The notes beneath the pieces are model-generated. The model did no database searches and had not been told where the DNA came from. It saw only the letters and a program-made list of their open reading frames with translations. This document shows positions 1-64,000 of a stretch of 64,000 bases of DNA, in pieces. The DNA is from an uncultured Thermoleophilia bacterium. GTDB lineage: Bacteria; Actinomycetota; Thermoleophilia; UBA2241. The stretch is taken from the NCBI GenBank assembly GCA_963702475.1, contig CAVPCT010000003.1, positions 544,001-608,000 of the forward strand, read 5' to 3'. Position numbers and translations under genes: made by a program. Position 1 is the stretch's first letter. Each line of letters opens with the position of its first letter.

Positions 1-2
1 CC

Positions 3-2132
3 GGCCGCCGCGGGCAGCAGCAGGGCGGCGCCGAGGGTAAGCGACAGGCGAAGGTCCTGGAGCAGTTCGGGCGCAACCTCACCAAGCTCGCCGAGGACGG
101 CAAGCTCGATCCCTGCATCGGCCGCGACATCGAGATCGAGCGCGTCATGCAGATCCTCAGCAGGCGCACCAAGAACAACCCCGTGCTCATCGGCGAGCCG
201 GGCGTCGGCAAGACGGCCATCGTGGAGGGCTTCGCGCAGCGCATCGCCAACCACGAGGTGCCCGAGCTCCTCAAGGGCAAGCAGGTCTACACACTGGACC
301 TCGCCGCGCTCGTCGCCGGCAGCAAGTACCGCGGCGAGTTCGAGGAGCGCCTCAAGAAGGTGATGAAGGAGATCCGCGACACCGGCGACATCATCATCTT
401 CATCGACGAGCTCCACAACCTCGTCGGCGCCGGCGCCGCGGAGGGCGCCATCGACGCGGCCAGCATCCTCAAGCCGGCGCTGGCCCGCGGCGAGCTGCAG
501 ACCATCGGCGCCACGACCATGGACGAGTACCGCAAGTACCTGGAGCGCGACGCCGCGCTGGAGCGCCGCTTCCAGCAGATCAAGGTGGCCGAGCCGTCGG
601 TCCCGGAGACCGTGGAGATCCTCAAGGGGCTCCGCGACCGCTACGAGGCCCACCACCGCATCCGCATCACCGACGAGGCACTGACATCGGCGGCCGAGCT
701 GGCCGACCGCTACATCAGCGACCGCTTCCTCCCGGACAAGGCCATCGACCTCATCGACGAGGCCGCCAGCCGCATGCGCATCCGCACCATGACCGCGCCT
801 CCCAGCTACCGCGAGCTCGAGGAGGAGATCTCCGGTGTGCGCAAGGAGAAAGAGGCGGCGATCGAGGCCCAGGAGTTCGAGAAGGCGGCCAACCTGCGCG
901 ACAAGGAGCGCAAGCTCAGCCACAAGAAGCTCGAGCTCGAGGACCAGTGGAAGACGAGTGACGAGGGCATGCGCGCCAGCATCGGCGAAGACGAGATCGC
1001 CGAGATCGTCAGCATGTGGACCGGCATCCCGGTGGTCAAGATCACCGAGGCCGAGAGCAAGAAGCTCCTGCGCATGGAAGACGAGCTCCACACGCGGCTC
1101 ATCGGGCAAGACCCGGCGGTGCGCGCCGTCAGCAAGGCCATCCGCCGCAGCCGCGCCGGGCTCAAGGACCCGCGGCGGCCCACGGGCTCGTTCATCTTCC
1201 TGGGTCCCTCCGGCGTCGGCAAGACCGAGCTCGCGCGCACGCTGGCCAACTTCCTCTTCGGCGACGAGGACCACCTCGTGCAGATCGACATGAGCGAGTA
1301 CATGGAGAAGCACTCCGTGTCCCGCCTCGTCGGCTCGCCGCCCGGCTACGTCGGTCACGACGAGGGCGGCCAGCTCACCGAGGTCGTGCGCCGCAAGCCG
1401 TACAGCGTGATCCTGTTCGACGAGATCGAGAAGGCTCACCCGGACGTCTTCAACATCCTCCTCCAGATCCTGGAGGACGGGCGCCTCACCGACTCGCAGG
1501 GCCGCACGGTCGACTTCCGCAACACCATCCTCATCATGACCAGCAACATCGGTGCCGAGATGATCACGCGCGATACGCCGCTGGGTTTCACGCAGACGGC
1601 CAACAAGGGCATGACGTACGAGGACATGAAGAGCCGCATCACCGGCGAGCTCAAGCGCGTGTTCAGGCCCGAGTTCCTCAATCGCGTGGACGAGGTCATC
1701 GTGTTCCACAAGCTGGAGCGCGAGGAGATCGCCCTGATCGTCGACCTGTTCATCGACAGGCTGCGGCACCAGGTGGCCCCGAGCGGCATCACCGTGGAGC
1801 TCACCGACGCCGGCCGCGACCTGCTGGTGGACAAGGGCTTCGACCCCATGCTGGGCGCGCGGCCGCTGCGCCGCGCCATCCAGCGGTACATCGAGGACAA
1901 GCTCAGCGACGCCATGCTCGAGCGGCAGTTCCCGGAGGGGACCATCATCATCGTCGACGCCGCCGAGGACGACACCGTGCTCACCGTCAACGGCGAGCGC
2001 GTGGGAGGGCGCGTCGAGCTGCCCATGGTGGGCCTCGACGAGCCGGTGACGCAGAGCGTCGGGCCGCTCGGCGGCCCGTCCCCTGGCGGTGACGACGGGC
2101 CCGATGCCGGCGGTGCCGCGGCGGGAGCCTGA
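3..2132 (+). CDS. clpC: ATP-dependent Clp protease ATPase subunit ClpC (5'-truncated by window)
   Basis: Two AAA+ modules ([16 protein letters not shown]), UVR-like middle segment ([12 protein letters not shown]); frame is open upstream of ATG 147 to the window edge ([12 protein letters not shown]). Confidence 0.95.
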
Positions 2133-2179
2133 GGAGCCGGTGACCGGGCCGGGCACGACCGGCTGCCGGGCCGCCTGAG

Positions 2180-3652
2180 GTGGCCAAAGGGCAGACGGCG
2201 TTCACGTGCCGCGAGTGCGGGCGGCGCGAGGCCAAGTGGCTCGGGCACTGCCCCGACTGCGGCGCCTGGGACTCGTTCGACGAGGAGCGTGTCGCGGCGG
2301 GCGGCGCCGGCTACGCCGGCAGGGCCCGCCGGGCCAAGAAGAGCGACGGGGCCGAAGGAGGCCGGGCCGGAGGGGGCGGCAGCGCCTCGTCCTCCGGCCC
2401 CGGCTCCTTTGGCCCCGTGCGTCTGTCCGAGGTCGTCTCATCGGCGATGGACCGCTTCTCCAGCGGCATCGCCGAGCTCGACCTGGTGCTCGGTGGCGGC
2501 ATCGTCCCGGGCTCGCTCGTGCTGGTCGGCGGCGAGCCCGGCATCGGCAAGTCCACGCTTCTGCTCCAGGCGCTCGACCGCGTGGCCGCCTCCGGGCGCC
2601 GCGTGCTGCTCGTGTGCGGCGAGGAGTCGGCGGCCCAGGTCAAGATGCGCGCCGAGCGCGTCTGCGCCGACCCCGCGCCCATCGAGGTGTTCGCCGAGAC
2701 CGACCTCGACACCGTCGTCGAGGCGGTCGCGGCGGCGAGGCCGGCGTTCGTGGTCGTCGACTCGGTCCAGACGCTCTACTGCGACGCCTTCACGTCGGCG
2801 CCGGGCAGCGTGAGCCAGGTGCGCGAAGCGGCGGGCTGCTTCCTCCGCCTGGCCAAAGACACCGGCGCCGCCGTGTTCCTCGTCGGGCACGTCACCAAAG
2901 AGGGAGCCATCGCCGGGCCGCGCGTGCTGGAGCACGTGGTCGACACCGTGCTTCAGTTCGAGGGCGACCGCACACGCTTCTTCCGCACGCTGCGGGCTGC
3001 CAAGAACCGCTTCGGCTCCACCAACGAGCTGGGCGTGTTCGAGATGACCGGCGCCGGCCTCGCAGGGGTGGCCGACCCTTCGGCCCTGTTCCTCGGCGCC
3101 GGTGGCCCCGCGGCCGGCGCCGCCGTCCACATCGCCGTGGAGGGAAGCCGCTGCTTCGCCGTCGAGGTCCAGGCGCTGGTGCACCGCACGGAACTCGCCA
3201 TGCCGCGACGCGTGGCCGTCGGCTTCGACCGCAACCGCTTGGCGATGATCGTCGCCGTGCTCGGCCGGCACGCCCATCTGCCTTTGTCATCCAGTGACGT
3301 TTTTGTTACAATTGCAGGCGGAATCCGCATCGACGAACCTGCGGCCGACCTCGCCGTTGCCCTCGCCATCGCCTCTGCCGAGCGTGACGTGCCGTTGCCG
3401 CAAGGTGTCGCCGCAATCGGGGAGGTCAGCCTGACGGGCGAGCTGCGCACCTGCAGTCAGTGTGAACGACGTGTCGTCGAGGCCGGCCGTGCCGGCTTCG
3501 ACCGTGTTGTCGTGCCCACTGCCGACGCGCGACGTCTCGGCGGTGTCGCTGCGGGAAGCGCGGACTTGCGCGGGGCTCTTGGTGCTCTCCTCGGCGGAGC
3601 GTCTCCGTCGCGGCAGGGCTCCGGGGCCGGCAACGACCAATTGGGGGTTTGA
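2180..3652 (+). CDS. radA: DNA repair protein RadA/Sms
   Basis: N-terminal C4 zinc finger (CRECG...CPDC), Walker A GEPGIGKS, KNRFG motif, Lon-like C-terminus. Confidence 0.95.
   Translation: MAKGQTAFTCRECGRREAKWLGHCPDCGAWDSFDEERVAAGGAGYAGRARRAKKSDGAEGGRAGGGGSASSSGPGSFGPVRLSEVVSSAMDRFSSGIAELDLVLGGGIVPGSLVLVGGEPGIGKSTLLLQALDRVAASGRRVLLVCGEESAAQVKMRAERVCADPAPIEVFAETDLDTVVEAVAAARPAFVVVDSVQTLYCDAFTSAPGSVSQVREAAGCFLRLAKDTGAAVFLVGHVTKEGAIAGPRVLEHVVDTVLQFEGDRTRFFRTLRAAKNRFGSTNELGVFEMTGAGLAGVADPSALFLGAGGPAAGAAVHIAVEGSRCFAVEVQALVHRTELAMPRRVAVGFDRNRLAMIVAVLGRHAHLPLSSSDVFVTIAGGIRIDEPAADLAVALAIASAERDVPLPQGVAAIGEVSLTGELRTCSQCERRVVEAGRAGFDRVVVPTADARRLGGVAAGSADLRGALGALLGGASPSRQGSGAGNDQLGV
3284..3312 (+). 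promoter_or_regulatory. Sigma70-type promoter inside radA, probably driving carD and downstream genes
   Basis: TTGTCA-N17-TACAAT with extended -10 TG, in an AT-rich patch of an otherwise GC-rich gene. Confidence 0.6.
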
Positions 3653-3657
3653 GAACG

Positions 3658-4194
3658 TTGTACTCAGTCGGTGACAAGGTCGTGTACCCGCATCACGGCG
3701 CGGGCAAGATCATGAAGATCGAGCAGAAAGAGATCCTCGGCCAGCAGCGTGACTACCTCACGATCCAGATCCTCCACAACGACATGACCGTCATGGTCCC
3801 GGTGGAGAACGCCGACCGGGCCGGCCTGCGCAAGGTGGTAGAGGCCGACGTCGTCGACCAGGTCCTGGAGGTCCTGCGCGGCGACCCCACCAAGATGCCC
3901 AAGAACTGGAGCCGTCGCTACAAGCACAACCGCGACAAGCTCAAGACGGGCGACATCTTCGAGGTCGCCGAGGTCGTGCGCAACCTGGCCATCCGCCACG
4001 CCATCAAAGGCCTGTCGACCGGCGAGAAGCAGATGTTCTCCAAGGCCAAGAAGATCCTTGCCAGCGAGCTCATGTATGCGCGCGACTTCAGCGAGGACGA
4101 GGCCAACGCGTTCCTCGAAGAGGTCCTCGAGAACATCCATGTCGACGGGGCTCCGGTTGTCGACGAGCCGCTCGAGCCGGCCACCGTCGTCTGA
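3658..4194 (+). CDS. carD: CarD family transcription factor
   Basis: YSVGDKVVYPHHGAG...NWSRRYK...LSTGEKQM; TTG start chosen at 3658 (3649 possible). Confidence 0.93.
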   Translation: MYSVGDKVVYPHHGAGKIMKIEQKEILGQQRDYLTIQILHNDMTVMVPVENADRAGLRKVVEADVVDQVLEVLRGDPTKMPKNWSRRYKHNRDKLKTGDIFEVAEVVRNLAIRHAIKGLSTGEKQMFSKAKKILASELMYARDFSEDEANAFLEEVLENIHVDGAPVVDEPLEPATVV

Positions 4195-4234
4195 GGCCGG
4201 ACCCCGGCCGAAGAAGGAGCGCAAGCCGCGGGGC

Positions 4235-5287
4235 GTGCTCGCCCCGGCCGTCCGCACGGTGCTCGCCCTGCTCGGCGCTTTGGCTGGTTACCAGTTCGCC
4301 GACCAGATCCTCGTTTCGTCGTTCGCTCCGGACTTCGGCGAGACCGGCAAGATCGTCTGGCTCGTCGTGGCCACCTTCGTTGGTTTCGCCGTCGGCTACG
4401 TGTGCGGCTTCCTGCTCTCGCGCTACGTGCTGCGGGGATTCCGGCACATGGACGAGGTCATGGCCCGGGCCTCGGGCGCCGAGGTCGTGGTGGCCATCGG
4501 CGGCGTCGTCGTGGGACTGGTCATCGCCACCCTCATCAGCATCGCCCTGGTGCGGATCCCCGTGGTGGGACCGTACCTCACCATCCCCATCTATCTGCTG
4601 GCCGGCTACTTCACCGCCTACGTGGCCGCCAAGAAGCACGTCGAGATCCTGCGGCTGCTCGGCCTGCGCGGAGCGTTCGCCGTGCTCCCCGGCCTCACGC
4701 CGTCGAAGCTGCTCGACTCCAGCGCCATCGTGGACGGCCGCATCCTCGACATCGTGAACACCGGCTTCGTCGAGGGGGAGATCCTGGTGCCGCGCTTCGT
4801 CGTCGAGGAGCTCCAGCACCTGGCCGACTCCAGCGACGCGGAGAAGCGCGTGCGCGGGCGCCGCGGGCTGGACTTCGTGAAGCGTCTTCAGAACACGTCC
4901 GGCGCCGTGCGCATCGACGACACCGACTTCTCCGACATCGACGCCGTCGACAGCAAGCTGGTGCGCCTGGCGCGCGATCTCGGCGCCCAGATCGTCACCA
5001 CCGATCACACGCTCAACAAGGTGGCCGAGATCCAGGGGGTCAAGGTGCTCAACGTCAACGACCTCGCCAACTCCGTCAAGCCGGCCGTGCTGCCGGGCGA
5101 GGTCATCGAGGTCAAGATCCTGCGTGAGGGGCGGGAGCAGGACCAGGGTGTCGGCTACCTCGACGACGGCACCATGATCGTCGTCGAGTCGGGGGCGCTG
5201 CTGGTGGGGTCACGCGTCAAGGCCGAGGTGACCAGCGTGCTGCAGAGCCCGTCTGGAAAGATGATCTTCAGTCGCGTGCTGCCGTAG
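4235..5287 (+). CDS. Membrane PIN/TRAM domain protein (YacL-like)
   Basis: Four N-terminal TM segments, PIN (LDSSAIVDGR...RGRRGLD), TRAM (QGVGYLDDGTMIVVE); start approximate. Confidence 0.9.
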   Translation: MLAPAVRTVLALLGALAGYQFADQILVSSFAPDFGETGKIVWLVVATFVGFAVGYVCGFLLSRYVLRGFRHMDEVMARASGAEVVVAIGGVVVGLVIATLISIALVRIPVVGPYLTIPIYLLAGYFTAYVAAKKHVEILRLLGLRGAFAVLPGLTPSKLLDSSAIVDGRILDIVNTGFVEGEILVPRFVVEELQHLADSSDAEKRVRGRRGLDFVKRLQNTSGAVRIDDTDFSDIDAVDSKLVRLARDLGAQIVTTDHTLNKVAEIQGVKVLNVNDLANSVKPAVLPGEVIEVKILREGREQDQGVGYLDDGTMIVVESGALLVGSRVKAEVTSVLQSPSGKMIFSRVLP

Positions 5288-5320
5288 GCGCACACGCGGC
5301 CCGACCAGGAGGACTGAGTC

Positions 5321-6037
5321 ATGGAGGACCAGCAAGCCGGAGAGCTCTGGGTCATCGTCGCCGCGGCCGGCGAGAGCCGCCGTATGGGCCTGCCTGACGG
5401 CGAGTCCAAGCAGTTCCTGCTGCTGGGCGGCGAACCCATCCTGAATCACTCGGTGCGTCGCCTGCTGGCCATGCCCGAGGTCTCCGGCATCGTGGTCGTC
5501 CTGCATCCTTCCCACACCATCCGCTTCGCCAGCGAGCTGCTCGCCTTCGACGACACCAAACCGCTGCTCATCGCCGAGGGCGGGCGCACGCGCCTCGATT
5601 CGGTGCGTGCCGGCCTGCTCGAGGTGCCCGAGAGCGCTTCCGCGATCGCCGTGCACGACGGCGCCCGCCCGTTGTTCAGCAAGCATGTGTTCGAGCACTG
5701 CCTCGAGGCCCTGCGCGAGGCCGACGGCGCCGTGCCGGCCCTCGAGGTGAGCGACACGCTCAAGCGCGAGGGCTCGCACTGCCTGGTCGAGGCCAGCGTC
5801 GATCGACGCGGCATGTGGGCGGCGCAGACGCCGCAGGTGTTCCGCGCCGCCGCCCTGCGCGACGTGTACCGGCGCGGCCTCGAACCGGACGCGACCGACG
5901 ACGCAGCGCTCCTCGAGAAGGGTGGCTACAAGGTCCGGCTGGTGCCGTCCACGCCGGCCAACGTCAAGATCACCACGCCGGCGGACCTGCCGCTGGCCGG
6001 CGCGCTCCTGTCCTGGGAGGTCGAGGCAGACGTTTAG
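5321..6037 (+). CDS. ispD: 2-C-methyl-D-erythritol 4-phosphate cytidylyltransferase
   Basis: AAAGESRRMG, VHDGARP, AQTPQVF, TDDA, NVKITTPADL motifs. Confidence 0.95.
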   Translation: MEDQQAGELWVIVAAAGESRRMGLPDGESKQFLLLGGEPILNHSVRRLLAMPEVSGIVVVLHPSHTIRFASELLAFDDTKPLLIAEGGRTRLDSVRAGLLEVPESASAIAVHDGARPLFSKHVFEHCLEALREADGAVPALEVSDTLKREGSHCLVEASVDRRGMWAAQTPQVFRAAALRDVYRRGLEPDATDDAALLEKGGYKVRLVPSTPANVKITTPADLPLAGALLSWEVEADV

Positions 6038-6509
6038 GGTCGGCACCGGCTACGACGCCCACCGCTTCGCCGACGGTCGCCGGCTGGTGCTCTGCGGCGT
6101 CGCGATCGAGCACCCCCAGGGCCTCGCCGGGCACTCCGACGCCGACGTCGCAGTGCATGCCCTCATGGACGCGCTCCTCGGCGCGGCCGGCCTGGGCGAC
6201 ATCGGCGAGTCCTTTCCCGACAGCGACGAGGCCTATCTCGGCGTCTCCAGCATGGAGCTCTTGCAGCAGGTCGTCGACCGGCTGGCCAGGGACGGTTGGG
6301 CGGTGCAGAACGTGGACCTGGTCGTGGTCTGCGAGCGGCCGCGTCTTGCGCCCTACCGGCAGGTCATGCGCGAGAGTCTGGCGGCCGTGCTGGACGTGAC
6401 GCCCTCGGCCGTAGGCGTCAAGGGGACGACCAGCGAGGGCATGGGATGGGAAGGCCGTGGCGAAGGCATCTCCGCCACGGCCGTGTGTCTGCTTTCGCGA
6501 GAAGGGTGA
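6030..6509 (+). CDS. ispF: 2-C-methyl-D-erythritol 2,4-cyclodiphosphate synthase (start codon uncertain)
   Basis: RVGTGYDAH, GHSDADV, GDIG, KGTTSEGMG; ACG occupies the expected start position. Confidence 0.9.
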   Translation, partial: TFRVGTGYDAHRFADGRRLVLCGVAIEHPQGLAGHSDADVAVHALMDALLGAAGLGDIGESFPDSDEAYLGVSSMELLQQVVDRLARDGWAVQNVDLVVVCERPRLAPYRQVMRESLAAVLDVTPSAVGVKGTTSEGMGWEGRGEGISATAVCLLSREG

Positions 6510-6530
6510 GACGCCGGACGGCGCCGGCTC

Positions 6531-6740
6531 TCAGGCGTCGGCCGGCTTGTCGCCCTTGGCCGACGCGATCTCCTGCGCTGCCTTCTCGTCGTCGTCGACC
6601 ACTTCTTCGTTGAGGCCCTGCTTGAACCCCTTGATGCTCTGGCCCATCGAGCGCCCGAGCTTGGGCAGGCGCGTGGCGCCGAAGAGCAGCAGGATGACGA
6701 GGACGATGAGGCCGATCTCCAGAGGACCAATATTGGGCAT
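6531..6740 (-). CDS. tatA: Twin-arginine translocase TatA/E
   Basis: IGPLEIGLIVLVILLLFGATRLPKLGRSMGQSIKGFK; SD (AGGAG) upstream. Confidence 0.93.
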   Translation of the reverse strand: MPNIGPLEIGLIVLVILLLFGATRLPKLGRSMGQSIKGFKQGLNEEVVDDDEKAAQEIASAKGDKPADA

Positions 6741-6889
6741 GTCACTCTCCTGGGGTGCTCGGCGCCTTTGGTGCTCTCGACGCCGCTGTGGGCGGGATGT
6801 CGCTTGCCGCTGGAGACACTGTAGGGCCTCGCACGGCGGTTAGCAATCCATCCGGGGGCGAGGGGGGCCGCGTAACGGCCTTCAGGGGT

Positions 6890-6945
6890 TTGCGTGGTCG
6901 GCCGGGCGCATATAATAATGCTAAGTTACTTAGTATTGATTTAGC
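6890..6945 (+). promoter_or_regulatory. Promoter with palindromic operator for the molybdoenzyme operon
   Basis: TATAAT at 6911-6916, then perfect inverted repeat CTAAGT-T-ACTTAG at 6921-6933; AGGAGG SD before ATG 6961. Confidence 0.6.
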
Positions 6946-6960
6946 GCACGAGGAGGCCAC

Positions 6961-7266
6961 ATGACCGCGCTCAGCCGACCTGACCTGCCGGTCACGACGA
7001 GGCGTCGCTTTCTGTCGCTGACCGGTCTGGCCGCACTCGGGGCCCTCGTCCTCGACGCGTCCAGGAAGGCGGAGCCGGCGTTGGCCGCCGGCGCTCCGCT
7101 ACTCCGTCCCGCTGCAGCCGGGACCAGCGCAGGCCGCTGTGCCCACTGCGGTTCTCCGTCGCACTCGACGCTGAGCCCGGCCTGCGAACAGGGCGCCGCG
7201 CCGAGGCGCGCCCTGCAGAGTGAGGCACGGCGTCGCGCCGCCGGACGCCGGAGGGCGGCGACATGA
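6961..7266 (+). CDS. Small Tat-signal protein with Cx2Cx4Hx6C motif, function unknown
   Basis: Strong SD; TRRRFLSL twin-Arg plus hydrophobic h-region; CAHCGSPSHSTLSPAC; stop overlaps next start (ATGA). Confidence 0.65.
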   Translation: MTALSRPDLPVTTRRRFLSLTGLAALGALVLDASRKAEPALAAGAPLLRPAAAGTSAGRCAHCGSPSHSTLSPACEQGAAPRRALQSEARRRAAGRRRAAT

Positions 7267-9995
7267 AGGTCACGCGCCGCGAGCTGCTGGTCGGTGCCGG
7301 CGCCACCGCCGGGACGGCGGCCGTGGCCGGCGCCCTCGGCCCCAAGGCCGCCGACGTCCTCGCCGGCAGGGATGAGACCCCGCAGTCCCTGCCGGTGGAC
7401 CGGGTGGTGCGCACCACGTGCTCGCCCAACTGCACCGGCTCGTGCGGCCAACTCGCGTTCGTGCGCGACGGCAAGGTGGTCAAGGTGCAGCAGGCCGCCG
7501 ACTACCCGGAGAACGAGTACAACCCGCGCGGCTGCATGAAGGGGATCTCGTACCACCTGCTCATCCACGGCCCCGACCGCATCCAGGCCCCATTGGTGCG
7601 CGAGGGCGAACGAGGGTCCGGGGAGTTCCGCGAGGCCACGTGGGAGGAGGTGCTCGACCGCATCGCCGCCGAGCTCAAGCGCATCGGCGACACCTGGGGC
7701 TGGGACTCCGTCCATGTGTTCAGCCAGGTGCCCGGCTCAGGGTATATCCAGAAGGGCGCCGCCTACCGCGCCTGCGCCGCGCTCGGCATGACGCACGGCA
7801 CGAGCTTCGACTTCAACGGCGACCTGCCCATGGGCATGCCGATCACGTTCGGTGTGCAGAACGCCGAGCACGAATCCAAGGATTGGGCCAAGAGCCGCTT
7901 CATCCTCCTGATCGGCGCCAACCCGCTCGAGACGCGCATCCCCGACGCGCACTTCATCCACGACGCCGTGGCCGCCGGCGCGCGCCTCGTGGTCGTCGAC
8001 CCGACCTACTCCTCCACGGCGTCCAAGGCCGACGCCTGGCTGCAGATCAAGCCCGGCACCGACGCGGCGCTCGGACTCGCCCTGTCCCGCCAGGTGATCG
8101 AGGACGACGCTGCCGATTGGGACTTCATGCGCACGTTCACGGACGCGCCACTGTTGGTGCGCGCGGACACCGGCAGGCGCCTGCGCGCGCACGAGCTGGC
8201 GGCCGGGCAGGCGCACGACCCCGGCCCGGCGGCCGGCGTGGGCCTGGGCGAGTACGGCGCCGAGGCGCCGCTCGTCGGCACGGCTCCCGAACAGCCACCG
8301 GGCCCGGCGGCTCACGGCCTGCCGGCCCTGTCCAAGGACCGCTACGTGGCCTGGGACGCCGCGCGCGGCGGTGCCGTCGTCATCGGCACCGACCGGCTCG
8401 GCGTGCCCGAGGGCGCCGACCTCGCCCTCGACGGCGACTACGCCGTCAAGCTCGCCGACGGCTCGCGCGTGCGCGTGACACCCGGTTTCGCGCTCGTGCA
8501 GCAGGAGCTGGCTGCCTGGACGCCGGAGAAGGCCTCGGGGGTCACCGGCGTCCCGGCCGACACCATCGTGCGCCTCGCCCGCTCCTTCGCTGCGCAGCGT
8601 CCTGCCGCCGTCATCATGGGCGGCGGCAGCAACCACTGGTTCCACGGCGATCTCACCGGCCGCGCTTTCGCCCTGCTCGCGTCACTCACCGGCAACGTCG
8701 GCCGCTCCGGCGGCGGCTTCTCCGTGTACGTCGGCCAGTACAAGGTGCGCGTGGACACGTCGCCCTGGTGGGCCCTCGGCGACGTGAAGGCGAAGATCGT
8801 GCCCAGCGTGTACTTCGTGCGCGGCCGCACTGAGACGATGAACCCGCTCGTGCCGTACCCAGAGAACGGCTTCAAGGCGCTGATCTGCACCTTCGCCAAC
8901 ATGTTCCTGCAGGCCATGGACGTGAACCGCCTGCACGAGACCCTGGACGGCTGCGAACTGGTCGTGGTCGTCGACCACCAGATGACCGACACGGTGAAGT
9001 ACGCCGATATCGTGCTGCCGGCCGCCACCTGGTACGAGAAGACCGACCTCACCGCCACGCCCCTGCACCCTTACCTGCAGATCCAGCAGGAGGCCATCCC
9101 GCCGGTGGGCGAGTCCAAGCCCGAGCTGTGGATGTGGCAGGAGATCGTCAAGCGCATCGACCCGGAGCTGTTCGCGCAGTGGTTCGACGTCACGGCGGAG
9201 GAGGCGATCGAGCAGATCCTCGCGCGCGGCGGCGCCACGGCGGGGATCACCCTGGAGCAGCTCCAGGCCGGTCCGGTGCGCCTGGGCGTGCCGGACCCGG
9301 ACGTGGCCTTCGTGCGCCAGGTCCGCGAGCTCGCGCCCTTCCCGCCGGTGTCGCTGCCGGCGCCGCTCGAGGCCACGGCGCAGTTCATCCCCACGCGCCG
9401 GGCCGAGTTCTACAAAGAGGAGGAGCGCTTCATCGAGCTCGACGAGACCGTGCCGACGTACAAGCCGCCGCACGATGACGAGGTGCACGACCCGGCCGAG
9501 TACCCCATCACCCTGCTCTCGCCGCACTCCAAGTGGCGCATCCACTCGAGCTACGCCAACGTGGCGTGGCTGAACGAGATCACCGGCGGCAAGGCGCCCG
9601 TGCTGTTGAGCCCGGAGACCGCTGCGGCGCTGTGCATCGACGAAGGCGACCTCGTGGAGCTCCGCAACACCCGCGGAAGCGTGCGCGCCTGGGCCCACCT
9701 GACCGAGGCGGCCACCCCCGGCACCGCGACCCTGTTCGAGGGCTGGTGGAGCCGTCAGCTGGGCGGCGGCAAGAGCGTCAACGAGCTGACCTCGTCCGAG
9801 GTCAATCCCATCCACGAGGTCCACTACGTCGCCAATATGTGGTCGCCGTCCACGGGCTGGAAGGACTGCCGCTGCCAACTGGCCAAGGTCGTCGACGGCG
9901 AGCCCTTCCTCATGGGCACGCCGGCCGGCATGGAGGAGGAGACGGTGCCGGCGGCCGAAGGTCCCGCGTCCCCGCTGGAGGTGAGTCATGCCTGA
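7263..9995 (+). CDS. Tat-exported DMSO-reductase-family (type II, NarG/PcrA/EbdA-like) molybdoenzyme catalytic subunit
   Basis: TRRELL Tat motif; CSPNCTGSC...YNPRGCMKG FS0 motif; SFDFNGDLP (Asp ligand position); TRIPDAHF; PHSKWRIHS domain IV. Confidence 0.9.
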   Translation: MKVTRRELLVGAGATAGTAAVAGALGPKAADVLAGRDETPQSLPVDRVVRTTCSPNCTGSCGQLAFVRDGKVVKVQQAADYPENEYNPRGCMKGISYHLLIHGPDRIQAPLVREGERGSGEFREATWEEVLDRIAAELKRIGDTWGWDSVHVFSQVPGSGYIQKGAAYRACAALGMTHGTSFDFNGDLPMGMPITFGVQNAEHESKDWAKSRFILLIGANPLETRIPDAHFIHDAVAAGARLVVVDPTYSSTASKADAWLQIKPGTDAALGLALSRQVIEDDAADWDFMRTFTDAPLLVRADTGRRLRAHELAAGQAHDPGPAAGVGLGEYGAEAPLVGTAPEQPPGPAAHGLPALSKDRYVAWDAARGGAVVIGTDRLGVPEGADLALDGDYAVKLADGSRVRVTPGFALVQQELAAWTPEKASGVTGVPADTIVRLARSFAAQRPAAVIMGGGSNHWFHGDLTGRAFALLASLTGNVGRSGGGFSVYVGQYKVRVDTSPWWALGDVKAKIVPSVYFVRGRTETMNPLVPYPENGFKALICTFANMFLQAMDVNRLHETLDGCELVVVVDHQMTDTVKYADIVLPAATWYEKTDLTATPLHPYLQIQQEAIPPVGESKPELWMWQEIVKRIDPELFAQWFDVTAEEAIEQILARGGATAGITLEQLQAGPVRLGVPDPDVAFVRQVRELAPFPPVSLPAPLEATAQFIPTRRAEFYKEEERFIELDETVPTYKPPHDDEVHDPAEYPITLLSPHSKWRIHSSYANVAWLNEITGGKAPVLLSPETAAALCIDEGDLVELRNTRGSVRAWAHLTEAATPGTATLFEGWWSRQLGGGKSVNELTSSEVNPIHEVHYVANMWSPSTGWKDCRCQLAKVVDGEPFLMGTPAGMEEETVPAAEGPASPLEVSHA

Positions 9996-10701
9996 GAAGG
10001 TCTCGCCCATCGAAGCCCTGCCGCCGGCCTCCCGCGAGTATGGCAGCATCGGCGAGGTGTCCGCGAAACCGCGCTGGGCGATGGTGGTCGACCAGGAGCG
10101 CTGCATCGGTTGCTGGTCGTGCTGCGTCATCTGCAAGTCCGAGAACGACATCCCGCTCGGCATGTGGTGGAATCGCATCGATACGGTCGGGGCGTCGCTC
10201 GACACGCCGCGCCGCGTGTTCGGCGAGCTGGAGATGCACTGGATGCCGCTCGCCTGCCAGCACTGCGAGAACCCGGCCTGCACCAAGGTGTGCCCCGTGC
10301 AGGCCACGTACCCCCGTGAGGACGGCGTGGTGATGCAGGACTCGCAGCGCTGCATCGGCTGCCGCCTCTGCCTGGTGGCGTGTCCCTACGGCGTGCGCAC
10401 GTTCAACTGGGGCAAGCCCGACCGGCCTGTGGACTTCGACACCGGGATGGTGCCGCCGCGTCCCGTCGGCACCATGGAGAAGTGCACCTTCTGCGTGCAC
10501 CGCCTCTCCGAGGGCCAGCTGCCGTCGTGCGTGTGGTCCTGCCCCGCCCAGGCGCGGATCTTCGGTGATCTCAACGATCCGCAGAGCCGCGTGAGCACGC
10601 TGATCAGGGAGCGCGGCGGCGAGCAGTTGCTGGCCGAGCGCGGCACCGACCCGCGCGTCTTCTATCTGCCGCCGCGCCGCAAGAGGGGGCTGGACACATG
10701 A
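9988..10701 (+). CDS. 4x[4Fe-4S] electron transfer subunit (DmsB/NrfC-like)
   Basis: CIGCWSCCVIC, CQHCENPACTKVCP, CIGCRLCLVACPY, KCTFC...CVWSCP. Confidence 0.93.
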   Translation: MPEKVSPIEALPPASREYGSIGEVSAKPRWAMVVDQERCIGCWSCCVICKSENDIPLGMWWNRIDTVGASLDTPRRVFGELEMHWMPLACQHCENPACTKVCPVQATYPREDGVVMQDSQRCIGCRLCLVACPYGVRTFNWGKPDRPVDFDTGMVPPRPVGTMEKCTFCVHRLSEGQLPSCVWSCPAQARIFGDLNDPQSRVSTLIRERGGEQLLAERGTDPRVFYLPPRRKRGLDT

Positions 10702-12050
10702 GCGCAGCCACGACATCCGCGACTCCGGCCGCCCGGCGCCCGTCCCTGAAGACCGTCGACCGCCGCCTGGCGCTGTGGCTGGCGGCCCTGCTGGCCGGCC
10801 TCGTCCTCGGTCTGGGCGCGTGGGCCTATCAGCTGAGCAACGGCCTGGCCGTGACCAACATGCGCAACCCCATGATGTGGGGCTTGTACATCACGCTCTT
10901 CATGTACTTCGTGGGCCTCTCGGCCGGCGGGCTCATCGTCGCCTCCGCCGGCCGGCTGTTCGGGGCCACGCGCCTCAAGCCCATCGTGCGCGTGGCCGTG
11001 CTCGAGGCCGCGGTGGCGGTGCTGATCGCGGCCCTGCTGCTGCTCCCCGACATCGGGCGCCCCGACCGCGTCCTCAACCTGCTGCTGCACGCCCACGCCA
11101 CCTCGCCGCTCATCTGGGACTTTGCCATCGTGACCGTGTACTTCCTGCTCTCGGCGACCTACGTGTGGGTCTACACGCGCGCCGATCTCGCGCGTCGCGG
11201 CAGTTTCATCGCGCTCGGCACCGGCCTCTCCGGGAAAGCCTTGCGCCGCGACGACCTCGCCAAGGGCGTGCTCGCGGCGGTGGGCCTTCCGGCGGCGATC
11301 CTGCTGCACTCCATCACCTCGTGGATCTTCGGCCTGCAGATCGCCCGCGGCTTCTGGTACTCGGCCATCATGGCGCCACTGTTCATCGCCTCGGCACTGG
11401 TCTCCGGCACCGGTCTCATGATCCTGCTCTCGCTCGTGATGCGGCGCCTGGGCAGGGTCGAGTTCAAGGACCGGCTGGTGGCGTACCTGGGCGGCATGCT
11501 GGCGGTGTTCGTGGCTGTCGAGGCGTTCCTGGTGTTCTCGGAGATGCTCACGGCGGCGTACCCGGGTGCCGCCTACGAGGCCGACCCGGCGCGCCGCCTG
11601 CTGTACGGGCCCTACGCGCCGTTCTTCTGGTTCGAAGTGCTGGTCGGCCTGGCCGTGCCGTTCGTGCTGCTGGTCGTGCCTCGCTGGCGGCGGCGTTTGC
11701 CCGTCGTCGCGGTGGCCTCCGTGCTGGCGGTGGTGGGGATCCTGATCCACCGCCTGAACATCGTGCTCAACGGGCTCTCGTACGCGACCGTGCCGTACCC
11801 GCCCGGGGTCTCCATCGGCACCTCGCAGCCGCAGGGCGTGACTTCGTTCGCCCTGCACCTGTTCTACCGTCCGAGCCTCATCGAGTACCTGGTGGCGCTC
11901 GGGGTGCTGTGCTTCGGCGCCCTCGTGTTCACGCTGGCGGCGTGGATCCTGCCGCTGCGGGAGAAGGTGCCGGATCATGGAGAGGACGAGACGACCGAAG
12001 CGCAGGACGGTCCCCTGAAGGCCGCTCGCCTCGACCCGGAGGGCGGTTGA
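10698..12050 (+). CDS. NrfD/PsrC-family membrane anchor
   Basis: WGLYITLFMYFVGLSAGG, DIGRPDR, SPLIWD; multiple TM helices. Confidence 0.9.
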   Translation: MSAATTSATPAARRPSLKTVDRRLALWLAALLAGLVLGLGAWAYQLSNGLAVTNMRNPMMWGLYITLFMYFVGLSAGGLIVASAGRLFGATRLKPIVRVAVLEAAVAVLIAALLLLPDIGRPDRVLNLLLHAHATSPLIWDFAIVTVYFLLSATYVWVYTRADLARRGSFIALGTGLSGKALRRDDLAKGVLAAVGLPAAILLHSITSWIFGLQIARGFWYSAIMAPLFIASALVSGTGLMILLSLVMRRLGRVEFKDRLVAYLGGMLAVFVAVEAFLVFSEMLTAAYPGAAYEADPARRLLYGPYAPFFWFEVLVGLAVPFVLLVVPRWRRRLPVVAVASVLAVVGILIHRLNIVLNGLSYATVPYPPGVSIGTSQPQGVTSFALHLFYRPSLIEYLVALGVLCFGALVFTLAAWILPLREKVPDHGEDETTEAQDGPLKAARLDPEGG

Positions 12051-12093
12051 TGGCCAGCCTGCTGTCACCCCCGCGGACACGGCGTAGACTGAC

Positions 12094-12549
12094 GTGGTGC
12101 GACTCGAGCTGACGAAGCGCGGCGATTACGCCATCCGGGCGATGCTCGCCCTCGCCTGCGGCGGGGGCGAGCGGATGCTCAGCGCCCCGCGCATCGCCGA
12201 GGAGATGGTGATGCCACCGCGCTTTCTGCCGCAGGTGATGGGCGACCTCGTGCGCGCGGAGCTGGTGACGAGCGAACCGGGCCGGGCAGGAGGCTATCGC
12301 CTTGCCCGGCCCGCCTCCGCCATCAGTCTGCTGGCCATCATCGAGGCCATCGAGGGCGACAGCCGCCGCCAGACGTGCGTACTGCGCGGCGGCCCGTGCT
12401 CCGCCGGCGGCGTCTGCGCCGTGCACGCCGCCTTCTTCGCCGCGCAAGACGCGCTTCTCGCCGAGCTGGACGGCGTCTCGCTGGCCGACGTCAGCGGACC
12501 CGGGCCTGACTGCCGCCTGCCGGTCGAGCAGCAGGCCGCTCGCGCCTGA
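12094..12549 (+). CDS. Rrf2 family transcriptional regulator (IscR/NsrR-like, Fe-S binding)
   Basis: KRGDYAIRAM, GRAGGYRLARPASAISL, C-x6-C-x5-C-x2-H motif. Confidence 0.9.
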   Translation: MVRLELTKRGDYAIRAMLALACGGGERMLSAPRIAEEMVMPPRFLPQVMGDLVRAELVTSEPGRAGGYRLARPASAISLLAIIEAIEGDSRRQTCVLRGGPCSAGGVCAVHAAFFAAQDALLAELDGVSLADVSGPGPDCRLPVEQQAARA

Positions 12550-12639
12550 AGACCCGGCCCGGCGCTGGAGTGCCGGTCTGATCGACCGGGACCGTCGGTG
12601 CCGGGTGCGTTCCGCGGGGTCCGGCCCGCGGGACGAGAG

Positions 12640-12667
12640 GGGGGCGGGGCCACGTGGCCCCGCCCCC
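12640..12667. terminator. Hairpin between convergent operons
   Basis: gggggcggggcca-cg-tggccccgccccc inverted repeat. Confidence 0.55.
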
Positions 12668-12741
12668 TTCTCGCGTCTGCGTCTGCGTCTGCCAGCCCGT
12701 CCCGGCGCCCTTCCCTCAGGGGCGGCTCACGCCGCCGTGCC

Positions 12742-13575
12742 TCACGCCTTCCAGACCGCGATGTCGCCGACGTTGATGTCGGCGGTGGCGTCCACCGGCC
12801 CCATCTTCACCGGCAGGTAGCCGGCCTTCTCGATGAGCAGCGTGTACGTGCCCGGCTCCAGGTCGCGCAGCCAGAAATCGCCGTAGCTGTCGGTCGTGTC
12901 GGAGCAACTGGCGCCGCTCGTCGTGCTGGTCGCCGTGACCGTCGCGCCCTCGGTGCACTCGTCGGCCTCGCTGTCGTACACCGCGCCGGCGATGAACGGC
13001 CTCGGCAGGCCCTTGTAGAACACGCGCGGCTTGACGTCCTCGTGACCGGCCTTGAGCACGGCCTCGGCTTTGGCGATGAGCGCCACGATCTGCGGGTCGT
13101 CCTCGTCGCCGAACGCGAAGGCGCCCGTCGGACACGCGTCCACGCAGCGCGGCTCGGTCCAGCCGTCGTCCAGCAGGTGCGCGCAGAAGGTGCACTTCTG
13201 GGCGATGTTGAGCGAGTCGTTGAAGTAGATGACGTCCTCGTAGGGGCACGCCTCCAGGCAGAGCTGGTTACCGCGGCACTTGTCCGGGTCGATGATCACG
13301 GCCCCGTCGTCGCGCTTGTAGATGGCGTCGGCGTTGCAGGCCGGGATGCACGGGGCCTCGTCGCAGTGCTGGCAGATGCTGTGCGTGTAGGTGACCTTCA
13401 CCTTCGGCACCTGGCCGCGCACCATGTCGGTGATCTTGTTCCAGAACTGGCCGGTGTCGGGCTGCGGCTTGGCGATGGGCGACCAGTCGTTGGCCACGTG
13501 CTCGTCCTTGCAGGCCACCTGGCAGTTGTAGCAGCCGTTGCAGATGTCGTAGTCGATGACGAGGACCTTGCCCAT
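12742..13575 (-). CDS. Transhydroxylase small-subunit-like Fe-S protein (BthL-like) with C-terminal beta-sandwich
   Basis: CNGCYNCQVACKDEH, CQHCDEAPCIPAC, KCTFCAHLLDDGW, KPRVFYKGL, TDSYGDFWLRDLEPGTYTL; start overlaps upstream stop (TGATG). Confidence 0.88.
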   Translation of the reverse strand: MGKVLVIDYDICNGCYNCQVACKDEHVANDWSPIAKPQPDTGQFWNKITDMVRGQVPKVKVTYTHSICQHCDEAPCIPACNADAIYKRDDGAVIIDPDKCRGNQLCLEACPYEDVIYFNDSLNIAQKCTFCAHLLDDGWTEPRCVDACPTGAFAFGDEDDPQIVALIAKAEAVLKAGHEDVKPRVFYKGLPRPFIAGAVYDSEADECTEGATVTATSTTSGASCSDTTDSYGDFWLRDLEPGTYTLLIEKAGYLPVKMGPVDATADINVGDIAVWKA

Positions 13576-16175
13576 CACGCCCTCCCCCAGATGCAGGCTT
13601 CCAATCCGGGCCCGGCACACGGGTGGAACGGCTTCTCGAACGCTTCCGGATACTTGGCCTTGAGTGCTGCCATGTCGGTCTTCTCGATGTCCACGAGGAA
13701 GCCGCTGACGGCGTGGCCGACGGCGTTCTTCGAGGTGGTGTGCCGCGGGACGATGGTGTTGATGGCGCCGCCGCGGTCGAGCTCGCCGGGGACGATGGGG
13801 TCCCACTTGGCGCCGTGGTCGATGTACACGACGTCGGGCATGATGCGCTCGGTCACGTAGGCGCCGGAGAGCACGGCGCCGCGGTCGTTGAAGATCGTGA
13901 CCACGTCGCCGTCCTTGATGCCGTAGCGCTCTGCCGTGGACGGGTGCAGCCAGATGGGATGGTACTGGTAGCCGTCCGGACCGGTGACCTTGCCGGTGTT
14001 GGGGATCTCACGCAGCCAGGTGATGTCCTCGTGCTGCGAATGCACGCTCCAGCGTGGGTGGTTGGAGACCACGAGCAGCGGATACTTCTTGCTGCGCTCC
14101 GTCTCCAGCGTCTCCTCGTGACTGATGCCGCTGGCGACCCACTTGGGCACCGGCGGCCGCTCGAGGTCGTCGGGGAAGTTTTCCGTAAGGCCCTGCGCCT
14201 CGAACTCGAGCTTGCCGGTGGGCGTGGTGAGCGGGTACTTCTCGGGGTCCTTGTAGAAGTTGTAGAACCCGGCCGGCACGTCCTCCCAGCCGTTGTCCGT
14301 GGGGACCGCGTAGTAGCCCTTCTCGTTGAGCTCCTCCCAGGTGATGAGGTCCTCGCAGCGCGAGGTCTCGTACCCGTACTTGATGAGCTCGGGGATGGTC
14401 TTGCCGCCGGTGTACTCCTCCTTGAGGCCGAGGCGCTCGCTGAGCATGACGGCGATCTCGTAGTCGCTGAAGCTCTCGCCCAGCGGCTCGATGCACTTGT
14501 GCTCGGGAAAGAGGAGGTTGTACTGCCCGCTGAAGATGTCGCCGGCGATATCGTCCTCTTCGAGCTTGGTGTTCACGGGGAGGATGATGTCGGCCAGCAG
14601 GCAGTCGTTCTCCAGCCACGGGTGCTGCGCGAACATGAACTCGATGTCCGGGTGGCGCATGGCGTTCACGTAGTCGTTGCCCGAGTTCCAGCAGGTGATC
14701 CAGCTCGGCGAGTCGGTCCACACCATGTGGACCTTGCTGCAGCCGTCGGCCGGGTACTTGTAGTGCACGAACTGGTTGACGCGGTCGGCGGTCTCGGACT
14801 CGCAGCCGTACCAGTCGCACTCGCCCTCGAGGATGGCCTTGGGGATGTACGTCTTGGGGATGAACGACGGGTGGTTGCTCTCGTCCGGGTGGCCGCCGGT
14901 GTAGGCCTTGCGCAGGTACGGCACGCGCAGCGGCTTGGGCTGGGCGTACTGGTCCGGCTTGTCGAACAGGCCCCATTCGATCATCTTGGCCTGGTTCTGA
15001 CCGGGCTTGCCCAGGCCCTGCATGGCCAGGCAGATGCCCTGCAGGCGCGCCGGCTCGGTGGCGTAGGGGCCGCGGATGCCGGGCCCGCCGTTGCCGATGA
15101 CGACCGTGGTGCGCTTGCTCGCCCACTCGTCGGCGAGGGCCTTGATGACGCGCGCCTTGACGCCGCAGATGGGCTCCGCCCACTCCGGTGACTTCTCCAC
15201 GCCGTCCTCGTCGCCCATCACGTAGGCCTCGAACTTGTCGACGCCCACGGCGTGGGTGTCGAGGTACTCCTTGTCGTAGGTGCCCTGCTTGAACCAGCGG
15301 TGGCAGATCGCCAGGTACAGCGCGGCGTCCGTGTTGGGGAGCACCGGGATCCAGCGGTCGGCGTGCACGGCGGCGGCGTAGTTGAGGTCGGGGCACACGT
15401 AGATCTGCTTGATGCCGATCTCACTCCACCAGTAGCTCAGGCGGCTCGGGAGCTGGCCCTGCCAGCCCCACGGGGTGGTCTCCTGGTCGCAGCCCCAGAA
15501 CAGCAGCAGCTCGGCGTTCTTGGAGATGTCCCAGAGCAGGTTGCTCTGCTGGCCCTGGCCGACCGGCTCGCAGCCCCAGAAGTGCTTGTTGCCCCACCAC
15601 CAGCCTTCCCAGCTGTCGGGCTGGCGGATCTGGAGGGTGAAGCCGCCCCAGGCGCGCAGCAGCTTACGCCCCGCGCCGTGGCAGGCCTGGACGACCTTGT
15701 TCTCGCCGTGCTGGTCGCACTGGTACAGCAGGGCGGTCGGCCCGTACTTCTCCTTGATGCGCTGCATCTCGCCGGTGATGACGTCCAGGGCCTCGTCCCA
15801 GGAGATGCGCTTGTACTTGCTCACGCCGCGGTTCTGCGGGTTGCGCTCGCCGTTGGGGTCGAAGTCCACGCGCATCATGGGGTAGCGGATGCGCGCGGGC
15901 GAGTAGACGCGCTTCTTGTAGGCGATGCTGTACGGCGGGATCAGGGTCTTCATGCTGGGCTCGAACGTGCTGCCGCGCACCTCGAACTTCCAGGGGTTCA
16001 GATCCGCCTTCTTGTACTTCCAGTCGTAGTGCATGGGGCGGATGCGGATGATCTTGCCGTCCTTGACGTCGACCATCGACGCGTTGGAGCCGTTCTCCGG
16101 GACGCCGCAGAAGCTGATGTCACGGATCAGGGTCTTTTCCCCCGAGGCTCCGGTCCTGCTCATGTCCTCCGCCAT
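13575..16175 (-). CDS. Divergent pyrogallol transhydroxylase-like molybdoenzyme large subunit (paralog 1)
   Basis: FDPNGERNPQNRG, ISWDEA, PDSWEGWWWG (Ser ligand), HPRWSVH; no Tat signal, no FS0 cysteines; GGAGG SD. Confidence 0.88.
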   Translation of the reverse strand: MAEDMSRTGASGEKTLIRDISFCGVPENGSNASMVDVKDGKIIRIRPMHYDWKYKKADLNPWKFEVRGSTFEPSMKTLIPPYSIAYKKRVYSPARIRYPMMRVDFDPNGERNPQNRGVSKYKRISWDEALDVITGEMQRIKEKYGPTALLYQCDQHGENKVVQACHGAGRKLLRAWGGFTLQIRQPDSWEGWWWGNKHFWGCEPVGQGQQSNLLWDISKNAELLLFWGCDQETTPWGWQGQLPSRLSYWWSEIGIKQIYVCPDLNYAAAVHADRWIPVLPNTDAALYLAICHRWFKQGTYDKEYLDTHAVGVDKFEAYVMGDEDGVEKSPEWAEPICGVKARVIKALADEWASKRTTVVIGNGGPGIRGPYATEPARLQGICLAMQGLGKPGQNQAKMIEWGLFDKPDQYAQPKPLRVPYLRKAYTGGHPDESNHPSFIPKTYIPKAILEGECDWYGCESETADRVNQFVHYKYPADGCSKVHMVWTDSPSWITCWNSGNDYVNAMRHPDIEFMFAQHPWLENDCLLADIILPVNTKLEEDDIAGDIFSGQYNLLFPEHKCIEPLGESFSDYEIAVMLSERLGLKEEYTGGKTIPELIKYGYETSRCEDLITWEELNEKGYYAVPTDNGWEDVPAGFYNFYKDPEKYPLTTPTGKLEFEAQGLTENFPDDLERPPVPKWVASGISHEETLETERSKKYPLLVVSNHPRWSVHSQHEDITWLREIPNTGKVTGPDGYQYHPIWLHPSTAERYGIKDGDVVTIFNDRGAVLSGAYVTERIMPDVVYIDHGAKWDPIVPGELDRGGAINTIVPRHTTSKNAVGHAVSGFLVDIEKTDMAALKAKYPEAFEKPFHPCAGPGLEACIWGRA

Positions 16176-16249
16176 ACTGCTACCTCCTGCTCGACGGCTG
16201 AGGAGCCGTGGCGTCGACCGGCCTCCGGCTCCGTGTGACTCCGTGCGCA

Positions 16250-16320
16250 ATTCTCACGATGCGGAACAGCTCGACCGCATCATGGGCACTACTCTCTGCC
16301 CCGGAACGGGGAGTGTCAAG
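16250..16320 (-). promoter_or_regulatory. Promoter with tandem IclR-type operator
   Basis: Minus strand: TTGACA...gcccatgatgcggtc-gagct-gttccgcatcgtgagaa. Confidence 0.65.
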
Positions 16321-16408
16321 TGCCGCGATGCGGGACTCCGGCTACCCTTGAGGATGCCGGCGGGTGACGTTGCGGGGCGGGCGCAGCGCAGCGCCCGAGG
16401 CCCGCGTG

Positions 16409-16927
16409 TCAGTACGCGCGCAGGGTGTCGAGCCGGGCGGCGAGGAAGGCGGCCAACCCGGCGCCGTCCTCGAGGCCGAAGCGGTGCTCGTGCTCCAGGC
16501 CCGAGTCCGTGACCAGGGCGATGGCCTCGCCGGGGGCGCACAGCGGCTCGGCGTGGCCGGCGCCGAGGCGGAACAGCTCCACGCGGTACGGCGCCGTGCG
16601 CTTGTAGCCTTCGGCGACCACGATGTCGAAGTCGCCGAAGTACGTCTTCACGATCTCGGCGAGTCCGAGCTCGCCGTCGAGCTTGGTGATGAACGCCAGG
16701 CGCTCGGGCGAGGAGATGGCGTAGGCACGGGCTCCGGCCTGGCCGTGCCGCCAGGAATCCTTGCCGGGGTGGTCGATCTCGAAGCTGTGCGCGTCGTGCT
16801 TGACGGTGCCGACGCGCAGGTCGAGCTTGACGAGCTCGGGCACGACCTTCTCGATGAGCGTGGTCTTGCCCGAGTCGCTCTTGCCGACGATGGCGACGAG
16901 GGCCGGCTGCTGCGGTGCGTCGTTCAT
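16409..16927 (-). CDS. mobB: Molybdopterin-guanine dinucleotide biosynthesis protein B
   Basis: GKSDSGKTTL, VKHDAHSFEIDHPGKDSWRH, EGYK. Confidence 0.92.
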   Translation of the reverse strand: MNDAPQQPALVAIVGKSDSGKTTLIEKVVPELVKLDLRVGTVKHDAHSFEIDHPGKDSWRHGQAGARAYAISSPERLAFITKLDGELGLAEIVKTYFGDFDIVVAEGYKRTAPYRVELFRLGAGHAEPLCAPGEAIALVTDSGLEHEHRFGLEDGAGLAAFLAARLDTLRAY

Positions 16928-16978
16928 GCGTGTGATGCTATGCGACGACGCGGTCCCGGCGAAACCCGGCCCGGCAGC

Positions 16979-18037
16979 TCACGCCTCGTACACCTCCACC
17001 TCGACCGCCTTCACCGACACGAACACGGGGCCGCCGTCGTCCAGGTGCATCGAGGCGACGGCGCCATGGGTGACCTCGGCGATGATGGGCAGGTCGCCGC
17101 TCACGTGCGCGCGCACGTGGTTGCCGACGACGTCGAGGTCCTCGACGACGCCTCTCCAGACGTTGCGCGGAGAGCCCTCGGGCAGCGAGCGGTGCAGAGC
17201 CACGGCGCGCGGCGGGATCACGGCGAACACTTCACCGCTGAGCGGGAGCGGGTCGGCGGCGATGAGGCGGTGGCCGCCGGTGAGTACGACGGCGCGCTCC
17301 TCGGCGCGGCCGCGGTACAGGTTCATGCCCAGGAGCTCGGCGACATAGCGCGAGCGCGGGTGCGACGAGAGCTCCTCCGGCGTGCCGGTCTGGACCACGC
17401 GCCCGCCCTCCAGCACGACAAGCCGGTCGGCGAGCGTCATGGCCTCGATGGGGTCGTGGGTGATCACGAGGCAGGTGCCCTCGTAGGCGGCAAGGTGACG
17501 GGAGAGCGCCCGCCGCAGGTCGGCGCGGGCGCCGGCGTCCATGGCGGCCAGCGGCTCGTCGAGCAGCAGGAGCCGCGGGTCGGTCGCCAGGGCCCGCGCC
17601 AGGGCGGCGCGCTGTGCCTGACCGCCGGAGAGGGCGCGCGGCTTTGCCGAGGCGCACGCGTCGAGGCCGACGCGCGCCAGCCAGGCCTGTGCGGCGGCGC
17701 GCGCGGCGGGGCGGTTCGCGCCGCGCGACCGCAGGCCGAACGCCACGTTCTCCAGCACCGTCAGGTGCGGGAACAGCAGGTAGTCCTGGAAGACGACGCC
17801 GATCGCGCGCTGCTCGGTGGGCACGTGGACGCCGGCGGCCGGGTCGTCCAGCACGCTTCCATCCAGGACGACCCGGCCGCCGTCCAGCGGGATCAGGCCG
17901 GCGAGCGCCCGCAGCAGCGTTGTCTTGCCGGCCGCGTTGGGACCGAGCAGGGCCACCACCGTCCCGCTCGCCACGGCGAGCTCCACGTCGAGCGCCAGCT
18001 CACCTTTGCGCAGCGCGACGGCCGCTTCCAGGCTCAC
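16979..18037 (-). CDS. modC: Molybdate ABC transporter ATPase with TOBE domain
   Basis: GPNAAGKT, LSGGQAQR, LLLLDEP; C-terminal TOBE; adjacent to modAB. Confidence 0.88.
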   Translation of the reverse strand: MSLEAAVALRKGELALDVELAVASGTVVALLGPNAAGKTTLLRALAGLIPLDGGRVVLDGSVLDDPAAGVHVPTEQRAIGVVFQDYLLFPHLTVLENVAFGLRSRGANRPAARAAAQAWLARVGLDACASAKPRALSGGQAQRAALARALATDPRLLLLDEPLAAMDAGARADLRRALSRHLAAYEGTCLVITHDPIEAMTLADRLVVLEGGRVVQTGTPEELSSHPRSRYVAELLGMNLYRGRAEERAVVLTGGHRLIAADPLPLSGEVFAVIPPRAVALHRSLPEGSPRNVWRGVVEDLDVVGNHVRAHVSGDLPIIAEVTHGAVASMHLDDGGPVFVSVKAVEVEVYEA

Positions 18038-18059
18038 GCGCTCGCCTCCGCCGGCCGGC

Positions 18060-18998
18060 TCATCTGCTCGGGAACCACCGGCCGCGAAGGGCGACCAGTA
18101 CCGTGAGGCAGATGGCCAGCATGACCAGGCTCAGGGCGATGGCCGAGTCGGGGTCGTTCTGCAGTGCGAGATAGACCGCCAGAGGCATGGTCTGCGTGCT
18201 GCCCGGCAGGTTGCCGGCGAAGGTGATGGTGGCGCCGAACTCGCCGAGGGCGCGGGCCCAGCCCAGCGCGGCGCCGGCGCCCAGCGCCGGCGCGATCAGC
18301 GGCAGGGTCACGCGCCGGAACACAGTCCAGCGTCCGGCGCCAAGTGTGGCCGCCGCGTCCTCGTAGCGCCGATCCATGGCGCGGATGCCGGCCTCCACGG
18401 TGATGATCACGAACGGCATGGCGACGAAGGCCTCGGCGACGATGACGCCGGCCGTTGTGAACGGGAGCGTGAGCCCGAAGGCGTGGTCGAGCACCTGACC
18501 CGCCACGCCGTTGCGCCCGAAGGCGAGCAGCAGCGCCACCCCGCCCACCACCGGCGGCAGCACCATGGGGAGCAGTACGACAGCCCGCACGAGGTTGCGG
18601 CCACGGAACGGTACGCGTGCGAGCAGCCAGGCGAGCGGGACACCGAGCACGAGTGATACGGCGAGGGCCCCGAAGGAGCAGACGAGTGACAGTCTGAGCG
18701 CGGTGAGCACGCCCGGCGCGCCGAGGTCCGAGAGCAGGTGGGGCCAGGGGGCGCGGATCACGAGGGCGGCCAGCGGCAGAGCCAGGAAGGCGACGGCGAG
18801 CACGGCGAGCGGTACGAAGCCGAATGGTGCGCCGGCGCCGCGGCGGGCCGGCGCCTCCGAGCCTCTGCGCTTCCGGCCCCGCGCCCACGGCGACGGCGCT
18901 CCGGCCGGCACGAGCGCGTCACCGGTCACCACGGCGAGGTTCGCCGCGGCCTCCCGCGTGCGCCCTCCCCCCTCGGTCATGTCTGCGCGCTCGTCCAT
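18060..18998 (-). CDS. modB: Molybdate ABC transporter permease
   Basis: LPMVLPPVVGG, ARALGEFGATITFAGN; start uncertain. Confidence 0.92.
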   Translation of the reverse strand: MDERADMTEGGGRTREAAANLAVVTGDALVPAGAPSPWARGRKRRGSEAPARRGAGAPFGFVPLAVLAVAFLALPLAALVIRAPWPHLLSDLGAPGVLTALRLSLVCSFGALAVSLVLGVPLAWLLARVPFRGRNLVRAVVLLPMVLPPVVGGVALLLAFGRNGVAGQVLDHAFGLTLPFTTAGVIVAEAFVAMPFVIITVEAGIRAMDRRYEDAAATLGAGRWTVFRRVTLPLIAPALGAGAALGWARALGEFGATITFAGNLPGSTQTMPLAVYLALQNDPDSAIALSLVMLAICLTVLVALRGRWFPSR

Positions 18999-19017
18999 GG
19001 TGCCCGGCGCCCTCAGC

Positions 19018-19872
19018 TCACTCCGCTGCCCCGAAGCCGAAGCGGCGGAGCGTCTGCTGCCCGGCGTCCGAGAGCACGTACTTGACGAACTGGTCGGCCA
19101 TGAACGTGGAGCCGGCCTCCTTCAGCGTCGCGATGGGGTAGGTGGCCGTGACGTTCTGGTCGCTGGGGATGGTCACCCCGCCGACCTCGCCGCCGGCGGC
19201 CCGCACGTCGCTCACGTAGACGATGCCCGCGTCGGCCTCACCGAGCGCTACCTTGGCGACCACGCCCTTGACGTTCTCCTCGAGCGACACCGGTTTCACC
19301 TTCACGCCCGCGCGCGCGAGGACGTCCGCGGAGTACCTGCCGGCGGGGACCTCGGGCGCGGCCAGGACGACCTTGAGGTCAGGGTCGGCCAGCGAAGCGA
19401 GGCCGGTGACGCCGAGCGGGTTCTCGGGCGCGACGGCGACGGCGAGCTCGTTGGTCGCGAACACCTGAGGAGTGGTCGTGTCGCCGCTGACCCTCTCCAT
19501 GGTCGACGTGTCGGCGGTGGCGAGCACATCGGCCGGCGCCCCTTGTCCGATCTGGGCCACCAGGTCCTGGCTCCCGGCGAAGTCGAACACGACCTTCACG
19601 CCGGGGTGGTCCTGCTCGAAGTCGGCGCCGATCTCGGTGAACGCCTCGCTCAGCGACGCCGCCGCGAGGACGTGCAGCGTGGTCGCATCGTCCCCGGACG
19701 AACCGCCGCAGGCAGCAGAACCCAGCAGGCTCGCGACGGCGAGGGCGAGGAACGCCGCGAAGGCAAGCCTGCGTGCGAGACAGGCGAGAGGTGGTGGCTG
19801 AGCCACCGGCCCGGCCGCCCGCGGCGGTCCTGCCCCGGCGGCCCGACCCGGCGGGGTCGAGCGACGAGTCAT
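19018..19872 (-). CDS. modA: Molybdate ABC transporter substrate-binding lipoprotein
   Basis: Lipobox SAAC, AAASL, FAGSQDL, VPAGRY, GIVYVSD. Confidence 0.9.
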   Translation of the reverse strand: MTRRSTPPGRAAGAGPPRAAGPVAQPPPLACLARRLAFAAFLALAVASLLGSAACGGSSGDDATTLHVLAAASLSEAFTEIGADFEQDHPGVKVVFDFAGSQDLVAQIGQGAPADVLATADTSTMERVSGDTTTPQVFATNELAVAVAPENPLGVTGLASLADPDLKVVLAAPEVPAGRYSADVLARAGVKVKPVSLEENVKGVVAKVALGEADAGIVYVSDVRAAGGEVGGVTIPSDQNVTATYPIATLKEAGSTFMADQFVKYVLSDAGQQTLRRFGFGAAE

Positions 19873-19880
19873 GTCCCTCG

Positions 19881-20018
19881 CTCCTTTCCAAGCACGGGGA
19901 GGTCGAGGCGTTTCCACCCCGGCCCACGGCGGCGACACCTCGCCGCCCCACGGTCTTTCCGTGGTACGGCCCGGCGCCCGTAGCAGGCGGGCTGCCGTAG
20001 GGCGAAGGGCTTGGAGTC
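19881..20018 (-). ncRNA. Moco (molybdenum cofactor) riboswitch
   Basis: Minus strand CUCCAAGC...CCUACG...CUACGG...GGCCG...GGAAA...GGGGUGGAAACGCCUC...CCUCCCCGUGCUUGGAAAGGAG; UCCAAGC/GCUUGGA P1 pairing abuts the modA SD; matches the recalled Moco RNA consensus. Confidence 0.8.
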
Positions 20019-20106
20019 GGACGGGCAGAAGGGTAGCACGGTGGTCGGCGGGTGTGCCAGTCGGCCGGCGGCCTTGTGGCCGGGGCCGCGAGGCCCGCGG
20101 GGACAC

Positions 20107-21243
20107 CTACCGGTCGAAGCCGGCGAGATCGAAGCGCCGGACCAGGTACTCGGCCAGGGCCGGCACCTCGTCGCGGGCGAAGCGGTGGTGGTGTGGCAGG
20201 TCCTCATCGGTGACGAGCGCCAGGGTGACCTGCGCGTCGAGCAGCGGGGCCTCACGGCCCTCGCCGGGGCTGAAGACCTCCACGACCCAGGGCGTCTCGT
20301 GGCGGTACCCTTCGCACACCACGACGTCGTAGGAGCTGAAGTAGCGCGAGACGATCCTGTGCAGGCTGGGCTCGCCGGTCAGGTCGCTGACGAAGGCGAA
20401 CCGCGATGCCGATCCGACGGCGTAGGCGTGCGCGCCGGCCTGGCTGTGACGCCACGAGTCCTTGCCCGGAGTGTCGATGTCGAAGCGTGCCACGCGCTTG
20501 ATGGCTGCCACGCTGAGGCCGCGGCGCGTGAGCTCCGGGATGAGCCTCTCGACGAGTGTCGTCTTGCCGCTCCCCGAGCGGCCGACGACGCCGAGCACGA
20601 GCGGCCCGGAGCCCGTGGCGCCGGGTCCGGCGGCCTCGTCCGGCGCCTCGCCGGCGAGGCGCCGCGCCTCGGCCCAGTCGCCCGGCGTGTTGACGTTGAA
20701 GAACGGCGCCGGGTCGGCGAACGGGATCCGGCGCACCCGCACCAGCGGGAAGAGATCGAGGATGCTGTGCGCGCCGGCGGCCAGCAGCGCCTCGATGTGC
20801 GGCAGGCAGCCAGGCGCATACACGGCGTGCAGCGGCTCCCAGTGGTCGCCGACGACCGGCGTCGCGACGTCCACGCCGGCGGCCTCGCGAAGCACACGCT
20901 CGACGGCCGAGGTCTGCGGAAACGCCACGTCGGTCGCCAGCGCGAAGAACGGCTCGCCGTACCGCGTGAGCACTGAGGCGATCCCGGCGAGCGGCGAGCC
21001 GGTGACGACGTCGGGCACGACCTCCACGCCTGCCGGCAGGTCCTCCGGCGCCTGTGCGGCGTCTCGCACCGAGAGCGCGACGACAGGGAAGATGCCGCGC
21101 AGGAACGCGAGGTTGCGCTGCAGGAGGGTCTCGCCGCCCAGGCTGAGGCGTCGCTTGTCGCGCCCCAGGCGGCGTGCCTCGCCGCCGGCGAGCAGGGCGG
21201 CGACGCGGATGCCGTACGTGTCGATGCGGGCGGACTGGCTCAC
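20107..21243 (-). CDS. mobA: MobA-MobB fusion (Moco guanylyltransferase plus MobB)
   Basis: N-half LLAGGEARRLGRDK...EPLHAVY...FFNVNTP; C-half GRSGSGKTTL...PGKDSWRH. Confidence 0.9.
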   Translation of the reverse strand: MSQSARIDTYGIRVAALLAGGEARRLGRDKRRLSLGGETLLQRNLAFLRGIFPVVALSVRDAAQAPEDLPAGVEVVPDVVTGSPLAGIASVLTRYGEPFFALATDVAFPQTSAVERVLREAAGVDVATPVVGDHWEPLHAVYAPGCLPHIEALLAAGAHSILDLFPLVRVRRIPFADPAPFFNVNTPGDWAEARRLAGEAPDEAAGPGATGSGPLVLGVVGRSGSGKTTLVERLIPELTRRGLSVAAIKRVARFDIDTPGKDSWRHSQAGAHAYAVGSASRFAFVSDLTGEPSLHRIVSRYFSSYDVVVCEGYRHETPWVVEVFSPGEGREAPLLDAQVTLALVTDEDLPHHHRFARDEVPALAEYLVRRFDLAGFDR

Positions 21244-21416
21244 GGTCCCCGCAGTCTAGCCTACGACGCACCGGCGTCGCGCCCGGCCGGGCGGTTCCCC
21301 CGTTGTGCGGACCCGAACGCATGCATCGCCGCGCTCGGCCGGCCGGTCCGCACGTGCCTCCGCCTCCGCCCCTGCCGTATGATGCGGTCAGGGCACGGAG
21401 CGACGGAGGAGGAATC

Positions 21417-21704
21417 GTGGCGCTGCTCATCATCAACCACGTCGTCGGCAACTACGAGACGTTCAAGGAAGTCTTCCTGGACGACGAGGAGCGCCGCAGG
21501 CGCCTGGGCTCGAAGGGTGCGCGAGTGTACCGCATCGCCGGCGAGCCCAACAACATCCGCGTCGTGCTCGAGTTCGACACGGTCGAGCAGGCCCACGAGC
21601 ACGCCGAGGGCCTTGAGTTGCACGAAGCCATCAAGTGGGCCACCGGTAACGTGTCCATGCCGCGCTTCGAGGTGCTCGAGCACATCATGGACACCGAGGC
21701 CTGA
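21417..21704 (+). CDS. Small dimeric alpha/beta-barrel-like hypothetical protein
   Basis: GGAGG SD, GTG start, typical codon usage (LIINHVVGNYETFKEVF...VVLEFDTVEQA); hairpin follows. Confidence 0.7.
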   Translation: MALLIINHVVGNYETFKEVFLDDEERRRRLGSKGARVYRIAGEPNNIRVVLEFDTVEQAHEHAEGLELHEAIKWATGNVSMPRFEVLEHIMDTEA

Positions 21705-21735
21705 GCGGGTCTCTCACGCCGGCTTTCGCGTCCTC

Positions 21736-21774
21736 GCGCGGCGCCGGGGTCCCGCTGGGACCCCGGCGCCGCGC
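21736..21774 (+). terminator. GC-rich hairpin
   Basis: gcgcggcgccggggtccc-gct-gggaccccggcgccgcgc, 18-bp stem. Confidence 0.55.
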
Positions 21775-21790
21775 TCGCGTCGGGTAGCAG

Positions 21791-21855
21791 TTGACTCTCC
21801 GCCCCGCGCCGGTAGGATTCCCATAGTGCGGACAGCCGATTCCGCATGCCGGAAC
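21791..21855 (+). promoter_or_regulatory. Promoter with tandem IclR-type operator
   Basis: TTGACT-N16-TAGGAT, then cccatagtgcggac and ttccgcatgccggaac. Confidence 0.7.
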
Positions 21856-21913
21856 ACCAGCGGGCGTCCGCCGTGGGCGCTCTCCATCCCAACGACCAGG
21901 CGGAGGTCACGGT

Positions 21914-24518
21914 ATGGGTCATACGCAGAGGATGACGAACGCCACCACCGGCGGTCCCCTCTTCGTCGACGTGGAGGACGGGAAGATCGTGCGCATGTTC
22001 CCGATCGACCTCGACGAGGAGGACAAGGGCGACTGGGTGATCGAGGCGCGGGGCAGGAAGTTCAGCCCCCCGCGCCGCACCACGCTCTCCCCGCACGCGC
22101 AGGCGCAGCGCTCTATGGTCTACTCGCCGAACCGGATCCTGTACCCGATGAAGCGTGTGGACTGGGACCCGGAGGGCGAGCGCAACATCCAGAACCGCGG
22201 CGTGAGCGGCTACGAGCGCATCAGCTGGGACGAGGCCCTCGACCTGGTCACCACCGAGCTCGTCCGCGAGAAGCGCGAGAACGGTCCCGGATCCATCCTC
22301 ACCACCTGCAGCTCGCACCACCTGTGGGGCAACCTGGGCTACCGGCACAGCGCCTACTACAGGTTCCTGAACCTCATGGGCATGGTCCACACGGCCCACA
22401 ACCCGGACAGCTGGGAAGGCTGGCACTGGGGCGCCATGCCCATGTGGGGCAACTCGCACCGCCTCGGGATCCCGGAGCAGTACGACCTCCTCGAGGACGC
22501 CCTCAAGCACACCGAGATGATCGTGTTCTGGTCGTCCGATCCGGAGTCCACCGGCGGCGGCATCTACAGTGCCTTCGAGAGCACTTCACGGCGCTACTGG
22601 ATGAAGGAGCTCGGCATCAAGATGGTGTTCGTCGACCCGTACTACAACCCGACCGCCGAGCTGTTCAGCGACAAGTGGTTCGCACCGCGCCTGGGCACCG
22701 ACGTCGCCTTCGGCCTCGGCATCGCCCACGTGTGGCTGGCCGAGGACCTGTACGACAAGGAGTACGTGGCCGCGCGCACCCACGGGTTCGACGAGTGGAA
22801 GGACTACGTCCTCGGGCAAGACGGACAACGTGCCGAAGACGCCGGAGTGGGCCGAGACCGAGACCGGCGTCCCCGCCCGCCAGATCCGCGCCCTGGCCCG
22901 CGAGTGGGGCACGAAGAAGACCATGCTCGCCGCCGGCGGCCTGGGCGGCTGGGGCGGTGCCTGCCGCTCCGCCACCGGCAACGAGTGGGCGCGCACCATG
23001 GTCGCCCTGGCCGCCATGCAGGGCTACGGCAAGCCGGGCGTCAACATCTGGGGCACCTCGCAGGGGGCGCCGTCGGACTGCGCCTTCGTCTTTCCCGGCT
23101 ACGCCGAGGGCGGCATGTCCGGCGACCCTGAGAAGTCGGCGGCGGCCTACCGCATGCTCTACCGCCTGTTCGCCCACGACACCGGCCTGCATCCCACGGT
23201 GAACGCGCACGACTCCACCGAGGGCATAGCCGTCCCGCGCCTGCGCATCCCCGAGGCGATGATGCACGAGAAGTTCGAGTGGCGCGGCAAGGGCTTCTGC
23301 GGTCCCAGCATCCAGAGCCAGATGCAGAAGTACGAGTACCCGGCCCCGGGTTACCCCTTCGTGACCATGTACTGGCGCTACGGCGGCTCGTTCTTCGGCA
23401 CCATGCAGCAGACCAACCGCTACGTGAAGGCGTACCGCGAGGGCGGCGTGCGCACCGTGGTCAACCAGTCCATCTGGATGGAGGGCGAGGCCAAGTACGC
23501 CGACATCATCCTGCCGGCCTGCACCAATTTCGAGCGCTGGGACATGAGCGAGTTCGGCAACTGCTCGGGCTACATCCCGGACAACCACAACCAGACCAAC
23601 CACCGCGTGATCGTCTTCCAGAAGAAGTGCATCGAGCCGCTCGGCGAGAGCAAGTCGGACTACGACATCTTCGCCGCCGTGGCCGGGCGCATGGGCCTGG
23701 GCGACGTGTTCACCGAGGGCGGCATGGACGAGTACGACTGGTGCCGCGCCTACTTCGACGCCACCGACCTCCCGAAGATCACCACCTGGGAGCGGTTCGA
23801 GAAGAAGGGCTACGTGGTGGTGCCCTTCCCCGACGACTACAAGAGCACGCCGGCCATGCGCTGGTTCGCCGAGGGCCGCAAGCGCGACACCCCGGACTGG
23901 GGCCCGCGCCCGGGCGACACGGTGGGCTTCCACGGCCTGCAGACGCCGTCCGGCAAGATCGAGTTCGTGAGCAAGACGCTCCAGAACTTCGAGCTGACGG
24001 TCAAGGACCCCGAGCGGCCGGCCATGGGCCCGCAGTTCATCCCCAGCTGGGAGGGCCACCACACCACCGAGCTGTACGACAGGTACCCGCTGCAGATGGT
24101 GAGCCCGCACCCGCGCTTCAGCTTCCACACCATGGGCGACTCCAAGGGCACGTGGCTGAACGAGGTCGACGAGCACCGCATCCTGCACGACGACGGCCAC
24201 CGCTACTGGATCATCCGGCTCAACTCCAAGGACGCGGAGGCGCGCGGCCTCGCCGACGGCGACCTCGTGCGCGCCTACAACGACCGCGGCGAGGTCATCC
24301 TGCACGTCCAGCTGACGGAACGGGTGGCCCCCGGTACGGTACACTCCTACGAGAGCTGCGCCGACTACCTGCCCACCGGCGAGCCGGGGGCGTCGGCCGA
24401 CGTGGCCGGGTGCGTGAACATCCTGACCAGCAAACGGTTCATCACGCCGACGTCCAACGCAATGTCGAACAACTCCTGCCTCATCCAGGTCGAGAAGTGG
24501 GAGGGGAAGGCCTCATGA
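21914..24518 (+). CDS. athL: Pyrogallol-phloroglucinol transhydroxylase large subunit (paralog 2, canonical); +1 frameshift near 22815
   Basis: TNATTGGPLFV, SSHHLWGNLGYRHS, HNPDSWEGWHWG, FPGYAEGG, NCSGYIPDN, RKRDTPDWGPR closely match recalled Pelobacter acidigallici AthL; removing one G in ctcgggcaag restores YVLGKTDNVPKT. Confidence 0.88.
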
Positions 24519-25348
24519 AGAGCTGGCACATGACCATCGACGTGGAGCGCTGCCACGACTGCAACGACTGCTTTCTCGCCGACAAGGACGAGTTCGTCGG
24601 CAACGACTTCCCGCCCTACTCGGCCCCCCAGCCCTGGCACGGCCACCGCTGGATGAACATCAAGCGCAAGGAGCGCGGCCAGTACCCCATCGTGCAGACT
24701 GCCTACCTGCCGACGCCGTGCATGCACTGCGACGCGGCGCCGTGCCTCACCGCCGACGGCGCCGTGCACAAGCGCGCGGACGGCCTCGTCATCATCGACC
24801 CGGTCAAGGCCAAGGGCCGCAAGGAGATCGTCGCGAGCTGCCCCTACAGCGTCATCTACTGGAACGACGAGCTCGAGCTGCCGCAGAAGTGCACCGGCTG
24901 CGCCCACCTGCTCGACGACGGCTGGACCGAGACGCGTTGCAGCCAGGTGTGCCCCACGGAGGCGATCAAGTACGTCTCCTGCGAGGAGGCCGAGTTCGAC
25001 GCGCTCGTGGCCGCCGAGGGCCTCGAGCGCTACCGCGGCAACCTCGGCACCCAGCCGCGCGTCTGGTACAAGAACCTGCACCGCTGGGAGAAGGCCTTCG
25101 TGGCCGCCAGCGTGGTCCGCGGCGACGACGACGAGTGCGCCGAGGGCGCGACCATGAGCGTGGCCCGCGGCGGCCAGGCCTGCGGCGAGGCCGCCGCCGA
25201 CCTCTTCGGCGAGGTGCTCGTCGACAAGCTCGCGCCGGGCGCCGAGTACGACGTCACCATCACGCTCGACGGCTACGAGCCGGCGCAGTGCACGGTGACG
25301 CTGGAGAAGAGCCTCAACCTCGGGACGATCACCCTGGCCGAGGCCTGA
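24515..25348 (+). CDS. bthL: Pyrogallol transhydroxylase small subunit
   Basis: GHRWMNIKRKERGQYP, PTPCMHCDAAPC, IDPVKAKGRKEI, QKCTGCAHLLDD, PRVWYKNL; ATGA overlap with athL. Confidence 0.9.
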   Translation: MKSWHMTIDVERCHDCNDCFLADKDEFVGNDFPPYSAPQPWHGHRWMNIKRKERGQYPIVQTAYLPTPCMHCDAAPCLTADGAVHKRADGLVIIDPVKAKGRKEIVASCPYSVIYWNDELELPQKCTGCAHLLDDGWTETRCSQVCPTEAIKYVSCEEAEFDALVAAEGLERYRGNLGTQPRVWYKNLHRWEKAFVAASVVRGDDDECAEGATMSVARGGQACGEAAADLFGEVLVDKLAPGAEYDVTITLDGYEPAQCTVTLEKSLNLGTITLAEA

Positions 25349-25549
25349 GAGGGTGCGGGCGCGGGGCCGGCCCGGCGCCCGCACCCACAGGCCGGTGGCG
25401 GTCGGTGACGCCGCGACGGTCGCCCGTGCCTTCGGTCTGACGCCGCCGCCGCTCCCTCTCGTCCCCGGCGACGGCGACACCACGGAGTGGTTCGGCCGCG
25501 GGACCGGCGTTGGGCGAGGCGGGGCGATGGCAGCGATGCGGGCGGGTCC

Positions 25550-25616
25550 TTGACGCGGTACTCACCCGTCCGTAGCATCGCGCCCGTATGATGAGCTGTA
25601 CGTCCGCATTATGGAC
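25550..25616 (+). promoter_or_regulatory. Promoter with tandem IclR-type operator
   Basis: TTGACG-N17-TAGCAT, then gcccgtatgatgagc and gtccgcattatggac. Confidence 0.65.
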
Positions 25617-25724
25617 GCATGCCGGTCCCGATGGCCCCGTCACGGTCTGCGCGCAGGCGGCTGCGCGGCGCACGACCGGACGGGGCGCAGGATGCGCGCC
25701 CGCGCGACGCGAGGAGAAGACGGA

Positions 25725-26528
25725 GTGAGCGATACGAGGACCGAGGGCAGCCGGGCCAACCCGCCCGAGCGGCGCATGGGCGTGCAGGTCATCGCCCGCG
25801 CCGCCGAGATCTGCCGCGAGCTGGCGACCGCGGTCGACGGGCTCACCACCGTGGAGCTGGCGGAGCGGCTCGGCCTGTCGCGCCCGACGGTCTACCGCAT
25901 CCTGAGGGCTCTGGCGGACGAGGACTTCGTGCGCGAGTTGTCGCGCGGCCGCTACGCCGTCGGGCCGGCGTTCCTCGTCATCGGCGGGTCGACCTACGGT
26001 GGGCTCCGCCACGACATGCGTCCGTTCATGCGGGAGCTCTCCAACGAACTGGGCGAGACGATCGACCTGGCCATGCTCGACAACGGCGAGGCGCTGTTCG
26101 TCGACCAGTTCGTCTCCGTGCGCGGCCTTCGCGTGGTCGCCCACATGGGCGCGCGGCTGCCGCTCCACTGCACCGCGAGCGGCAAGGCGCTGCTCGCGGC
26201 GCTGGAGCCCGACGAGGTCGGCCGGGCGCTCGCCGAACGCCTGAGCGTGTTCACGCCCAACACCGTCACCGACAAGGCCGTGTTGTTCCAGGAGCTCGGC
26301 CGCGTGCGCGCCGAGGGCGTGGCCTACGACTACGAGGAGTACGTGATGGGCGTGTGCGCCGTGGCGACGCCCGTGACGGACGCCGTGGGGGCCGTGGCCG
26401 CACTCACGGTCGAGGTGCCGGCGGCGCGCTTCCGCGGCAGCGAGGAGCGCATCGTCGATGCCCTGCTGCGCTGCCGGACGCAGGCGCACCGCGCCCTGCT
26501 CGGCTCAGAGCAGCCACATCCGGCCTGA
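25725..26528 (+). CDS. IclR family transcriptional regulator 1
   Basis: VQVIARA, HTH LSRPTVYRIL, GETIDLA, PLHCTASGKALLA. Confidence 0.92.
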   Translation: MSDTRTEGSRANPPERRMGVQVIARAAEICRELATAVDGLTTVELAERLGLSRPTVYRILRALADEDFVRELSRGRYAVGPAFLVIGGSTYGGLRHDMRPFMRELSNELGETIDLAMLDNGEALFVDQFVSVRGLRVVAHMGARLPLHCTASGKALLAALEPDEVGRALAERLSVFTPNTVTDKAVLFQELGRVRAEGVAYDYEEYVMGVCAVATPVTDAVGAVAALTVEVPAARFRGSEERIVDALLRCRTQAHRALLGSEQPHPA

Positions 26529-26636
26529 CGGCCGCCCGCCCGCGCGCTCAGGTCGGCCGGCGACCGCGGGCCCGGCGCCGGCCGCCATCGCCGGCGCTCC
26601 TGCTGTTGCCCACCCGCGCGCTCCACTCACAGGTGC

Positions 26637-26703
26637 TTGACCGACCGGTTCCGGCGTCTTAGTATTCCGTCCACAATGTGAGCGATATGTCCGCATTGTG
26701 AGC
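26637..26703 (+). promoter_or_regulatory. Promoter with tandem IclR-type operator
   Basis: TTGACC-N17-TAGTAT, then near-identical repeats gtccacaatgtgagc and gtccgcattgtgagc 20 bp apart. Confidence 0.65.
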
Positions 26704-26731
26704 TGTGACTCACTACCAAGGGGGACCACGG

Positions 26732-28111
26732 ATGGCTTCTGAGTACGACATGGGCACGTCCCGCCTCGTCACGCGGCGCGACTTCCTGAGGACCGGCGTG
26801 CTCGCCGGCGCCGCGCTCGGCGTAGGGGGCGCCCTGACCGGTTCGCTCGCCGCTTGCGGCACCGTGAGCGAGGACTCGGGTGGCACCAGCAGCGGGAGCA
26901 GCTCCGGCGCCGAGGGCCGCGAGCTCAAGATCGGTTTCGTCACGCCGCTCACCGGGCCGCTCGCCTCGTTCGGCATTCCGGACGCGTGGTGCGTGAAGCA
27001 GTGGGAGGCCGCCGTCGCGGACGGCCTCAAGTGCGGCGACGGCCAGGTCCACCCCATCAAGTTCATCGTGAAGGACACACAGTCGGACACCAACCGCGCC
27101 GCGCAGGTGACCGGCGACCTCATCACCAACGACGGCTGCGACATCATCATGGCGGCTTCCACAGCCGACACCGTGCCGCCGGTGGCCGACACGTGCGAGG
27201 CCATGGCCGAGCCGTGCGTCACCAACGACTGCCCGTGGCAGGCGTACTTCTTCGGCCGCGGCGGCGACCCCGCCGTGGGCTTCGAGTGGACCTATCACAG
27301 CTGGTGGGGACTGGAGGGAATCACCGCGACGTTCGTCTCCATGTGGGACTCGATCAAGACCAACAAGAAGGTCGCCGAGATGTGGCCCAACGACGGCGAC
27401 GGCCTCGCCTGGGCCGATGAGAAGACGGGCCAGCCGCCGGTCCTCAAGGCCGGCGGCTACACCATCATCGACGGCGGCCGCTACCAGGACCTCACCGACG
27501 ACTTCACGCCGCAGATCGCGAAGTTCAAGGCGGCCGGCGCCGAGATCCTGAGCGGCGTCATGCTGCCCCCCGACTTCACCAACTTCTGGAAGCAGTCGCT
27601 GCAGCAGGGCTTCAATCCCACCATCGCCACCGTGGGCAAGGCGCTCCTGTTTCCGCAGTCGCTGGAGGCGCTCGGCGACGTCGGCTACAACCTCTCCAGC
27701 GAGTGCTGGTGGTCGCCGAACCACCCGTTCAAGTCCTCGCTGACCGGCCAGACCTGCAAAGAGATCGCCGACCAGTACGAGGCGGACAACAGCGCGCAGT
27801 GGACGCAGCCGATCCTGCACTACGCCATCTTCGAGGTCGTCGCCGACGCCCTCAAGCGCGCGACGAACGTGGACGACAAGGCCGTCATCCGCGACGCCGT
27901 CGCCTCCACCGACATGGAGACCATCGGCGGCCGCATCACGTGGGACAGCGGTGACAAGGCGCTCAACCCGGTCCCGAACGTCTGCACCACCCCCATCACC
28001 GGCGGCCAGTGGGTCAAGGGCGAGAAGTACCCGTACGACCTGGTGGTAGTGAACAACTCGCAGGCTCCCGAAGTCCCGGTACAGGCCGAGCTGCAGCCGC
28101 TCCAGTACTGA
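26732..28111 (+). CDS. Liv-type ABC substrate-binding Tat lipoprotein 1
   Basis: TRRDFL Tat motif, LAAC lipobox, KIGFVTPLTGPLA, PBP1 fold signature. Confidence 0.9.
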   Translation: MASEYDMGTSRLVTRRDFLRTGVLAGAALGVGGALTGSLAACGTVSEDSGGTSSGSSSGAEGRELKIGFVTPLTGPLASFGIPDAWCVKQWEAAVADGLKCGDGQVHPIKFIVKDTQSDTNRAAQVTGDLITNDGCDIIMAASTADTVPPVADTCEAMAEPCVTNDCPWQAYFFGRGGDPAVGFEWTYHSWWGLEGITATFVSMWDSIKTNKKVAEMWPNDGDGLAWADEKTGQPPVLKAGGYTIIDGGRYQDLTDDFTPQIAKFKAAGAEILSGVMLPPDFTNFWKQSLQQGFNPTIATVGKALLFPQSLEALGDVGYNLSSECWWSPNHPFKSSLTGQTCKEIADQYEADNSAQWTQPILHYAIFEVVADALKRATNVDDKAVIRDAVASTDMETIGGRITWDSGDKALNPVPNVCTTPITGGQWVKGEKYPYDLVVVNNSQAPEVPVQAELQPLQY

Positions 28112-28179
28112 GCTGCGCAGCAGGCTCAACGTGAGGTGCGCCGCAAGGTACACCGCACACTGAGCACAGCACAGAGACC

Positions 28180-28210
28180 GGGGCGGGCGGGCCCTTCGCC
28201 CGCCCGCCCC
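28180..28210 (+). terminator. Hairpin after binding-protein gene
   Basis: ggggcgggcgggc-ccttc-gcccgcccgcccc. Confidence 0.55.
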
Positions 28211-28422
28211 GGTCCGTCACCTCCGGTCGCCTGCGGCGCACCCCCTGCGCCGCGGCCCGTGACCGCCCATGGGCTCGGCGGCCGCGAGGTACGCGAGGGG
28301 CGCCGTCCTTCCCACGGGACGGCGCCCCTCTTCTTGGCGGCCGACCCGCTCGACGCGGCCTGCGGGCACTCGTGGGCGCCGCACGCATCCTCCCGAGCAT
28401 CGCGCAGGTGCTCTGCGACCGC

Positions 28423-28488
28423 TTGACCCTGTCCGTGCGCCTGCGCTATCGTTCTATTCAGCGGAATGATAGTTCCGATATTCGGAAC
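28423..28488 (+). promoter_or_regulatory. Promoter with tandem IclR-type operator
   Basis: TTGACC-N18-TATCGT, then gttctattcagcggaat and GTTCCG-atatt-CGGAAC (28472-28488; perfectly inverted arms). Confidence 0.72.
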
Positions 28489-28540
28489 GAAACGGCGGAT
28501 CCGCAGCGATCCCGCCACGGCTTCAGGCGAGGAGGCGGAC

Positions 28541-31500
28541 ATGGCGACGCGAGGGATGCGGCGGGCGGCGCGCACGCTGGACAGGGCGAAGGGCAAGCTC
28601 GCCGCTATCCAGTTCGCGGCCGCGCTGTCCGGCCTTGAGGTCCTGCTGCGCACCACGGCCGCGCGGCACCCGCGGTTCGCTGCGCGGCTCAGGCAGCGCG
28701 ACCTGGTCGCGCTGATCCGCCTGGCCGACGGCAGCATCGCCCGTGCGTACTCCATCCGTGACGGCAGGGTCCGTTCCCGGTCGGGCCTGCACCCGTCGCC
28801 CGACCTCACGATGACCTTCGACTCGGCGGAGGTCGCCAACCGCGTGATGCGGCCTGACCGCGACTACCTCGAGTTCATCGACGCGCTCAAGAACTTCCAG
28901 ATGCACGTCGAGGGCCCCGACGATCTCGCCGTGTGGTTCTCGGAGACGCTCCAGTCGCTGCTCAGCGCCGGTCTCGAGTTCGGCACCGACGCGGGCGAAG
29001 GCGTGCGCCGCTACACGAGTAACACCAACGGCGGGCCCGGTCTTCGTCTACGTGCGAGGACGGCCGGATCCTGCGCATCACGCCAATCGAGTTCGACGCG
29101 GATGATGCGCAGCCGTGGACCATCCACGCACGCGGCACGGCGTTCACGCCGCCGCGCAAGACCACCGTCAGTTCGCACACGCTGGCCTGGAAGTCGCTGA
29201 TCTACTCGCCCGATCGCCTGCTCTACCCGATGAAGCGCGTGGACTGGGACCCGGACGGCGAGCGCAACCCGCAGAACCGCGGCGTCTCCGGATACGAGCG
29301 CATCGGCTGGGACGAGGCGCTCGACCTGGTGGTCGCGGAGATCAAGCGCGTGAAGCGCGAGCACGGGCCGGGCGCCATCATGAACGGCAGCGGCTCGCAC
29401 CACACCTGGGGCGTGCTCGGCTACTGGCTGAGCGCCCGCATCCGCTTCTTCAACATGCTGGGCTGGACCCCTGTGATGCACAACCCCGACAGCTGGGAGG
29501 GCTGGTACTGGGGCGCCGCCCACCATTGGGGCCAGACGGCGCGAAACGGCGGTGGCGAGACCTACGGCACGGTGGAGGACCTGCTGCGGCACGCGGAGAT
29601 GGTCGTGTTCTGGTCGTCCGACCCGGAGGCCACGAGCGGCGTGTATGGCGCGCACGACGGGACGATCCGCCGGCAGTGGCTCAAGGATCTCGGCATCCCG
29701 CTCGTGCACATCGACCCATACCACAACCACACGGCGTCCTGGATGGGGGGCAAGTGGCTGGCGCCGCGGCCGGGGACGGACAGCGCGCTCGTGCTGGCGA
29801 TCGCGCATGTGTGGATGACGGAGGGTCTCTACGACGCGGAGTACGTCGCCGAGCGGACCGTCGGGTTCGAGAAGTGGCGCGCCTACGTCCTCGGCGAGGA
29901 GGACGACGTCGCCAGAACGCCGGAGTGGCAGGAGGCAGAGACCGGCGTGCCCGCGCGCGAGGTGCGTGCGCTCGCGCGCGCGTGGGGCAAGAAGAAGACC
30001 TACCTCGCCGCCGGCGGCCTCGTCGGCTTCGGCGGCGCCTGCCGCACCGCCACCGGCACTGACTGGGCCCGCGGCGTGGTCTGCCTCATGGCCATGCAGG
30101 GTCTCGGTAAGCCGGGCGTGAACATGGGCTGCCTGCAACAGGGCACGCCGCTCGACACGCACTTCTTCTTTCCGGGGTACGCCGAGGGCGGTTACTCCGG
30201 TGACCTCTACGGCACCGCACTGAGCATCAACATGTACCAGCGCATGCCGCAGCTGCCCACCGTCAACACGGTGTCCCAGGTCGTGCCACGCCTCAGGATC
30301 CCCGAGGCCGTCATGGACGGCCACGTGGAGAGCTGGCCCACGGATTCGAAGTCGATCGAGGGCCAGTTCATGCGCTACGAGTACCCGGCCCCCGGTCACA
30401 GCGAGGTCAAGCTGTACTACAAGTACGGCGGCTCGCACTTCGGCACCATGGTCGACACCAACCGCTACGCGCGCATGTACCGCTCGGACAAGCTGGAGTG
30501 CGTCGTGAACCAGGCCATCTGGATGGAGGGCGAGACGAAGTTCGCCGACCTCATCCTGCCGGCGTGCACCAACTTCGAGCGCTGGGACATCAGCGAGTCC
30601 GCCAACTGCGGCGGCTACATCCAGCACGCCTACACGCAGTGCAACCACCGCGTGCTGGTCATGCAGCACAAGTGCATCGAGCCGCTCGGCGAGTCGCGCT
30701 CCGACCACCAGATCTTCCTCGACATCGCCACGCGGCTGGGCCTGGGGTCCATGTACTCCGAAGGCGTCACCGAGCTGGACTGGTGCAAGCGTCTCTTCGA
30801 CGGCACCGACCTGCCGCGGCGCGTCGGCTGGAAGGAGTTCCTGAAGAAGGGCTACTACGTGGTGCCGGCGCCGCCGGAGGAGCGGCGCGACCCCGTCTCG
30901 TACCGCTGGTTCGCCGAGGGCCGGCAGAAGGACACGCCGGAGCTCACGCCGCTGCCGGCCGACTACACGGGGGACTACGGGTACGGGCTCCAGACGCAGT
31001 CGGGCAAGCTCGAGTTCGAGGCGTCGAGCCTCAAGCGTTTCGACGCGGACGACCCCGAGCGCCCGCCGCTCATGAAGTACGTGCCGGCGTGGGAGGGTCC
31101 GCACGCCGCGGAGCTGTTCGCGAAGTACCCGCTGCAGCTCATCACCCCGCACCCCCGGCACAGCTTCCACACGCAGAGCGACGGCAAGCGCGCGGTGGTG
31201 AACGACGTCAAGGACCACCGCGTGCTGGTGGACGGCTACTACTACTGGGTGGTGCGGGTGAGCCCCGCCGACGCGGCGGCCCGGGGTCTGCGGCACCACC
31301 AGCTGGTCAAGGTCTTCAACGACCGCGGAGCGGTGATCTGCGCGGTCCAGCTGACGGAACGCGTCCCGCCCGGTACAGTGCACGCATACGAGTCGTCGGC
31401 CGTCTACGAGCCCATCGGCGAGCCGGGTGAGTCCCCGGACAGGGGCGGGTGCATGAACACGCTCACGCCGGGGCGCAGCATCATCCGCGCGTCGCACTCC

Positions 31501-31554
31501 CTGGCTGCGAACTCCTGCCTCGTGCAGGTGGAGGCCTGGACGCCGGACGACTGA
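28541..31554 (+). CDS. Transhydroxylase-like molybdoenzyme large subunit with N-terminal SCP2-like domain (paralog 3); two +1 frameshifts near 29039 and 29058
   Basis: ORF 28541 runs into TSNTNGGP; removing two G restores GGPVFVYVRDGRILRITP in frame with ORF 29230-31554 (SHHTWG, NPDSWEGWYWG, FPGYAEGG, NCGGY). Confidence 0.82.
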
Positions 31555-31616
31555 AGGACCGGGGCTGTACGCCCGCGGGGCCGGAGGCCCGGCGGGCGTA
31601 CGAAAGGGGTCGTCAG

Positions 31617-32411
31617 ATGGCACGAGCGACGGACGGACGCGGGGTCGACGCGGGGGGTGGGTCAGACAAGGGCGCCATGCAGGTGGTCACGAGGGCCGCC
31701 GCGGTGCTGGGCGCTCTCGCCGAGCCAGGCGGCGGCCGCAGTCTCGGGCAGCTGGCCGATCGCACCGGCCTGCCCAAGACGACGGTGCACCGCATCTGCA
31801 CCGCTCTCGAGAGCGTCGGGTACGTGCAGGTGGATCCGGCCACGGGACAGCGCGAGCTCGGCCCGGCGCTGCTGCGTCTCGCGGTGATCGGCCGGCGCGA
31901 CCTGCGCAGCGTTCTCGAGCCGCACCTGGCGCGCCTCTCCCACGACCTCAACGAGACGGTGGACCTCGCCGTGCTGGACGGAGGCAGCATCCTGTTCGTG
32001 GCCCAGCACCCCGCGCCGGAACGCGAGCTCATGGCCATCGCCAGGGTCGGGTTCCGCTTCCCCGCGTCGAGCATGGCCAGCGGCAAGGTGCTGCTGGCGC
32101 GACTGTCCGATGCGGAGCTCCGGCGCATGCTCCCATCGCGCCTTGAGCCGACCATCGACGGGCGCGTGAAGTCGCGCGACGAGTTCCTGCGCGAACTGGG
32201 GGAGGTGCGCCTCACCGGACTGGGCTACGAGCGCGAAGAGCTCCGGCACGGTATCTGCGCGGTGGCCGTCGCCGTGGTCGACGTGGACGGGCGCGCGGCC
32301 TCCGTGGCCGTACCGATGCCGGCCTCAAGGTTCACGCAGAGCGAGCAGGACGTGGCGGCGGCGCTGGTGCGCCTGCGCGACGACATCCAGGCCGAGCTCG
32401 GCGGCCGTTGA
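31617..32411 (+). CDS. IclR family transcriptional regulator 2
   Basis: QVVTRAA, GLPKTTVHRIC, NETVDLA, SGKVLLA. Confidence 0.92.
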   Translation: MARATDGRGVDAGGGSDKGAMQVVTRAAAVLGALAEPGGGRSLGQLADRTGLPKTTVHRICTALESVGYVQVDPATGQRELGPALLRLAVIGRRDLRSVLEPHLARLSHDLNETVDLAVLDGGSILFVAQHPAPERELMAIARVGFRFPASSMASGKVLLARLSDAELRRMLPSRLEPTIDGRVKSRDEFLRELGEVRLTGLGYEREELRHGICAVAVAVVDVDGRAASVAVPMPASRFTQSEQDVAAALVRLRDDIQAELGGR

Positions 32412-32556
32412 CGCGGCCGCCGAGGTGCCGGGACCGCGCACCGCTGCGGCAGGCCGGCACGTCCGCCGCCCGGCCATGGTGCGATCGGCTGGGCTCTCGG
32501 CCGGTCGTCGTACAGCCTGCCGCGCCTGCGCCCGGTCTCACGGGGAGGACAGATCG

Positions 32557-33318
32557 ATGAACGTGTTCGACATAGCCGGGCTGCGCGCGCTCGTGGTCGG
32601 GGCCGGCGGCCTCGGCGGCGCCATCGCCGCCGGCTTCGCGGCGCACGGCGCCGACGTGGCGGTCGCCGACGTGGACCTGGCGCGCGCCCGGGCGCTCGCC
32701 GCCCAGCTCGAGGCCGACGAAGTGGTGGCCGCCGGGGTGCGGGTGGACGTGACCGACGAGCACTCGGTCGCGGCCATGGTCGCGGCCGCCGTGGGCGCTC
32801 TCGGTGGCCTGGACACCCTCGTCAACGCCGCCGGCGTCACGGTGCGCAAGCGCGCCGAGGACCTCTCGCCGGGTGAGTGGCGCCGCATCCTCGACGTCAA
32901 CGCCACCGGCACGTTCCTGTGCTGCCAGGCCGCCGGCGCGCACATGGCAGGCTCCGGCGGCGGCGCCATCGTCAATCTGTCCTCGGTGCGCGGCCGCTAC
33001 GGGGCCACCTTCGGACAGGCGGAGTACTCGGCCAGCAAGGGCGCGGTGGACTCGCTCACGCGCTCGCTGGCCGCCCAGTGGGCCGAGCTCGGCATCCGCG
33101 TGAACGCGGTGGCGCCGACCTTCGTCGAGACCGATCTGACGCGCGCGGTCCTGGCCGACGAGGCCTTCGCGACCACGCTGCGCGCGAGCATCCCCATGGG
33201 GCGGTGGGCGGAGACCGCGGACGTCGTCGGCCCGGTGCTGTTCCTGGCTTCACCTGCATCCGCGTTCGTCACCGGACAGATCCTCTACGTGGACGGCGGT
33301 CTGACGGCTCGGGTGTAG
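32557..33318 (+). CDS. Short-chain dehydrogenase/reductase (likely NAD-preferring)
   Basis: GAGGLG, acidic ADVD after beta2, NAAG, YSASK. Confidence 0.9.
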   Translation: MNVFDIAGLRALVVGAGGLGGAIAAGFAAHGADVAVADVDLARARALAAQLEADEVVAAGVRVDVTDEHSVAAMVAAAVGALGGLDTLVNAAGVTVRKRAEDLSPGEWRRILDVNATGTFLCCQAAGAHMAGSGGGAIVNLSSVRGRYGATFGQAEYSASKGAVDSLTRSLAAQWAELGIRVNAVAPTFVETDLTRAVLADEAFATTLRASIPMGRWAETADVVGPVLFLASPASAFVTGQILYVDGGLTARV

Positions 33319-33372
33319 CTGCGCACGGCGGCTCTCCGCCCCTACGGCCCGCCCGCACCGGGCCGCCGAGTC

Positions 33373-33436
33373 TTGACCTCCTCCCGCCCCTGCACTACTG
33401 TTCGCATCACGGAATAGCTGTTCCGCATCGTGGTCA
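33373..33436 (+). promoter_or_regulatory. Promoter with tandem IclR-type operator
   Basis: TTGACC-N17-TACTGT, then ttcgcatcacggaa and gttccgcatcgtggtc; shares 17 bp (agctgttccgcatcgtg) with the 16250 promoter. Confidence 0.7.
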
Positions 33437-33602
33437 CCACCGTGTGAGGCAGCCGGTCGAGGAGGGCGGCCTCGAGACCGCGTGCACGACGCATCCCGGC
33501 TCCGGCGCGGTCCGCCGGGACGCTCATCGCCGTTCGATCGTCGCAAGTGTCCAGTGCAGCGCCATCCGCGTGGCTGCCGCAGGGAACGAGAGGAGAGGTG
33601 TC

Positions 33603-34400
33603 ATGGAGCGTGAGATCTGGAGCGTGGAGAAGATCCGCAGCCTGTTCGACATGACGGGCAAGACGGCGGTCGTGACCGGCGGCTCGGGGGCGTTCGGCGG
33701 CGAGGCCGCCAAGGCGCTCGCCGCCTACGGCGCCAACGTTGTGGTCACCAGCCGCCGCGCCGAGAGCCTCGAGTCGACCGCCGCCGCCATCAAGGAGGCC
33801 ACCGGCTCCGAGGTGCTGGCCGTGTCGTGCGACTGCGTCGACCCTGAGAGCGTCGAGGCCATGGTCCAGAAGACCGTGGACACGTTCGGCTCCGTCGACG
33901 TCCTCATCACCGCTGCCGGTCAGGCCAACCGCTTCGCCGCCGAGGAGTTCCCCATCGACGAGTGGCAGAAGGTCATGGACTCCCTCGTCAAGGGCACCTA
34001 CCTGTGCTGCCAGGCGGCCGGCAAGCGCATGATCGCCCAGGGCTCCGGCAAGATCATCACCGTCGGCTCCGTGCGCGGCGAGTTCGGGCACCCCGGCGGC
34101 TACTCCGCCTACGGCACCGCCAAGGGCGCCGTCCACCTGCTCACCAAGCAGCTCGCCACCGAGTGGGCCAAGTACCACATCAACGTGAACAGCATCGCCC
34201 CGTGCATCTTCTGGACGCCGCTCACGCAGCAGGTCATCGAGAACCCCGAGCTCAAGGCGATCTTCCTGTCGCGCATCCCTTGGGGCCGCGTGGCCGACCC
34301 CCAGGACTTCATGGGCGCCGTGCTGTACCTGTCGTCGGCCGCATCGGACTTCGTGACCGGCGCCATCATGGCGGTCGACGGCGGCAGCACCGCCGGCTGA
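33603..34400 (+). CDS. SDR, candidate NADPH-dependent phloroglucinol reductase
   Basis: TGGSGAFG, SRR after beta2 (NADP preference), YGTAK; context next to dehydrogenase, cyclase and BKACE. Confidence 0.8.
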   Translation: MEREIWSVEKIRSLFDMTGKTAVVTGGSGAFGGEAAKALAAYGANVVVTSRRAESLESTAAAIKEATGSEVLAVSCDCVDPESVEAMVQKTVDTFGSVDVLITAAGQANRFAAEEFPIDEWQKVMDSLVKGTYLCCQAAGKRMIAQGSGKIITVGSVRGEFGHPGGYSAYGTAKGAVHLLTKQLATEWAKYHINVNSIAPCIFWTPLTQQVIENPELKAIFLSRIPWGRVADPQDFMGAVLYLSSAASDFVTGAIMAVDGGSTAG

Positions 34401-34422
34401 GTCGCGACGCGGCGAGAGGAGG

Positions 34423-35370
34423 GTGACCGTGGCCAAGGAGAAGGTGGCCGTCATCGGCGCCGGCATGATGGGCGTCGGCATCGCGCAGATCTTCGCGCTC
34501 GCCGGGCACGAGGTGGCGCTGCAGGACGCCTTCTCCGAGGCGCTCGAGCGCTCCCCCTCGTCGCTGCGCGCGAACCTCACGTTCCTGGCTGAGAACGGGC
34601 TCGGCCGGCTCGACGACGTCGAGCCGGCCGTGGCTCGCGTGCGCACCACCGCCGACCTGGTGGAGGCGGTGCAGGGCGCGGCCTACGTGGTGGAGTGCGT
34701 CTTCGAGGACCTGGAGCTGAAGCGGGGACTGTTCGAGCAGCTCGACGAGCTGTGCCCGCCGGACACCATCCTGTGCACCAACACCTCGGTGATGAGCATC
34801 ACGCAGATCGCGGAGCGCGCGGTGCACAAGGAGCGGGTCGTCGGCACGCACTTCTGGAACCCGCCGTACCTCATCCCGCTGGTGGAGGTGGTGCGCACCG
34901 CGGACGTGGCCGACGAGGCCGTGGCCCGCGTCATGGACCTGCTGCGCAGCGTGGGCAAGCGACCGATCGACTGCAGAAAGGACGTGCCGGGGTTCGTGGC
35001 CAACCGCCTGCAGCACGCCCTGTGGCGCGAGGCCATCTCTCTCGTGGAGCACGGCATCGCCGACGCGGCCACCGTTGACGAAAGCATCCGCTTCGGCCCC
35101 GGCCTGAGGCTGCCGGTCCTCGCCCCCATGGAGAACGCCGACATGGTGGGCCTGGACCTCACGCTGGCCATCCACCAGTACATCCTGCCTCATCTCGAGG
35201 CGTCGGGAGAGCCGTCGCCGCTGCTCAAGGAGAAGGTGGCGGCCGGCGATCTCGGCTTCAAGACCGGGCACGGGTTCCAGGACTGGCCGCCGGAGAAGGC
35301 GGACGCATCGCGCCGGCGGCTCCTCGGCTACCTGGTGCACGTGCTCACCGACGACGAGAGGGGACGCTGA
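34423..35370 (+). CDS. 3-hydroxyacyl-CoA dehydrogenase family; candidate 3-hydroxy-5-oxohexanoate dehydrogenase
   Basis: GAGMMG, NTS, HFWNPPYLIPLVEV, PGFVANRLQ. Confidence 0.88.
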   Translation: MTVAKEKVAVIGAGMMGVGIAQIFALAGHEVALQDAFSEALERSPSSLRANLTFLAENGLGRLDDVEPAVARVRTTADLVEAVQGAAYVVECVFEDLELKRGLFEQLDELCPPDTILCTNTSVMSITQIAERAVHKERVVGTHFWNPPYLIPLVEVVRTADVADEAVARVMDLLRSVGKRPIDCRKDVPGFVANRLQHALWREAISLVEHGIADAATVDESIRFGPGLRLPVLAPMENADMVGLDLTLAIHQYILPHLEASGEPSPLLKEKVAAGDLGFKTGHGFQDWPPEKADASRRRLLGYLVHVLTDDERGR

Positions 35371-35437
35371 CGGCCGGCGGACGGCGCACCGCGAGGTGCC
35401 GAGCGCCTCGGCCGCGGCGCGCCGCAAGGAGCGCGGG

Positions 35438-36220
35438 GTGAGCGAGCGCCGTGACGGCGTGCAGGTGCTGGAGCGGGCGGCCCAGATGCTTCGCGCGCTC
35501 TCGGCCGAGCCCAAGGGGCTCACGCCCATCGAGCTGGCCGACCGCGTCGGGCTGCCGCGTTCCACGGCGTACCGCATCGTCGGCACCCTGGTCAACGAGG
35601 GCTTCGTGAGGGTGTCGCCCGGCGGCAAGCTCAGTATCGGTCCGGGCCTCATCAGCATCGCCACGGCGGGCCGCCGCGACCTGCGCCACGAGGCCGCGCC
35701 GTACCTCGAGCAGCTCTCGCACGAGCTGCACGAGACGGTCGAGCTCGTGGTGCTGGACGGCGGCGAGGCCCTGTTCACGAACCAGTTCATCTCGTCCCGC
35801 TCGCTGCGCGTGGTCGCGCAGGTGGGGGACCGCTTCCCGCTGTACTGCACGGCCTGCGGCAAGGCCCTGCTTGCCGAGCTCACGCCATCGGAGGCCGTGC
35901 GGCTGATCCCGGCCAGGCTCGAGCAGTACACGCCGCACACCGACGTCGACCGCGCGCGTCTGCTCGAAGAGCTCAACGAGGTGCGTGCCACCGGCGTGGC
36001 CTACGACCACCAGGAACACACCATCGGCGTCTCGGCCGTGGGGGCGGCGATCCGCGACGCGGCAGGCGCGCTGGCCGCGCTCACCGTGGTCATGCCGGCC
36101 GCCCGCCTTGACGGGCACGAGGAGCTCATCGCCGCAGCGGTGCTGCGTGTGCGCGACGAGATCCAGCGGGCGGTGAACGGCGACGCGCCCGCCGCCGGCC
36201 GCGCCGGCGCCGAGTCTTGA
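35438..36220 (+). CDS. IclR family transcriptional regulator 3
   Basis: VQVLERA, GLPRSTAYRI, PLYCTACGKALLA. Confidence 0.92.
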   Translation: MSERRDGVQVLERAAQMLRALSAEPKGLTPIELADRVGLPRSTAYRIVGTLVNEGFVRVSPGGKLSIGPGLISIATAGRRDLRHEAAPYLEQLSHELHETVELVVLDGGEALFTNQFISSRSLRVVAQVGDRFPLYCTACGKALLAELTPSEAVRLIPARLEQYTPHTDVDRARLLEELNEVRATGVAYDHQEHTIGVSAVGAAIRDAAGALAALTVVMPAARLDGHEELIAAAVLRVRDEIQRAVNGDAPAAGRAGAES

Positions 36221-36283
36221 CACTGGCTTCTCGGCGCGGGTAGCGTATCCACGATACGGCGAGTATGTTCCGTATCGCGGACC
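36217..36283 (+). promoter_or_regulatory. Promoter with tandem IclR-type operator
   Basis: TTGACA-N18-TAGCGT, then atccacgatacggc and gttccgtatcgcggacc. Confidence 0.7.
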
Positions 36284-36435
36284 AGCCGAGGGACCGACGG
36301 CCCCTCGTGAAGACATCGGCGCACGAGCCGCCGTTCGCCGCCGTGGGAGGTACGGTTCGTGAGTACCGGCCGCCGGTCCGGGCGCGAATGCCCGGCGGCC
36401 GAGTCAGCAACGAGACGAGGAGAAGAGGGACTGCC

Positions 36436-37395
36436 ATGGGCAACAAGGTATTCGTTGACCTCACACATCCGTTCAGCGCGGAGATCCCTCGGTGGCCGTA
36501 CTTTGTGAAGCCGGTCATCGACTCCATGCACACCCTGGCCAAGGGCGGCGTCCTCACGCAGCGCATCGACTGCGTGCAGCACACCGGCACCCACGCCGAC
36601 GCGCCTCGTCACGTCATGGAGCGCGAGTTCAACGGCAAGCGTGCCCGCTACACGCACGAGATGCCGGTCGACGCGTACACCGGCGACGCCGTCTGCCTCG
36701 ACATCCAGATCGAGAAGTGGGGCCTCATCCTGCCCAGGCACATCGAGGACGCCTGCGAGCGCGCGGACATCAAGCCCGATGAGCTCAAGGGCATGGTCCT
36801 CTGCCTCAACACCGGCATGCATCGCAAGTTCGACGACTCCATGGACTACTACCAGTACTCCTGCGGCACCGGCGTCGAGGCCGGCAGGTGGTTTGTCGAG
36901 AAGCAGGTCAAGTGCGTGGCCATGGACATGCAGGCCCTGGACCACCCTCTCCACACTGCTATGGGCAAGAACGGCCCGCCGCAGATGAACCTCCCCGGCG
37001 CCACCGGCCGCCCGATCACCGAGGAGTACGTCGAGCAGTTCGGCCTCGAGGCCTACGCCGAGTTCGAGAAGGCCGTCTACATCGAGGTGCACGGCCGGGA
37101 GGCCTACGACGCCAAGTTCGGCGACCTCGAGGCCATCGGCCTTGAGGGCACCTGGGAGCCCTGCCACAAGCAGATGCTCGGCCACGGCATCGTGGGCGTC
37201 GAGAACCTCGGCGGCGACCTGGACAAGGTCAAGGGCAAGCGGTTCCGCTTCTTCTGTTTCCCGATCCGCTGGTACATGGGCGACGGCTCCATGGTCCGCT
37301 GCGTCGCCGAGATCGACGAGGCCGACGTCAACGACGTGCCGGATCGCACGTACACCTACGCCGGCACCGGCTATGGTCCCGGAGCCGGCTACTGA
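36436..37395 (+). CDS. Cyclase (kynurenine formamidase-like) family hydrolase; candidate dihydrophloroglucinol cyclohydrolase
   Basis: DLTHP, HTGTHADAPRH, H...LGHGIVGVENLGG, GDGSMVR. Confidence 0.85.
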   Translation: MGNKVFVDLTHPFSAEIPRWPYFVKPVIDSMHTLAKGGVLTQRIDCVQHTGTHADAPRHVMEREFNGKRARYTHEMPVDAYTGDAVCLDIQIEKWGLILPRHIEDACERADIKPDELKGMVLCLNTGMHRKFDDSMDYYQYSCGTGVEAGRWFVEKQVKCVAMDMQALDHPLHTAMGKNGPPQMNLPGATGRPITEEYVEQFGLEAYAEFEKAVYIEVHGREAYDAKFGDLEAIGLEGTWEPCHKQMLGHGIVGVENLGGDLDKVKGKRFRFFCFPIRWYMGDGSMVRCVAEIDEADVNDVPDRTYTYAGTGYGPGAGY

Positions 37396-37526
37396 GGTCC
37401 GCCTTTCGCCCCCAGGGGCCGACAGCGTGGCGCCCGTCGGCGTTCGCCACGGGACGGCACCGACTGCGGCTGGCAGGGTTCGTTTTCGTTCAGAGAAGCC
37501 GGAGACGGCACGAGAAGGAGTGAGGC

Positions 37527-37877
37527 ATGGAAGTCACGCGCTACGACGAGGCCCCGAGCTACGAGGCCCCCGGGCATTTCGATGTGTACGGCCTGCGTGT
37601 GCAGGGCTTCGAGGTCACCAAGACCCGCAACTTCTCCGTGAGTATCTCCCACTTCCTCCCGCGTGGCGGCTGCGAGTACGGCGCCACCCCGATCGAGAAG
37701 GTGTACTTCGTGCTCGACGGTGAGGTCACGGTGAAGACCGAGGAGGGCGAGGTCGTGCTCAAGAAGTACGACTCCATCTACCTGGCCCCGAACGAGGCCC
37801 GTTCTATCCTGAACCACACCAACTCGCCGGCGACGATGCTGGTCGCTATGCCGTACCCCGAGCCGCGCGAGTTCTGA
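37527..37877 (+). CDS. Cupin domain protein
   Basis: SHFLPRGG...EKVYFVLDGE...DSIYLAPNEAR. Confidence 0.85.
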   Translation: MEVTRYDEAPSYEAPGHFDVYGLRVQGFEVTKTRNFSVSISHFLPRGGCEYGATPIEKVYFVLDGEVTVKTEEGEVVLKKYDSIYLAPNEARSILNHTNSPATMLVAMPYPEPREF

Positions 37878-37930
37878 CGGGGACCCGGCCGCTCCGCGGC
37901 CACGCACGCACCACCCTGGAGGAGGCCACC

Positions 37931-38761
37931 ATGACCAACCCCATCATCACGGCGGCGCTGACCGGTCCTGTCGCCACCAAGGCCGACAACCCCGGGCTGC
38001 CGGGCGGCGTGGCCGAGATCGCCGAGGCCGCGAAGGCGTCGTACGACGCCGGCGCGGCGGTCATCCACATCCACCTGCGCGACGACCGCGGCGAGATGAC
38101 CGCGGACCTCGACGTGGCGAAGCGCACCGTCGAGGCCGTCCGTGAAGTCTGCCCCGGCATCGTCCAGCTCTCCACCGGCGGCCTGCAGTTCACCTACGAG
38201 GAGCGCATGAGCCTCGTCGAGGCCAGGCCGGCCATGGCCACACTGAACCCGTGCACGATGACGTTCGGCATGGCCGAGTTCAAGAACCCGCCCAAGCAGA
38301 TGATGGAGCTGGCGGCGCGCATGATCGAGCTCGGGGTCAAGCCGGAGGTGGAGATCTACGACACCGGCCACCTCGACTTCATGCTGTACCTGCTGAAGAA
38401 GGAGCTGCTGCTGGAGCCACTGCAGGTGTCCTTCGTGATGGGCGTGCACGGCGGCATGCGCGGCGACCCCGCGCTGCTCTCCTGGCTGGTGCGCGAGTTG
38501 CCTGAGGGCACGAGCTGGCAGGTCATCGCCGTGGCCGGGGCCAACCTGCCCATGACCACCATCGGCCTCGCCATGGGCGGCAACGCGCGCACCGGCATGG
38601 AGGACACGCTGACACTCGAGAAGGGCGTGCCGGCGGAATCCAACGCGCAGCTTGTCGAGCGTCTCGTACGCATCGCCCGCTCGATGCAGCGCGAACCGGC
38701 CGCCGTGGCCGAGGTCGTCGAGCGGCTGAGGCTGCACCCCGAGCTGGTCAACCCGCAGTGA
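37931..38761 (+). CDS. BKACE/DUF849 beta-keto acid cleavage enzyme; candidate triacetate cleavage enzyme
   Basis: ITAALTG, GAAVIHIHLRD, QLSTGG, GGNARTGMEDT. Confidence 0.9.
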   Translation: MTNPIITAALTGPVATKADNPGLPGGVAEIAEAAKASYDAGAAVIHIHLRDDRGEMTADLDVAKRTVEAVREVCPGIVQLSTGGLQFTYEERMSLVEARPAMATLNPCTMTFGMAEFKNPPKQMMELAARMIELGVKPEVEIYDTGHLDFMLYLLKKELLLEPLQVSFVMGVHGGMRGDPALLSWLVRELPEGTSWQVIAVAGANLPMTTIGLAMGGNARTGMEDTLTLEKGVPAESNAQLVERLVRIARSMQREPAAVAEVVERLRLHPELVNPQ

Positions 38762-38768
38762 TCGTTGG

Positions 38769-38886
38769 GTCCGCTTAGCGGAACGGTAAGACCCGGATAT
38801 TCCGCTACGCGGACCGGCATCCTTGACAGCGGGTACGCGGGCAGTATGATGCCCGTATCGTGGGAACGACCGTCCGCATGGCGGAT
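38769..38886 (+). promoter_or_regulatory. Promoter with four IclR-type operator copies
   Basis: gtccgcttagcggaac, ttccgctacgcggac, TTGACA-N16-TATGAT, gcccgtatcgtggga, gtccgcatggcggat. Confidence 0.72.
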
Positions 38887-39036
38887 GGCAGCAGGGGAAG
38901 ATCCGGCGGCGCCCGGCGGCGGAAGAGTCATCGGCCGGCGCGTGTGCCCGGAAGGAGCAAGGACCCAAGGGGGGGTCCGACGGCAGAGGCTCGTGGTGAG
39001 CTTTCGCCTGCCCGAGGACCAGGACAAGGAGGCGGC

Positions 39037-40422
39037 ATGAGCTCTGACGAACGCACCACCAACGAGACCGGCATGCACAAGCCGATCACGCGGCGCGACT
39101 TCCTCAAGGTCGCCGGCGTGGGCGGCGCCGCGCTCGGCCTTGCCGGCGGTCTCAGCGGCGCTCTCGCGGCGTGCGGCACCACCAGCGCCACCGACGACGG
39201 CGGCGGAAGCACCTCCGGCGCCGAGGGGCGCGAGATCAAAGTCGGCTTCGTCGCGCCGCTCACCGGGCCGCTGGCCGCCTTCGGTGAGGCCGACCAGTTC
39301 TGCGTCGACCAGTGGAACGCCGCCGTCAAAGACGGCCTCGCGACCGCCGACGGCGCCGTGCATCCCATCAGCATCATCATGAAGGACTCGCAGTCCGACT
39401 CGAACCGGGCGGCGCAGGTGGCCGGCGACCTCATGACCAACGACGCCGTCGACATCATGATGGTGGCCTCCACGCCCGACACGGTCGTGCCCGTCGCGGA
39501 CCAGGCCGAGGCGCTCGGCGTGCCCTGCGTCTCCAACGACTGCCCGTGGCAGGCGTACTACTTCGGCCGTCAGAAGGACCCCGCCAACCCCGTGCCGTTC
39601 AAGTGGACCTACCACTTCTTCTGGGGAACCGGCGAGGCCGCGAACGTCTTCATCGACCTCTGGGACAAGCTCGACACAAACAAGAAGGTCGGCGTGATGT
39701 GGCCGAACGACGCCGACGGCAACGCCTGGTCTGACCCCAAGACCGGCATGCCGAGCTTCTACGGGCCGGCCGGCTACACCTTCGTGAACCCCGGCAAGTT
39801 CCAGAACGGCACAGAGGACTTCACCGCCCAGATCGGCAAGTTCAAGGCGGCCGACTGCCAGATCCTCAACGGCGTCATGATCCCGCCGGATTTCACCAAC
39901 TTCTGGAAGCAGTCCTACCAGCAGGGCTTCAAGCCTGTCGTCGCGACCATGGCGAAGGCCATCCTCTTCCCGTCGGCCCTCGAGGCGCTCGGCGAGATCG
40001 GCTACGGCCTCACCTCTGAGGTCTGGTGGTCGCCGAACCACCCGTACAAGTCGTCGCTCACCGGCGAGACCTGCCAGCAGATAGGCGACGCGTACGAGAC
40101 GTCCACCGGCAAGCAGTGGACCCAGCCGATCATGCATTACGCCGTGTTCGAGGTCGTCGCCGACGCCATCAAGCGCACCGAGAACATCGACGACAAAGAA
40201 TCGATCCTGAGCGCCGTCGTGGGGACCAGCGTCGAGACCATCTGCGGCCCCGTCAACTGGGGCGGCGGCACCAACAACCCTGTCCAGAACGTCAGCACGA
40301 CCCCGCTCGTGGGCGGCCAGTGGATCAAGGGCACCAAGTACCCCTTCGACCTGGCCATCGTCGGCAACTCGCTCGCCGCCGACATCCCGCTCACGGGGGA
40401 GCTGCAGCCGATCGAGTACTGA
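39037..40422 (+). CDS. Liv-type ABC substrate-binding Tat lipoprotein 2
   Basis: TRRDFL, LAAC; clear paralog of 26732-28111 (NDCPWQAY, PPDFTNFWKQS). Confidence 0.9.
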   Translation: MSSDERTTNETGMHKPITRRDFLKVAGVGGAALGLAGGLSGALAACGTTSATDDGGGSTSGAEGREIKVGFVAPLTGPLAAFGEADQFCVDQWNAAVKDGLATADGAVHPISIIMKDSQSDSNRAAQVAGDLMTNDAVDIMMVASTPDTVVPVADQAEALGVPCVSNDCPWQAYYFGRQKDPANPVPFKWTYHFFWGTGEAANVFIDLWDKLDTNKKVGVMWPNDADGNAWSDPKTGMPSFYGPAGYTFVNPGKFQNGTEDFTAQIGKFKAADCQILNGVMIPPDFTNFWKQSYQQGFKPVVATMAKAILFPSALEALGEIGYGLTSEVWWSPNHPYKSSLTGETCQQIGDAYETSTGKQWTQPIMHYAVFEVVADAIKRTENIDDKESILSAVVGTSVETICGPVNWGGGTNNPVQNVSTTPLVGGQWIKGTKYPFDLAIVGNSLAADIPLTGELQPIEY

Positions 40423-40500
40423 TCTCGATCGATCCGGCATGCAGTCCGGCGCTGACCGAGCACGCGAGGAGGTCCCTGTGATGCGGGGCGGTGATAACCC

Positions 40501-41226
40501 GTGACCGTAGTCCTGGAGACAGTCGGTCTCTGCAAGTCCTTCGGCGGCGTCAAGGTCATCGACGACCTGAGCGTCAAGCTGTACGGGGGAGAAGCGCTGG
40601 GCATCGTCGGGCCGAACGGCGCCGGCAAGACCACCCTGTTCAACCTGATCACCGGCGTCTACCGGCCCGACGAAGGCCGGGTCATGTACAAGGATCGGGA
40701 CGTCACGCACGTGAGGCGTCACGACCGCTGCCGCCAGGGCATCGGTCGCACGTTCCAGATCCCCAGGCCGTTCGGCGACATGAGCGTGTTCGAGAACGTC
40801 CTGGTCTGCGCCGCTTACGGTCGCAACCTGAGCGAGCGCGCGAGCTACCGGCGCTGCGTCGAGACGCTCGAGCTCACCGGCCTCGCGGCCAAGGCCAACA
40901 AGCAGGCGGGCGCCCTCCCGCTGCTCGACCGCAAGCGGCTCGAGCTCGCGAGGGCGCTCGCCGGCGACCCCACCGTGCTCCTGCTGGACGAGATCGCCGG
41001 AGGCCTCACCGACTCCGAGGTCGAGGACCTCATCCAGACGGTCAAGGACCTGCACGCACAGGGCATCTCCATCATCTGGATCGAGCACATCGTCCACGCC
41101 CTGCTCGCCGTGGTGCAGCGCATCGTCGCCATCAGCTTCGGGCGCAACCTCATCGAGGGTGACCCCAACGAGGTCATGTGCAGCGACGAGGTGCAGGCCT
41201 GTTACATGGGGGGGACGCCGCTATGA
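40501..41226 (+). CDS. LivG-like ABC ATPase
   Basis: GPNGAGKTT, RTFQ, LLLDEIAGGL, IEH. Confidence 0.92.
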   Translation: MTVVLETVGLCKSFGGVKVIDDLSVKLYGGEALGIVGPNGAGKTTLFNLITGVYRPDEGRVMYKDRDVTHVRRHDRCRQGIGRTFQIPRPFGDMSVFENVLVCAAYGRNLSERASYRRCVETLELTGLAAKANKQAGALPLLDRKRLELARALAGDPTVLLLDEIAGGLTDSEVEDLIQTVKDLHAQGISIIWIEHIVHALLAVVQRIVAISFGRNLIEGDPNEVMCSDEVQACYMGGTPL

Positions 41227-41921
41227 CCGTCCTCGAGCTCAAGGAAGTCGACGTCTTCTACGGCGACTTCCAGGCCCTCTTCAAGGTCTCGTTCAAGGTC
41301 GAAGGGGGCCAGACCTTCGCCTGTATCGGCGCCAACGGCGGCGGCAAGTCCACGCTGCTCCGCACCATCGCTGGTTCCATGCGTCCCCGCTCGGGCGAGG
41401 TCCTGTTCCACGGCAAGCCGGTCGACTCCGTCCCTGCCCACGAGCGCGTCAAGATGGGCATCGCCCTGGTCCCCGAGGGGCGCCGCGTCTTCCCCAGCCT
41501 GAGCGTGCTGGAGAACCTGCAGATCGGCGCCTACGGCGGGCGCAAGGGCGACTGGAGCGTGGAGTCGGTGCTGGAGCTGTTCCCGCTGCTGAAGCCGCTG
41601 CTCAAGCGCCAGGCCTCGAGCCTGTCCGGCGGTGAGCAGCAGGCCCTGGCCATCGGGCGGGCGCTCATGTCCAACCCGGAGCTCCTGTTGCTGGACGAGG
41701 TCTCGCTGGGCCTCGCTCCCGTGGTCATCAAGCGCATCTACGAGGCCATGGTGCACCTGGTGGGCACCGGAACGACCATCGTCGTGGTCGAGCAGGACGT
41801 GCAGCACGTGCTCACGGTCGCCGACTACGTCGCCTGTTTCCTCGAGGGCCGCATCAGCCTCGAGGGCAAGCCGAGCGAACTGACCTCGGAAGCTATCACT
41901 GCAGCCTACTTCGGGATGTGA
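41223..41921 (+). CDS. LivF-like ABC ATPase
   Basis: GANGGGKST, VPEGRRVF, LSGGEQQ, VEQ. Confidence 0.92.
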   Translation: MTVLELKEVDVFYGDFQALFKVSFKVEGGQTFACIGANGGGKSTLLRTIAGSMRPRSGEVLFHGKPVDSVPAHERVKMGIALVPEGRRVFPSLSVLENLQIGAYGGRKGDWSVESVLELFPLLKPLLKRQASSLSGGEQQALAIGRALMSNPELLLLDEVSLGLAPVVIKRIYEAMVHLVGTGTTIVVVEQDVQHVLTVADYVACFLEGRISLEGKPSELTSEAITAAYFGM

Positions 41922-41925
41922 TGTC

Positions 41926-42798
41926 ATGACTTGGGTCAACGTCGCTCTTCAGGGCATTCTCCTGGGCGGGTTGTACGCCCTGTTCGCCACCGGCCTCGCC
42001 CTCGTGTTCGGCGTGATGCGCATGGTGAACCTCGCGCACGGCGACCTCGGCATCCTCGCCGCCTTCGTCTGCCTGTTCGTCGTGCAGTCGCTCAGCCTGG
42101 GCGTGATCTGGGCGGGCGCGATCACGATCGTCATCATGTTCGTCGTCGGCTATCTGCTCCAGCGGGGGCTGCTCAACTTCACCCTGGGCAGTGACGACAC
42201 CCGGCCGATCGTGGTGACGTTCGGGTTGTCCATCATCATCCAGAACGGCCTCATCATGTGGTGGTCGGCCGACTCCCAGGGCCTCGACGCAGGCGCCATC
42301 GAGAACGCCAGCATCACCATCAGCAAGCAGCTCGCGATCGGCTGGTTCCCACTGCTCGTGTTCGTCCTCTCCATCGTCGTGATCGCCGTGCTGCAGCTCT
42401 TCCTCAACCGCACCAAGATGGGCCGCGCCTTCCGCGCCACGTCGGACGACCGCGACGCGGCGGAGCTCATGGGCATCAACAACAAGCACATCTACGGGCT
42501 CGCCATGGCGGTCGCATTGGCCATCGTGGCGCTGGCCGGCGTGCTCCTCGCGGTGCGCAGCACGTTCGACCCGACGCAGGGGTCCTTTCGCCTGATCTTT
42601 GCCTTCGAGGCCGTGATCATGGGTGGCATGGGCTCCATCTGGGGCACGCTGCTGGGCGGCGTCGTGCTGGGTGTCGCGCAGACCGTCGGCTCCCAGGCGT
42701 TCGGCGCCGGGTGGGGCCTGTTCGTCGGCCACGTCGTGTTCCTCACCGTTCTGGCGCTGCGGCCCAGCGGCTTCTTCGCGAAGACGGTGACGGCATGA
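41926..42798 (+). CDS. LivH-like ABC permease
   Basis: GLALVFGVMRMVNLAHG, GRAFRA, MGGMGSIWG. Confidence 0.92.
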   Translation: MTWVNVALQGILLGGLYALFATGLALVFGVMRMVNLAHGDLGILAAFVCLFVVQSLSLGVIWAGAITIVIMFVVGYLLQRGLLNFTLGSDDTRPIVVTFGLSIIIQNGLIMWWSADSQGLDAGAIENASITISKQLAIGWFPLLVFVLSIVVIAVLQLFLNRTKMGRAFRATSDDRDAAELMGINNKHIYGLAMAVALAIVALAGVLLAVRSTFDPTQGSFRLIFAFEAVIMGGMGSIWGTLLGGVVLGVAQTVGSQAFGAGWGLFVGHVVFLTVLALRPSGFFAKTVTA

Positions 42799-43898
42799 CG
42801 GCCCAGGACAAACCCATGAGCATCACCGACTTCACCGTCTCGCGCTCCCGGAACATGCACCGCTGGGTGCTCATCATCTCGATCCTCGTCGTGATCGGTC
42901 TCGCCAGCGTGCCGTTCTGGTCAACCGTGGCCGTGTGCCGCACCATGGTGACCTTCTTCACCCTGCTCGCCCTGGCTCAGATGTGGAACCTGCTCGGCGG
43001 CTACGCCGGCCTCGTCTCCGTCGGCCAGCAGGCGTACATCGGCCTCGGCGCCTACGGCCTCTGGCTCATCGGCGACGTGCTCGGCCTGAGCCCGTTCATC
43101 GCCGTCTTCCTGGCCGGCGGCCTGGCTGCCCTCATCGCGCTGCCCGTGGCCCCGCTCATGTTCCGCCTCAAGGGCGGGTACTTCGCCATCGGCACGTGGG
43201 TGGTGGCCGAGGTCCTGCGTCTGATCGTCGCCAACATCGACGCCACCGGCGGCGGCTCCGGCAAGACGGTCATCTCCGCCGCCAAGCTGCCGCTCACCAC
43301 CCGCATCCCCGGCACGTACTGGCTGGCCATGACCGTGGCCGTGGGCTCCATCCTTCTCGTGTGGTTCCTGCTGCGCTCGCGCAACGGCCTGGCGCTCACC
43401 GCCATCCGTGACAACGAGCTTGCCGCCCAGAGCTCCGGCGTCAACGTGTTCCGCACGAAGCTGTACGTGTACCTGCTGTCCGCGTTCGGCTGCGGCGTCG
43501 TCGGCGCCGTGGTCGCCATGAACCTGCTGCGCATCCAGCCGGCGGCGGCGTTCAGCATCAACTGGACCGCCTACGCCATCTTCATCGTGGTGATCGGCGG
43601 CTTCGGCACCATCGAAGGCCCGATCATCGGGTCGGTCATCTACTTCGCGCTCCTGCAGACCCTGAGTCAGTACGGCACGCTGTACATGCTGCTGCTCGGC
43701 GTCATCGCCGTCATCATGGTGACGCTGGCCCCCAAGGGCATCTGGGGCTGGGTCGTGAAGCGCTGGGACCTGCACCTGTTCCCGGTGCGCCGCAACCTGA
43801 TGCTCGACGCATCGGTGCTCGGTCCACCGGACGAACCCAAGAAGCCGGCGGCGACTGGGGTCGCCTCCGGCAACGGCGCGGCCACAGAGGCCGGCTGA
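42795..43898 (+). CDS. LivM-like ABC permease
   Basis: WNLLGGYAGLVSVGQ, GGYFAIGT, AIRDNE, GGFGTIEGP. Confidence 0.92.
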   Translation: MTAQDKPMSITDFTVSRSRNMHRWVLIISILVVIGLASVPFWSTVAVCRTMVTFFTLLALAQMWNLLGGYAGLVSVGQQAYIGLGAYGLWLIGDVLGLSPFIAVFLAGGLAALIALPVAPLMFRLKGGYFAIGTWVVAEVLRLIVANIDATGGGSGKTVISAAKLPLTTRIPGTYWLAMTVAVGSILLVWFLLRSRNGLALTAIRDNELAAQSSGVNVFRTKLYVYLLSAFGCGVVGAVVAMNLLRIQPAAAFSINWTAYAIFIVVIGGFGTIEGPIIGSVIYFALLQTLSQYGTLYMLLLGVIAVIMVTLAPKGIWGWVVKRWDLHLFPVRRNLMLDASVLGPPDEPKKPAATGVASGNGAATEAG

Positions 43899-44031
43899 CG
43901 AGTGTGGGGTGCGGCGCCGGCCGCCTCAGGGCCGCCGGCGCCGCACCACATCGGGTCCGGCGCGGCTGTAGAGGGGGGCCGCGGCGGGTCTTCTCACCAC
44001 TCGTGGGGCCCCCGCGTGGGCGGGGCGCGTG

Positions 44032-44826
44032 ATGGAGGGCTTTGTGAACAACGATCACGCCGAAGACTCCCGGGAGTCGCGGAACGGCGTCCAGGTGCTG
44101 AGCCGTGCCGCGACGATCCTGCGCCTGCTGGCGGCGGACTCGTCCGGCGGGCTCACCTTCAGTGAGCTCGTGGCGAGGGCCGGTCTGCCGCGGACCACCG
44201 TGCATCGCATCCGTTACGCCCTGGAGCATGAGGGCTTCGTGGCCACCGACGAGGCCACCGGTCGCCTGCGACTCGGCCCGGGCCTTCTTCAGCTGGGCGT
44301 GGCCAGCCGGCGCAACCTGCCCGCGGTGGTGAAGCCGTACCTCGAGCGCCTGTCCACCGAGATCAACGAGACCGTCGACCTCACGGTGCTCGACGGTATG
44401 AACGTGCTCTTCATCGCGCAGATCCCGGCGCCGCAGCGTGCCCTCATGGTGGTCTCTCACGTGGGCGCCAGGTTCCCGGCCTTCTGCACCGCCAACGGAA
44501 AAGCCCTGCTGGCGCAGCTGCCGGCCGACGAGCTCAAGCGCCGGCTTCCGCGCAGGCTCGAGACGCCGGCGCGGCACCAGACCGTCACGCGAGACGACCT
44601 GCTCAAGGAGCTCGCCGAGGTGCGCGAGACCGGCGTCGCGTACGATCGCGAGGAGCATCACGTGGGCATCTGCGGGGTCGGCGTGACCATCACCGACATG
44701 GACGGCACCAAGGCGTCGGTGTCGGTGCCCATGCCGACCGCCCGCTTCGCCGAAGACGCCGACACGGTGGTTGCAGCGCTCGTGCGGGTGCGCGACGAGA
44801 TCCTCGTCGCGTTGCACAGCGTCTGA
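44032..44826 (+). CDS. IclR family transcriptional regulator 4
   Basis: VQVLSRA, GLPRTTVHRI, NETVDL, CTANGKALLA. Confidence 0.92.
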   Translation: MEGFVNNDHAEDSRESRNGVQVLSRAATILRLLAADSSGGLTFSELVARAGLPRTTVHRIRYALEHEGFVATDEATGRLRLGPGLLQLGVASRRNLPAVVKPYLERLSTEINETVDLTVLDGMNVLFIAQIPAPQRALMVVSHVGARFPAFCTANGKALLAQLPADELKRRLPRRLETPARHQTVTRDDLLKELAEVRETGVAYDREEHHVGICGVGVTITDMDGTKASVSVPMPTARFAEDADTVVAALVRVRDEILVALHSV

Positions 44827-44841
44827 CGCGGGAGGTGCGTG

Positions 44842-45432
44842 ATGACGGGCGCCGACGAGACTCCACTGGTGGTCGCCGTGGTGGGCAGCCCCCGCGCCAG
44901 GGGCAACACGTCCCTGCTCGTGGACGCCGCGCTGGCCGAACTGGAGCGGCGCGGCGCCCGGGTGCGCAAGGTGCTCCTGGCCGAGCACGCCGTCGCCCCG
45001 TGCCTGGGCCACCAGGAGTGCGGCCGCTTCAAGGTCTGCCCGCAGCGCGATGACGCCGCGGCCGTCCTGGACCTGGTGTATGAAGCCGAGGGGCTCCTGC
45101 TGGCCAGCCCCGTGTACTACGAGAACGTCACCGCCCAGATGAAGGCGTTCATGGACCGGAACGTGTTCCGGTACGCGCACGACGAGTGGCTGCCGGCGCG
45201 TGCCGTGGGGTTGCTGGCCGTCACCGCCGAGACAGGGTTGGACGACGCGCTCGACGCCATGCGCCGGTACGTGGCGCTGTCCACTGTGGCCGAGGTGCCC
45301 ACCGTGACCTGCGGCGTGTTCGCGGACGGGCTCGGCACGGACGGGCGGGGCGTCGTGGCGCAGCAGCCCGACGCCCTGGCTGCGGCGCGCACCCTGGCCG
45401 TCGACCTGGCGGCCGCTCTCGATCTGCGCTGA
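44842..45432 (+). CDS. Flavodoxin-fold FMN protein (iron-sulfur flavoprotein-like)
   Basis: GSPRARGNT, CLGHQEC-x5-C...DD, ASPVYY, MKAFMDR. Confidence 0.85.
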   Translation: MTGADETPLVVAVVGSPRARGNTSLLVDAALAELERRGARVRKVLLAEHAVAPCLGHQECGRFKVCPQRDDAAAVLDLVYEAEGLLLASPVYYENVTAQMKAFMDRNVFRYAHDEWLPARAVGLLAVTAETGLDDALDAMRRYVALSTVAEVPTVTCGVFADGLGTDGRGVVAQQPDALAAARTLAVDLAAALDLR

Positions 45433-45530
45433 GCGGCGTCTGCGCGGTCCTTGCGGGGTGCTGTGCGGCGCCCGGCGGCGCCTGGCTGACTCCGCGACCG
45501 CGGCGCGCAGCGGCACGTCGTGCGCGGCGC

Positions 45531-46136
45531 CTACTCCGGCCGGATGACCCGGTCCTCAGTGACGATCACGGTCACCGGGAGATCGTGGACCTCACACGGC
45601 AACTCGTCCACGATCTGCGCTTCGAAGGCGAGCGCCACGCGGGGGACGCCGGCGCGCGTGAGCGGCAGGTAGTTGTCGTAGAAGCCTCCGCCGTAGCCGC
45701 AGCGGTGGCCGTCGCAGTCGAAGGCGGCGCCGGGCACCACCACGACATCGATGTCGCCGGGGTCCACCAGCTCACAGGCCTGCGTGGGCTCAGGGATGTC
45801 CCAGGTGCCTGGTTCAAGGTCGGCCTCGACGTCATCGACGTGGAAAGCGAGCATCGTGCGCGGCCCCACTATGCGTGGCAGGCACACCACCTTGCCGGCC
45901 TCGAGCGCCCAGGCGATGAGCGGATCGGTGTCGATCTCGGTGCGGAAGGAGGCGAAGACCATCACGGTGCGGGCCTCGACGAGCTCCGGCAGCTCGCGGG
46001 CGCGCGCGCAGATGGCTGCGCTCAGGCGCGCGCGCTCCTCGGCGACCATGGCGTCGCGGGCGGCGAGGGCGGAGCTTCGCAGGGACTGCTTCGTCTCCGG
46101 GGACGGTGGGGCGGGGGGCTCGTGGGATGCGGACAT
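45531..46136 (-). CDS. ygfA: 5-formyltetrahydrofolate cyclo-ligase
   Basis: VPGAAFD...RCGYGGGFYD, HDLPV. Confidence 0.92.
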   Translation of the reverse strand: MSASHEPPAPPSPETKQSLRSSALAARDAMVAEERARLSAAICARARELPELVEARTVMVFASFRTEIDTDPLIAWALEAGKVVCLPRIVGPRTMLAFHVDDVEADLEPGTWDIPEPTQACELVDPGDIDVVVVPGAAFDCDGHRCGYGGGFYDNYLPLTRAGVPRVALAFEAQIVDELPCEVHDLPVTVIVTEDRVIRPE

Positions 46137-46300
46137 GCGCGGCGACCTCGCAAGTGTTCTCAGGGCTGACAACGGACGTGCCCGACGCTCGCCGGAGCAG
46201 GGCGGACAGGCATGGCTTCCTCTATAGTATAAAAGTCCCACCCGGTCGGGATGGACAGCTGTTCCATACACTCCCCGGGGCGACTGCCGAGAGGAGGGGT

Positions 46301-47467
46301 ATGGCGCTTCGCTCCCAGGAAGAGATCTCTCTCGCCGCGGCGTTCACGCGTACGCTGCGCAACCTCATGGCGCTGACGTCGTCCGAGGACCGCCGCGCGT
46401 GGCCGACCACGGCGCACATCCTCGAACAGACGCCGGTCGATGCCACGGTGCCGGCGTCCCTCTTCCGCCTGCTGCAGTTCCGCATCCTTCCCGAGCTGCT
46501 GGGCGAGAGCGCCGGCCCCGCCCTGTACGTGGCCGCCAAGCGCTTCAGCGCTTCGCTCGGTCTGCGCTCCATCCAGGGGCTCAAGGAGTGGTTCCAGACC
46601 ATGGGCCTCGGCGAGCTCGAGGTGGAACTCGACCAGGAGCGCGTGCTGGTCAAGCTCACCCAGTGCGCGAGCTGCAGGCTGCTGCCTCCCACCGGTACGG
46701 CCGTCTGCGACGTGGAGCGCGGCATCGTGGACGGCGTCCTCGAGACCGTCCTGGGCACCGAGGTGGTGACCAAGGAGACCCTGTGCTGGAGCCTGGGCGA
46801 CACGGTGTGCCAGTTCGAGGGTTACAGCGGCTCGCAGGGATACGCGTACCAGGAGAACGGGTTCCACCCCGACGCCCAGCGCCGCCTGCTCGTGCAGCTC
46901 GCCGAGCAGTCCGAGGTGGCGCTCAACAACCTGCGCCTGATCAACGAACGGCGCGAGCACGAGACGCGCGACGCGCTGACGGGTCTGGTCAATTTCCGCC
47001 GCTTGCGCGAGCACGCCGAGTTCGAGCTGGCCCGCGCGGCGCGGTACGGCCGCGGTGTGGCTGTGGCGATGATCGACCTCGACGGCTTCCGCGCCGTGAA
47101 CGAAGAGCTTGGCCGCGAAGGCGGCGACGAGGTGCTCTGTCACTGGGCCGCCGCCCTCACGGCGCAGCTGCGCAGCTGCGACCTGGTGTGCCGGTACGGC
47201 GGCGACGAGTTCGTCGTCGTGCTTCCCGAGACCGCTGAGCAGCAGGTCGACGGCGTGCTGGCGCGCGTCCTCGGGGCCACCGGGGAGCTGGCCACGACCG
47301 TGTCGGGTCGCACCGTCGCCCTCACCGCCTCCGCCGGCGTCGCCGTCTTCCCTCGGGACGGCTCCACCTTCGAGGACCTCGTCGCCAAGTCGACGACCAC
47401 CATGTACGCGGCCCGGGCCGGGGGCAGCGGCCGCGTCGCCTTCTTCTCGCGGCCGCCGCGTTCCTGA
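46301..47467 (+). CDS. Diguanylate cyclase with N-terminal V4R domain
   Basis: V4R C...C-x2-E-x-G...ETLCWSLGDTVCQF; DALTGL; RSCD I-site; GGDEF. Confidence 0.88.
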   Translation: MALRSQEEISLAAAFTRTLRNLMALTSSEDRRAWPTTAHILEQTPVDATVPASLFRLLQFRILPELLGESAGPALYVAAKRFSASLGLRSIQGLKEWFQTMGLGELEVELDQERVLVKLTQCASCRLLPPTGTAVCDVERGIVDGVLETVLGTEVVTKETLCWSLGDTVCQFEGYSGSQGYAYQENGFHPDAQRRLLVQLAEQSEVALNNLRLINERREHETRDALTGLVNFRRLREHAEFELARAARYGRGVAVAMIDLDGFRAVNEELGREGGDEVLCHWAAALTAQLRSCDLVCRYGGDEFVVVLPETAEQQVDGVLARVLGATGELATTVSGRTVALTASAGVAVFPRDGSTFEDLVAKSTTTMYAARAGGSGRVAFFSRPPRS

Positions 47468-47475
47468 CGCCGGCC

Positions 47476-47940
47476 GTGGCCGCCCGCGTCGAGATCCTCG
47501 CCGTGGGATCGCTCCACCGCGACCTCGAGCCTGCGGCGCGTCACTATCTCGACCTTCTCAAGCCGTTCATCGCCGTGAACGTGCGTGAGGTCAAGGAGGT
47601 GCCGCTGCGGGGTCGCGAGTCTTCGGAAGTGCTGCGCGACGAGGGCCGGCGATTGCTGGCCGTCTGGCCCAAGACCCCGGTGGTGGCGGCCCTCGCCGTG
47701 GAGGGCCGTGCGCTGCGGAGCGAGGCCTTCGCCGCGTGGCTGCACGAAGGATTCGAGCGCGGCGGCGTGGGGTTCGTGATCGGCGGCTCCGTGGGTCTGG
47801 GCGCCGAGGTGCTGGAGCGATGCGGCGAGCAGCTCTCCCTGTCGGCGCTCACACTCCCGCATCAGCTGGCGCGGGTCGTGCTCCTCGAGCAGGTCTTCCG
47901 CGCCGCGAAGATCCTCGCCGGCCAGCCGTACCATCACTGA
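47476..47940 (+). CDS. rlmH: 23S rRNA m3Psi1915 methyltransferase
   Basis: FVIGGSVGL, LSLSALTLPHQLARVVLLEQVFRA, PYHH. Confidence 0.93.
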   Translation: MAARVEILAVGSLHRDLEPAARHYLDLLKPFIAVNVREVKEVPLRGRESSEVLRDEGRRLLAVWPKTPVVAALAVEGRALRSEAFAAWLHEGFERGGVGFVIGGSVGLGAEVLERCGEQLSLSALTLPHQLARVVLLEQVFRAAKILAGQPYHH

Positions 47941-48066
47941 CGGCGCCGCCGTGGGGCAGGCCGCAGCGGCGCGTGCGGCCATGCTCGCCCGGTGCACGGC
48001 CGGGCAGGGTAGAATGAGCGTCCCGGTCGCGCGGCCGGGCGCTGCCCACGGACCCTGGTGTGATCC

Positions 48067-49806
48067 ATGACTGACGACCTCTTCGACCTGAACGGTCTCG
48101 CCGCCTCTCTCTCCGGCGCGCTGGCGGAGCTGCTCACCGAGGCCGGGGCGGACGTCTCCGCGGCCCCGGTCGTCGAGCTCTCCGCGGCGCAGCGTCCGGA
48201 GCACGGCGACCTCACCACGAACGCGGCGATGGTCAGCGCCAAGGTAGCGCGCACGGCGCCGCGGGAGCTGGCCTCGGCGCTGGGTGAGCGCTGGCTGGCC
48301 GGCCCCGGCTCTGCGCTCTGCGAGCGCGTGGAGGTGGCCGGCCCGGGCTTCCTCAACCTGTTCCTGAAGGACGCCTGGTACGCCGGCGCCGTGCACCGCG
48401 TGATCGCCGAGGGCGCAAGCTACGGACGCGGCGTCCTTCCGCCCGAACGGCGCGTGAGGATGAACGTCGAGTTCGTGAGCGTGAACCCCACGGGCCCCCT
48501 CCACGTGGGTCACGCCCGCTACGCCTCGTACGGCGACGCCCTGTGCCGCATCTTCGCCTATGTGGGCCATGACGTGACGCGCGAGTTCTACGTGAACGAC
48601 TACGGTACGCAGATGACGCGCTTCGCGCAGTCGCTGGCCGCCCGTTACGGGCAGCGTCTCGGGCTCGACTCCGCGGTGCCCGAAGAAGGCTACCAGGGCG
48701 AGTATCTGCTCGACCTGGCAGACGTGCTGATCGCGGAGCGCGGGGAGCGCTACCGAGAAGCGATCGTTGCCGCCGGCGTCGACATGGAAGCGCTCGACCC
48801 CGGCACGCTCCAGGACATCAAGGTCTGGGGCCGGGACGCGACCCTCGGCCAGTTCCGCGTCACGCTCGAGCGCCTGCGCGTGCCGTTCGACGTGTGGACG
48901 CCCGAGAGCTCGCTCTACGAGGGCGAGGGCGAGCACCGCGGCTTCTCCGGCGAGGTGGGCAAGTCCCTGGCCGACCTGGACGGCGAGCGGCTCCTGTACG
49001 AGGAGGGCGGCGCGGTCTGGTTACGCACCACCCAGTACGGCGACGACAAGGACCGCGTCCTCATCCGTCAGACCGGCGATCCCACGTACTTCCTCAGCGA
49101 CATCGCCTACCACCGCGACAAGACGGACCGCGGCTTCGCTCACCTGATCGACATCTGGGGGGCGGACCACCACGGCTACGTGCCGCGCATGAAAGCCGCC
49201 TTCACGGCGCTGCCGCCGCACGATCCCGACAGGCTGGAGCTCATCATCGGGCAGCTCGTGAGCCTGCTGGAGAGCGGCGAGGCCAAGCGCATGAGCAAGC
49301 GCAAGGGCGACATCGTCACAGTCGACGACCTCGTCGACGCCGTGGGCGTGGACGCCGCGCGCTTCCTTCTCGTGGGGCGCTCGCACGACACCACCCTCGA
49401 GCTGGACATCGACGTGGCCCGCGAGCAGTCCAACAAGAACCCGGTGTATTACGTGCAGTACGCACACGCGCGCATCTGCAGCATCCTCCGCAACCTTCCC
49501 CACGGCGGGGAGGCTGGAGAAGCGCTGCCGGCCGCTCCGGCCGGGCCGTTCGAGCGCGCCCTGGTCCGCGCCCTGGCGCGCTACCCGCTGGTCCTGCTCA
49601 GCGCCACGGAGAACCGGGCCCCGCATCGCCTGTACACATACCTCGGCGAGCTCGCGGCCGAGTTCCACGTGTTCTATCGGCACTGCCGGGTGCTGGTGGA
49701 CGACGCCGACGTGGCCGCGTTCCGCGAGGGCTTGTGCCGGGCGACGCGCGACGTGCTCGCCGGCGGCCTCGCCCTTCTGGGGGTCTCGGCGCCGGACGCC
49801 ATGTGA
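48067..49806 (+). CDS. argS: Arginine-tRNA ligase
   Basis: EFVSVNPTGPLHVGH, WGADHHGY, RMSKRKG, YVQYAHAR. Confidence 0.96.
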   Translation: MTDDLFDLNGLAASLSGALAELLTEAGADVSAAPVVELSAAQRPEHGDLTTNAAMVSAKVARTAPRELASALGERWLAGPGSALCERVEVAGPGFLNLFLKDAWYAGAVHRVIAEGASYGRGVLPPERRVRMNVEFVSVNPTGPLHVGHARYASYGDALCRIFAYVGHDVTREFYVNDYGTQMTRFAQSLAARYGQRLGLDSAVPEEGYQGEYLLDLADVLIAERGERYREAIVAAGVDMEALDPGTLQDIKVWGRDATLGQFRVTLERLRVPFDVWTPESSLYEGEGEHRGFSGEVGKSLADLDGERLLYEEGGAVWLRTTQYGDDKDRVLIRQTGDPTYFLSDIAYHRDKTDRGFAHLIDIWGADHHGYVPRMKAAFTALPPHDPDRLELIIGQLVSLLESGEAKRMSKRKGDIVTVDDLVDAVGVDAARFLLVGRSHDTTLELDIDVAREQSNKNPVYYVQYAHARICSILRNLPHGGEAGEALPAAPAGPFERALVRALARYPLVLLSATENRAPHRLYTYLGELAAEFHVFYRHCRVLVDDADVAAFREGLCRATRDVLAGGLALLGVSAPDAM

Positions 49807-49840
49807 CGCGGCGCCGGCGCCGGGCGCTTCGCCCGGCGCC

Positions 49841-50263
49841 TCAGGCGCCGAAGCGCCGGCGCACCCAGTCTCTCAACTCCGCGGTCTCGTCCCGGTCCAG
49901 CTCGCGGTCGAGGCGCAGAAGCTGCGACACGGCGACGTTGTACTCCCCCTGCAGCAGCCGGTCCACGACGCTGTCCAGCACCGTCTTCGCCACCTCGCGG
50001 CCGGGGATGGCCGGCGTGTACACGTAGGCGATGCCGCTCCTGTCCTGCGTGAGCAGCCGTTTCTTGACGAGGTTGTTCATGACGGTCATCACCGTCGTGT
50101 AGGCGATCCTGCGGCGCTCTCGCAGTGTCTCGTAGACCTCGCGGACGGTCGTCCTGTCCCGTTGCCAGATCACGGCCAGGATGTCCGCTTCCAGCGAGCC
50201 GATCCCGGCGAACGGGGCCCCCTTGGCACTGCGCATCCACTGCGGCTGGGCTGGCTCATCCAT
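49841..50263 (-). CDS. BlaI/MecI/CopY family regulator
   Basis: GSLEADILAVIW...TVREV...AYTTVMTVMNNLVKK. Confidence 0.88.
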   Translation of the reverse strand: MDEPAQPQWMRSAKGAPFAGIGSLEADILAVIWQRDRTTVREVYETLRERRRIAYTTVMTVMNNLVKKRLLTQDRSGIAYVYTPAIPGREVAKTVLDSVVDRLLQGEYNVAVSQLLRLDRELDRDETAELRDWVRRRFGA

Positions 50264-50543
50264 GTGCACTCTCCTCCCGCTGCCCGGGCTGCGCACCCCG
50301 GCGGACGTGGCCCGGAGTACGAACCTCACGGTACGTATCATCCGTCGAAGTCGGGCGTTCGAATCATCGTGTGCCGTTCGCCTGCCCCGTGGGAGGCGGT
50401 CTGACCCGGCCGTCCACCGTCGGGCGCGTGGAGAGCCGGTGTCCGCCGGCTCCGAGGCAAGCGGCCGCATCGACCGTGTAGACTCAACCAGCCGGAAGTG
50501 CCGGGACGCCGGGACAGTGAGCAGACGCACGAGGAGGCCGAGG

Positions 50544-51611
50544 GTGGCGGGCGATGTCGGATTGCTGCGCGAGCTGTGTCTGGCGCCGGCGCCGTCCGGG
50601 TTCGAGGCTCCGGTGCAGGAGGTGGTGCGCAGGCGTCTCGCCCCGCTCGGTGAAGCGTCCCGTGACGCCCTCGGCGATCTCTGGCTGACGGCGGGGCCGT
50701 CCCGGGGCGCGCACGTCGTGGTCGCGGCGCACGCCGACCAGATCGGCCTCATCGTCACGTTCGTGGACGAACAGGGCTACCTGCGCGTCGACAAGATCGG
50801 CGGCGTCGCCGTCTCCCTCATCCCGGGCCGCGAGCTCGTGGTCCACGGGTCGCGCGGTCCGGTGCACGCCGTGGCCGGCCGCGCCCCCACGCACCTCACC
50901 AAGGAGGCAGACCGCGACAAGACGTCGCCGCTGCACGAGCAGTTCCTCGATATCGGGGCCTTCTCTCGTGAGGAGGCGCTCGAGCGGGTGGCGGTCGGCG
51001 ACGCGGTCACGTTCGCGCCCGCCTTCGTCGAGCTCTCGGCCGGCGTCGTCGCCACGCAGGCGCTCGACGATCGCGCCGGCGTGTACACGGCGGTGCGCGC
51101 CCTCGAGCTGTACGCCGGCTCTCCCGGCGCGGCAAGGCTCACGGCGCTGTGCACGGTGATGGAGGAGACGACCTTCATGGGGGCGAAGGCGGTCGCGCTG
51201 CGGCCGGCCCCGGACGTGTTCATCGTGGTCGACGGCGACTTCTGCAGCGACACGCCGGCGGCCGACGCCAAGCGGCTGGCCGGCGAAGTCCGGCTGGGCG
51301 CCGGGCCTGTTTTCGGGCGCGGCGCCGGGAGCCACCACGCCCTGCTCGGGCTGGCGCTCGACGTGGCCGCGCGGGAGGGCCTCCCGGTGCAGGTCAAAGC
51401 CGCCCCGGAGGCCATGTACACGGACGCCGACGAGCTCATGGCCGGCGGCACGGCGGCGACGTTGTCGCTGAGCCTGCCGGTGCGCTACATGCACTCGCCG
51501 TTCGAGGTCGCCCATCTCGACGACCTGGAGGCGGCGGCGCATCTGGTGGCCGCCCTCACGCGGCGTCTGGGCGACCCCGACGGCGCTGCTGTCATCGGGA
51601 GGACCTCATGA
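50544..51611 (+). CDS. M42 family aminopeptidase/endoglucanase
   Basis: PSGFE, AHADQIG, ALDDRAG, MEE, YMHSPFE; start approximate. Confidence 0.88.
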   Translation: MAGDVGLLRELCLAPAPSGFEAPVQEVVRRRLAPLGEASRDALGDLWLTAGPSRGAHVVVAAHADQIGLIVTFVDEQGYLRVDKIGGVAVSLIPGRELVVHGSRGPVHAVAGRAPTHLTKEADRDKTSPLHEQFLDIGAFSREEALERVAVGDAVTFAPAFVELSAGVVATQALDDRAGVYTAVRALELYAGSPGAARLTALCTVMEETTFMGAKAVALRPAPDVFIVVDGDFCSDTPAADAKRLAGEVRLGAGPVFGRGAGSHHALLGLALDVAAREGLPVQVKAAPEAMYTDADELMAGGTAATLSLSLPVRYMHSPFEVAHLDDLEAAAHLVAALTRRLGDPDGAAVIGRTS

Positions 51612-52423
51612 GGCTGTTCGTCGCCATCGATCTGGAAGGCATCAGCGGGGTGGTCTCGGAGGCCGACACAGAGCGTAGCGGCCCGGCGGCCGAGCAGGCC
51701 CGGCGCCACATGCGCGCCGATCTGGACGCCGTCCTCGCCGGCTGTCTCGCCGCCGGGGCACGGGACATCGTCGTGTGCGACGCGCACGACCACGGCCGGA
51801 ACCTGGATCCCGAAGGCCTGCCGGAAGAGGTCGTGCTGGTGGCCGGGTCGCCGACGCCCGACAGCATGCTGCAGGGCCTCGGCCCCGGCTTCGACGGCGC
51901 GCTTTTCGTGGGCTACCACGCGCGCGCCGGCACGGCCGGGGCCGTGCTCGAGCACACCTGGAACTACAAGGTCTTCTCGGCGGTCTTCGGCGACCTCGAG
52001 GTCGGCGAGTTCGGACTCGGCGCCCTGGTCGCCGGCCACCACGGCGTGCCCGCCGTGTACCTCTCCGGCGACGACAAGGCCGCCGCCGAGGCGGCGGCCT
52101 TGGTGCCGGGCATCGTGACCACCGTGGTGAAACGCGGCGTCACGCGGCTGGCCGCCGAGCTCCCGTCGCCCGCCTCGTCCCGCGCTCGCATGGCCGCGGA
52201 CGTCGAACGGGCGCTGCGCGCGCCGGAGAAGCCGGAACCGCTCGTCTGGAACGGCGAGCCACTGCGCCTCACGTTCACTCGCGTGGAGTTCTGCGACCGC
52301 GCCGCCGGCTGCCCGGGCGTGCGGCGTCTGGACGGGCGCACGCTCGAGATAGCCGGCGTCGGCCTGCCGGAGATCTACGGGGCCTTCCTGGCGTGCGTCG
52401 GCCTGTCTGAGCTTGGGATCTGA
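51608..52423 (+). CDS. M55 family D-aminopeptidase (DppA-like)
   Basis: DLEGISGV, DAH, GYHA, LEHT, SGDD; ATGA overlap with upstream gene. Confidence 0.9.
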   Translation: MRLFVAIDLEGISGVVSEADTERSGPAAEQARRHMRADLDAVLAGCLAAGARDIVVCDAHDHGRNLDPEGLPEEVVLVAGSPTPDSMLQGLGPGFDGALFVGYHARAGTAGAVLEHTWNYKVFSAVFGDLEVGEFGLGALVAGHHGVPAVYLSGDDKAAAEAAALVPGIVTTVVKRGVTRLAAELPSPASSRARMAADVERALRAPEKPEPLVWNGEPLRLTFTRVEFCDRAAGCPGVRRLDGRTLEIAGVGLPEIYGAFLACVGLSELGI

Positions 52424-52501
52424 GGTACCGCTCCTGTCGAGCGGGGCTCCGGCGGCGGCAAGTTGCGGGGTGCCGTCGCCTGTGGTGAACTAGCACGGCG
52501 A

Positions 52502-52577
52502 GCGGATGTGGTGCAGTTGGTAGCACGTCAGCTTCCCAAGCTGAAGACCGCGGGTTCGAGTCCCGTCATCCGCTCCA
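52502..52577 (+). tRNA. tRNA-Gly(CCC)
   Basis: Acceptor GCGGATG/CATCCGC, anticodon arm TCAGC-ttCCCaa-GCTGA, GGTTCGAG T-loop, encoded CCA. Confidence 0.96.
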
Positions 52578-52805
52578 GTTCCCGATCCTTGGCGTCTGAC
52601 CCGCCATATCGTCACCCCTGACCGGTCCTCCCATCCCCCCGACTGGCGCTCGCGGCCGGCCGCCGCGCCCCATCGGTCGCCCTCCTCGCCGCCCTGTGGT
52701 GTGCCGCTCGAGCGAAGTCAGGATTCCCTGCCGGTGGAAATGCGGGTATCCTAACGATGTATCCCGCCTCCCGACCCCGGAGGCTCTGCAGGAGCGGAGG
52801 ACACG

Positions 52806-53462
52806 TTGCCCACACGCACCCACGGCACGGACGAGTATCTGGAGGCCATCTTCAAGCTCGAACGCGGCGCCGAGCCCGTCACGGTCAAGCGCCTCGCGAC
52901 AGAGCTGGGTTTCACGCCGCCCTCGGTGTCCGAGATGGTGTCGCGGCTCAGGGCTCAGGGTCTGGTGGAGGAGAGGGGCGAGGGCGGCATCCGCCTCACC
53001 TCAGAGGGCGCGCGCGAGGGCGCGAGCCTGGTGCGTCGACACCGTCTCAGTGAACGCTTCCTGGTCGACTACCTCGGCATGCCGTGGGACGAGGTGCACG
53101 ACGAGGCGTGCAAGCTCGAACACGTGCTCAGCCCCGAGGTCGAGGCGCGCCTGGCGGAGCAGCTCGGCGACCCGCGCACCTGCCCGCACGGCCACGTTAT
53201 CCCGGCCGAGGACGGCACGCTCGCGGAGACGGAGCTGCGGCCCCTCTCCGACCTCGAGATCGGCGATCGCGCCGTGATCGGGTGCATCACCGAGGAGAGC
53301 GGCGAGTTCCTGCGGTACCTCGGCTCGCTGGGACTTCTTCCGGAGACCCCCGTCGAGATCGAGAGCGTCGCTCCTTTCGGCGGCCCGTTGCTGGTGCGCG
53401 TGGCCGGGTCTCAGTACGCCTTGGGCCGTGAGGTGGCCGGCAAGATCATGGTCCGTTCCTGA
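52806..53462 (+). CDS. DtxR/MntR family metal-dependent regulator with FeoA domain
   Basis: EYLEAI, RRHRLSERFL, EACKLEH, CPHG, C-terminal FeoA (LGLLP...APFGGP). Confidence 0.92.
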   Translation: MPTRTHGTDEYLEAIFKLERGAEPVTVKRLATELGFTPPSVSEMVSRLRAQGLVEERGEGGIRLTSEGAREGASLVRRHRLSERFLVDYLGMPWDEVHDEACKLEHVLSPEVEARLAEQLGDPRTCPHGHVIPAEDGTLAETELRPLSDLEIGDRAVIGCITEESGEFLRYLGSLGLLPETPVEIESVAPFGGPLLVRVAGSQYALGREVAGKIMVRS

Positions 53463-53465
53463 GCC

Positions 53466-55454
53466 GTGACCGCCGCCGTCGCCCCGTCGCAACGCCCTCA
53501 TCACATGCGCCACGCCGACGAGCCGTTGGTCGTCTACGTCGCCGGCAACCCCAACGTCGGCAAGACCTCGTTGTTCAACGCGCTCACGGGCGCGGCCGAA
53601 GAAACGGCCAACTACGCCGGTGTGAGCGTCGAGACCGTGAGTCTCTGCACGCACTGGGGCGAGCGCTCTGTCGAGGTGGTCGACCTGCCCGGCGCCTACG
53701 CGCTGGCGGGCAGGTCGGAGGACCAGCGCGCGGCGCGGGACGATCTCCTGGCGCGCCGGCCGGACGTGGTGGTGGCCGTGGTCGACTCGACCAACCTCGG
53801 GCGCGGCCTGTACCTGCCGCTGCAGCTCATCGACCTGGGCTACCACGTCGCCCTGGCCCTCAACCTCACAGACGAGGCGCGCCGCCGGGGCCGGGAGCCA
53901 GACGCTCATGTGCTCGAAGAACGACTCGGGGCGCCGGTGGTACCCACGGTGGCGCCCCGCGGCCACGGCCTGCCGGAGCTGCAGACGGCCATCATCGACG
54001 CCGCGTTCGACCCGCGCTTCAGGCGACGCGGCACCCAGCTCCCCAAGGCCGTCGAGGCCCGCCTGCACCAGCTCGCCGCCGAGATCGCGAAGCGCCGCGG
54101 CGACGGCGAGCTGCCCGGCGGGTTCACGCCGAGAGCCACGGCGCTGGCCGTGCTCGAGGGCGACACGGCCATCGCCGAGGGCCTCGGCCTCGTCGCTGAC
54201 GGCGTGCTCACCAAGGACGACGACGGCCTCGCCGTACAGATCGCCTCGGCGCGGCACGCCGAGGCGCGGCGCCTCGCCGCTGCGGCGCAGGCGCCGCCCA
54301 GCGCCGCCTCCGACACGCTGTGGCGCCTCACGACCTCGCCGCGCACCGGCATCCCCATCATGATCGGCGTGGTGGCGGCCATGTTCGCCACGCTGTTCGT
54401 GGTCGGGGATGTGCTGTCGCGGCTGCTCACCGGGCTCTGGACGGCGTGGATCTCGCCGGCCGTGATCAGCGCGGTGGAGGCCGTGCTCGGCGACGGCACG
54501 GCGGCGCGCATCGTGCTCTGGGGCGTGGACGGCGGCATCCTCGCCACACTCGCCGTCGGCATCCCGTACATCCTCACGTTCTACCTGATCCTCGCGCTGG
54601 TGGAGGACTCCGGATACATGAACGCGGCGGCGTTCCTGAGCGATCGCGTGATGCACCGGTTCGGGCTGCACGGTCGCGCCGTGATGCCGCTCATCGCGGC
54701 CGGCGGCTGCAATGTCCCGGCCGTGATCGCCACGCGCACGCTCTCCAACCCGCGCGAACGATTCATCGCCTCCGTGCTCGCCACGCTCACGCCGTGCAGC
54801 GCGCGCACGGCCGTGATCATCGGCGCCGTGGCCGGCGTGGCCGGCTGGCAGTACGCCCTGCTCACGTACGGCGTGCTGCTCGTCGTGCTGGTCGGCGCCG
54901 GCCTTGTTCTGAACCGCCTGCTGCCGGGCGAAGAGGGACCTCTCGTCATGGAGATGTTCCCCTTCAGGCGGCCGGTGATCCGCCAGGTCCTGGCCAAGAC
55001 CTGGCGGCGCTTTCGCGAGTTCGTCTGGGACGCCGCCCCCATCATCCTGCTCGGCAGCATGGCGCTCGGCGTGCTCTACGAGACCGGGCTCGTCTGGAAC
55101 CTCGGGCCGGTCCTCTCGCCCATCGTCGAGGGCTGGCTCATGCTGCCGGCCGTTGCAGGGCTCACGCTCATCTTCGCCGTGCTGCGCAAGGAGATGGCGC
55201 TCCAGCTCCTGCTGGTGTTCGCGGCCGTCGAAGCCGGCGGTGCGGTGGTGAGCATCGCGACGATCATGTCGACGTCGCAGATCGTGACGTACGCTCTGGT
55301 GAACGCCATCTACATCCCCTGCCTCGCCACGATCACCGTGCTCGGCCGCGTGGTGGGCTGGAAACGCACGGTGTACATCATCCTGGGCACCATCGCCCTC
55401 GCTCTCGCGGTCGGCGGTGTCGTGGCCCGTCTGCTCCCGCTGCTCGGCGCCTGA
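53466..55454 (+). CDS. feoB: Ferrous iron transporter B
   Basis: GNPNVGKTSLFNALTG, DLPGAY, EDSGYM, GCNVPA, PCSAR. Confidence 0.94.
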   Translation: MTAAVAPSQRPHHMRHADEPLVVYVAGNPNVGKTSLFNALTGAAEETANYAGVSVETVSLCTHWGERSVEVVDLPGAYALAGRSEDQRAARDDLLARRPDVVVAVVDSTNLGRGLYLPLQLIDLGYHVALALNLTDEARRRGREPDAHVLEERLGAPVVPTVAPRGHGLPELQTAIIDAAFDPRFRRRGTQLPKAVEARLHQLAAEIAKRRGDGELPGGFTPRATALAVLEGDTAIAEGLGLVADGVLTKDDDGLAVQIASARHAEARRLAAAAQAPPSAASDTLWRLTTSPRTGIPIMIGVVAAMFATLFVVGDVLSRLLTGLWTAWISPAVISAVEAVLGDGTAARIVLWGVDGGILATLAVGIPYILTFYLILALVEDSGYMNAAAFLSDRVMHRFGLHGRAVMPLIAAGGCNVPAVIATRTLSNPRERFIASVLATLTPCSARTAVIIGAVAGVAGWQYALLTYGVLLVVLVGAGLVLNRLLPGEEGPLVMEMFPFRRPVIRQVLAKTWRRFREFVWDAAPIILLGSMALGVLYETGLVWNLGPVLSPIVEGWLMLPAVAGLTLIFAVLRKEMALQLLLVFAAVEAGGAVVSIATIMSTSQIVTYALVNAIYIPCLATITVLGRVVGWKRTVYIILGTIALALAVGGVVARLLPLLGA

Positions 55455-55552
55455 GGCGCCGCGCTCGAGCACGGCGCACGGCACGAGGATTGGCCGTCGC
55501 CGGCCGGTGGTAGGATTCCTCTCGCCCGGAGAGAATCCCGAGGCGCGCGACC

Positions 55553-56041
55553 ATGGGCCACTCCGACCGACACATCCGGCGTCAGGCGTCCCGCCTGCTC
55601 CACGGTGCCGGCATCACCCGCGAGCCGGTGTCGCTGCGCGACGTCGTCAGCGCCCTGAACCTCGAGGTCGTCCAGACCGCCCGGGAGCCGTTCATGAGCG
55701 AAGCTGCTCTCGAGCCGCTGGGTGACGGCTACGCCATCGTCCTGCACGGCGACAGCGACGAACGCCGTCGCCGCTTCACCATCGCCCACGAGATCGGTCA
55801 CTTCGTGCTGCATCCGGGGCGGCCGCGCATGGAGCGAGGCGGACAGGTCACCGAGGGAGGCCGGCTCGAGGAGCGTGAGGCCGACGTGTTCGCCGCCGAG
55901 CTGCTCATGCCCGAGCCCCTGGTCCGCGAGGCGGTGTACGAGCAGGGGCTCGACGTCGCGCGGCTCTCGGACCGCTTCCTCGTGAGCCGCAGGGCCATGC
56001 AGCTTCGTCTCAGGTACCTCGGGCTCGCGCACGACGCCTGA
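55553..56041 (+). CDS. ImmA/IrrE family metallo-endopeptidase
   Basis: RRRFTIAHEIGH, EREADVFAAELLMP. Confidence 0.88.
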   Translation: MGHSDRHIRRQASRLLHGAGITREPVSLRDVVSALNLEVVQTAREPFMSEAALEPLGDGYAIVLHGDSDERRRRFTIAHEIGHFVLHPGRPRMERGGQVTEGGRLEEREADVFAAELLMPEPLVREAVYEQGLDVARLSDRFLVSRRAMQLRLRYLGLAHDA

Positions 56042-56126
56042 GGCCGGGCTGACCCGGGTCGTACGCCGGAAGGACGGGAGCCGGCGGCCCGGGTGAGACG
56101 GTCGCCCGCCGCGACCCGCCCGCCCG

Positions 56127-56906
56127 TCAGCCGTTCTGCGGGGCGTTCGCCTGCACCCATCCCAGGGTCGCGCGTGCGACCTCAGGCGAGCGCCCGGGCG
56201 CGTGGTGTCCCCCGCTCTCCAGCACCAGGAACCGCGTCGGCGGAGCGAGCACGGCCGCGAGGCGCTCGCTGTGGGCGAAGGGGACCGCGTCGTCGTCGCG
56301 CGCGTGCGCGAGCAGCACGCGCGGCATGCACTTGGCCACAGTCACCAGGTCCAGGCGCGCGAGGAACGGCCGCAGAGCGGCCGCGTCGAAGCGCCCCCGG
56401 TAGCCCGGTTCCCGGTGGGCGCCGAGCGCTGCGCCCTCGGCGCCCACGCGGGCGTCGCGCTCGCCCTCCAGCTCGTCGAGCCCGGCGAGCAGCGACGGGC
56501 CGTCGGCCGGGCAGAGCGCGACCAGCGCGCTGAACAGCTCGGGGTGGGCGTGGGCGGCCAGCAGCAGCATGCAGCCGCCCATGCTCGCCCCGCGTGCCGC
56601 GACCCAGGGCGCGCCGCTCAGGCGTAGCAGGGTCTCGGCGGCCGCCACCACGTCGTGCCAGGCGTCCGGGTCCAGGACGCCGGCGCTGTCCCCGTGGCCG
56701 CGGAAGTCGAACGTGAGCGCGGCCAGCCCGGCCGCGGCCGCCTGCTCGCCCATGAGGGCGTGGTTCTCCTTGCGGCTGCCGGCGCCGTGGCAGACCACGA
56801 GTGCGCCGTCGGGCTCGCCGGCCGGCCGGTAGAGCAGGCCGGCGAGCTCGAGCCCGTCAGCGGTGAACGTGATCGGGTGGGGGAGTGCGGGGGGAGCGTT
56901 CGTCAC
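56127..56906 (-). CDS. Alpha/beta hydrolase
   Basis: CHG, FDFRGHGDS, GASMGG nucleophile elbow, D and H catalytic positions. Confidence 0.88.
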   Translation of the reverse strand: MTNAPPALPHPITFTADGLELAGLLYRPAGEPDGALVVCHGAGSRKENHALMGEQAAAAGLAALTFDFRGHGDSAGVLDPDAWHDVVAAAETLLRLSGAPWVAARGASMGGCMLLLAAHAHPELFSALVALCPADGPSLLAGLDELEGERDARVGAEGAALGAHREPGYRGRFDAAALRPFLARLDLVTVAKCMPRVLLAHARDDDAVPFAHSERLAAVLAPPTRFLVLESGGHHAPGRSPEVARATLGWVQANAPQNG

Positions 56907-57103
56907 AGCGGCAGTCTAAACCGCCGGTCGCGGACGTGGGTGGCGAGGGACTGACGATCGCGCGGGTCGGCGGCAACGCGGTCGACGCCGGGGCGGTCGC
57001 GGCCGCGCCCCGCGGCGCCCCGGCCCTGCGCTGGGCGCCGTCGCGAAGCGCCTGCGGTTTTCCTGTACTATCCGGCGGCCCTGCCCGCCGTCCTGGAGGC
57101 CTC

Positions 57104-58354
57104 ATGCACGAAGTCAACGTCGGCCGCAAGTCGCTGGCCGACTACCGCTCCATCGTTCCGCGCGAGCTCATGGATGAGATCGATGCCCTCGCCGAGGAAC
57201 TGCGCGGCGCTCGCGTGCTGCACGTCAACGCCACCGCCTTCGGCGGCGGCGTCGCCGAGATCCTGTACACGCTGGTCCCGCTGGTCACCGACGCCGGTCT
57301 GCACGCCGAGTGGCGGGTGATGAGCGCGCCGCCCGAGTTCTTCAACGTCACCAAGAGCTTCCACAACGGCCTGCAGGGCCACGACGTCGACTTCCCGGCC
57401 GAGGCCCGGACGCTCTACGAGGACGTGTGCAGGGCCAACGCGGCCGACCTCACGCGCGACTACGAGTTCATCGTGATCCACGACCCCCAGCCGCTGCTCA
57501 TGCGGGGCTTCGCCACGCAGGTGCCGGCTGAGACGAAGTGGGCGTGGCGCTGCCACATCGACACGTCCACACCCAACGTGGCGCTGTACGACTACCTGCT
57601 GCCGTCCATCAACGCTTACGACGCGGCCGTGTACACCCTGCGCGACTACGTGCCGCAGGGTCTCACGGTGCCGGTGCGCGAGATCGCCCCGACCATCGAT
57701 CCACTGGCGCCGAAGAACATGCGCCTCTCCTCCGAAGACGCCACCTACATCGTGCGACAGTTCGGCGTGGACGTGGAGCGCCCGCTGCTTCTGCAGGTGT
57801 CGCGTTTCGACCCCTGGAAGGACCCGCTCGGACTGGTCGACGTGTACCGCGCCGTCAAGAAGGTGCACGAGGGCGCGCAGCTGGCGCTGATCGGCTCCAT
57901 GGCCAGTGACGACCCCGAGGGCTGGGAGTTCCTCGAGAAGGTCATCGACTACGTGGGGGAGGACCCCGATGTGTTCGTGCTCTCCAACCTGGACAACGTG
58001 GGCTCCGTGGAGGTGAACGCGTTCCAGAGCCACGCCGACGTGGTCATCCAGAAGTCGCTGCGCGAGGGCTTCGGTCTCACGGTGACGGAGGCGCTGTGGA
58101 AGGCGCGACCCACCATCGGCGGTGCCGTGGGAGGCATCCCGCTGCAGATCCAGAACGGTGTGACCGGGTACCTGGTGAGCTCCGCCGCCGAGTGTGCCGA
58201 GCGCTGCCTCGAGGTGATGGCCGAGCCGGCCAGGCATCGCGAGATGGCCCTGGCCGGCAAGGAGTACGTGCGGCGCGAGTTCCTCACGCCGCGCCTGCTG
58301 CGGGACGACCTGCGGCTCTTCCGCGACCTGCGCGCGGGTAAGATAGCCGAGTAG
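57104..58354 (+). CDS. treT: Trehalose glycosyltransferring synthase-like (GT4)
   Basis: NATAFGGGVAEIL, TKSFHNGLQG, HDPQP, WRCHID, SRFDPWKD, EGFGLTVTEA. Confidence 0.85.
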   Translation: MHEVNVGRKSLADYRSIVPRELMDEIDALAEELRGARVLHVNATAFGGGVAEILYTLVPLVTDAGLHAEWRVMSAPPEFFNVTKSFHNGLQGHDVDFPAEARTLYEDVCRANAADLTRDYEFIVIHDPQPLLMRGFATQVPAETKWAWRCHIDTSTPNVALYDYLLPSINAYDAAVYTLRDYVPQGLTVPVREIAPTIDPLAPKNMRLSSEDATYIVRQFGVDVERPLLLQVSRFDPWKDPLGLVDVYRAVKKVHEGAQLALIGSMASDDPEGWEFLEKVIDYVGEDPDVFVLSNLDNVGSVEVNAFQSHADVVIQKSLREGFGLTVTEALWKARPTIGGAVGGIPLQIQNGVTGYLVSSAAECAERCLEVMAEPARHREMALAGKEYVRREFLTPRLLRDDLRLFRDLRAGKIAE

Positions 58355-58372
58355 GTCCCAAGCGAACAGGGG

Positions 58373-59857
58373 GTGGTGGTGGCCGCTGAGGCGGAACGTC
58401 GTCTGGTCATCGCCGCCAACCGCGGCCCGGTCTCGTTCCACAGCGACCCGTCCGGTGAGCCTGTCGTCACGCGCGGACCCGGCGGCCTCGTCACCGTGCT
58501 CACGGAGCTGCTGCGCACGCACCCCGGCACCTGGGTGGCCACGGCGCTGGGCGACGAGGAGGAGCGCCTCGCCGACCAGCGCCGCGCCGTGGACGTACGG
58601 CTCGAGGGCGACGCATACCGCGTGCGGTACGTCGCCGTGGAGCGGGACGTCTACCACAAGTACTACAACATCGTCGCCAACCCGATGTTGTGGTTCATCC
58701 AGCATTACCTGTGGGACCTCGGGCGGCACCCCGACATCTCGCCGAACGAGGTCGACGCGTTCTGGAACGGGTACATGCCGGTGCAGCGCCTCTTCGCGGC
58801 GGCAGTGAGCGACGAGCTCAGGGCCGGTGGTCCGGGCGAGCCGCTGGCCATGCTGCACGACTACCACCTGTACGGCGTGGCGCCGCTGGTGCGCGAAGCG
58901 GTGCCCGGCGCCTTCTTGCACCAGTTCGTGCACATCCCGTGGGCGCAGAGCGACGCCTGGCTGGTGCTGCCGGAGGCGATCAGGAACGCCGTGTTCACCG
59001 GCCTGCTCGGCAACGACGTCGTGGCCTTCCATACGCATCACTACGCCGTGAACTTCCTGCAGGGCTGCCGCGACCTGCTCGACCTGCAGGTGGACGAGCG
59101 CGCGCTGGTGGTCGACACGGGGCGCCGCCGCGTGTGGGTGCGGGCGTATCCTGTCTCCATCGATCCCGGGCAGCTGGTACGGGCCGCCGCCGCGCGCCGT
59201 GTCGCGGCGGCCGAAGCGGCTCTGCTGGCGCGCCGCCGCGAGTTCCTCGTGCTGCGCGTCGACCGTCTCGACCTCAGCAAGAACATCATCCGCGGCTTTG
59301 TCGCCTTCGACCGCTTCCTCGACCTCCACCCGGAGTTCAAGGACCGCATCACCTTCCTGGCCCTGCTGCAGCCCTCTCGCGAGGACGTGGAGGAGTACGT
59401 GGTCTACCGCGAGCGGGTGGTGCGCACGGTGGAGCAGATCAACACCAAGCACGGCAACACCGACTGGATGCCCATCGACCTGCGCGTCGAGGACAACTTT
59501 CCCCAGACCTTGGCTGCCTACAAGCACTACGACGCGCTGGTGGTGAACGCCATCTTCGACGGCATGAACCTGGTCGCCAAGGAGGGTCCCGTCGTCAACA
59601 CGCGGGACGGGGTGCTCATCCTCAGCGAGAACACCGGCGCGTTCGAGGAGCTCGGCATGTTCGCCGTGGGCGTGAACCCCTTCGACATCGAGCAGCAGGC
59701 CGAAGCCATCCACCAGGCGCTCACGATGGGCGCGGACGAGCGACGCACGCGCGCCGAGGCGCTGCGCAGCGTGGTCGACACGAACACCATCGAGAAGTGG
59801 GTGGCCACGCAGTTCGACGACATCGCCGCCAAGCGCGCCGAGGACCCCCCGGCGTAG
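58373..59857 (+). CDS. otsA: Trehalose-6-phosphate synthase (GT20)
   Basis: ANRGP, GGLV, HDYHL, HIPW, DRLDLSK, DGMNLVAKE, LSENTGA. Confidence 0.88.
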   Translation: MVVAAEAERRLVIAANRGPVSFHSDPSGEPVVTRGPGGLVTVLTELLRTHPGTWVATALGDEEERLADQRRAVDVRLEGDAYRVRYVAVERDVYHKYYNIVANPMLWFIQHYLWDLGRHPDISPNEVDAFWNGYMPVQRLFAAAVSDELRAGGPGEPLAMLHDYHLYGVAPLVREAVPGAFLHQFVHIPWAQSDAWLVLPEAIRNAVFTGLLGNDVVAFHTHHYAVNFLQGCRDLLDLQVDERALVVDTGRRRVWVRAYPVSIDPGQLVRAAAARRVAAAEAALLARRREFLVLRVDRLDLSKNIIRGFVAFDRFLDLHPEFKDRITFLALLQPSREDVEEYVVYRERVVRTVEQINTKHGNTDWMPIDLRVEDNFPQTLAAYKHYDALVVNAIFDGMNLVAKEGPVVNTRDGVLILSENTGAFEELGMFAVGVNPFDIEQQAEAIHQALTMGADERRTRAEALRSVVDTNTIEKWVATQFDDIAAKRAEDPPA

Positions 59858-59992
59858 CAGCATCGCGGGCCGCCGCGCCGACCGCCGATCTCCTGACCGG
59901 GCGTCAGGGCGCTCGTGAGACCGGGCTGAGGCTTCACCCTCTCGTTGACCGAAGTCAGGGCGCCGCCACGACGGCCGGCGTTCCGTGGCGTC

Positions 59993-60243
59993 ATGGTCAT
60001 CGAGATCATGGGCATCACGGCGAGAAGACGGCCGCGCTCGAAGCGCGTGCGCGAGGCGCTCGCGACCTCCGCTGCCGGACGACGTCGTCGTGCGTCGCGT
60101 CGCCGACCCTGCCGCGATCATCGCCCGCGGTGCACGCCGCTGGCCGGCGCTGCGGGTGGACGGCCGGGTGCTGTGCGCCGGCGGGTCACGCCGGCTCGGC
60201 GGCCGAGATCCGCGCCTGGCTGAGCGCGGCGCAGGAGCTGTAG
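59993..60243 (+). pseudogene. Small thioredoxin-fold (MTH895-like) protein lacking CxxC, frameshifted
   Basis: Fragments across frames: MVIEIMG / EKTAALEAR / VVRRVADPAAIIARG..WPALRVDGRVL / AEIRAWL*. Confidence 0.5.
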
Positions 60244-60303
60244 CCCCGCCGGCAGTCTCAGGCCACAGAGTCGTGGCTCACATCATCGCGCGGGCCTCCG
60301 CCG

Positions 60304-61020
60304 TCAGCTCGGATAGATGTGCGGGTAGGAGACGAACAGGACGACGCAGTAGATGAGCAGCACCCCGGCCACCCCGTTCACGCTCCACCGCACGCCCCTG
60401 ACCTTGAAGCGCTGCCCGATGGCGATGAGGAACAGCGCCGCCGCGAGGACCACCGTGACGCGCACGTAGTCCTCCCCGATGAGGCGGGTCTCCACGCCCG
60501 AGGTCGAAGGCGTGCGTAGCCTCCTTGGTGAGTTCCGCCGCCTTCTCGACCAAGGGGTCTTCGTAACTCGGGCATGTACGCGGGCCCGGCAGGGGCGTCG
60601 GGGTCTGTTCAGAGGGTCGGTCTCGACCCAAGCGTCGAAGGCCTGCTTGTAATTGGGGAGGAAGCGCCGCTCCAGGAGTCGGCGAGCTGGCTGTCGTCCT
60701 TGGCCTCGCAGGCCTCGAAGCCACGCGGTCAAGTTGCCGGCGTTGTAGGCCAGCTGCTGGTTGGCGGTGAGCGAAGTGTTGCTCGCCTCGACGCGCAGCC
60801 GCGACGAGGTGGCGTACTCCTTGGCGCTCTCACCGTCGAAGAGCGCCGCCTGGTATCCGCTGAGGGCGGTGGCGAGGGCGACGATCACCGAGGAGGATGG
60901 CCTCGAGGATCTCGATGGTCTCGATGCGTCGCTTGCTCGGCTGTGGCTCTCAGGCCCTCGTGCTCGCCGTGTCTCGCGCAGCTTCTCCGCGACCTCGGCG
61001 TTGATGTTGCCCTCGGGCAT
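60304..61020 (-). CDS. Hypothetical membrane protein with internal compensating frameshifts
   Basis: TM segments (VIVALATALSGYQAA; VVLAAALFLIAIG) with Arg/Pro-rich stretches where the sensible sequence lies in another frame (YEDPLVEKAAELTKEA). Confidence 0.6.
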   Translation of the reverse strand: MPEGNINAEVAEKLRETRRARGPESHSRASDASRPSRSSRPSSSVIVALATALSGYQAALFDGESAKEYATSSRLRVEASNTSLTANQQLAYNAGNLTAWLRGLRGQGRQPARRLLERRFLPNYKQAFDAWVETDPLNRPRRPCRARVHARVTKTPWSRRRRNSPRRLRTPSTSGVETRLIGEDYVRVTVVLAAALFLIAIGQRFKVRGVRWSVNGVAGVLLIYCVVLFVSYPHIYPS

Positions 61021-61125
61021 TGCACGCTCCTCCCGGCGGTGGCGATTCGGGTGAGATGCTACAGCAGCGCCGACCGGGTGGTCATCCCGGGCCCCCGCGC
61101 CGCAGGGGACGGACGGGGCGCAGCC

Positions 61126-62226
61126 TCACCCGCGCGCCAGCCGCGCCGCGGCCAGCTCGACGTACTCCGCGGCCAGGTCGACGCCGAGTGCCCGCCGCCC
61201 GAGGTGGCAGGCGACGACGAGGGCCGTGCCGGTGCCGCAGAACGGGTCGAGGACGACGCCGCCGGGCGGGCAGGTGGCGAGGACTGGGATACGGCACAGG
61301 TCGGCAGGAAACGGCGCGAAGTGGCCGGTCGCGGCCCTGGGTGTCCTCCGGCAGGATGTCCCACACGTCGCCGGGCTTGGCGCCGCCGGGATGGTACCGC
61401 AGCAGGCAGAAGCCGCGGTCATGCAACTCGCGGGCGCGGCCCGATACGGCCGTGACGTCGGAGTGCGTCGCGCGCTGCGCCCCGCGAAGCACCATGCGGA
61501 AGTCGGCCAGGCGGCCCTCGCGGACGTCGTCCAGGGCCGCCTCGATGGCCGCCTGGGCGGCCCGCTTCTCCTCGTCCGTGAGCGCCGTGGACAGCTCGAT
61601 CTGCCGTCGGTAGCGGACGCCGCGCACGCCGGTGGCCGAGACCACGGCGCCGTTTTCGACGCGCGCCCGCACGCGGCGTCGAGCGCACGGCATCGGCGTC
61701 GTAGTAGTAGTTCTTCGGCTGCATGACGAAGTGGAACAGCAGCTCGTGGACGTTCCGCAGGCGGTCGCGGCTGGTGTCGGGCCCGCCCTTGACCTTGTGC
61801 CAGACCACGCTGTTGCGCAGGGTCCAGCCCTGGTCGTCGGCGAGGCGGAAGGCCACGCGCCAGGGCATGCCGAGCTGGCGCTTGCCGCGGTACGTGTCAC
61901 CGAGGTTGAGCCAGAAGGAGCCGGACGGGTTGAGGACCCGGCGCAGCTCTGCTGCCATCGCGGCGAGCCCGTCCACGTAGTCCTGCCAGCGAGGTTCGGC
62001 GCCCAACCCGCCGCCGGCGTAGCGGCGGTGCCCGTAGTAGGGCGGGCTGGTCAGGCAGCAGTCTACGCAAGCGGAAGGGAGCTCGCGAAGGACGGCGAGC
62101 GCGTCGCCGCGCACGAGCAGCGCGCCGGGAGCTGTGGCCTGCAAAGTGGGCGGCGACGCGGACCGCCAGGTCCGGCGCGTCGCCGTCCAGCAGCTCCACC
62201 CCGGGGGCCGGCGCGCCCGGGCTCAC
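61126..62226 (-). CDS. Site-specific DNA amino-methyltransferase (beta class, SPPY, probably N4C); frameshifts near 62140, 61680 and 61330
   Basis: GDAL, TSPPYY, GSFWLNLGD, WHK, DVWDI, HFAPFP, VLDPFCGTGT across frames. Confidence 0.8.
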
Positions 62227-63245
62227 CCCAGGACGCGCCGGTAGATCGCCTCGTAGTCGGCGACCATGCGCTGCACCGTGAAGCGCTCCTCCACGGTGCG
62301 GCGGCAGACGGCCGGGTCGATCTGCCCGACCCGGCCCACCGCCGCCACGAAGCTCTCGAGATCGTCCACCACGAACCCGGTGACGCCGTCGTCGACGACC
62401 TCGGGCACGGAGCCCTGGCGCATGGCCACGACCGGCGTGCCGCAGGCCATGGCCTCGATCATCACCAGCCCGAACGGCTCCGGCCAGGTGATGGGGAAGA
62501 GGAACGCGTGCGCGTGCGCGAACAGCTCGCGTTTACGCTCGTCGGAGACCTCGCCCTCGTACACGATCTGCTCCCCGTCGATGAGCGGCGCGACCTGTGT
62601 CTCGAAATACTCCCGGTACTGGTCTTGCAGCACGCCGGCCATGATGAGCCGGCGCCCCAGCCGTTTCGCCGCTGCGATGCTGTGGTGGAACCCTTTGGCC
62701 TCGCACACCCGGCCGAAGGCCAGCAGGTAGTCGTCCTTCTCGGGGGTGTACGGCCACTGCTCCACGGCGATGGCGTTGTAGGCCAGGCCGGCCCAGCGCA
62801 TACCGGGCGGCCCCATGGTGCGCTGGTACTCGCTGATGCCGACGTAGGCCACCTCGGTCTTGAACTGTTCGTAGAATCCGTATGCGGTCGTGTCGAAGGC
62901 GCAGTGCACCGTGTGCACCACGGGGGGCGCGAGGTAGCGGCTGAAGGCGATGCCGAGGAAGCCCGAGTGGTCGTGGACGATGTCGAACGGCTGCTGTTCG
63001 ATGTCGCCGAAGGCGAACGAGACGTGACGGGCGTCGAAGGCGGTCTGGCCCATGACCTCGGGCATCTGGCGGGGGAACAGGGCGCACAGCTCCGCGGCCG
63101 TGTGTGAGTCGCCGGTGGCGTACAGCACGACGTCGTGTCCGCCGGCGGTGAGGCCGTCGCAGAGTTGCTGGACGACCCACTCCGTGCCGCCGTAGCCGGC
63201 AGGCGGGACGGCGATCCAGGGGGGTGCGAGCTGGGCGATGCGCAT
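62223..63245 (-). CDS. GT4 family glycosyltransferase
   Basis: VPPAGYGGTE, GRVCEAKG, EPFGLVMIEAMACGTP. Confidence 0.92.
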   Translation of the reverse strand: MRIAQLAPPWIAVPPAGYGGTEWVVQQLCDGLTAGGHDVVLYATGDSHTAAELCALFPRQMPEVMGQTAFDARHVSFAFGDIEQQPFDIVHDHSGFLGIAFSRYLAPPVVHTVHCAFDTTAYGFYEQFKTEVAYVGISEYQRTMGPPGMRWAGLAYNAIAVEQWPYTPEKDDYLLAFGRVCEAKGFHHSIAAAKRLGRRLIMAGVLQDQYREYFETQVAPLIDGEQIVYEGEVSDERKRELFAHAHAFLFPITWPEPFGLVMIEAMACGTPVVAMRQGSVPEVVDDGVTGFVVDDLESFVAAVGRVGQIDPAVCRRTVEERFTVQRMVADYEAIYRRVLG

Positions 63246-63334
63246 GGCGGCATTCTACAGGAGGAGCGCCCGTGTGCCGATGACGGCGGCGGAGGGGTGT
63301 CCGGACTGCGACGGCGGAGGGTAGAGTGTCGGCG

Positions 63335-64000
63335 ATGATCCTGTACCTTGACTGTGCGAGCGGTATCAGCGGGGACATGCTGGCGGCGGCGCTCCTGGCG
63401 CTGCTCGGGGCGCGCCCCGACGACCCCGCGCCCCTCGACGACGTGGTGCGCCCGGCGCTGGCCGCGGCCGGCGTCGACCCGCGCCTCGTCTCCCTCGGAG
63501 GCGTGCGGCGCGGCGGGCTGGCGGCGCTCGCCTTCAAGGTGTCCCACGAGCCCGGCTTCGCCACCTTCGACGAGCTCATCCTGTCGGTGTACGCGTCAGA
63601 CCTCGACCAGGACGTCGCCGATGCTGTCGCGGCCATGGCCGAGCGCATGGCCGCCGCCGAGGCCGAGGTGCACGGCCGCGACGAGGAGCACCTGCACGAG
63701 CTCAGCGACGTGGACACGGCCGTGGACCTCATCGCCGCGGCCGTGCTGCTCAAGACGCTGGCGCCGGAGCGCATCGTGGCGTCGCCGCCGGCGCTGGGCT
63801 CCGGCTTCGTCGACACGGCGCACGGCCGGCTGAGCGTGCCGGCTCCGGCCGTGCTCTCGCTGCTCGCCGGGCTGCCGACCGCCGGCGAGGCCCCGCTACC
63901 CGGCGGCGAACCGTCGGGCGAGCTCACCACGCCCACCGGCGCCGCTCTGCTCGCCCACTATGCGGCCGAGTTCGGCGGCATGCCGGCCGGCCGCATCGAG
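63335..64000 (+). CDS. larC: LarC-family nickel insertion protein (3'-truncated by window)
   Basis: MILYLDCASGISGDML, AEAEVHG...HLHE, TAHGRLSVPAPA, GELTTPTGAA. Confidence 0.88.
   Translation, partial: MILYLDCASGISGDMLAAALLALLGARPDDPAPLDDVVRPALAAAGVDPRLVSLGGVRRGGLAALAFKVSHEPGFATFDELILSVYASDLDQDVADAVAAMAERMAAAEAEVHGRDEEHLHELSDVDTAVDLIAAAVLLKTLAPERIVASPPALGSGFVDTAHGRLSVPAPAVLSLLAGLPTAGEAPLPGGEPSGELTTPTGAALLAHYAAEFGGMPAGRIE

Follow-up and report, generated by a model that had tools for sequence, protein, structure and literature searches.

Does the DNA between positions 12,742 and 45,432 of this stretch (the window being the whole 64,000 nucleotides analysed) encode one jointly regulated route for the anaerobic degradation of polyhydroxybenzenes, and would such a route be new? 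A sequence-only reading had proposed both. All gene types that it listed were recovered by Pfam, NCBIfam and tblastn, where it had put them or close by, and the gene island is genuine and conserved. Its best explanation is quite probably a polyhydroxybenzene catabolic island, regulated as one, in an anaerobic uncultured Thermoleophilia-type actinobacterium. The proposal of a new system did not hold, as pathway and enzyme family are already known: Zhou et al. characterised the phloroglucinol pathway in 2023 (PMC10470551), and predictions of multi-copy AthLS in MAGs go back to 2013, with several copies per genome in sediment MAGs, as far as PMC3971608 and PMC4959651 describe them. Co-located homologues of the phloroglucinol pathway are very widespread according to the account in PMC10470551, which counts 12,225 gene clusters, among them some from Mycobacterium and from uncultured Actinobacteria. 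Undescribed are an AthL fused to an SCP2 domain, the AthL1 clade as a recurring partner, and a conserved cupin.

By family and residue comparison, the four enzyme families of the anaerobic phloroglucinol pathway are encoded at 32.4-38.8 kb of the window, all on the plus strand. Two short-chain dehydrogenases (both adh_short_C2 in Pfam) open this part. SDR_A (32557..33318) is of the NAD type, with 'VAVADVD' following the first strand, and, among L001-L080, is confined to the Thermoleophilia-type loci L003, L004 and L006, apart from a weak match in L030. SDR_B (33603..34400; 'VVVTSRR') is of the NADPH type and the candidate phloroglucinol reductase. It accompanies DPGC, TfD and TAL in 11 of the 12 loci with at least two pathway genes; its motif reads 'TSR' against the 'TR(S/N)' named for phloroglucinol reductases, and its best solved relatives are gluconate 5-dehydrogenases. 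The TfD-like (S)-3-hydroxy-5-oxohexanoate dehydrogenase (34423..35370; 3HCDH_N and 3HCDH) carries Ser122, His143 and Asn194 at the positions that PMC10470551 gives for CsTfD, and the DPGC-like dihydrophloroglucinol cyclohydrolase (36433..37395; Cyclase family), read from the ATG at 36433, shares Trp20, Tyr22 and the metal motif HTGTHADAPRH with CsDPGC as described there. A small cupin (37527..37877; Cupin_2) is a conserved cluster member, present in 10 of the 12 long-AthL loci with at least two pathway genes, and matched only generic cupin clusters in the Atlas. The TAL-like triacetate acetoacetate-lyase (37931..38761; BKACE, 294 bits) scores 196 bits against the Kce structure 2y7d and aligns Val14 to the amino-binding Kce Glu14, where CsTAL has Trp according to PMC10470551.

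It is highly improbable that the cyclase, 3HCDH and BKACE enzymes instead belong to a different beta-keto-acid pathway, such as lysine fermentation or a carnitine-type route. The Kce model is indeed the best NCBIfam match of the BKACE enzyme (270 bits at a cut-off of 382) and SDR_B has no specific model, but the BKACE enzyme lacks the amino-binding glutamate of Kce, Pfam found no lysine-fermentation genes in the window, the DPGC- and TfD-like enzymes carry the residues singled out for phloroglucinol enzymes, and these genes accompany AthL/BthL across many lineages. We compared the cluster, by families and published residues, with that of Clostridium scatologenes as described in PMC10470551. 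Both combine PGR, DPGC, TfD and TAL families with a transporter and regulators, the diagnostic DPGC and TfD residues have the same numbering, and both BKACE enzymes are without the Kce glutamate. The clostridial cluster has a major-facilitator transporter in that description, whereas the window has an ABC importer and IclR regulators, adds the second, NAD-type SDR and the small cupin inside the cluster, carries Val for the Trp of TAL, and is directly linked to AthL genes.

Three AthL-like genes exist, as the sequence-only reading had stated, but they are not equivalent paralogs and represent three distinct types. AthL2 (21914..24518, plus strand) is the canonical type of the transhydroxylase large subunit. 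The N-terminal part matches AhtL-like_1st (90 bits, Pfam), and its C-terminal 562 aa reach 745.9 bits against chain 4v4c_A, where the corresponding stretch of AthL3 reaches 678.9 bits. The pockets of AthL1-3 were compared at nine positions that we take to form the active site of the Pelobacter enzyme, and AthL2 is identical to it at nine of nine. The start of the iron-sulfur small subunit gene bthL2 (24515..25348, plus strand; Fer4_11, weak CarboxypepD_reg) overlaps the athL2 stop, and BthL2 is 41% identical to BthL1 over residues 74-351. Between mobA and athL2 lies a small conserved ORF of 95 aa (21417..21704, plus strand) without a Pfam match, of which L088 has a 71% identical copy in the same place.

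AthL3 (28541..31554, plus strand) is a long form of ~1000 aa whose last 774 aa score 954 bits against 4v4c_A. It starts at 28541 and not, as first read, at ~29230, and thus has an N-terminal domain of 150 aa. Nearly all of the best 120 homologues listed measure ~970-1025 aa, and the homologue P0005 (1004 aa) is 94% identical. The model of the N-terminus (pLDDT 80.9) found its best fold matches in UbiJ-SCP2 (6h6o, E 3.6e-6) and the SCP2 domains of alkylsulfatases; the domain is predicted to have an SCP2 fold. In the pocket, AthL3 carries R153W, H154L and W354F relative to the Pelobacter enzyme. The window contains no BthL gene beside AthL3, unlike 51 of 58 evaluable long-form AthL loci, where one lies directly downstream.

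Both AthL2 and AthL3 are frame-broken in the assembly, AthL2 by one extra base at 22814-22819 and AthL3 by two single-base changes near 29036 and 29052, which raises the question of whether they are pseudogenes in a decaying paralogue family in which only AthL1 and the phloroglucinol genes work. In the genome as a whole, 7 of 15 AthL-like genes show frame changes, three or more in some of them; about 11 of the ~398 frame-change calls fall into the ~39 kb of AthL-like genes, roughly three times the genome average. We consider this explanation very unlikely for the two genes. Near-identical, independent short-read contigs from runs X1, X2 and X10 (three studies) are one base shorter at 22814 or 22818, so that the AthL2 frame is restored, and since they read GGCAAG or GGGCAG where the assembly has GGGCAAG, the latter is suggested to be a mixed consensus. 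Before and after the AthL2 break alike, third-position GC stays at 0.94-1.0. The orthologues, 86-94% identical, are intact, and frame changes are called about every 11 kb genome-wide, one of them splitting an unrelated DNA methylase in the window. The frame breaks of AthL2 and AthL3 look like assembly indels, while some AthL paralogues may be real pseudogenes. The contig comparison that restored AthL2 left the two changes in AthL3 standing, so AthL3 could be broken in the strain.

The third type lies on the minus strand. AthL1 (13575..16172), a divergent (group B) bis-MGD catalytic subunit of 865 aa with AhtL-like_1st, Molybdopterin and Molydop_binding domains (Pfam), scores 448 bits against 4v4c_A and is ~35% identical to the canonical group. 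Its partner BthL1 (12742..13577; Fer4_11 and CarboxypepD_reg), an iron-sulfur small subunit with a C-terminal Ig-like domain, scores 156 bits against 4v4c_B, the small subunit of pyrogallol hydroxytransferase, and starts at ATG 13575 or GTG 13578 behind GGGGGAGGG. Of 79 metagenome loci with AthL1, 60 have a BthL1-type gene behind it. The best 120 AthL1 homologues listed are 849-887 aa long and 81-95% identical, the few named ones spanning several phyla; judged by sequence, AthL1/BthL1 belongs to a divergent clade without a name. Upstream of athL1-bthL1 and on the same strand, mobB, modC, modB, modA and a mobA-mobB fusion (16409..21243; MobB, ABC_tran with TOBE, BPD_transp_1, SBP_bac_11, NTP_transf_3 with MobB) are predicted to provide molybdate uptake and guanine-dinucleotide cofactor synthesis. 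Such genes also adjoin AthL1 in L088, L089, L092, L097, L099, L114, L120 and L134. A Psr-like Mo/FeS/NrfD membrane complex and an Rrf2 regulator adjoin bthL1 in the window, L088 and L114.

In the AthL1 pocket, H144, D174, S175 and W176 are kept, whereas Y152A, R153C, W354G and a gap at Y404 separate it from the Pelobacter enzyme. The loss of four of the nine presumed pocket residues, Tyr404 and Arg153 among them, with the Mo ligand Ser175 and its neighbours retained, would also suit a water-dependent hydroxylase of the resorcinol-hydroxylase type. AthL1/BthL1, and perhaps AthL3, would then be no transhydroxylases, di- or trihydroxybenzenes would be oxidised with electrons passing via the iron-sulfur subunit to an acceptor, for which the Psr-like complex is a possible outlet, and the island would combine an oxidative entry step with the phloroglucinol route. 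We regard this as possible, though doubtful. AthL1 has neither a Tat signal nor a membrane subunit of its own, and its recurring partners are a canonical-type AthL and phloroglucinol genes rather than the hydroxyhydroquinone dehydrogenase route. Resorcinol hydroxylase RhLS of Aromatoleum/Azoarcus anaerobium and 3,5-dihydroxybenzoate hydroxylase DbhLS of Thauera aromatica AR-1 supply the hydroxyhydroquinone route of nitrate reducers, a route of which no genes were recognised in the window. As described in PMC10100899, these enzymes belong, like AthL, to the RhL/PgtL branch, in which Ser-ligated bis-MGD enzymes act on hydroxybenzenes and which includes known hydroxylases.

Returning to the transhydroxylase reading, the Pelobacter acidigallici AthL/BthL enzyme (PDB 4v4c/4v4d/4v4e) shows the same family and domain order, and BthL1 and BthL2 share its ferredoxin part and C-terminal Ig-like domain. 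Because the AthL enzymes of the window, like this one, have no Tat signal, they are probably cytoplasmic. Pelobacter AthL differs in its pocket from AthL1 and AthL3, lacks the SCP2-fold domain of the latter (the alignment begins at chain residue 2), and contrasts with 15 AthL-like genes in the genome of the window. The catechol dehydroxylases of Eggerthella/Gordonibacter (Dadh, Cldh and others) are a further parallel, with an expanded bis-MGD set, plant phenols and an anaerobic actinobacterium. They form a separate clade nearest acetylene hydratase and away from transhydroxylase as described in PMC7028382, whereas the window enzymes have an AhtL-like first domain and 4v4c_A as best match (Pfam, structure-chain comparison).

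Are these genes regulated as one? Four IclR-family regulators (HTH_IclR and IclR_C for the first three) are interspersed on the plus strand: a (25611..26528), b (31617..32411; same position in L003, L004 and L006), c (35396..36220) and d, followed by an FMN-reductase-like flavoprotein (44029..45432, the latter at 44839-45432; Pfam); this last pair would belong to the island by its position. Transport genes on the same strand encode a solute-binding lipoprotein a (26732..28111; Peripla_BP_6) with a Tat-type signal ('TRRDFL...LAACG' N-terminus) and a Liv-type ABC importer (39037..43898) of a Tat-lipoprotein binding protein b (Peripla_BP_6, TAT_signal), two ATPases (ABC_tran) and two permeases (BPD_transp_2). 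Five sigma-70-like promoter sites, all intergenic and on the plus strand, compare with 1.0 +/- 1.1 in shuffles; they include 25550 before IclR a, 26637 before binding protein a, and the best match (11/12) at 38823 before the ABC genes. Operator-like palindromes each lie just behind or beside such a promoter: GTTCCGATATTCGGAAC, a two-mismatch copy, before athL3 (28472..28488), and related 15-bp palindromes at 21840-21854, at IclR a (25602-25616), upstream of the DPGC-like gene (36268-36282), and upstream of the ABC genes (38769-38783, 38800-38814 and 38872-38886). Window-wide, KTCCGYNNNRCGGAM with at most one mismatch has 10 matches against 5.75 +/- 2.4 in shuffles, a count that is not significant alone (reached by 6 of 100 shuffles). 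The shared operator proposed earlier is supported by its enrichment in the island, as 6 of the 10 matches are intergenic there and 7 of the 57 non-coding matches of the genome fall within its 17-kb stretch. Palindromes also precede another AthL paralogue (C9:108667/108700). Taken together, this architecture supports the proposed co-regulation at the level of predicted sites.

The window-wide count, and the four different IclR genes with the separate inducers that they suggest, would also fit independent operons (one for AthL1 and cofactor supply, one for AthL2, one for AthL3 and the phloroglucinol genes) that came to lie together by chance or in this lineage only, without common regulation and with paralogues on unrelated substrates. 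From athL2 through the ABC genes, L003 keeps the order of the window (67-91% identity) and L004 and L006 nearly keep it; synteny with L088 extends from the Psr-like enzyme as far as BthL2. An AthL1 orthologue (94%) is located ~11 and ~17 kb away from AthL3 in two of the L003/L004/L006 genomes. Full synteny is confined to close relatives, which are not independent. We nevertheless consider juxtaposition unlikely, given the architecture common to the promoters, the palindromes concentrated in 17 kb, and components that recur rearranged and at much lower identity in other lineages (L115, L128, L146, L151, L015, L033, L041). At least two of the four pathway genes occur in 12 of 80 long-AthL loci, and in 8 of the 32 with full flanks. 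The 43 AthL1 metagenome loci of at least 9 kb contain a canonical-group AthL in 22 cases, the ABC set in 11 and at least two pathway genes in 10; metagenome contigs repeatedly combine AthL1-type and canonical-type AthL with phloroglucinol genes.

We hypothesize that a jointly regulated island would work as follows, a functional reading backed by homology, diagnostic residues, synteny and promoter/operator architecture. Phenols would enter via the two Tat-lipoprotein binding proteins and the Liv-type importer, and cytoplasmic AthL-type molybdenum enzymes, their cofactor supplied through modABC and mobA/mobB, would shift hydroxyl groups round the ring to yield phloroglucinol. AthL2/BthL2 would have the canonical pyrogallol-phloroglucinol role, and SCP2-fused AthL3 and divergent AthL1/BthL1 would most likely handle other isomers or a tetrahydroxybenzene co-substrate. 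A gallate decarboxylase was indeed missing, as the sequence-only reading had stated: no UbiD-type gene was found in the window, and the only PF01977 match of the genome is on a different contig. NADPH-type SDR_B would reduce phloroglucinol, the cyclase-family enzyme open the ring hydrolytically, the 3HCDH-type enzyme oxidise the product to triacetate, and the BKACE enzyme cleave triacetate, using acetyl-CoA, into acetoacetate and acetoacetyl-CoA. Joint switching of the operons would fall to the four IclR proteins, acting as repressors on the common 15-bp palindrome that follows each promoter. While gene content, families, residues, gene order, promoter/operator architecture and the absence of the AthL2 frame break from other assemblies are direct observations, we infer all substrates, the direction of flux and IclR repression, as well as what AthL1, AthL3, SDR_A, the cupin and the flavoprotein do. 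Two of the three AthL types, AthL1 and AthL3, are uncharacterised versions of the key molybdenum enzyme, and the island most likely serves to convert plant-derived trihydroxybenzenes to acetyl units in an uncultured anaerobic actinobacterium.

Between about 12.7 and 45.4 kb of the window lies a gene island that is real and conserved, probably co-regulated, and apparently devoted to the anaerobic breakdown of trihydroxybenzenes, its substrates being predicted from the genes. Pathway and enzyme family are both known, though not previously described in this lineage, and they come with two uncharacterised enzyme variants and accessory genes. Because the window has roughly 70% G+C, genes were called by third-position G+C first and then by family searches (Pfam, NCBIfam), and the resulting content of the 12.7 to 45.4 kb region agrees with the gene list of the sequence-only reading. 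A minus-strand unit running from 21243 down to 12742 holds mobA-mobB, modA, modB, modC, mobB, athL1 and bthL1. The plus strand carries a small conserved ORF, athL2, bthL2, iclR_a, a binding lipoprotein, athL3, iclR_b, SDR_A (32557-33318), SDR_B (33603-34400), a 3HCDH-type dehydrogenase (34423-35370), iclR_c, a cyclase-family gene (36433-37395), a small cupin (37527-37877), a BKACE gene (37931-38761), a second binding lipoprotein with two ATPases and two permeases, iclR_d and an FMN-reductase-like gene. For the pathway enzymes and the AthL proteins in the window, NCBIfam offered no model above its cut-off. The small ORF (95 aa, 21417-21704), placed between mobA and athL2 behind a good ribosome-binding site, gave no match in the family search; a copy, 71% conserved, stands at the equivalent place in L088, a homologous locus. 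No gallate decarboxylase is found in the window, as had been noted from the sequence alone, and the single UbiD gene of the genome, on a different contig among cytochromes, a Rex-like regulator and an aminotransferase, gives no evidence of such an enzyme.

The flanks of the island contain two further features. Directly adjoining bthL1, at 7263-12549, are genes for a Psr/Ttr-like Mo oxidoreductase (910 aa) with its Fe-S and NrfD membrane subunits and for a divergent Rrf2 regulator, preceded by the housekeeping genes clpC, radA, carD and ispD. The same set also adjoins AthL1/BthL1 in two homologous loci (L088, L114), and more distant Mo/FeS pairs stand beside AthL1/BthL1 in three others (L103, L106, L112). 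The complex may serve AthL1 as an electron outlet or may have no connection with this enzyme. Just past the other end, at 46106-47467, a V4R-GGDEF diguanylate cyclase is encoded; as V4R domains bind small molecules, a link of this protein to phenol sensing is possible.

A pyrogallol-phloroglucinol transhydroxylase is defined by its transfer of a hydroxyl group from 1,2,3,5-tetrahydroxybenzene to pyrogallol without net redox change. All three AthL proteins of the window have an AhtL-like first domain followed by a molybdopterin oxidoreductase and an MGD-binding domain, and the best solved match of each is the large chain of the Pelobacter acidigallici pyrogallol-phloroglucinol transhydroxylase (4v4c_A), with AthL2 taken as two pieces and AthL3 from 29230 in this matching. 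Among the small subunits, BthL1 combines Fer4_11 with CarboxypepD_reg and matches the small chain 4v4c_B with 156 bits, and BthL2 combines Fer4_11 with a weak CarboxypepD_reg match (E 0.0033). Both thus show a ferredoxin-type Fe-S part and a C-terminal Ig-like beta-barrel encoded right after a large subunit, each gene overlapping the stop of its own athL. No BthL gene lies beside AthL3 in the window. The kinship with AthL and BthL noted in the sequence-only reading is borne out by these matches. An identity of the window enzymes as catechol dehydroxylases was rejected, since these form a clade apart from the transhydroxylase according to PMC7028382.

The active site divides the three large subunits. 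We aligned the window AthL genes with seven intact paralogues of the genome, and mapped the alignment to the solved chain via P0005, an intact AthL3 orthologue. The active-site residues considered are those reportedly given by Messerschmidt et al. 2004, namely His144, Tyr152, Arg153, His154, Asp174, Ser175 (the Mo ligand), Trp176, Trp354 and Tyr404, their positions being confirmed on the 4v4c_A chain; Tyr152, Arg153, His154, Trp354 and Tyr404 presumably line the pocket for substrate and co-substrate. Ser175 is kept, along with His144, Asp174 and Trp176, in AthL1, AthL2, AthL3 and all seven other intact paralogues, and the remaining positions split the window genes into three types. AthL2 retains nine of nine residues and alone can be filed as putatively canonical by this list. 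Over the same 562 residues it is nearer to the Pelobacter enzyme (745.9 bits) than AthL3 (678.9 bits). AthL3 carries R153W, H154L and W354F in its pocket, and AthL1 carries Y152A, R153C, W354G and a gap at Tyr404, with the Mo ligand region kept. AthL1 groups with two paralogues from contig 9 (50-58% identity among themselves, about 35% to the remaining AthL). The best 120 homologues of AthL1 listed have 849-887 aa and are 81-95% identical; those that are named are assigned by their sources to Thermoleophilia, Actinobacteria, Dehalococcoidia/Chloroflexota and Aminicenantes, and the annotation is generic in all cases.

AthL3 stands for a long form of the family, nearly all of its best 120 homologues listed having about 970-1025 aa. 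In contrast to the solved transhydroxylase of Pelobacter, it has an extra N-terminal domain whose predicted model (pLDDT 80.9) finds its top fold matches in UbiJ-SCP2 and in the SCP2 domains of alkylsulfatases; Pfam SCP2 matched weakly in 5 of 21 members.

The second half of the island corresponds to the phloroglucinol pathway for which Zhou et al. 2023 (PMC10470551) defined four enzymes: the SDR PGR, DPGC of the cyclase family, TfD of the 3HCDH family and TAL of the BKACE family. The comparison with the Clostridium enzymes was made through residues given in that paper. According to its text, DPGC is marked by a conserved metal site and by Trp20/Tyr22 replacing Ile/Leu of isatin hydrolase, and the window cyclase (PF04199), read from the ATG at 36433, agrees in family, in its metal site (HTGTHADAPRH, corresponding to HxGTHxDxPxH) and in Trp20 and Tyr22. 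TfD is characterised there by a 3HCDH fold with Ser122, His143 and Asn194 and by the loss of the CoA-contacting Lys/Asn; Ser122, His143 and Asn194 are present in the window dehydrogenase with numbering identical to that of the Clostridium scatologenes enzyme. Aligned to the BKACE relative Kce (2y7d, 196 bits), the TAL-like protein has Val14 at the amino-binding Glu14, a position held by Trp16 in the C. scatologenes TAL as given in the paper; the Glu is thus replaced in the window protein, but by Val and not by Trp. A PGR would be an SDR that depends on NADPH, carries TR(S/N) at the 2'-phosphate pocket and is encoded next to DPGC, TfD and TAL. Of the two SDRs, SDR_B has an NADPH-type 'TSRR', a 149-bit match to 5g4k and the DPGC, TfD and TAL genes as neighbours, and it is the SDR that accompanies the other pathway genes in other lineages; SDR_A has an NAD-type Asp. 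Between the DPGC and TAL genes lies the cupin (116 aa), which recurs across phyla in 10 of the 12 long-form AthL loci that have at least two pathway genes. The NCBIfam model closest to it, a 113-aa one from Mycobacterium tuberculosis named beta-D-galactosidase, scores below the cut-off, the Atlas places it in generic cupin clusters only, and the consulted text of PMC10470551 mentions no cupin.

A common control of these genes is suggested by their promoters. Between 21.2 and 40.2 kb there are five sigma-70-like sites (1.0 +/- 1.1 in shuffles), all of them intergenic and on the plus strand, preceding athL2, iclR_a, the first binding protein, athL3 and the second binding protein. The shared operator of the sequence-only reading appears as a palindrome, kTCCGy-N3-rCGGAm, just behind or beside each of the five. 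Its window-wide count alone is weak (10 matches versus 5.75 in shuffles, with 6 of 100 shuffles reaching 10); its placement is not, as all three perfect matches are intergenic within the island, 7 of the 57 non-coding matches of the whole genome fall inside this 17 kb, and the same palindrome stands upstream of another AthL paralogue. Four IclR genes and a shared putative operator at the promoters are consistent with an IclR regulon. Elsewhere in the genome, three palindrome copies within 230 bases (G000:C5:498444-498668, or 8444-8668 of locus L082) precede genes for an acetyl-CoA synthetase, a Pat-like protein acetyltransferase and an MFS transporter, and acetate activation may be part of the island's regulon.

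The arrangement recurs in other genomes. Relatives of the long form of AthL number at least 603 in species-representative genomes, with titled sources in Thermoleophilia, Acidobacteriota, Desulfobacterota, Chloroflexota, Firmicutes and Alpha-, Beta- and Gammaproteobacteria. Among the best 80 of these at least 603, whose loci were analysed, two or more of the four pathway genes occur in 12 of 80 loci, and in 8 of the 32 with full flanks. BthL follows AthL directly in 51 of 58 evaluable long-form loci, and several Thermoleophilia-type loci have BthL upstream instead. One locus (L003) keeps the window order from athL2 through the ABC genes and two (L004, L006) nearly so; two of these three genomes also have an AthL1 orthologue, at distances of 11 and 17 kb from AthL3. 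For AthL1, 167 relatives in metagenome contigs gave 79 loci, some of whose contigs may represent one organism sampled twice, and BthL1 is the next gene in 60 of the 79. The 43 AthL1 loci of at least 9 kb also contain a canonical-group AthL in 22 cases, at least two pathway genes in 10 and a Liv-type ABC set in 11. By these counts, an AthL1-type enzyme, a canonical-type AthL and the phloroglucinol genes form a trio that recurs as a module and is not peculiar to this genome. The nearest proteins and loci are named by their sources as uncultured Thermoleophilia, Actinomycetes or Actinobacteria.

Two of the three athL genes are broken in the assembly, which could reflect either sequence errors or gene decay. 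AthL2 spans two frames, the third-position G+C phase flipping at about 22.8 kb, and AthL3 has two single-base shifts less than 20 bases apart, near 29036 and 29052. We compared contigs from four public runs of four studies over 21900-31600; they showed no indel at 29036 or 29052, a place that none of the near-identical ones listed spans. None of the listed public records that contain this stretch is of RNA. One base is absent at 22814 in run X1 (one contig) and run X2 (two contigs), and one at 22818 in a single contig of X1 and of X10, which differ at 2 positions over 244 and 226 bases; either missing base restores the AthL2 frame. Given these contigs without the extra base, we read the AthL2 break as an assembly artefact, probably a mixed consensus. 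The AthL3 orthologue P0005 is intact (1004 aa, 94% identity). A Viterbi frame tracker, applied to the 4403 coding segments of the genome (4.3 Mb in 9 contigs), called 398 same-strand frame changes without a stop, four of them in the window; it recovered four of four checkable window sites and is otherwise unvalidated, which makes 398 a rough figure. Two other detectors were discarded, one with 426 mostly spurious calls and one so strict that it missed the AthL2 break. An unrelated DNA methylase gene (N6_N4_Mtase, 61100-62222, minus strand) is likewise in two frames, with a break near 61670, which shows that the assembly has frame changes outside the AthL genes as well. Since the density of calls in AthL-like genes is about three times the average, some of the 15 AthL paralogues may nevertheless be truly decayed.

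Twelve further AthL-like genes, several of them with BthL, lie elsewhere in the genome on contigs C2 and C9 (L083-L086), and frame changes affect 6 of the 12. Their neighbourhoods include two more BKACE genes, a fragment of a 3HCDH gene, a reductase of the old-yellow-enzyme type, an HpaB-like protein, parts of an ADP-forming acyl-CoA synthetase and a fragment of Amidohydro_2, a family that includes non-oxidative aromatic decarboxylases. The AthL-specific first domain, searched for in the window's genome and 150 other genomes of the class, is present in 31 of these 151 Thermoleophilia genomes. Ten of 25 genomes in the window's own family have it, each with 1-6 matches, and the window's genome has 16; in another family it occurs in 20 of 25, with 9-25 matches in 19 of them.

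The sequence-only reading had considered the island a candidate for a new system. This part of it is not supported, as the pathway is published and co-located homologues of its genes are very widespread, including in Mycobacterium and uncultured Actinobacteria, according to PMC10470551. Multi-copy AthLS in sediment MAGs were reported in 2013 and 2016 (PMC3971608, PMC4959651), and pgthAB was annotated in SAR116 by a 2026 preprint. Our literature search, with most subscription journals outside its scope, found no description of a further AthL clade that accompanies the canonical enzyme, none of a cupin in such clusters, nothing on-topic by title joining Thermoleophilia with phloroglucinol and, for SCP2 with pyrogallol, nothing concerning this enzyme.

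As a tentative joint reading, which we rate well below even chances, the AthL1/BthL1 clade would be a distinct, undescribed Mo enzyme and an obligate partner of the canonical transhydroxylase, which makes or recycles the tetrahydroxybenzene co-substrate or performs extra hydroxyl shifts from hydroxyhydroquinone to phloroglucinol; in the long form, the SCP2 domain would serve to hold the co-substrate at the active-site funnel, and the three types together would form a common environmental machinery for anaerobic trihydroxybenzene turnover. A conversion of hydroxyhydroquinone to phloroglucinol was reportedly observed in cell extracts of Pelobacter massiliensis in a 1992 study, and to our knowledge this activity has never been assigned to genes.

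Tannins and flavonoids are among the largest plant carbon pools, and their anoxic fate matters for the carbon stored in peat and sediments. We know of only one transhydroxylase that has ever been studied, though the pathway below phloroglucinol is now known. The at least 603 relatives of the long SCP2-fold form, and the strongly conserved AthL1 clade that repeatedly adjoins the canonical-type enzyme and the phloroglucinol genes, suggest that the single Pelobacter enzyme is not representative of the environmental forms. The island offers concrete enzymes for two old questions, namely the source of the tetrahydroxybenzene co-substrate and the enzymes that isomerise hydroxyhydroquinone. With 9-25 AthL-domain matches in 19 of the 20 positive genomes of one family, part of the class Thermoleophilia is likely to consist of anaerobic polyphenol users.

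Follow-up and report, generated by a model that had tools for sequence, protein, structure and literature searches.

The Pelobacter acidigallici pyrogallol-phloroglucinol transhydroxylase, AthL/BthL (PgtL; PDB 4v4c, 4v4d and 4v4e), is a cytoplasmic alpha-beta Mo-bisPGD enzyme. Its alpha subunit has an AhtL-like N-terminal domain and a serine molybdenum ligand in the motif PDSWEGW, and carries neither an N-terminal Fe-S motif (FS0) nor a twin-arginine (Tat) signal. Its beta subunit combines a ferredoxin-like domain with a C-terminal CarboxypepD_reg-like barrel. The enzyme does not turn over without the co-substrate 1,2,3,5-tetrahydroxybenzene. To our knowledge, the only characterised members of the family are this transhydroxylase and resorcinol hydroxylase. 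The latter, RhLS of Azoarcus anaerobius, performs a net water-dependent hydroxylation of resorcinol to hydroxyhydroquinone and is thereby the family precedent for net hydroxylation; PMC10100899 assigns it to a serine-coordinated RhL/PgtL family. Oxygen-free polyphenol breakdown affects the residence of carbon in peat, wet soils and sediments.

Gut Actinobacteria have catechol dehydroxylases (Dadh and others) that belong to a different superfamily branch, nearer acetylene hydratase, and carry an N-terminal Fe-S cluster. They offer a functional analogy only, for the dehydroxylase direction, as bis-PGD Mo enzymes that remove phenolic hydroxyls with net electron input (PMC7028382 and PMC11887054). 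The beta subunits NarH (1q16_B) and EbdB (2ivf_B) have the pattern C-x2-X-x2-C-x3-CP binding a fourth cluster, the [3Fe-4S] FS4, and lack a C-terminal barrel domain; their enzymes have an Asp-ligated Mo, FS0 in the alpha subunit and a heme b partner, to which FS4 passes its electrons. An exit cluster of the [3Fe-4S] type is typical of substrate-oxidising enzymes such as EbDH, or of fairly high-potential electron-accepting ones such as NarGHI. According to PMC8840923, FS4 of EbDH is a [3Fe-4S] cluster at +70 mV by which electrons exit to heme b.

The locus described here was found in a 64,000-nucleotide stretch of DNA (the window) from an uncultured Thermoleophilia bacterium and consists of two genes on the (-) strand. 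The alpha gene (13575..16175 including the stop, 866 aa) encodes an AthL-like Mo-bisPGD catalytic subunit; it is coded from the ATG at 16175, preceded by GCAGGAGG as ribosome-binding site, to 13578, with the stop at 13575-13577. The beta gene (12742..13575, 277 aa) encodes a BthL-like iron-sulfur subunit from the ATG at 13575 to 12745, its stop codon ending at 12742, and one base is common to the beta start and the alpha stop. The alpha subunit, whose orthologs have 865-868 aa at 85-95% identity, matches PF21423 (AhtL-like_1st, 43.4 bits vs a cut-off of 27), PF00384 (Molybdopterin) and PF01568 (Molydop_binding), and aligns to crystallised AthL (4v4c_A) at 4.6e-133. As in AthL, its N-terminus, with a single cysteine and no RR, showed neither FS0 nor a Tat signal. 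The beta subunit comprises a four-cluster ferredoxin-like domain (Fer4_11, 6.4e-26) and, like BthL, a C-terminal barrel (CarboxypepD_reg, 2.6e-13); crystallised BthL (4v4c_B) is its top match in sequence (5e-45). A comparison of a structural model with the AthL/BthL crystal structure, suggested in a first-pass annotation made from the letters, was run for beta. The AlphaFold2 model (pLDDT 80.8) has 4v4c_B as its best fold match (E 6.7e-23, TM 0.64), followed by the four-cluster subunits PsrB, ArrB, EbdB and PcrB.

Motif positions were obtained by six-frame search and residue equivalences by alignment to 4v4c_A, in AthL numbering. The motif PDSWEGW (15600-15620, (-)), which in the representative alignment is restricted to the AthL-like group, supplies the equivalents of Asp174, the Mo-ligand Ser175 and Trp176, and His144 is retained within DQHGENK (15696-15716, (-)). 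Unlike in AthL, DQHGENK stands in place of SSHHxWG, and the equivalent of Arg153 is a cysteine nine residues further on, in the arrangement DQHGENK...QACHGA. The NCSGY loop with Tyr560 is absent through a 10-residue deletion, and the Tyr404 segment of AthL (FPGYAEGG) lies opposite a 15-column gap, after which a conserved AYTGGHP follows. Thus the kept serine motif, the DQHGENK exchange and the loss of NCSGY that had been read from the letters were all recovered. Tyr404, Arg153 and Tyr560 line the AthL pocket and shape the site of the second substrate.

In the beta subunit, which has 15 cluster cysteines, groups II and III span 13246..13374 (-). Group II comprises C68, C71, C76 and C80, and group III comprises C100, N103, C106 and C110. 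The motifs CQHCDEAPC (group II, 13348-13374) and KCRGNQLC (group III region, 13258-13281), both on the (-) strand, were located by six-frame search. C80, C100 and C106 are proposed from the alignment as ligands of a [3Fe-4S] FS4, and C110 belongs to FS3, the groups being assigned to clusters by the NarH scheme. Residues 60-135 align to NarH and EbdB without gaps and have cysteines at the same three FS4 positions. The pattern is C-x2-N-x2-C-x3-CP plus the fourth cysteine of group II. At the variable position NarH has W and EbdB has H; here the residue is N, and in 13 relatives it is H. In BthL, unlike in this subunit, the places of C80, C100 and C106 are taken by G/K, A and L, so the FS4 ligands are lacking. 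The site recurs in 49 of 69 betas (35 C-C-N-C-C, 13 C-C-H-C-C and one C-C-S-C-C), so the pattern is not due to chance, and all three ligands are present in 49/49 of these FS4-type betas at 58-97% identity. The remaining betas comprise 18 with none of the three ligands, one four-Cys PsrB-like and one frameshift-garbled sequence. The additional Fe-S site claimed in the annotation is therefore real and conserved, and its supposed [3Fe-4S] nature remains a probable one, read from the three-cysteine pattern shared with FS4 of NarH and EbdB.

In a FastTree phylogeny of 99 sequences, the window alpha belongs to a DQHGE clade of 32 tips (support 1.0) and falls outside the SSHH clade of AthL orthologs (15 tips, support 1.0). 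The sister group of the DQHGE clade (0.991) is formed by two paralogs in the same genome, which have 50% identity and a four-Cys FS4. The description of the pair as a divergent AthL paralog had to be given up, as the DQHGE clade is separate (1.0) and lies outside the AthL/RhL-like clade; judged by this tree, the pair is no recent paralog of AthL. The wording that its beta subunit keeps the site proved apt, because FS4 is also present in outgroup betas and in the genome's own 50%-identity paralogs. On this distribution FS4 was lost on the AthL branch. The series from four-Cys through three-Cys to no FS4 within one family is a clear stepwise loss of an electron wire, and retention of the ligands in this clade, set against their total loss on the AthL branch, suggests selection on the kept site.

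Among called pairs from 77 related loci there is perfect co-variation between the presence of FS4 and the remodelling of the alpha pocket. Each of the 42 DQHGE-type alphas whose adjacent beta was called (41 pairs from the loci and the window) has an FS4-bearing partner, and all 13 SSHH-type alphas (12 and the window) an FS4-less one. The RhL-like alpha of locus L017, the sole one of its type with a called partner, also has an FS4-less beta; from this single pairing, FS4 may be dispensable for net hydroxylation.

The DQHGE clade is represented by thousands of matching database proteins. Its hosts are uncultured anaerobes only, with 80-95% identity across phyla, and its bins are from Thermoleophilia, other Actinomycetota, Dehalococcoidia, Desulfobacterota and Acidobacteriota. 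Some sub-branches are beta-less, and genomes of family f4 hold two to five copies. No paper on the clade was found in the literature. Databases routinely name its members 'pyrogallol hydroxytransferase' or 'TMAO reductase', and both labels are probably wrong. The clade is an unstudied and highly conserved relative of the Mo enzyme with which anaerobes rearrange plant trihydroxybenzenes, and with its fourth site it may pass electrons in or out instead of merely exchanging hydroxyls.

Upstream of alpha and on the same strand, 16412..21243 (-) holds genes for molybdate uptake and cofactor synthesis, namely mobB, modC (ABC ATPase and TOBE), modB, a modA-like binding protein and a mobA-mobB fusion (Pfam MobB, ABC_tran+TOBE, BPD_transp_1, SBP_bac_11 and NTP_transf_3+MobB). 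This order is repeated in related Thermoleophilia loci, where the immediate neighbours are mod/mob genes only and are uninformative on the substrate. An Rrf2-family regulator (12094..12549, (+); PF02082, 8.1e-33) is convergent with beta. A canonical AthL/BthL-type pair (21914..25348, (+)) follows, with a beta (24515-25348) without FS4 ligands and an alpha broken by a frameshift near 22.82 kb. This is the alpha used for comparison in the first-pass annotation, and the canonical motifs named there were located by six-frame search, with SSHH at 22310, PDSWEGW at 22403, NCSGY at 23559, CMHCD at 24719 and KAKGRK at 24806, all (+). A third alpha (28466..31554, (+); main frame 29023-31551, N-terminal extension in another frame) has the motif GSHHTWG...GYWLS, and no adjacent beta was found for it in the window. 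The RhL sequence given in the PMC7327174 supplement, compared by eye, has PSHHQWGNIGYYLS, PDSWEGWYW and an N-terminal extension, so RhL resembles the third alpha and not the DQHGENK alpha; the latter has neither the SHHxWG...GY[YW]LS motif nor the extension. Finally, a phloroglucinol-pathway-like block recognised by Pfam (32425..38758, (+)) contains two SDR genes, one gene like 3-hydroxyacyl-CoA dehydrogenase, one of the 'cyclase' family and a BKACE gene, the same families as PGR, TfD, DPGC and TAL of the phloroglucinol pathway (PMC10470551).

Among the 77 related loci, 25 have an SSHH-type alpha within 7 kb (16/43 among loci of at least 14 kb), and many of the 52 without one are short. Linkage with canonical pairs occurs in Actinomycetota, Chloroflexota and two Desulfobacterota families; in a Geopsychrobacteraceae MAG, an AthL ortholog (1224 bits to 4v4c_A) comes directly after the pair. 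Amidohydro_2, SDR, BKACE and a Liv-type transporter recur nearby. No conserved third subunit or redox partner, whether heme b gamma, membrane anchor or ferredoxin, was found within 7 kb of the pair in the 77 loci. Within the class, the divergent query matched 42/201 genomes and the canonical query 41/201, essentially the same genomes, and 10/21 genomes of the window's genus carry both types. Of the 13 genomes of family f1 in which the ortholog has 82% identity or more, 12 carry in addition a canonical alpha with 81% or more. Such genome-level co-occurrence is not independent evidence, because kin share one island.

This leads to the question what reaction the pair catalyses. The best reading, given an even chance of being right, is a net electron-transferring phenol (de)hydroxylase, which at the same strength would make the pair a cytoplasmic alpha-beta molybdoenzyme whose clade, as yet uncharacterised, is sister to pyrogallol-phloroglucinol transhydroxylase and to resorcinol hydroxylase. 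A phenolic substrate would be bound at Mo as in AthL and undergo a net two-electron hydroxylation or dehydroxylation, possibly in either direction, instead of a redox-neutral hydroxyl swap. Electrons would travel along Mo, FS1, FS2, FS3 and FS4 to or from a soluble partner encoded elsewhere, and the substrate would probably be a di-, tri- or tetrahydroxybenzene that is channelled into the phloroglucinol pathway. If electron transfer is true, a redox step, as sink or source, is added to anaerobic phenol catabolism, and the old question of the source of the transhydroxylase co-substrate becomes directly testable.

The conservation of the FS4 cysteines is no proof of electron exit, because the canonical FS4-less betas keep their FS1-FS3 ligands just as strictly, and the canonical enzyme is not known to carry out a net redox reaction. 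The pair could thus be another redox-neutral transhydroxylase or isomerase for a different phenol pair, of which the hydroxyhydroquinone-to-phloroglucinol steps reported for Pelobacter massiliensis would be an example, with FS4 a leftover, structural or ancestral, as FS1-FS3 are in AthL/BthL. This explanation is considered possible but unlikely. It agrees with AthL/BthL as the nearest solved relative, the retained Asp174, Ser175, Trp176 and His144, the adjoining canonical pairs in several phyla, the lack of a conserved redox partner gene near the pair in 77 loci, and the clusters that the canonical enzyme too retains without a known redox role. Yet the Tyr404 and Tyr560 segments and Arg153, which shape the second-substrate pocket in AthL, are missing or replaced, and FS4 is gone from the AthL branch while all three ligands are kept in every FS4-type beta here. 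The first-pass annotation had instead suggested the conversion of pyrogallol or phloroglucinol to 1,2,3,5-tetrahydroxybenzene, as co-substrate for the canonical transhydroxylase. The DQHGENK enzyme would then be the missing 'starter' of anaerobic trihydroxybenzene fermentation, using water for hydroxylation and passing two electrons via FS4 to a soluble carrier. The linkage to canonical pairs in the phyla named above and the 12 of 13 genomes of family f1 speak for it, and the joint travel of both enzyme types between phyla would be explained. Its basis, however, is co-occurrence with canonical genes only, in 52/77 loci a canonical alpha is absent from the surrounding 7 kb, and the f4 expansions and beta-less sub-branches are odd for a single priming role, so this role is judged rather improbable.

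A function outside phenol metabolism, as a cytoplasmic S-/N-oxide or other oxo-transfer reductase, appears more doubtful still. It is prompted by the automatic names 'trimethylamine-N-oxide reductase' and 'S/N-oxide reductase-like', by matches to NCBIfam bisC_fam, TorA and DmsA, by the very high conservation and by a mod/mob adjacency confined to Thermoleophilia. The matches are far below the cut-offs (bisC_fam 317.9 bits vs 1017.55, TorA 257-268 vs 909-1465), PDSWEGW is specific to the AthL-like group, and the gene is patchy in the genus (10/21) and tracks the polyphenol island; BisC-, TorA- and DorA-type enzymes are not known to have such a beta subunit.

Contigs from RNA libraries (4 runs from 3 studies, at least 88% likeness) cover alpha and beta, and two of them bridge the junction. 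As these contigs originate from relatives, may contain DNA and could in any event map to nothing but conserved coding sequence, they are taken as a weak hint of expression in relatives.

The divergent gene pair lies on the reverse strand, and gene calling gave exactly the bounds assigned to it in the first-pass annotation, 12742-16175. The alpha gene starts with an ATG at 16175, preceded by GCAGGAGG, stops at 13575-13577 and encodes 866 residues. The beta gene (277 residues) starts with an ATG at 13575, thereby having one base in common with the alpha stop codon, and closes with a stop codon whose last base is 12742. A Pfam search assigned to alpha an AhtL-like first domain (43.4 bits, cut-off 27) together with Molybdopterin and Molydop_binding domains, and to beta a Fer4_11 domain followed by a CarboxypepD_reg-like C-terminal domain. 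The closest solved structures are the two subunits of the Pelobacter acidigallici pyrogallol-phloroglucinol transhydroxylase AthL/BthL, 4v4c_A for alpha (4.6e-133) and 4v4c_B for beta (5e-45). Because the alpha N terminus contains neither a cysteine motif nor a twin-arginine signal, the enzyme is predicted to be cytoplasmic and to be devoid of the N-terminal cluster FS0, as is AthL.

The sequence motifs quoted in the earlier annotation were all found in place, in this pair as well as in the canonical one at 21.9-25.3 kb. In the alignment with 4v4c_A, the AthL residues His144 (the histidine of DQHGENK), Asp174, Ser175 and Trp176 (within PDSWEGW) are kept, whereas Arg153 is replaced by cysteine and a 10-residue deletion removes the Tyr560 loop (NCSGY). 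In an alignment of 92 sequences, the AthL segment FPGYAEGG, which contains Tyr404, falls opposite a 15-column gap, and a conserved AYTGGHP motif follows just after this gap. His144, Asp174 and Tyr404 are reportedly the catalytic residues proposed in the AthL structure study. The alignments show alpha as a predicted AthL-fold catalytic subunit that keeps the Mo-Ser site along with half of the pocket of AthL.

The beta subunit has 15 cysteine residues in four classical groups: Cys-12, Cys-15, Cys-18 and Cys-22 in group I, Cys-68, Cys-71, Cys-76 and Cys-80 in group II, Cys-100, Cys-106 and Cys-110 in group III, where Asn-103 occupies the place of the second cysteine, and Cys-128, Cys-131, Cys-144 and Cys-148 in group IV. 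BthL has no cysteine at the places matching Cys-80, Cys-100 and Cys-106. Residues 60-135 align without gaps to NarH and EbdB, the four-cluster beta subunits of NarGHI and EbDH, and the three-cysteine pattern is common to NarH (dkCrgWrmCitgCPy), EbdB (erCkgHrhCveaCPy) and the present protein (dkCrgNqlCleaCPy). EbDH is described as having three [4Fe-4S] clusters and a [3Fe-4S] cluster FS4 at +70 mV, with electron exit to heme b, and the FS4 ligation of NarGHI as nearly identical (PMC8840923). Because NarH and EbdB share the pattern, the extra cluster is predicted to be [3Fe-4S], and the "probably [3Fe-4S]" of the first-pass annotation is thus what the sequence most naturally suggests. For beta, an AlphaFold2 model from a 48-row alignment (pLDDT 80.8, residues 27-63 poorly defined) gave 4v4c_B as its best fold match (E 6.7e-23, TM 0.64), followed by the four-cluster subunits PsrB, ArrB, EbdB and PcrB. 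As judged from its residues, beta is shown to hold the putative ligands for a complete four-cluster chain, the last with a [3Fe-4S] pattern.

The distribution of this fourth site was surveyed in 69 beta sequences, 67 from 77 loci of alpha relatives and two from the window. At positions 80/100/103/106/110, the pattern C-C-N-C-C occurs in 35, C-C-H-C-C in 13 and C-C-S-C-C in one, and 18 have none of the three FS4 ligands; one of the remaining betas is four-Cys and PsrB-like and one is garbled by a frameshift. An FS4-type beta adjoins 41 alphas of the DQHG[ED] type in the loci as well as the window's alpha, and an FS4-less beta adjoins 12 alphas of the SSHH/NCSGY type as well as the window's canonical alpha, in both cases with no exception. 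An apparent exception, locus L054, was rejected, as its beta belongs to a preceding SSHH-type alpha. The remodelled alpha and the FS4-type beta are thereby shown to be strictly co-inherited. There are 34 alphas with no called partner beta, some of them frameshifted or at contig ends; the QNDQHGE sub-branch seems truly beta-less. In this sub-branch (66-68% identical; loci L066, L072, L073 and L077), a gene for a nitroreductase-family flavoprotein lies directly 3' of alpha on the same strand, and in Dehalococcoidia the same family is found divergently upstream with a RidA gene. This flavoprotein could be a redox partner.

A FastTree phylogeny of 99 sequences (142 before redundancy filtering; 811 columns), rooted with DorA/TorA-like representatives, resolved a DQHGE clade of 32 tips and an SSHH clade of 15 tips that includes the AthL ortholog and sequences like RhL, the large subunit of resorcinol hydroxylase; both have support 1.0. 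The earlier designation as a divergent AthL paralog is therefore not supported in that wording, since the protein belongs to its own clade outside the SSHH clade. The tree also contains many further uncharacterised lineages, and in several of them the N terminus has a signal or anchor sequence. About 14 AthL-like alphas are encoded in the window's genome. Two paralogs from this genome, about 50% identical to the divergent alpha and both with the motif DGHGE[SC]K, group as sisters of the DQHGE clade (0.991). They lie on contig C9 (G000:C9:113930-116518, beta at 113082-113885; G000:C9:154179-156749, beta at 156788-157606). Each has a beta whose FS4 site carries all four cysteines (CTGCRSC and CTGCKNC). 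Ferredoxin-like and NrfD-like genes behind one such paralog were considered as partners and rejected, as they look like a separate Psr-type operon. The family shows a series of four-Cys FS4, three-Cys FS4 and no FS4, and because the outgroups have FS4, the site was lost in the AthL branch and kept in the DQHGE clade.

Relatives of alpha in the databases number thousands, and the best 120 are 81-95% identical, with bin names from Thermoleophilia, Actinobacteria, Chloroflexota/Dehalococcoidia and Aminicenantes. The 77 loci, taken from species-representative genomes, are without exception from MAGs and include Thermoleophilia, Actinomycetota, Dehalococcoidia, Geopsychrobacteraceae, Desulfobacteraceae, Korobacteraceae and one archaeal bin. 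No cultured holder was found among the best 120 matches of two homolog searches, the 77 loci and ten cluster look-ups. One Desulfuromonadales MAG has a copy that shares 82-87% identity with actinobacterial and chloroflexal copies, a pattern suggestive of exchange between phyla combined with strong constraint. In a class sample of 201 genomes, which are kin and so not independent, the divergent query matched 42 and the canonical query 41, and the two sets consist of essentially the same genomes. In the window's genus both types occur in 10 of 21 genomes and neither in the other 11, which points to an accessory gene gained or lost together with its island. The class genomes also gave many 49-52% matches in frames of ~843 residues with one internal TGA/TAG (e.g. 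G086:C36:7602-9218 and G191:C3:479870-481483); this codon may simply be where alpha itself terminates, at the alignment end.

Net hydroxylation is already known in the family from resorcinol hydroxylase (PMC10100899); by eye, its RhL has an SHH-type motif and falls outside the DQHGE clade. Genome surveys name such genes pyrogallol hydroxytransferases (Hug 2013, PMC3971608; Wasmund 2016, PMC4959651). The literature found on the clade consists of genome surveys, with no paper on the four-cluster form. The DQHGE-clade pair is an uncharacterised form of a known enzyme type.

The neighbourhood of the pair is shown to be polyphenol-catabolic. Upstream of alpha and in the same orientation are mobB, modCBA and a mobA-mobB fusion, and downstream of beta is a convergent Rrf2 regulator. 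The canonical AthL-type alpha (21914-24518, forward) is split into the frames 21914-23131 and 22830-24518 by a break near 22815-22830, where one base seems to be missing around GACGGACAACGTG. Breaks also occur in several further AthL-like genes of the genome, so they may reflect indel errors in the assembly and not pseudogenes. Farther along the window lie genes for an IclR regulator and a binding protein. A third, RhL-like alpha (GSHHTWG...GYWLS; 28466-31554, forward) has no adjacent beta; its N-terminal extension of ~190 residues, common to RhL-like proteins, is in a different frame (28466-29200), with the switch right after NTNGGP. The forward-strand block at 32425-38758 encodes two SDRs, a 3-hydroxyacyl-CoA-dehydrogenase-like protein, a "cyclase", a 116-residue unknown and BKACE, the same families as phloroglucinol reductase (PGR), TfD, DPGC and TAL of the characterised phloroglucinol pathway (PMC10470551), and is followed by a Liv-type ABC transporter at 38860-42795. 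Just past the Rrf2 gene, at 7263-12050 on the forward strand, lies a separate Psr/Phs-like operon for a Tat-exported molybdoenzyme, with an FS0-bearing alpha (910 residues), a four-cluster beta (237 residues) and an NrfD-type membrane subunit (450 residues).

In the favoured reading, a phenolic substrate would be hydroxylated with water, or dehydroxylated, at the Mo, and two electrons would be exchanged with a soluble carrier by way of FS1-FS4. Such net (de)hydroxylation, with electron flow in either direction, is given roughly an even chance. Against net electron transfer, the FS1-FS3 ligands are equally invariant in the redox-neutral canonical enzyme and the single RhL-like pair seen (L017) has no FS4. 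Neighbour clustering over the 77 loci found no conserved third subunit or redox partner adjoining the pair, and this lack of a linked partner gene likewise speaks against it. The recurrent neighbour families (mod/mob, IclR, Liv-type ABC, SDR, nitroreductase-family, RidA, BKACE and Amidohydro_2) each occur in at most 25 of the 77 loci. A redox-neutral transhydroxylase acting on other phenols is an alternative, though an unlikely one.

An SSHH-type alpha lies within 7 kb in 25 of the 77 loci; among the 43 loci that span 14 kb or more, 16 have one. Dehalococcoidia have the two pairs side by side in convergent orientation, with an adjoining BKACE gene. A Desulfobacteraceae bin has an RhL-like pair, then the DQHGE pair and then Amidohydro_2 genes, and one Geopsychrobacteraceae MAG carries an AthL ortholog (1224 bits against 4v4c_A) immediately after the DQHGE pair. 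In such Chloroflexi "two operons" of transhydroxylase had been noticed, the types not being separated (Hug et al. 2013, PMC3971608). That the enzyme supplies the co-substrate of the canonical transhydroxylase would be a special case of net (de)hydroxylation and is rather improbable. NCBIfam matches of alpha to BisC, TorA, DmsA and others were all far under the curated cut-offs, and an oxo-transferase with a non-phenol substrate is considered slightly less probable still.

In four Thermoleophilia loci (L005, L015, L030 and L001) a TatA/E-like gene follows beta, though alpha and beta both have no twin-arginine signal. Contigs from RNA libraries (four runs from three studies, at least 88% likeness, small shares of 0.12-0.17) cover alpha and beta; they stem from relatives, may include DNA and hold no information on level, strand or transcript ends, and uncovered stretches outside genes carry no evidential weight. 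Two of these contigs bridge the alpha-beta junction, and the coverage is a weak hint of expression in relatives.

Follow-up and report, generated by a model that had tools for sequence, protein, structure and literature searches.

A candidate trihydroxybenzene-catabolic island from a Thermoleophilia bacterium, with a cupin and a phloroglucinol reductase paralogue beside the predicted phloroglucinol pathway

A run of genes in a Thermoleophilia MAG, derived from an uncultured soil actinobacterium, raises the question of whether it encodes a complete route for degrading the plant-phenol ring of phloroglucinol to acetyl units, and what its two further members, a second SDR and a small cupin, might contribute. 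The window (the whole stretch of 64,000 nucleotides analysed) has near-identical counterparts in Thermoleophilia and Actinomycetota MAGs. The seven genes reported in the preliminary description all lie on the plus strand where it had placed them, with Pfam domain matches. The core route is already published, as the oxygen-free phloroglucinol pathway of Clostridium scatologenes with the enzymes PGR, TfD, DPGC and TAL (Zhou 2023, PMC10470551), whose counterparts here are SDR2, a 3HCDH-type gene, a cyclase and a BKACE, respectively; the additions to that scheme are the cupin and SDR1, both of them leads.

32557..33318, plus strand: SDR1, NAD-type paralogue of phloroglucinol reductase (adh_short_C2, E = 2.7e-63)
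33603..34400, plus strand: SDR2, NADP-type, predicted phloroglucinol reductase (PGR; adh_short_C2, E = 2.4e-54)
34423..35370, plus strand: predicted (S)-3-hydroxy-5-oxohexanoate dehydrogenase (TfD; 3HCDH_N, E = 2.2e-59)
35486..36220, plus strand: IclR regulator 3 (alternative starts 35396 and 35438)
36436..37395, plus strand: predicted dihydrophloroglucinol cyclohydrolase (DPGC; Cyclase domain, E = 8.6e-31)
37527..37877, plus strand: Rv1717-type small cupin without canonical metal ligands (Cupin_2, E = 3.2e-07)
37931..38761, plus strand: BKACE, predicted triacetate-cleaving, divergent subtype (BKACE, E = 1.4e-87)

Comparison with the characterised pathway enzymes supports the four-enzyme route proposed earlier, although the quality of the match declines from DPGC and TfD, where it is strong, through SDR2 to BKACE, where it is weakest. 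The window DPGC (ORF opening at 36265, likely start 36436) carries Trp20 and Tyr22, the residues named as specific to the CsDPGC pocket (PMC10470551), with the same numbering, and its His49, His53, Asp55 and His59 are invariant in a 12-sequence alignment. Related stretches were confirmed in 529 cases, the best 80 of the 529 at 82–96% identity, and the window protein shares 82–89% identity with cyclases that belong to such clusters in other phyla. Five CsDPGC peptides from the proteomics supplement of PMC10470551 cover 90 residues, of which 16 differ, by eye, from the window DPGC. TfD retains Ser122, His143 and Asn194, the same residues at the same numbering as in CsTfD (PMC10470551), shares 49–63% identity with the TfDs of other clusters, and has the Asp of an NAD-type enzyme after strand beta-2 (L-Q-D).

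The two SDRs were predicted to differ in cofactor, and the motif following strand beta-2 agrees: T-S-R-R (Arg, NADP type) in SDR2 versus A-D-V-D (Asp, NAD type) in SDR1. In the tree, SDR2 groups with the SDRs of DPGC clusters in a clade of 74 rows with SH-aLRT 97. This clade contains true PGR orthologues; one of its members (L089) scores 351 bits against the solved PGR 5g4k. S-x-R and Y-x-x-Y are common to SDR2 and all 74 members. SDR2 itself resembles the gluconate 5-dehydrogenase 1vl8 (181.6 bits) at least as much as it does 5g4k (150 bits, rank 4), reaches no equivalog cut-off in NCBIfam, and ends its T-x-R-(S/N) motif with Arg instead of the Ser or Asn of PGRs. The Zn ligands of BKACE (His46, His48 and Glu224) occupy invariant columns, and the position aligned with Glu14, which defines the lysine-pathway enzyme Kce, holds no Glu. 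The window BKACE shares only 33–43% identity with those of other clusters, scores 270 bits with the Kce model compared with 311–329 for theirs, and has Val in place of CsTAL Trp16.

Upstream of these genes lie three transhydroxylase-type molybdenum enzymes, together with genes for molybdate uptake and for the cofactor.

12742..13806, minus strand: BthL-like Fe-S small subunit 1, adjoining AthL1 (Fer4_11 and CarboxypepD_reg domains)
13575..16250, minus strand: AthL-like molybdenum enzyme 1 (AthL1), distant paralogue (Molybdopterin, Molydop_binding and AhtL-like_1st domains)
16409..21243, minus strand: MobB, ModC, ModB, ModA and MobA-MobB, molybdate uptake and cofactor genes (Pfam matches)
21857..24518, plus strand: AthL-like molybdenum enzyme 2 (AthL2), in two frames in the assembly, switching near 22800
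24416..25336, plus strand: BthL-like Fe-S small subunit 2 (BthL2; Fer4_11 domain)
28664..31554, plus strand: transhydroxylase-type large subunit 'paralog 3', in two frames, switching at about 29035–29057

Paralog 3 aligns with the Pelobacter pyrogallol hydroxytransferase 4v4c over chain residues 80–870 (953.7 bits), and by this homology it is a transhydroxylase-type molybdenum enzyme closely related to the Pelobacter pyrogallol–phloroglucinol transhydroxylase. AthL1, whose ORF start is over-extended, gives 448 bits against the 4v4c large subunit, and BthL2 is 72% identical over 307 aa to the subunit adjoining AthL2 in the relative L093. In this assembly the reading frame is broken in two of the three transhydroxylase-type genes, whereas the contigs of relatives are in frame. 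An intact AthL2 orthologue aligns to 21857–22819 (frame 2) and 22782–24512 (frame 3), and the base at 22814 is absent from the contigs of two of four runs, an absence that would unite both parts in one frame. The N-terminal part of paralog 3 lies in frame 2 (28664–29038) and the rest in frame 1 (29230–31554 as first listed); the contigs of four runs are each two bases shorter at the switch, which would likewise yield a single frame.

Regulators and transport genes complete the region.

25611..26528, plus strand: IclR regulator 1 (IclR_C, E = 3e-45)
26705..28111, plus strand: solute-binding protein 1 (Peripla_BP_6)
31449..32411, plus strand: IclR regulator 2 (IclR2; IclR_C, E = 5.1e-33)
38860..40422, plus strand: solute-binding protein 2, with TAT signal (in relatives also conserved 3' of BKACE)
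40501..41226 and 41178..41921, plus strand: two ABC ATPases
41926..42798 and 42798..43898, plus strand: two permeases (BPD_transp_2)

IclR2 probably starts later than 31449, its HTH beginning at ORF residue 80. An antisense ORF at 42921–43775 had no match in a Pfam search, and we take it to be spurious. The order cyclase–cupin–BKACE–binding protein–ABC is kept in relatives.

Taken as a whole, the region is likely to be an island for trihydroxybenzene catabolism in an anaerobic Thermoleophilia bacterium, each pathway step being assigned from homology and gene order; as the upstream gene is a close relative of the Pelobacter transhydroxylase, the island probably spans the conversion of pyrogallol to acetyl units. 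Substrate would be imported by the binding-protein-dependent ABC importer, and pyrogallol, possibly with other hydroxybenzenes, would be converted to phloroglucinol by the transhydroxylase-type molybdenum enzymes. SDR2 would then reduce phloroglucinol with NADPH to dihydrophloroglucinol, the Mn-type cyclase DPGC would open the ring by retro-Claisen hydrolysis to (S)-3-hydroxy-5-oxohexanoate, and the NAD-type TfD would oxidize this product to triacetate, from which the Zn-type BKACE, using acetyl-CoA, would form acetoacetate and acetoacetyl-CoA. The three IclR regulators would control these units.

SDR1 follows paralog 3 and IclR2, in the order described earlier, and both SDR1 and SDR2 have S-V-R-G at the catalytic serine. 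The shared segment exceeds chance: Arg stands two residues past the catalytic Ser in 74/74 cluster SDRs, 22/22 SDR1-clade proteins and 2/2 further paralogues, versus 0/20 of the remaining SDRs from that genome and those loci. In the tree the SDR1 clade is the sister of the PGR clade. All 22 of its proteins are Asp-type, none keeps the PGR-invariant Tyr, and two PGR-invariant segments are missing, with Gln in Y-x-x-Y in 21 of the 22 and F-V-E-T in place of F-W/R-T/S in 19. Of 23 loci, 17 have a transhydroxylase-type gene no more than 3 kb from SDR1, although the loci that join the two all come from one family and are not independent; the four most distant clade members have no such gene within 3 kb. 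At locus L095, SDR1 accompanies an AthL-BthL pair, with no SDR2, cupin or cyclase nearby.

The preliminary description had SDR1 acting on a different ring product. Its place as a PGR-family paralogue devoid of both PGR segments and commonly near a transhydroxylase gives that proposal partial support, and we tentatively favor, at somewhat below even chances, an NADH-dependent reductase of another hydroxylated ring, for example hydroxyhydroquinone or a tetrahydroxybenzene. The competing reading is an NADH-dependent PGR isoenzyme, which would balance the NADH from NAD-type TfD while SDR2 works on NADPH. Such a role would suit the cofactor motifs of the three enzymes (Asp in SDR1 and TfD, Arg in SDR2) and the S-x-R signature of the PGR superclade, which SDR1 keeps; NADH/NADPH imbalance is discussed as a real constraint on the pathway (PMC10470551), and the relatives L036 and L042, which have no SDR1, have at the corresponding position, behind the molybdenum enzyme and IclR2, just one cluster SDR, which is Asp-type. 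However, at least 25 of the 74 cluster SDRs are Asp-type and keep both Y-x-x-Y and F-W/R-T/S, so switching cofactor need not entail the losses seen in SDR1, and L095 has SDR1 without the rest of the pathway. We regard a second PGR as rather unlikely.

The cupin, a homologue of M. tuberculosis Rv1717, had been assigned to one branch with SDR1, a linkage that the loci do not support. It is a recurrent fifth gene of phloroglucinol clusters, present in 49 of 80 DPGC loci (the best 80 of the 529 stretches) and in 39 of 57 well-flanked ones (at least 5 kb on both sides of DPGC), across several phyla and nearly always without SDR1. The C. scatologenes cluster has it too, as CSCA_1081, immediately ahead of CSCA_1082 (CsPGR) and then CSCA_1083 (CsDPGC); its product was detected by mass spectrometry in the proteomics of PMC10470551, in whose available text the gene is never named. 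Its position varies by lineage, adjoining SDR, BKACE or cyclase, and by our own count it lies immediately 5' of the SDR in 30 loci.

None of the four metal-binding residues of TM1459, the closest relative with a solved structure, is kept in the cupin: Gly, Thr, Lys and Arg stand in place of the His ligands, and none of these columns is His-majority in 108 cupin-family rows. Its conserved polar residues are Tyr12, His17, Tyr60, Arg92 and Asn96, with His17 in 93, Tyr60 in 103, Arg92 in 90 and Asn96 in 92 of the 108 rows. Absent metal ligands and conserved His, Tyr and Arg fit an isomerase or tautomerase, and our leading, if still doubtful, suggestion is a metal-independent keto–enol tautomerase/isomerase whose substrate would be one of the 1,3-dicarbonyl intermediates, dihydrophloroglucinol or triacetate; CsDPGC has a kcat of about 1 s−1, at least 20-fold below the neighboring enzymes (PMC10470551), which leaves room for a helper at the ring-opening step.

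Somewhat less likely is a place off the main line. The cupin might then bind or detoxify a reactive compound that arises spontaneously from triacetate, for example triacetic acid lactone or acetylacetone, or serve as a ligand-binding protein without catalytic activity. The gene is absent from 18 of the 57 well-flanked loci, including the apparently complete TAL-SDR-TfD-DPGC clusters L054, L055 and L059, and is therefore either not obligatory or located elsewhere in the genomes concerned. The C. scatologenes pathway can be rebuilt in vitro from its four recombinant enzymes without the cupin (PMC10470551), no pathway gene is its constant neighbor across lineages, and its close structural matches include RemF, a cupin that works on a poly-beta-keto chain. 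The strong polar conservation, by contrast, argues for catalysis or very specific binding, and the gene is transcriptionally embedded between cyclase and BKACE (gaps of 131 and 53 bases).

It is improbable that the SDR2–TfD–cyclase–cupin–BKACE unit degrades another ring, such as a substituted phloroglucinol or other cyclic 1,3-dione, and resembles the published pathway in family only. SDR2 and BKACE do diverge from the characterised enzymes, and substrate diversification in the lineage is plausible given that the genome encodes, in separate modules, about 13 AthL-like paralogues, three BKACEs of the same subtype as that in the window and four PGR-like SDRs. The relatives L092, L098 and L102 have, in the position of the cyclase, a paralogue with just 37–38% identity to DPGC. 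The window cyclase, however, is of the DPGC type by its identity across phyla and its pocket residues, TfD retains the CsTfD residues, and the directly upstream gene is closely related to a phloroglucinol-making enzyme.

That the cupin is a beta-galactosidase with no tie to the ring pathway is highly improbable: it matches the NCBIfam beta-D-galactosidase model NF050094 (E = 5e-30), and the sole experimental paper on a family member reports hydrolysis of pNP-beta-Gal by Rv1717 with a Km of 0.382 mM (PMC7873859), but the 104 bits fall below the model's cut-off of 175, the accessible text of that paper is silent on neighboring genes (0 occurrences of Rv1714, Rv1716, Rv1718, Rv1719 or 'operon') whereas Rv1714–Rv1718 form one predicted operon (PMC2724278), the fold matches listed are small cupins (TM1459, the polyketide cyclase RemF and DddK) with no glycosidase among them, and the gene sits within phloroglucinol clusters, that of C. 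scatologenes included.

All seven genes named in the preliminary description, which had proposed a complete phloroglucinol pathway together with an undescribed branch formed by a second SDR and a cupin, were confirmed on the + strand and in the positions proposed. Reading frames were picked by third-position G+C content (the window has a G+C content of ~70%) and then checked against Pfam; the cofactor types suggested for the two SDRs also hold, with T-S-R-R (NADP-type) following strand β2 in SDR2 and A-D-V-D (NAD-type) in SDR1. None of the seven proteins carries an equivalog-level NCBIfam name. The genes, with a transport gene downstream of them, are as follows.

Genes of the cluster and downstream permease, with the Pfam evidence for each
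32557-33318, + strand, SDR1, NAD-type SDR (Pfam)
33603-34400, + strand, SDR2, NADP-type SDR (Pfam)
34423-35370, + strand, 3-hydroxyacyl-CoA-dehydrogenase-type gene, predicted triacetate-forming dehydrogenase (Pfam)
35486-36220, + strand, IclR regulator (Pfam)
36436-37395, + strand, cyclase, predicted dihydrophloroglucinol cyclohydrolase (PF04199, E = 8.6e-31)
37527-37877, + strand, cupin of 116 aa (Pfam)
37931-38761, + strand, BKACE, predicted triacetate acetoacetate-lyase (PF05853, E = 1.4e-87)
42798-43898, + strand, second ABC permease (BPD_transp_2, E = 6.1e-31)

An antisense ORF at 42921-43775 (− strand), which the G+C filter had selected, gives no Pfam match and is probably spurious when set against the + strand permease. 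Near-identical loci were found in MAGs of uncultured Thermoleophilia or Actinomycetota; the source MAG itself spans 4.3 Mb, with 93.8% completeness and 6.5% contamination. Elsewhere in the window, at 7263-12549, lie genes for a molybdopterin oxidoreductase with an Fe4S4 domain, a 4Fe-4S subunit, an NrfD-type membrane subunit and an Rrf2 regulator; this complex resembles the polysulfide- or tetrathionate-reductase type, and nothing was seen to connect it with the ring pathway.

The route set out in the accessible text of Zhou et al. 2023 (mBio; PMC10470551) proceeds from phloroglucinol reductase (PGR) to a Mn-dependent, cyclase-family dihydrophloroglucinol cyclohydrolase (DPGC), a triacetate-forming dehydrogenase (TfD) and a BKACE-family triacetate acetoacetate-lyase (TAL), with co-located homologues described in many bacteria. 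The core of the window cluster is a further case of this already known four-enzyme route: all four enzyme families are common to the window and to Clostridium scatologenes, each set lying in one co-directional cluster. The two clusters differ in gene order, in transport (an ABC importer in the window, a major-facilitator transporter in C. scatologenes), in the IclR proteins that form the regulators of the window, and in the extra SDR1 and transhydroxylase genes directly upstream. Its divergent BKACE, the addition of the SDR1 clade and the transhydroxylase link make the window cluster a variant of the known one. Because the upstream genes of the transhydroxylase large-subunit type (AthL) join the four-enzyme set, the island reads as a path from pyrogallol through phloroglucinol to acetoacetate and acetoacetyl-CoA. 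Phloroglucinol is a funnel for the oxygen-free mineralization of flavonoids and tannins, and this process is connected with the storage of carbon in peat and sediments and with polyphenol metabolism in the gut.

The cyclase and the dehydrogenase provide the strongest assignments. According to the accessible text of PMC10470551, Trp20 and Tyr22 of the C. scatologenes DPGC (CsDPGC) replace Ile32 and Leu34 of isatin hydrolase, and the window cyclase, numbered from its start at 36436, carries Trp20 and Tyr22 at identical numbers. Its metal motif (His49, His53, Asp55 and His59) is invariant in an alignment of 12 cyclase sequences drawn from the homologue search, with a mean column identity of 78%. 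When five CsDPGC peptides (90 residues) from the proteomics table of PMC10470551 were compared by eye with the window cyclase, 16 differences were counted, and a genome-wide scan confirmed 529 related cyclase stretches, the best 80 of which are 82-96% identical. Together, these comparisons argue strongly for the window cyclase as a predicted DPGC. The dehydrogenase has Ser122, His143 and Asn194, placing the catalytic His with its Ser and Asn at the same numbers as in the C. scatologenes TfD (CsTfD, as described in the accessible part of PMC10470551), and its assignment as a predicted TfD is likewise strong.

Across phyla, DPGC is 82-89% identical, compared with 33-63% for its neighbors. In three loci (L092, L098 and L102, from genomes G015, G218 and G164) the cyclase slot is taken by a paralogue that shares only 37-38% identity with DPGC; these loci are otherwise syntenic with the window, their neighboring genes still being 66-86% identical, and other relatives carry a cyclase of a 72-73% type. 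The cyclase seems to be exchangeable.

The assignment of SDR2 as a predicted PGR is weaker than those of DPGC and TfD by direct similarity. In a PDB sequence search its best solved match was gluconate 5-dehydrogenase (1vl8, 181.6 bits), with 5g4k in fourth place (150 bits) below several sugar-acid dehydrogenases; 5g4k and 5g4l, named in the PDB as an SDR-family oxidoreductase, are presumably the PGR of Clostridium sp. ATCC BAA-442. The SDR of a Clostridium cluster (L089) scores 351 bits to 5g4k, and the search singled out PGR neither for SDR2 nor for the usual Actinomycetota cluster SDR. SDR2 also reaches no NCBIfam equivalog cut-off, and its identity to the Bacillota cluster SDRs, the 5g4k-like ones included, is 35-42%. 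Its placement within the PGR clade is resolved instead by a tree of 118 SDRs (a quick IQ-TREE run, LG+G4, with SH-aLRT support only, and an outgroup of only 20 SDRs, all from the same genome and loci). All 74 SDRs of DPGC clusters, including SDR2 and the L089 protein that links it to 5g4k, form one clade with SH-aLRT support of 97, and the 20 outgroup SDRs fall outside it. The SVRG segment that had been singled out as unusual is real and marks the PGR superclade as a whole, as an Arg two residues past the catalytic Ser is found in 74/74 clade members and in none of the 20 outgroup SDRs; a Tyr three residues ahead of the catalytic Tyr is likewise present in all 74.

SDR2 shares with 5g4k and 5g4l the S-x-R segment after the catalytic Ser, the Y-x-x-Y segment and an Arg-type cofactor site, and differs in a Ser-to-Tyr spacing that is one residue longer; within the cluster-SDR clade it stands on a different branch from the C. 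scatologenes protein. Both cofactor types occur among the 74 clade members (at least 43 Arg-type and at least 25 Asp-type). The T-x-R-(S/N) motif of PGR takes the 2′-phosphate of NADPH, according to the accessible text of PMC10470551; SDR2 keeps the Thr and the Arg, with Arg rather than Ser or Asn in the final position, and the motif is absent from the A-D-V-D segment of SDR1. An independent case of a doubled reductase was observed in an actinomycetotal locus (L045:7256-8941), where two tandem PGR-clade SDRs, one Arg-type and one Asp-type (62% and 54% identical to SDR2, respectively), follow the cupin.

The BKACE is the least secure of the four assignments, as a predicted TAL. Its Zn ligands (His46, His48 and Glu224) are invariant in 13 BKACE sequences, and the order cyclase, cupin, BKACE, binding protein and ABC transporter is kept in relatives. 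With the BKACEs of other clusters it shares 33-43% identity, and on the Kce model it scores 270 bits where those proteins reach 311-329 bits; the Desulfobacterota-type BKACE fits another, triacetate-related model. Glu14 of Kce corresponds to Trp16 in the C. scatologenes TAL (CsTAL), as described in the accessible part of PMC10470551. The Kce-type Glu is absent from the BKACE of both clusters, and the window protein, with a Val at this position (T-G-P-V) that is neither Glu nor the Trp of CsTAL, represents a lineage-specific subtype; the same position holds Trp in Bacillota, Met in other Actinomycetota and Ile in the Desulfobacterota type.

Three AthL paralogues are present in the window, a difference from the Pelobacter transhydroxylase. 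Paralog 3, the copy adjoining SDR1, is close to the Pelobacter pyrogallol hydroxytransferase large subunit over most of the chain (953.7 bits for the part at 29230-31554, covering chain residues 80-870), its N-terminal piece lying in another frame of the gene span 28664-31554; no gene for a small Fe-S subunit (BthL) follows it. AthL1 is distant from the Pelobacter large subunit (448 bits), and AthL2, which has an AhtL-like first domain, is followed by a BthL-like Fe-S subunit at 24416-25336, matching the Pelobacter enzyme in having such a partner. Genes for molybdate transport and for the cofactor lie between AthL1 and AthL2.

AthL2 (21857-24518) and paralog 3 are each split over two frames in the assembly, and the breaks were checked in short-read contigs of relatives that are 92-99% alike to the window. 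At 22814, contigs from two of four runs have one base fewer, which would give a single AthL2 frame, and at 29035-29057, contigs from four runs have two bases fewer, which would give a single frame for paralog 3. The breaks are either assembly errors or strain-specific lesions; as other genes of the genome also look fragmented (for example, a 179-aa piece of a 3-hydroxyacyl-CoA-dehydrogenase-type protein on contig 2), assembly indel errors are likely.

SDR1 is 41% identical to SDR2. In the tree, the PGR clade groups with the 22 rows of the SDR1 clade and with two other paralogues from the genome, at a support of 99. Every one of the 22 SDR1-clade rows is Asp-type, and none keeps the invariant Tyr of PGR, which is replaced by Gln in 21; the F-W/R-T/S segment of the PGR clade reads F-V-E-T in 19. 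Since the Asp-type members of the PGR clade keep both segments, the differences in SDR1 point to the substrate and not to the cofactor. A transhydroxylase-type gene lies within 3 kb of SDR1 in 17 of 23 loci, which all come from one family or class and are not independent; in L098 such a gene lies at 7 kb, the flank of L021 is too short to tell, and among the 23 loci none was found near the four most distant members of the clade. The neighborhoods of the distant members L091, L096, L097 and L101 are heterogeneous. In L095, SDR1 occurs with AthL-BthL and an IclR gene, and SDR2, the cupin and the cyclase are absent. Among the 80 DPGC loci, SDR1 is confined to the relatives of the window itself, and a match at E ≤ 1e-60 was obtained in 36 of 301 genomes of the class.

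Direct searches with SDR1 did not return 5g4k among the top 60 PDB matches, and its top 120 homologues are all at least 71% identical and have generic names only, giving no clue to substrate or to a wider taxonomy. SDR1 stands for a family that is sister to phloroglucinol reductase and is linked to transhydroxylase genes; it may supply the gene for an orphan reductase activity.

The best support for the proposed further branch comes from the remainder of the genome, in which modules of this kind are multiplied. The genome contains ~13 AthL-like paralogues and three BKACEs of the subtype found in the window. On contig 2 a second module (354878-360071), which has no cyclase, comprises a fragment of a 3-hydroxyacyl-CoA-dehydrogenase-type gene, an SDR 48% identical to SDR1, an AthL-like molybdenum enzyme, and a cupin and a BKACE that are 40% and 69% identical to those of the window. 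Contig 9 carries further modules at 89171-96594 and 175536-182161: one combines an IclR gene with a PGR-like SDR, a thiolase, a family III CoA-transferase, an enoyl-CoA hydratase and two tandem cyclases 30-34% identical to DPGC, and the other combines two SDRs with an AthL-like enzyme and a BKACE 73% identical to that of the window. The pattern agrees with a lineage in which a single pathway design was multiplied for several ring substrates, and the genome suggests that uncultured Thermoleophilia are specialists in polyphenols. A literature search, with most subscription journals outside its scope, found no paper joining Thermoleophilia with the phloroglucinol pathway.

A cupin homologue is present in 49 of the best 80 of the 529 DPGC loci, and in 39 of the 57 that have at least 5 kb on both sides. 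The cupin-bearing loci belong to Actinomycetota, Bacillota, Desulfobacterota and one Pseudomonadota MAG, and our own tally of gene order puts the cupin directly ahead of the SDR in 30 loci. Its absence from 18 well-flanked loci, complete-looking clusters included, counts against an essential role. The C. scatologenes cluster also contains a small cupin, CSCA_1081, a Cupin_2 protein of 113 aa whose gene adjoins CSCA_1082 (CsPGR) and CSCA_1083 (CsDPGC). CSCA_1081 is listed in the mass-spectrometry tables of PMC10470551, and a term search found the word "cupin" nowhere in the accessible main text of that paper. Literature and in-paper searches, their scope excluding most subscription journals, found no paper linking a cupin with phloroglucinol catabolism.

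The AlphaFold model of the cupin (pLDDT 94.4) has its closest fold in Thermotoga maritima TM1459, a manganese cupin (PDB 1vj2 and variants), followed by RemF and DddK. TM1459 is also the closest solved relative by sequence (E ~1e-6 to 4e-5), and the predicted fold matches it with a TM-score of 0.82-0.84 at 25-27% identity. The metal ligands differ: His52, His54, His58 and His92 of TM1459 are Gly52, Thr54, Lys58 and Arg92 in the window cupin, and in 108 rows of the cupin family none of the four ligand columns has a His majority. The residues conserved in the family are Tyr12, His17, Ser41, Glu57, Tyr60, Arg92 and Asn96. Metal-independent, RmlC-type cupin epimerases use a His/Tyr/Arg site next to a carbonyl. 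The kcat of CsDPGC is low (~1 s−1, from the accessible part of PMC10470551). Given a His/Tyr/Arg site without metal and the low kcat of CsDPGC, our preferred guess is that the cupin is a putative tautomerase or isomerase of a 1,3-dicarbonyl intermediate.

The sole NCBIfam match of the cupin is NF050094, the Rv1717-type "beta-D-galactosidase" (E = 5e-30, 112 of 113 positions), at 104 bits against a curated cut-off of 175, and Rv1717 of Mycobacterium tuberculosis belongs to the same small cupin family. Rv1717 is reported as a β-galactosidase linked to biofilm dispersal in PMC7873859, in the accessible text of which a term search found its neighbor genes nowhere mentioned. Rv1714-Rv1718 are listed as one predicted five-gene operon (accessible part of PMC2724278). 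Rv1717 is set apart by its reported galactosidase activity, which bears no relation to the gene context of the window. Besides the cupin gene, the operon holds four genes, for an SDR, FadB3, a cyclase and a protein of the DUF849/BKACE family. The cupin is conserved in clusters of this kind, the type cluster and the predicted M. tuberculosis operon included, and its only published function ignores this gene context; it is a real lead, for which no earlier report was found in print.

One joint reading, which we consider rather improbable as a whole, would make the Rv1717-type cupin the missing fifth enzyme of the pathway, a metal-independent keto-enol tautomerase handing diketo dihydrophloroglucinol (or triacetate) to the slow C-C cleavage, and the SDR1 clade an NADH-dependent reductase of a second trihydroxybenzene, for which one candidate would be the hydroxyhydroquinone reductase activity reportedly described in Desulfovibrio inopinatus, an activity not known to have an assigned gene; with the ~13 transhydroxylase paralogues, these Thermoleophilia would then degrade a broad range of polyphenols anaerobically in soils and sediments.

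The cupin family is small, with 157 representatives at E ≤ 1e-10 among 1.84 billion. Ten longer representatives scanned with Pfam are bicupins, and no fusion of the cupin with a pathway enzyme was found among them. One of the ten, P0128 (450 aa), combines a double cupin with three S-layer-homology (SLH) repeats and would be anchored at the cell surface, a curious parallel to the cell-wall location reported for Rv1717.
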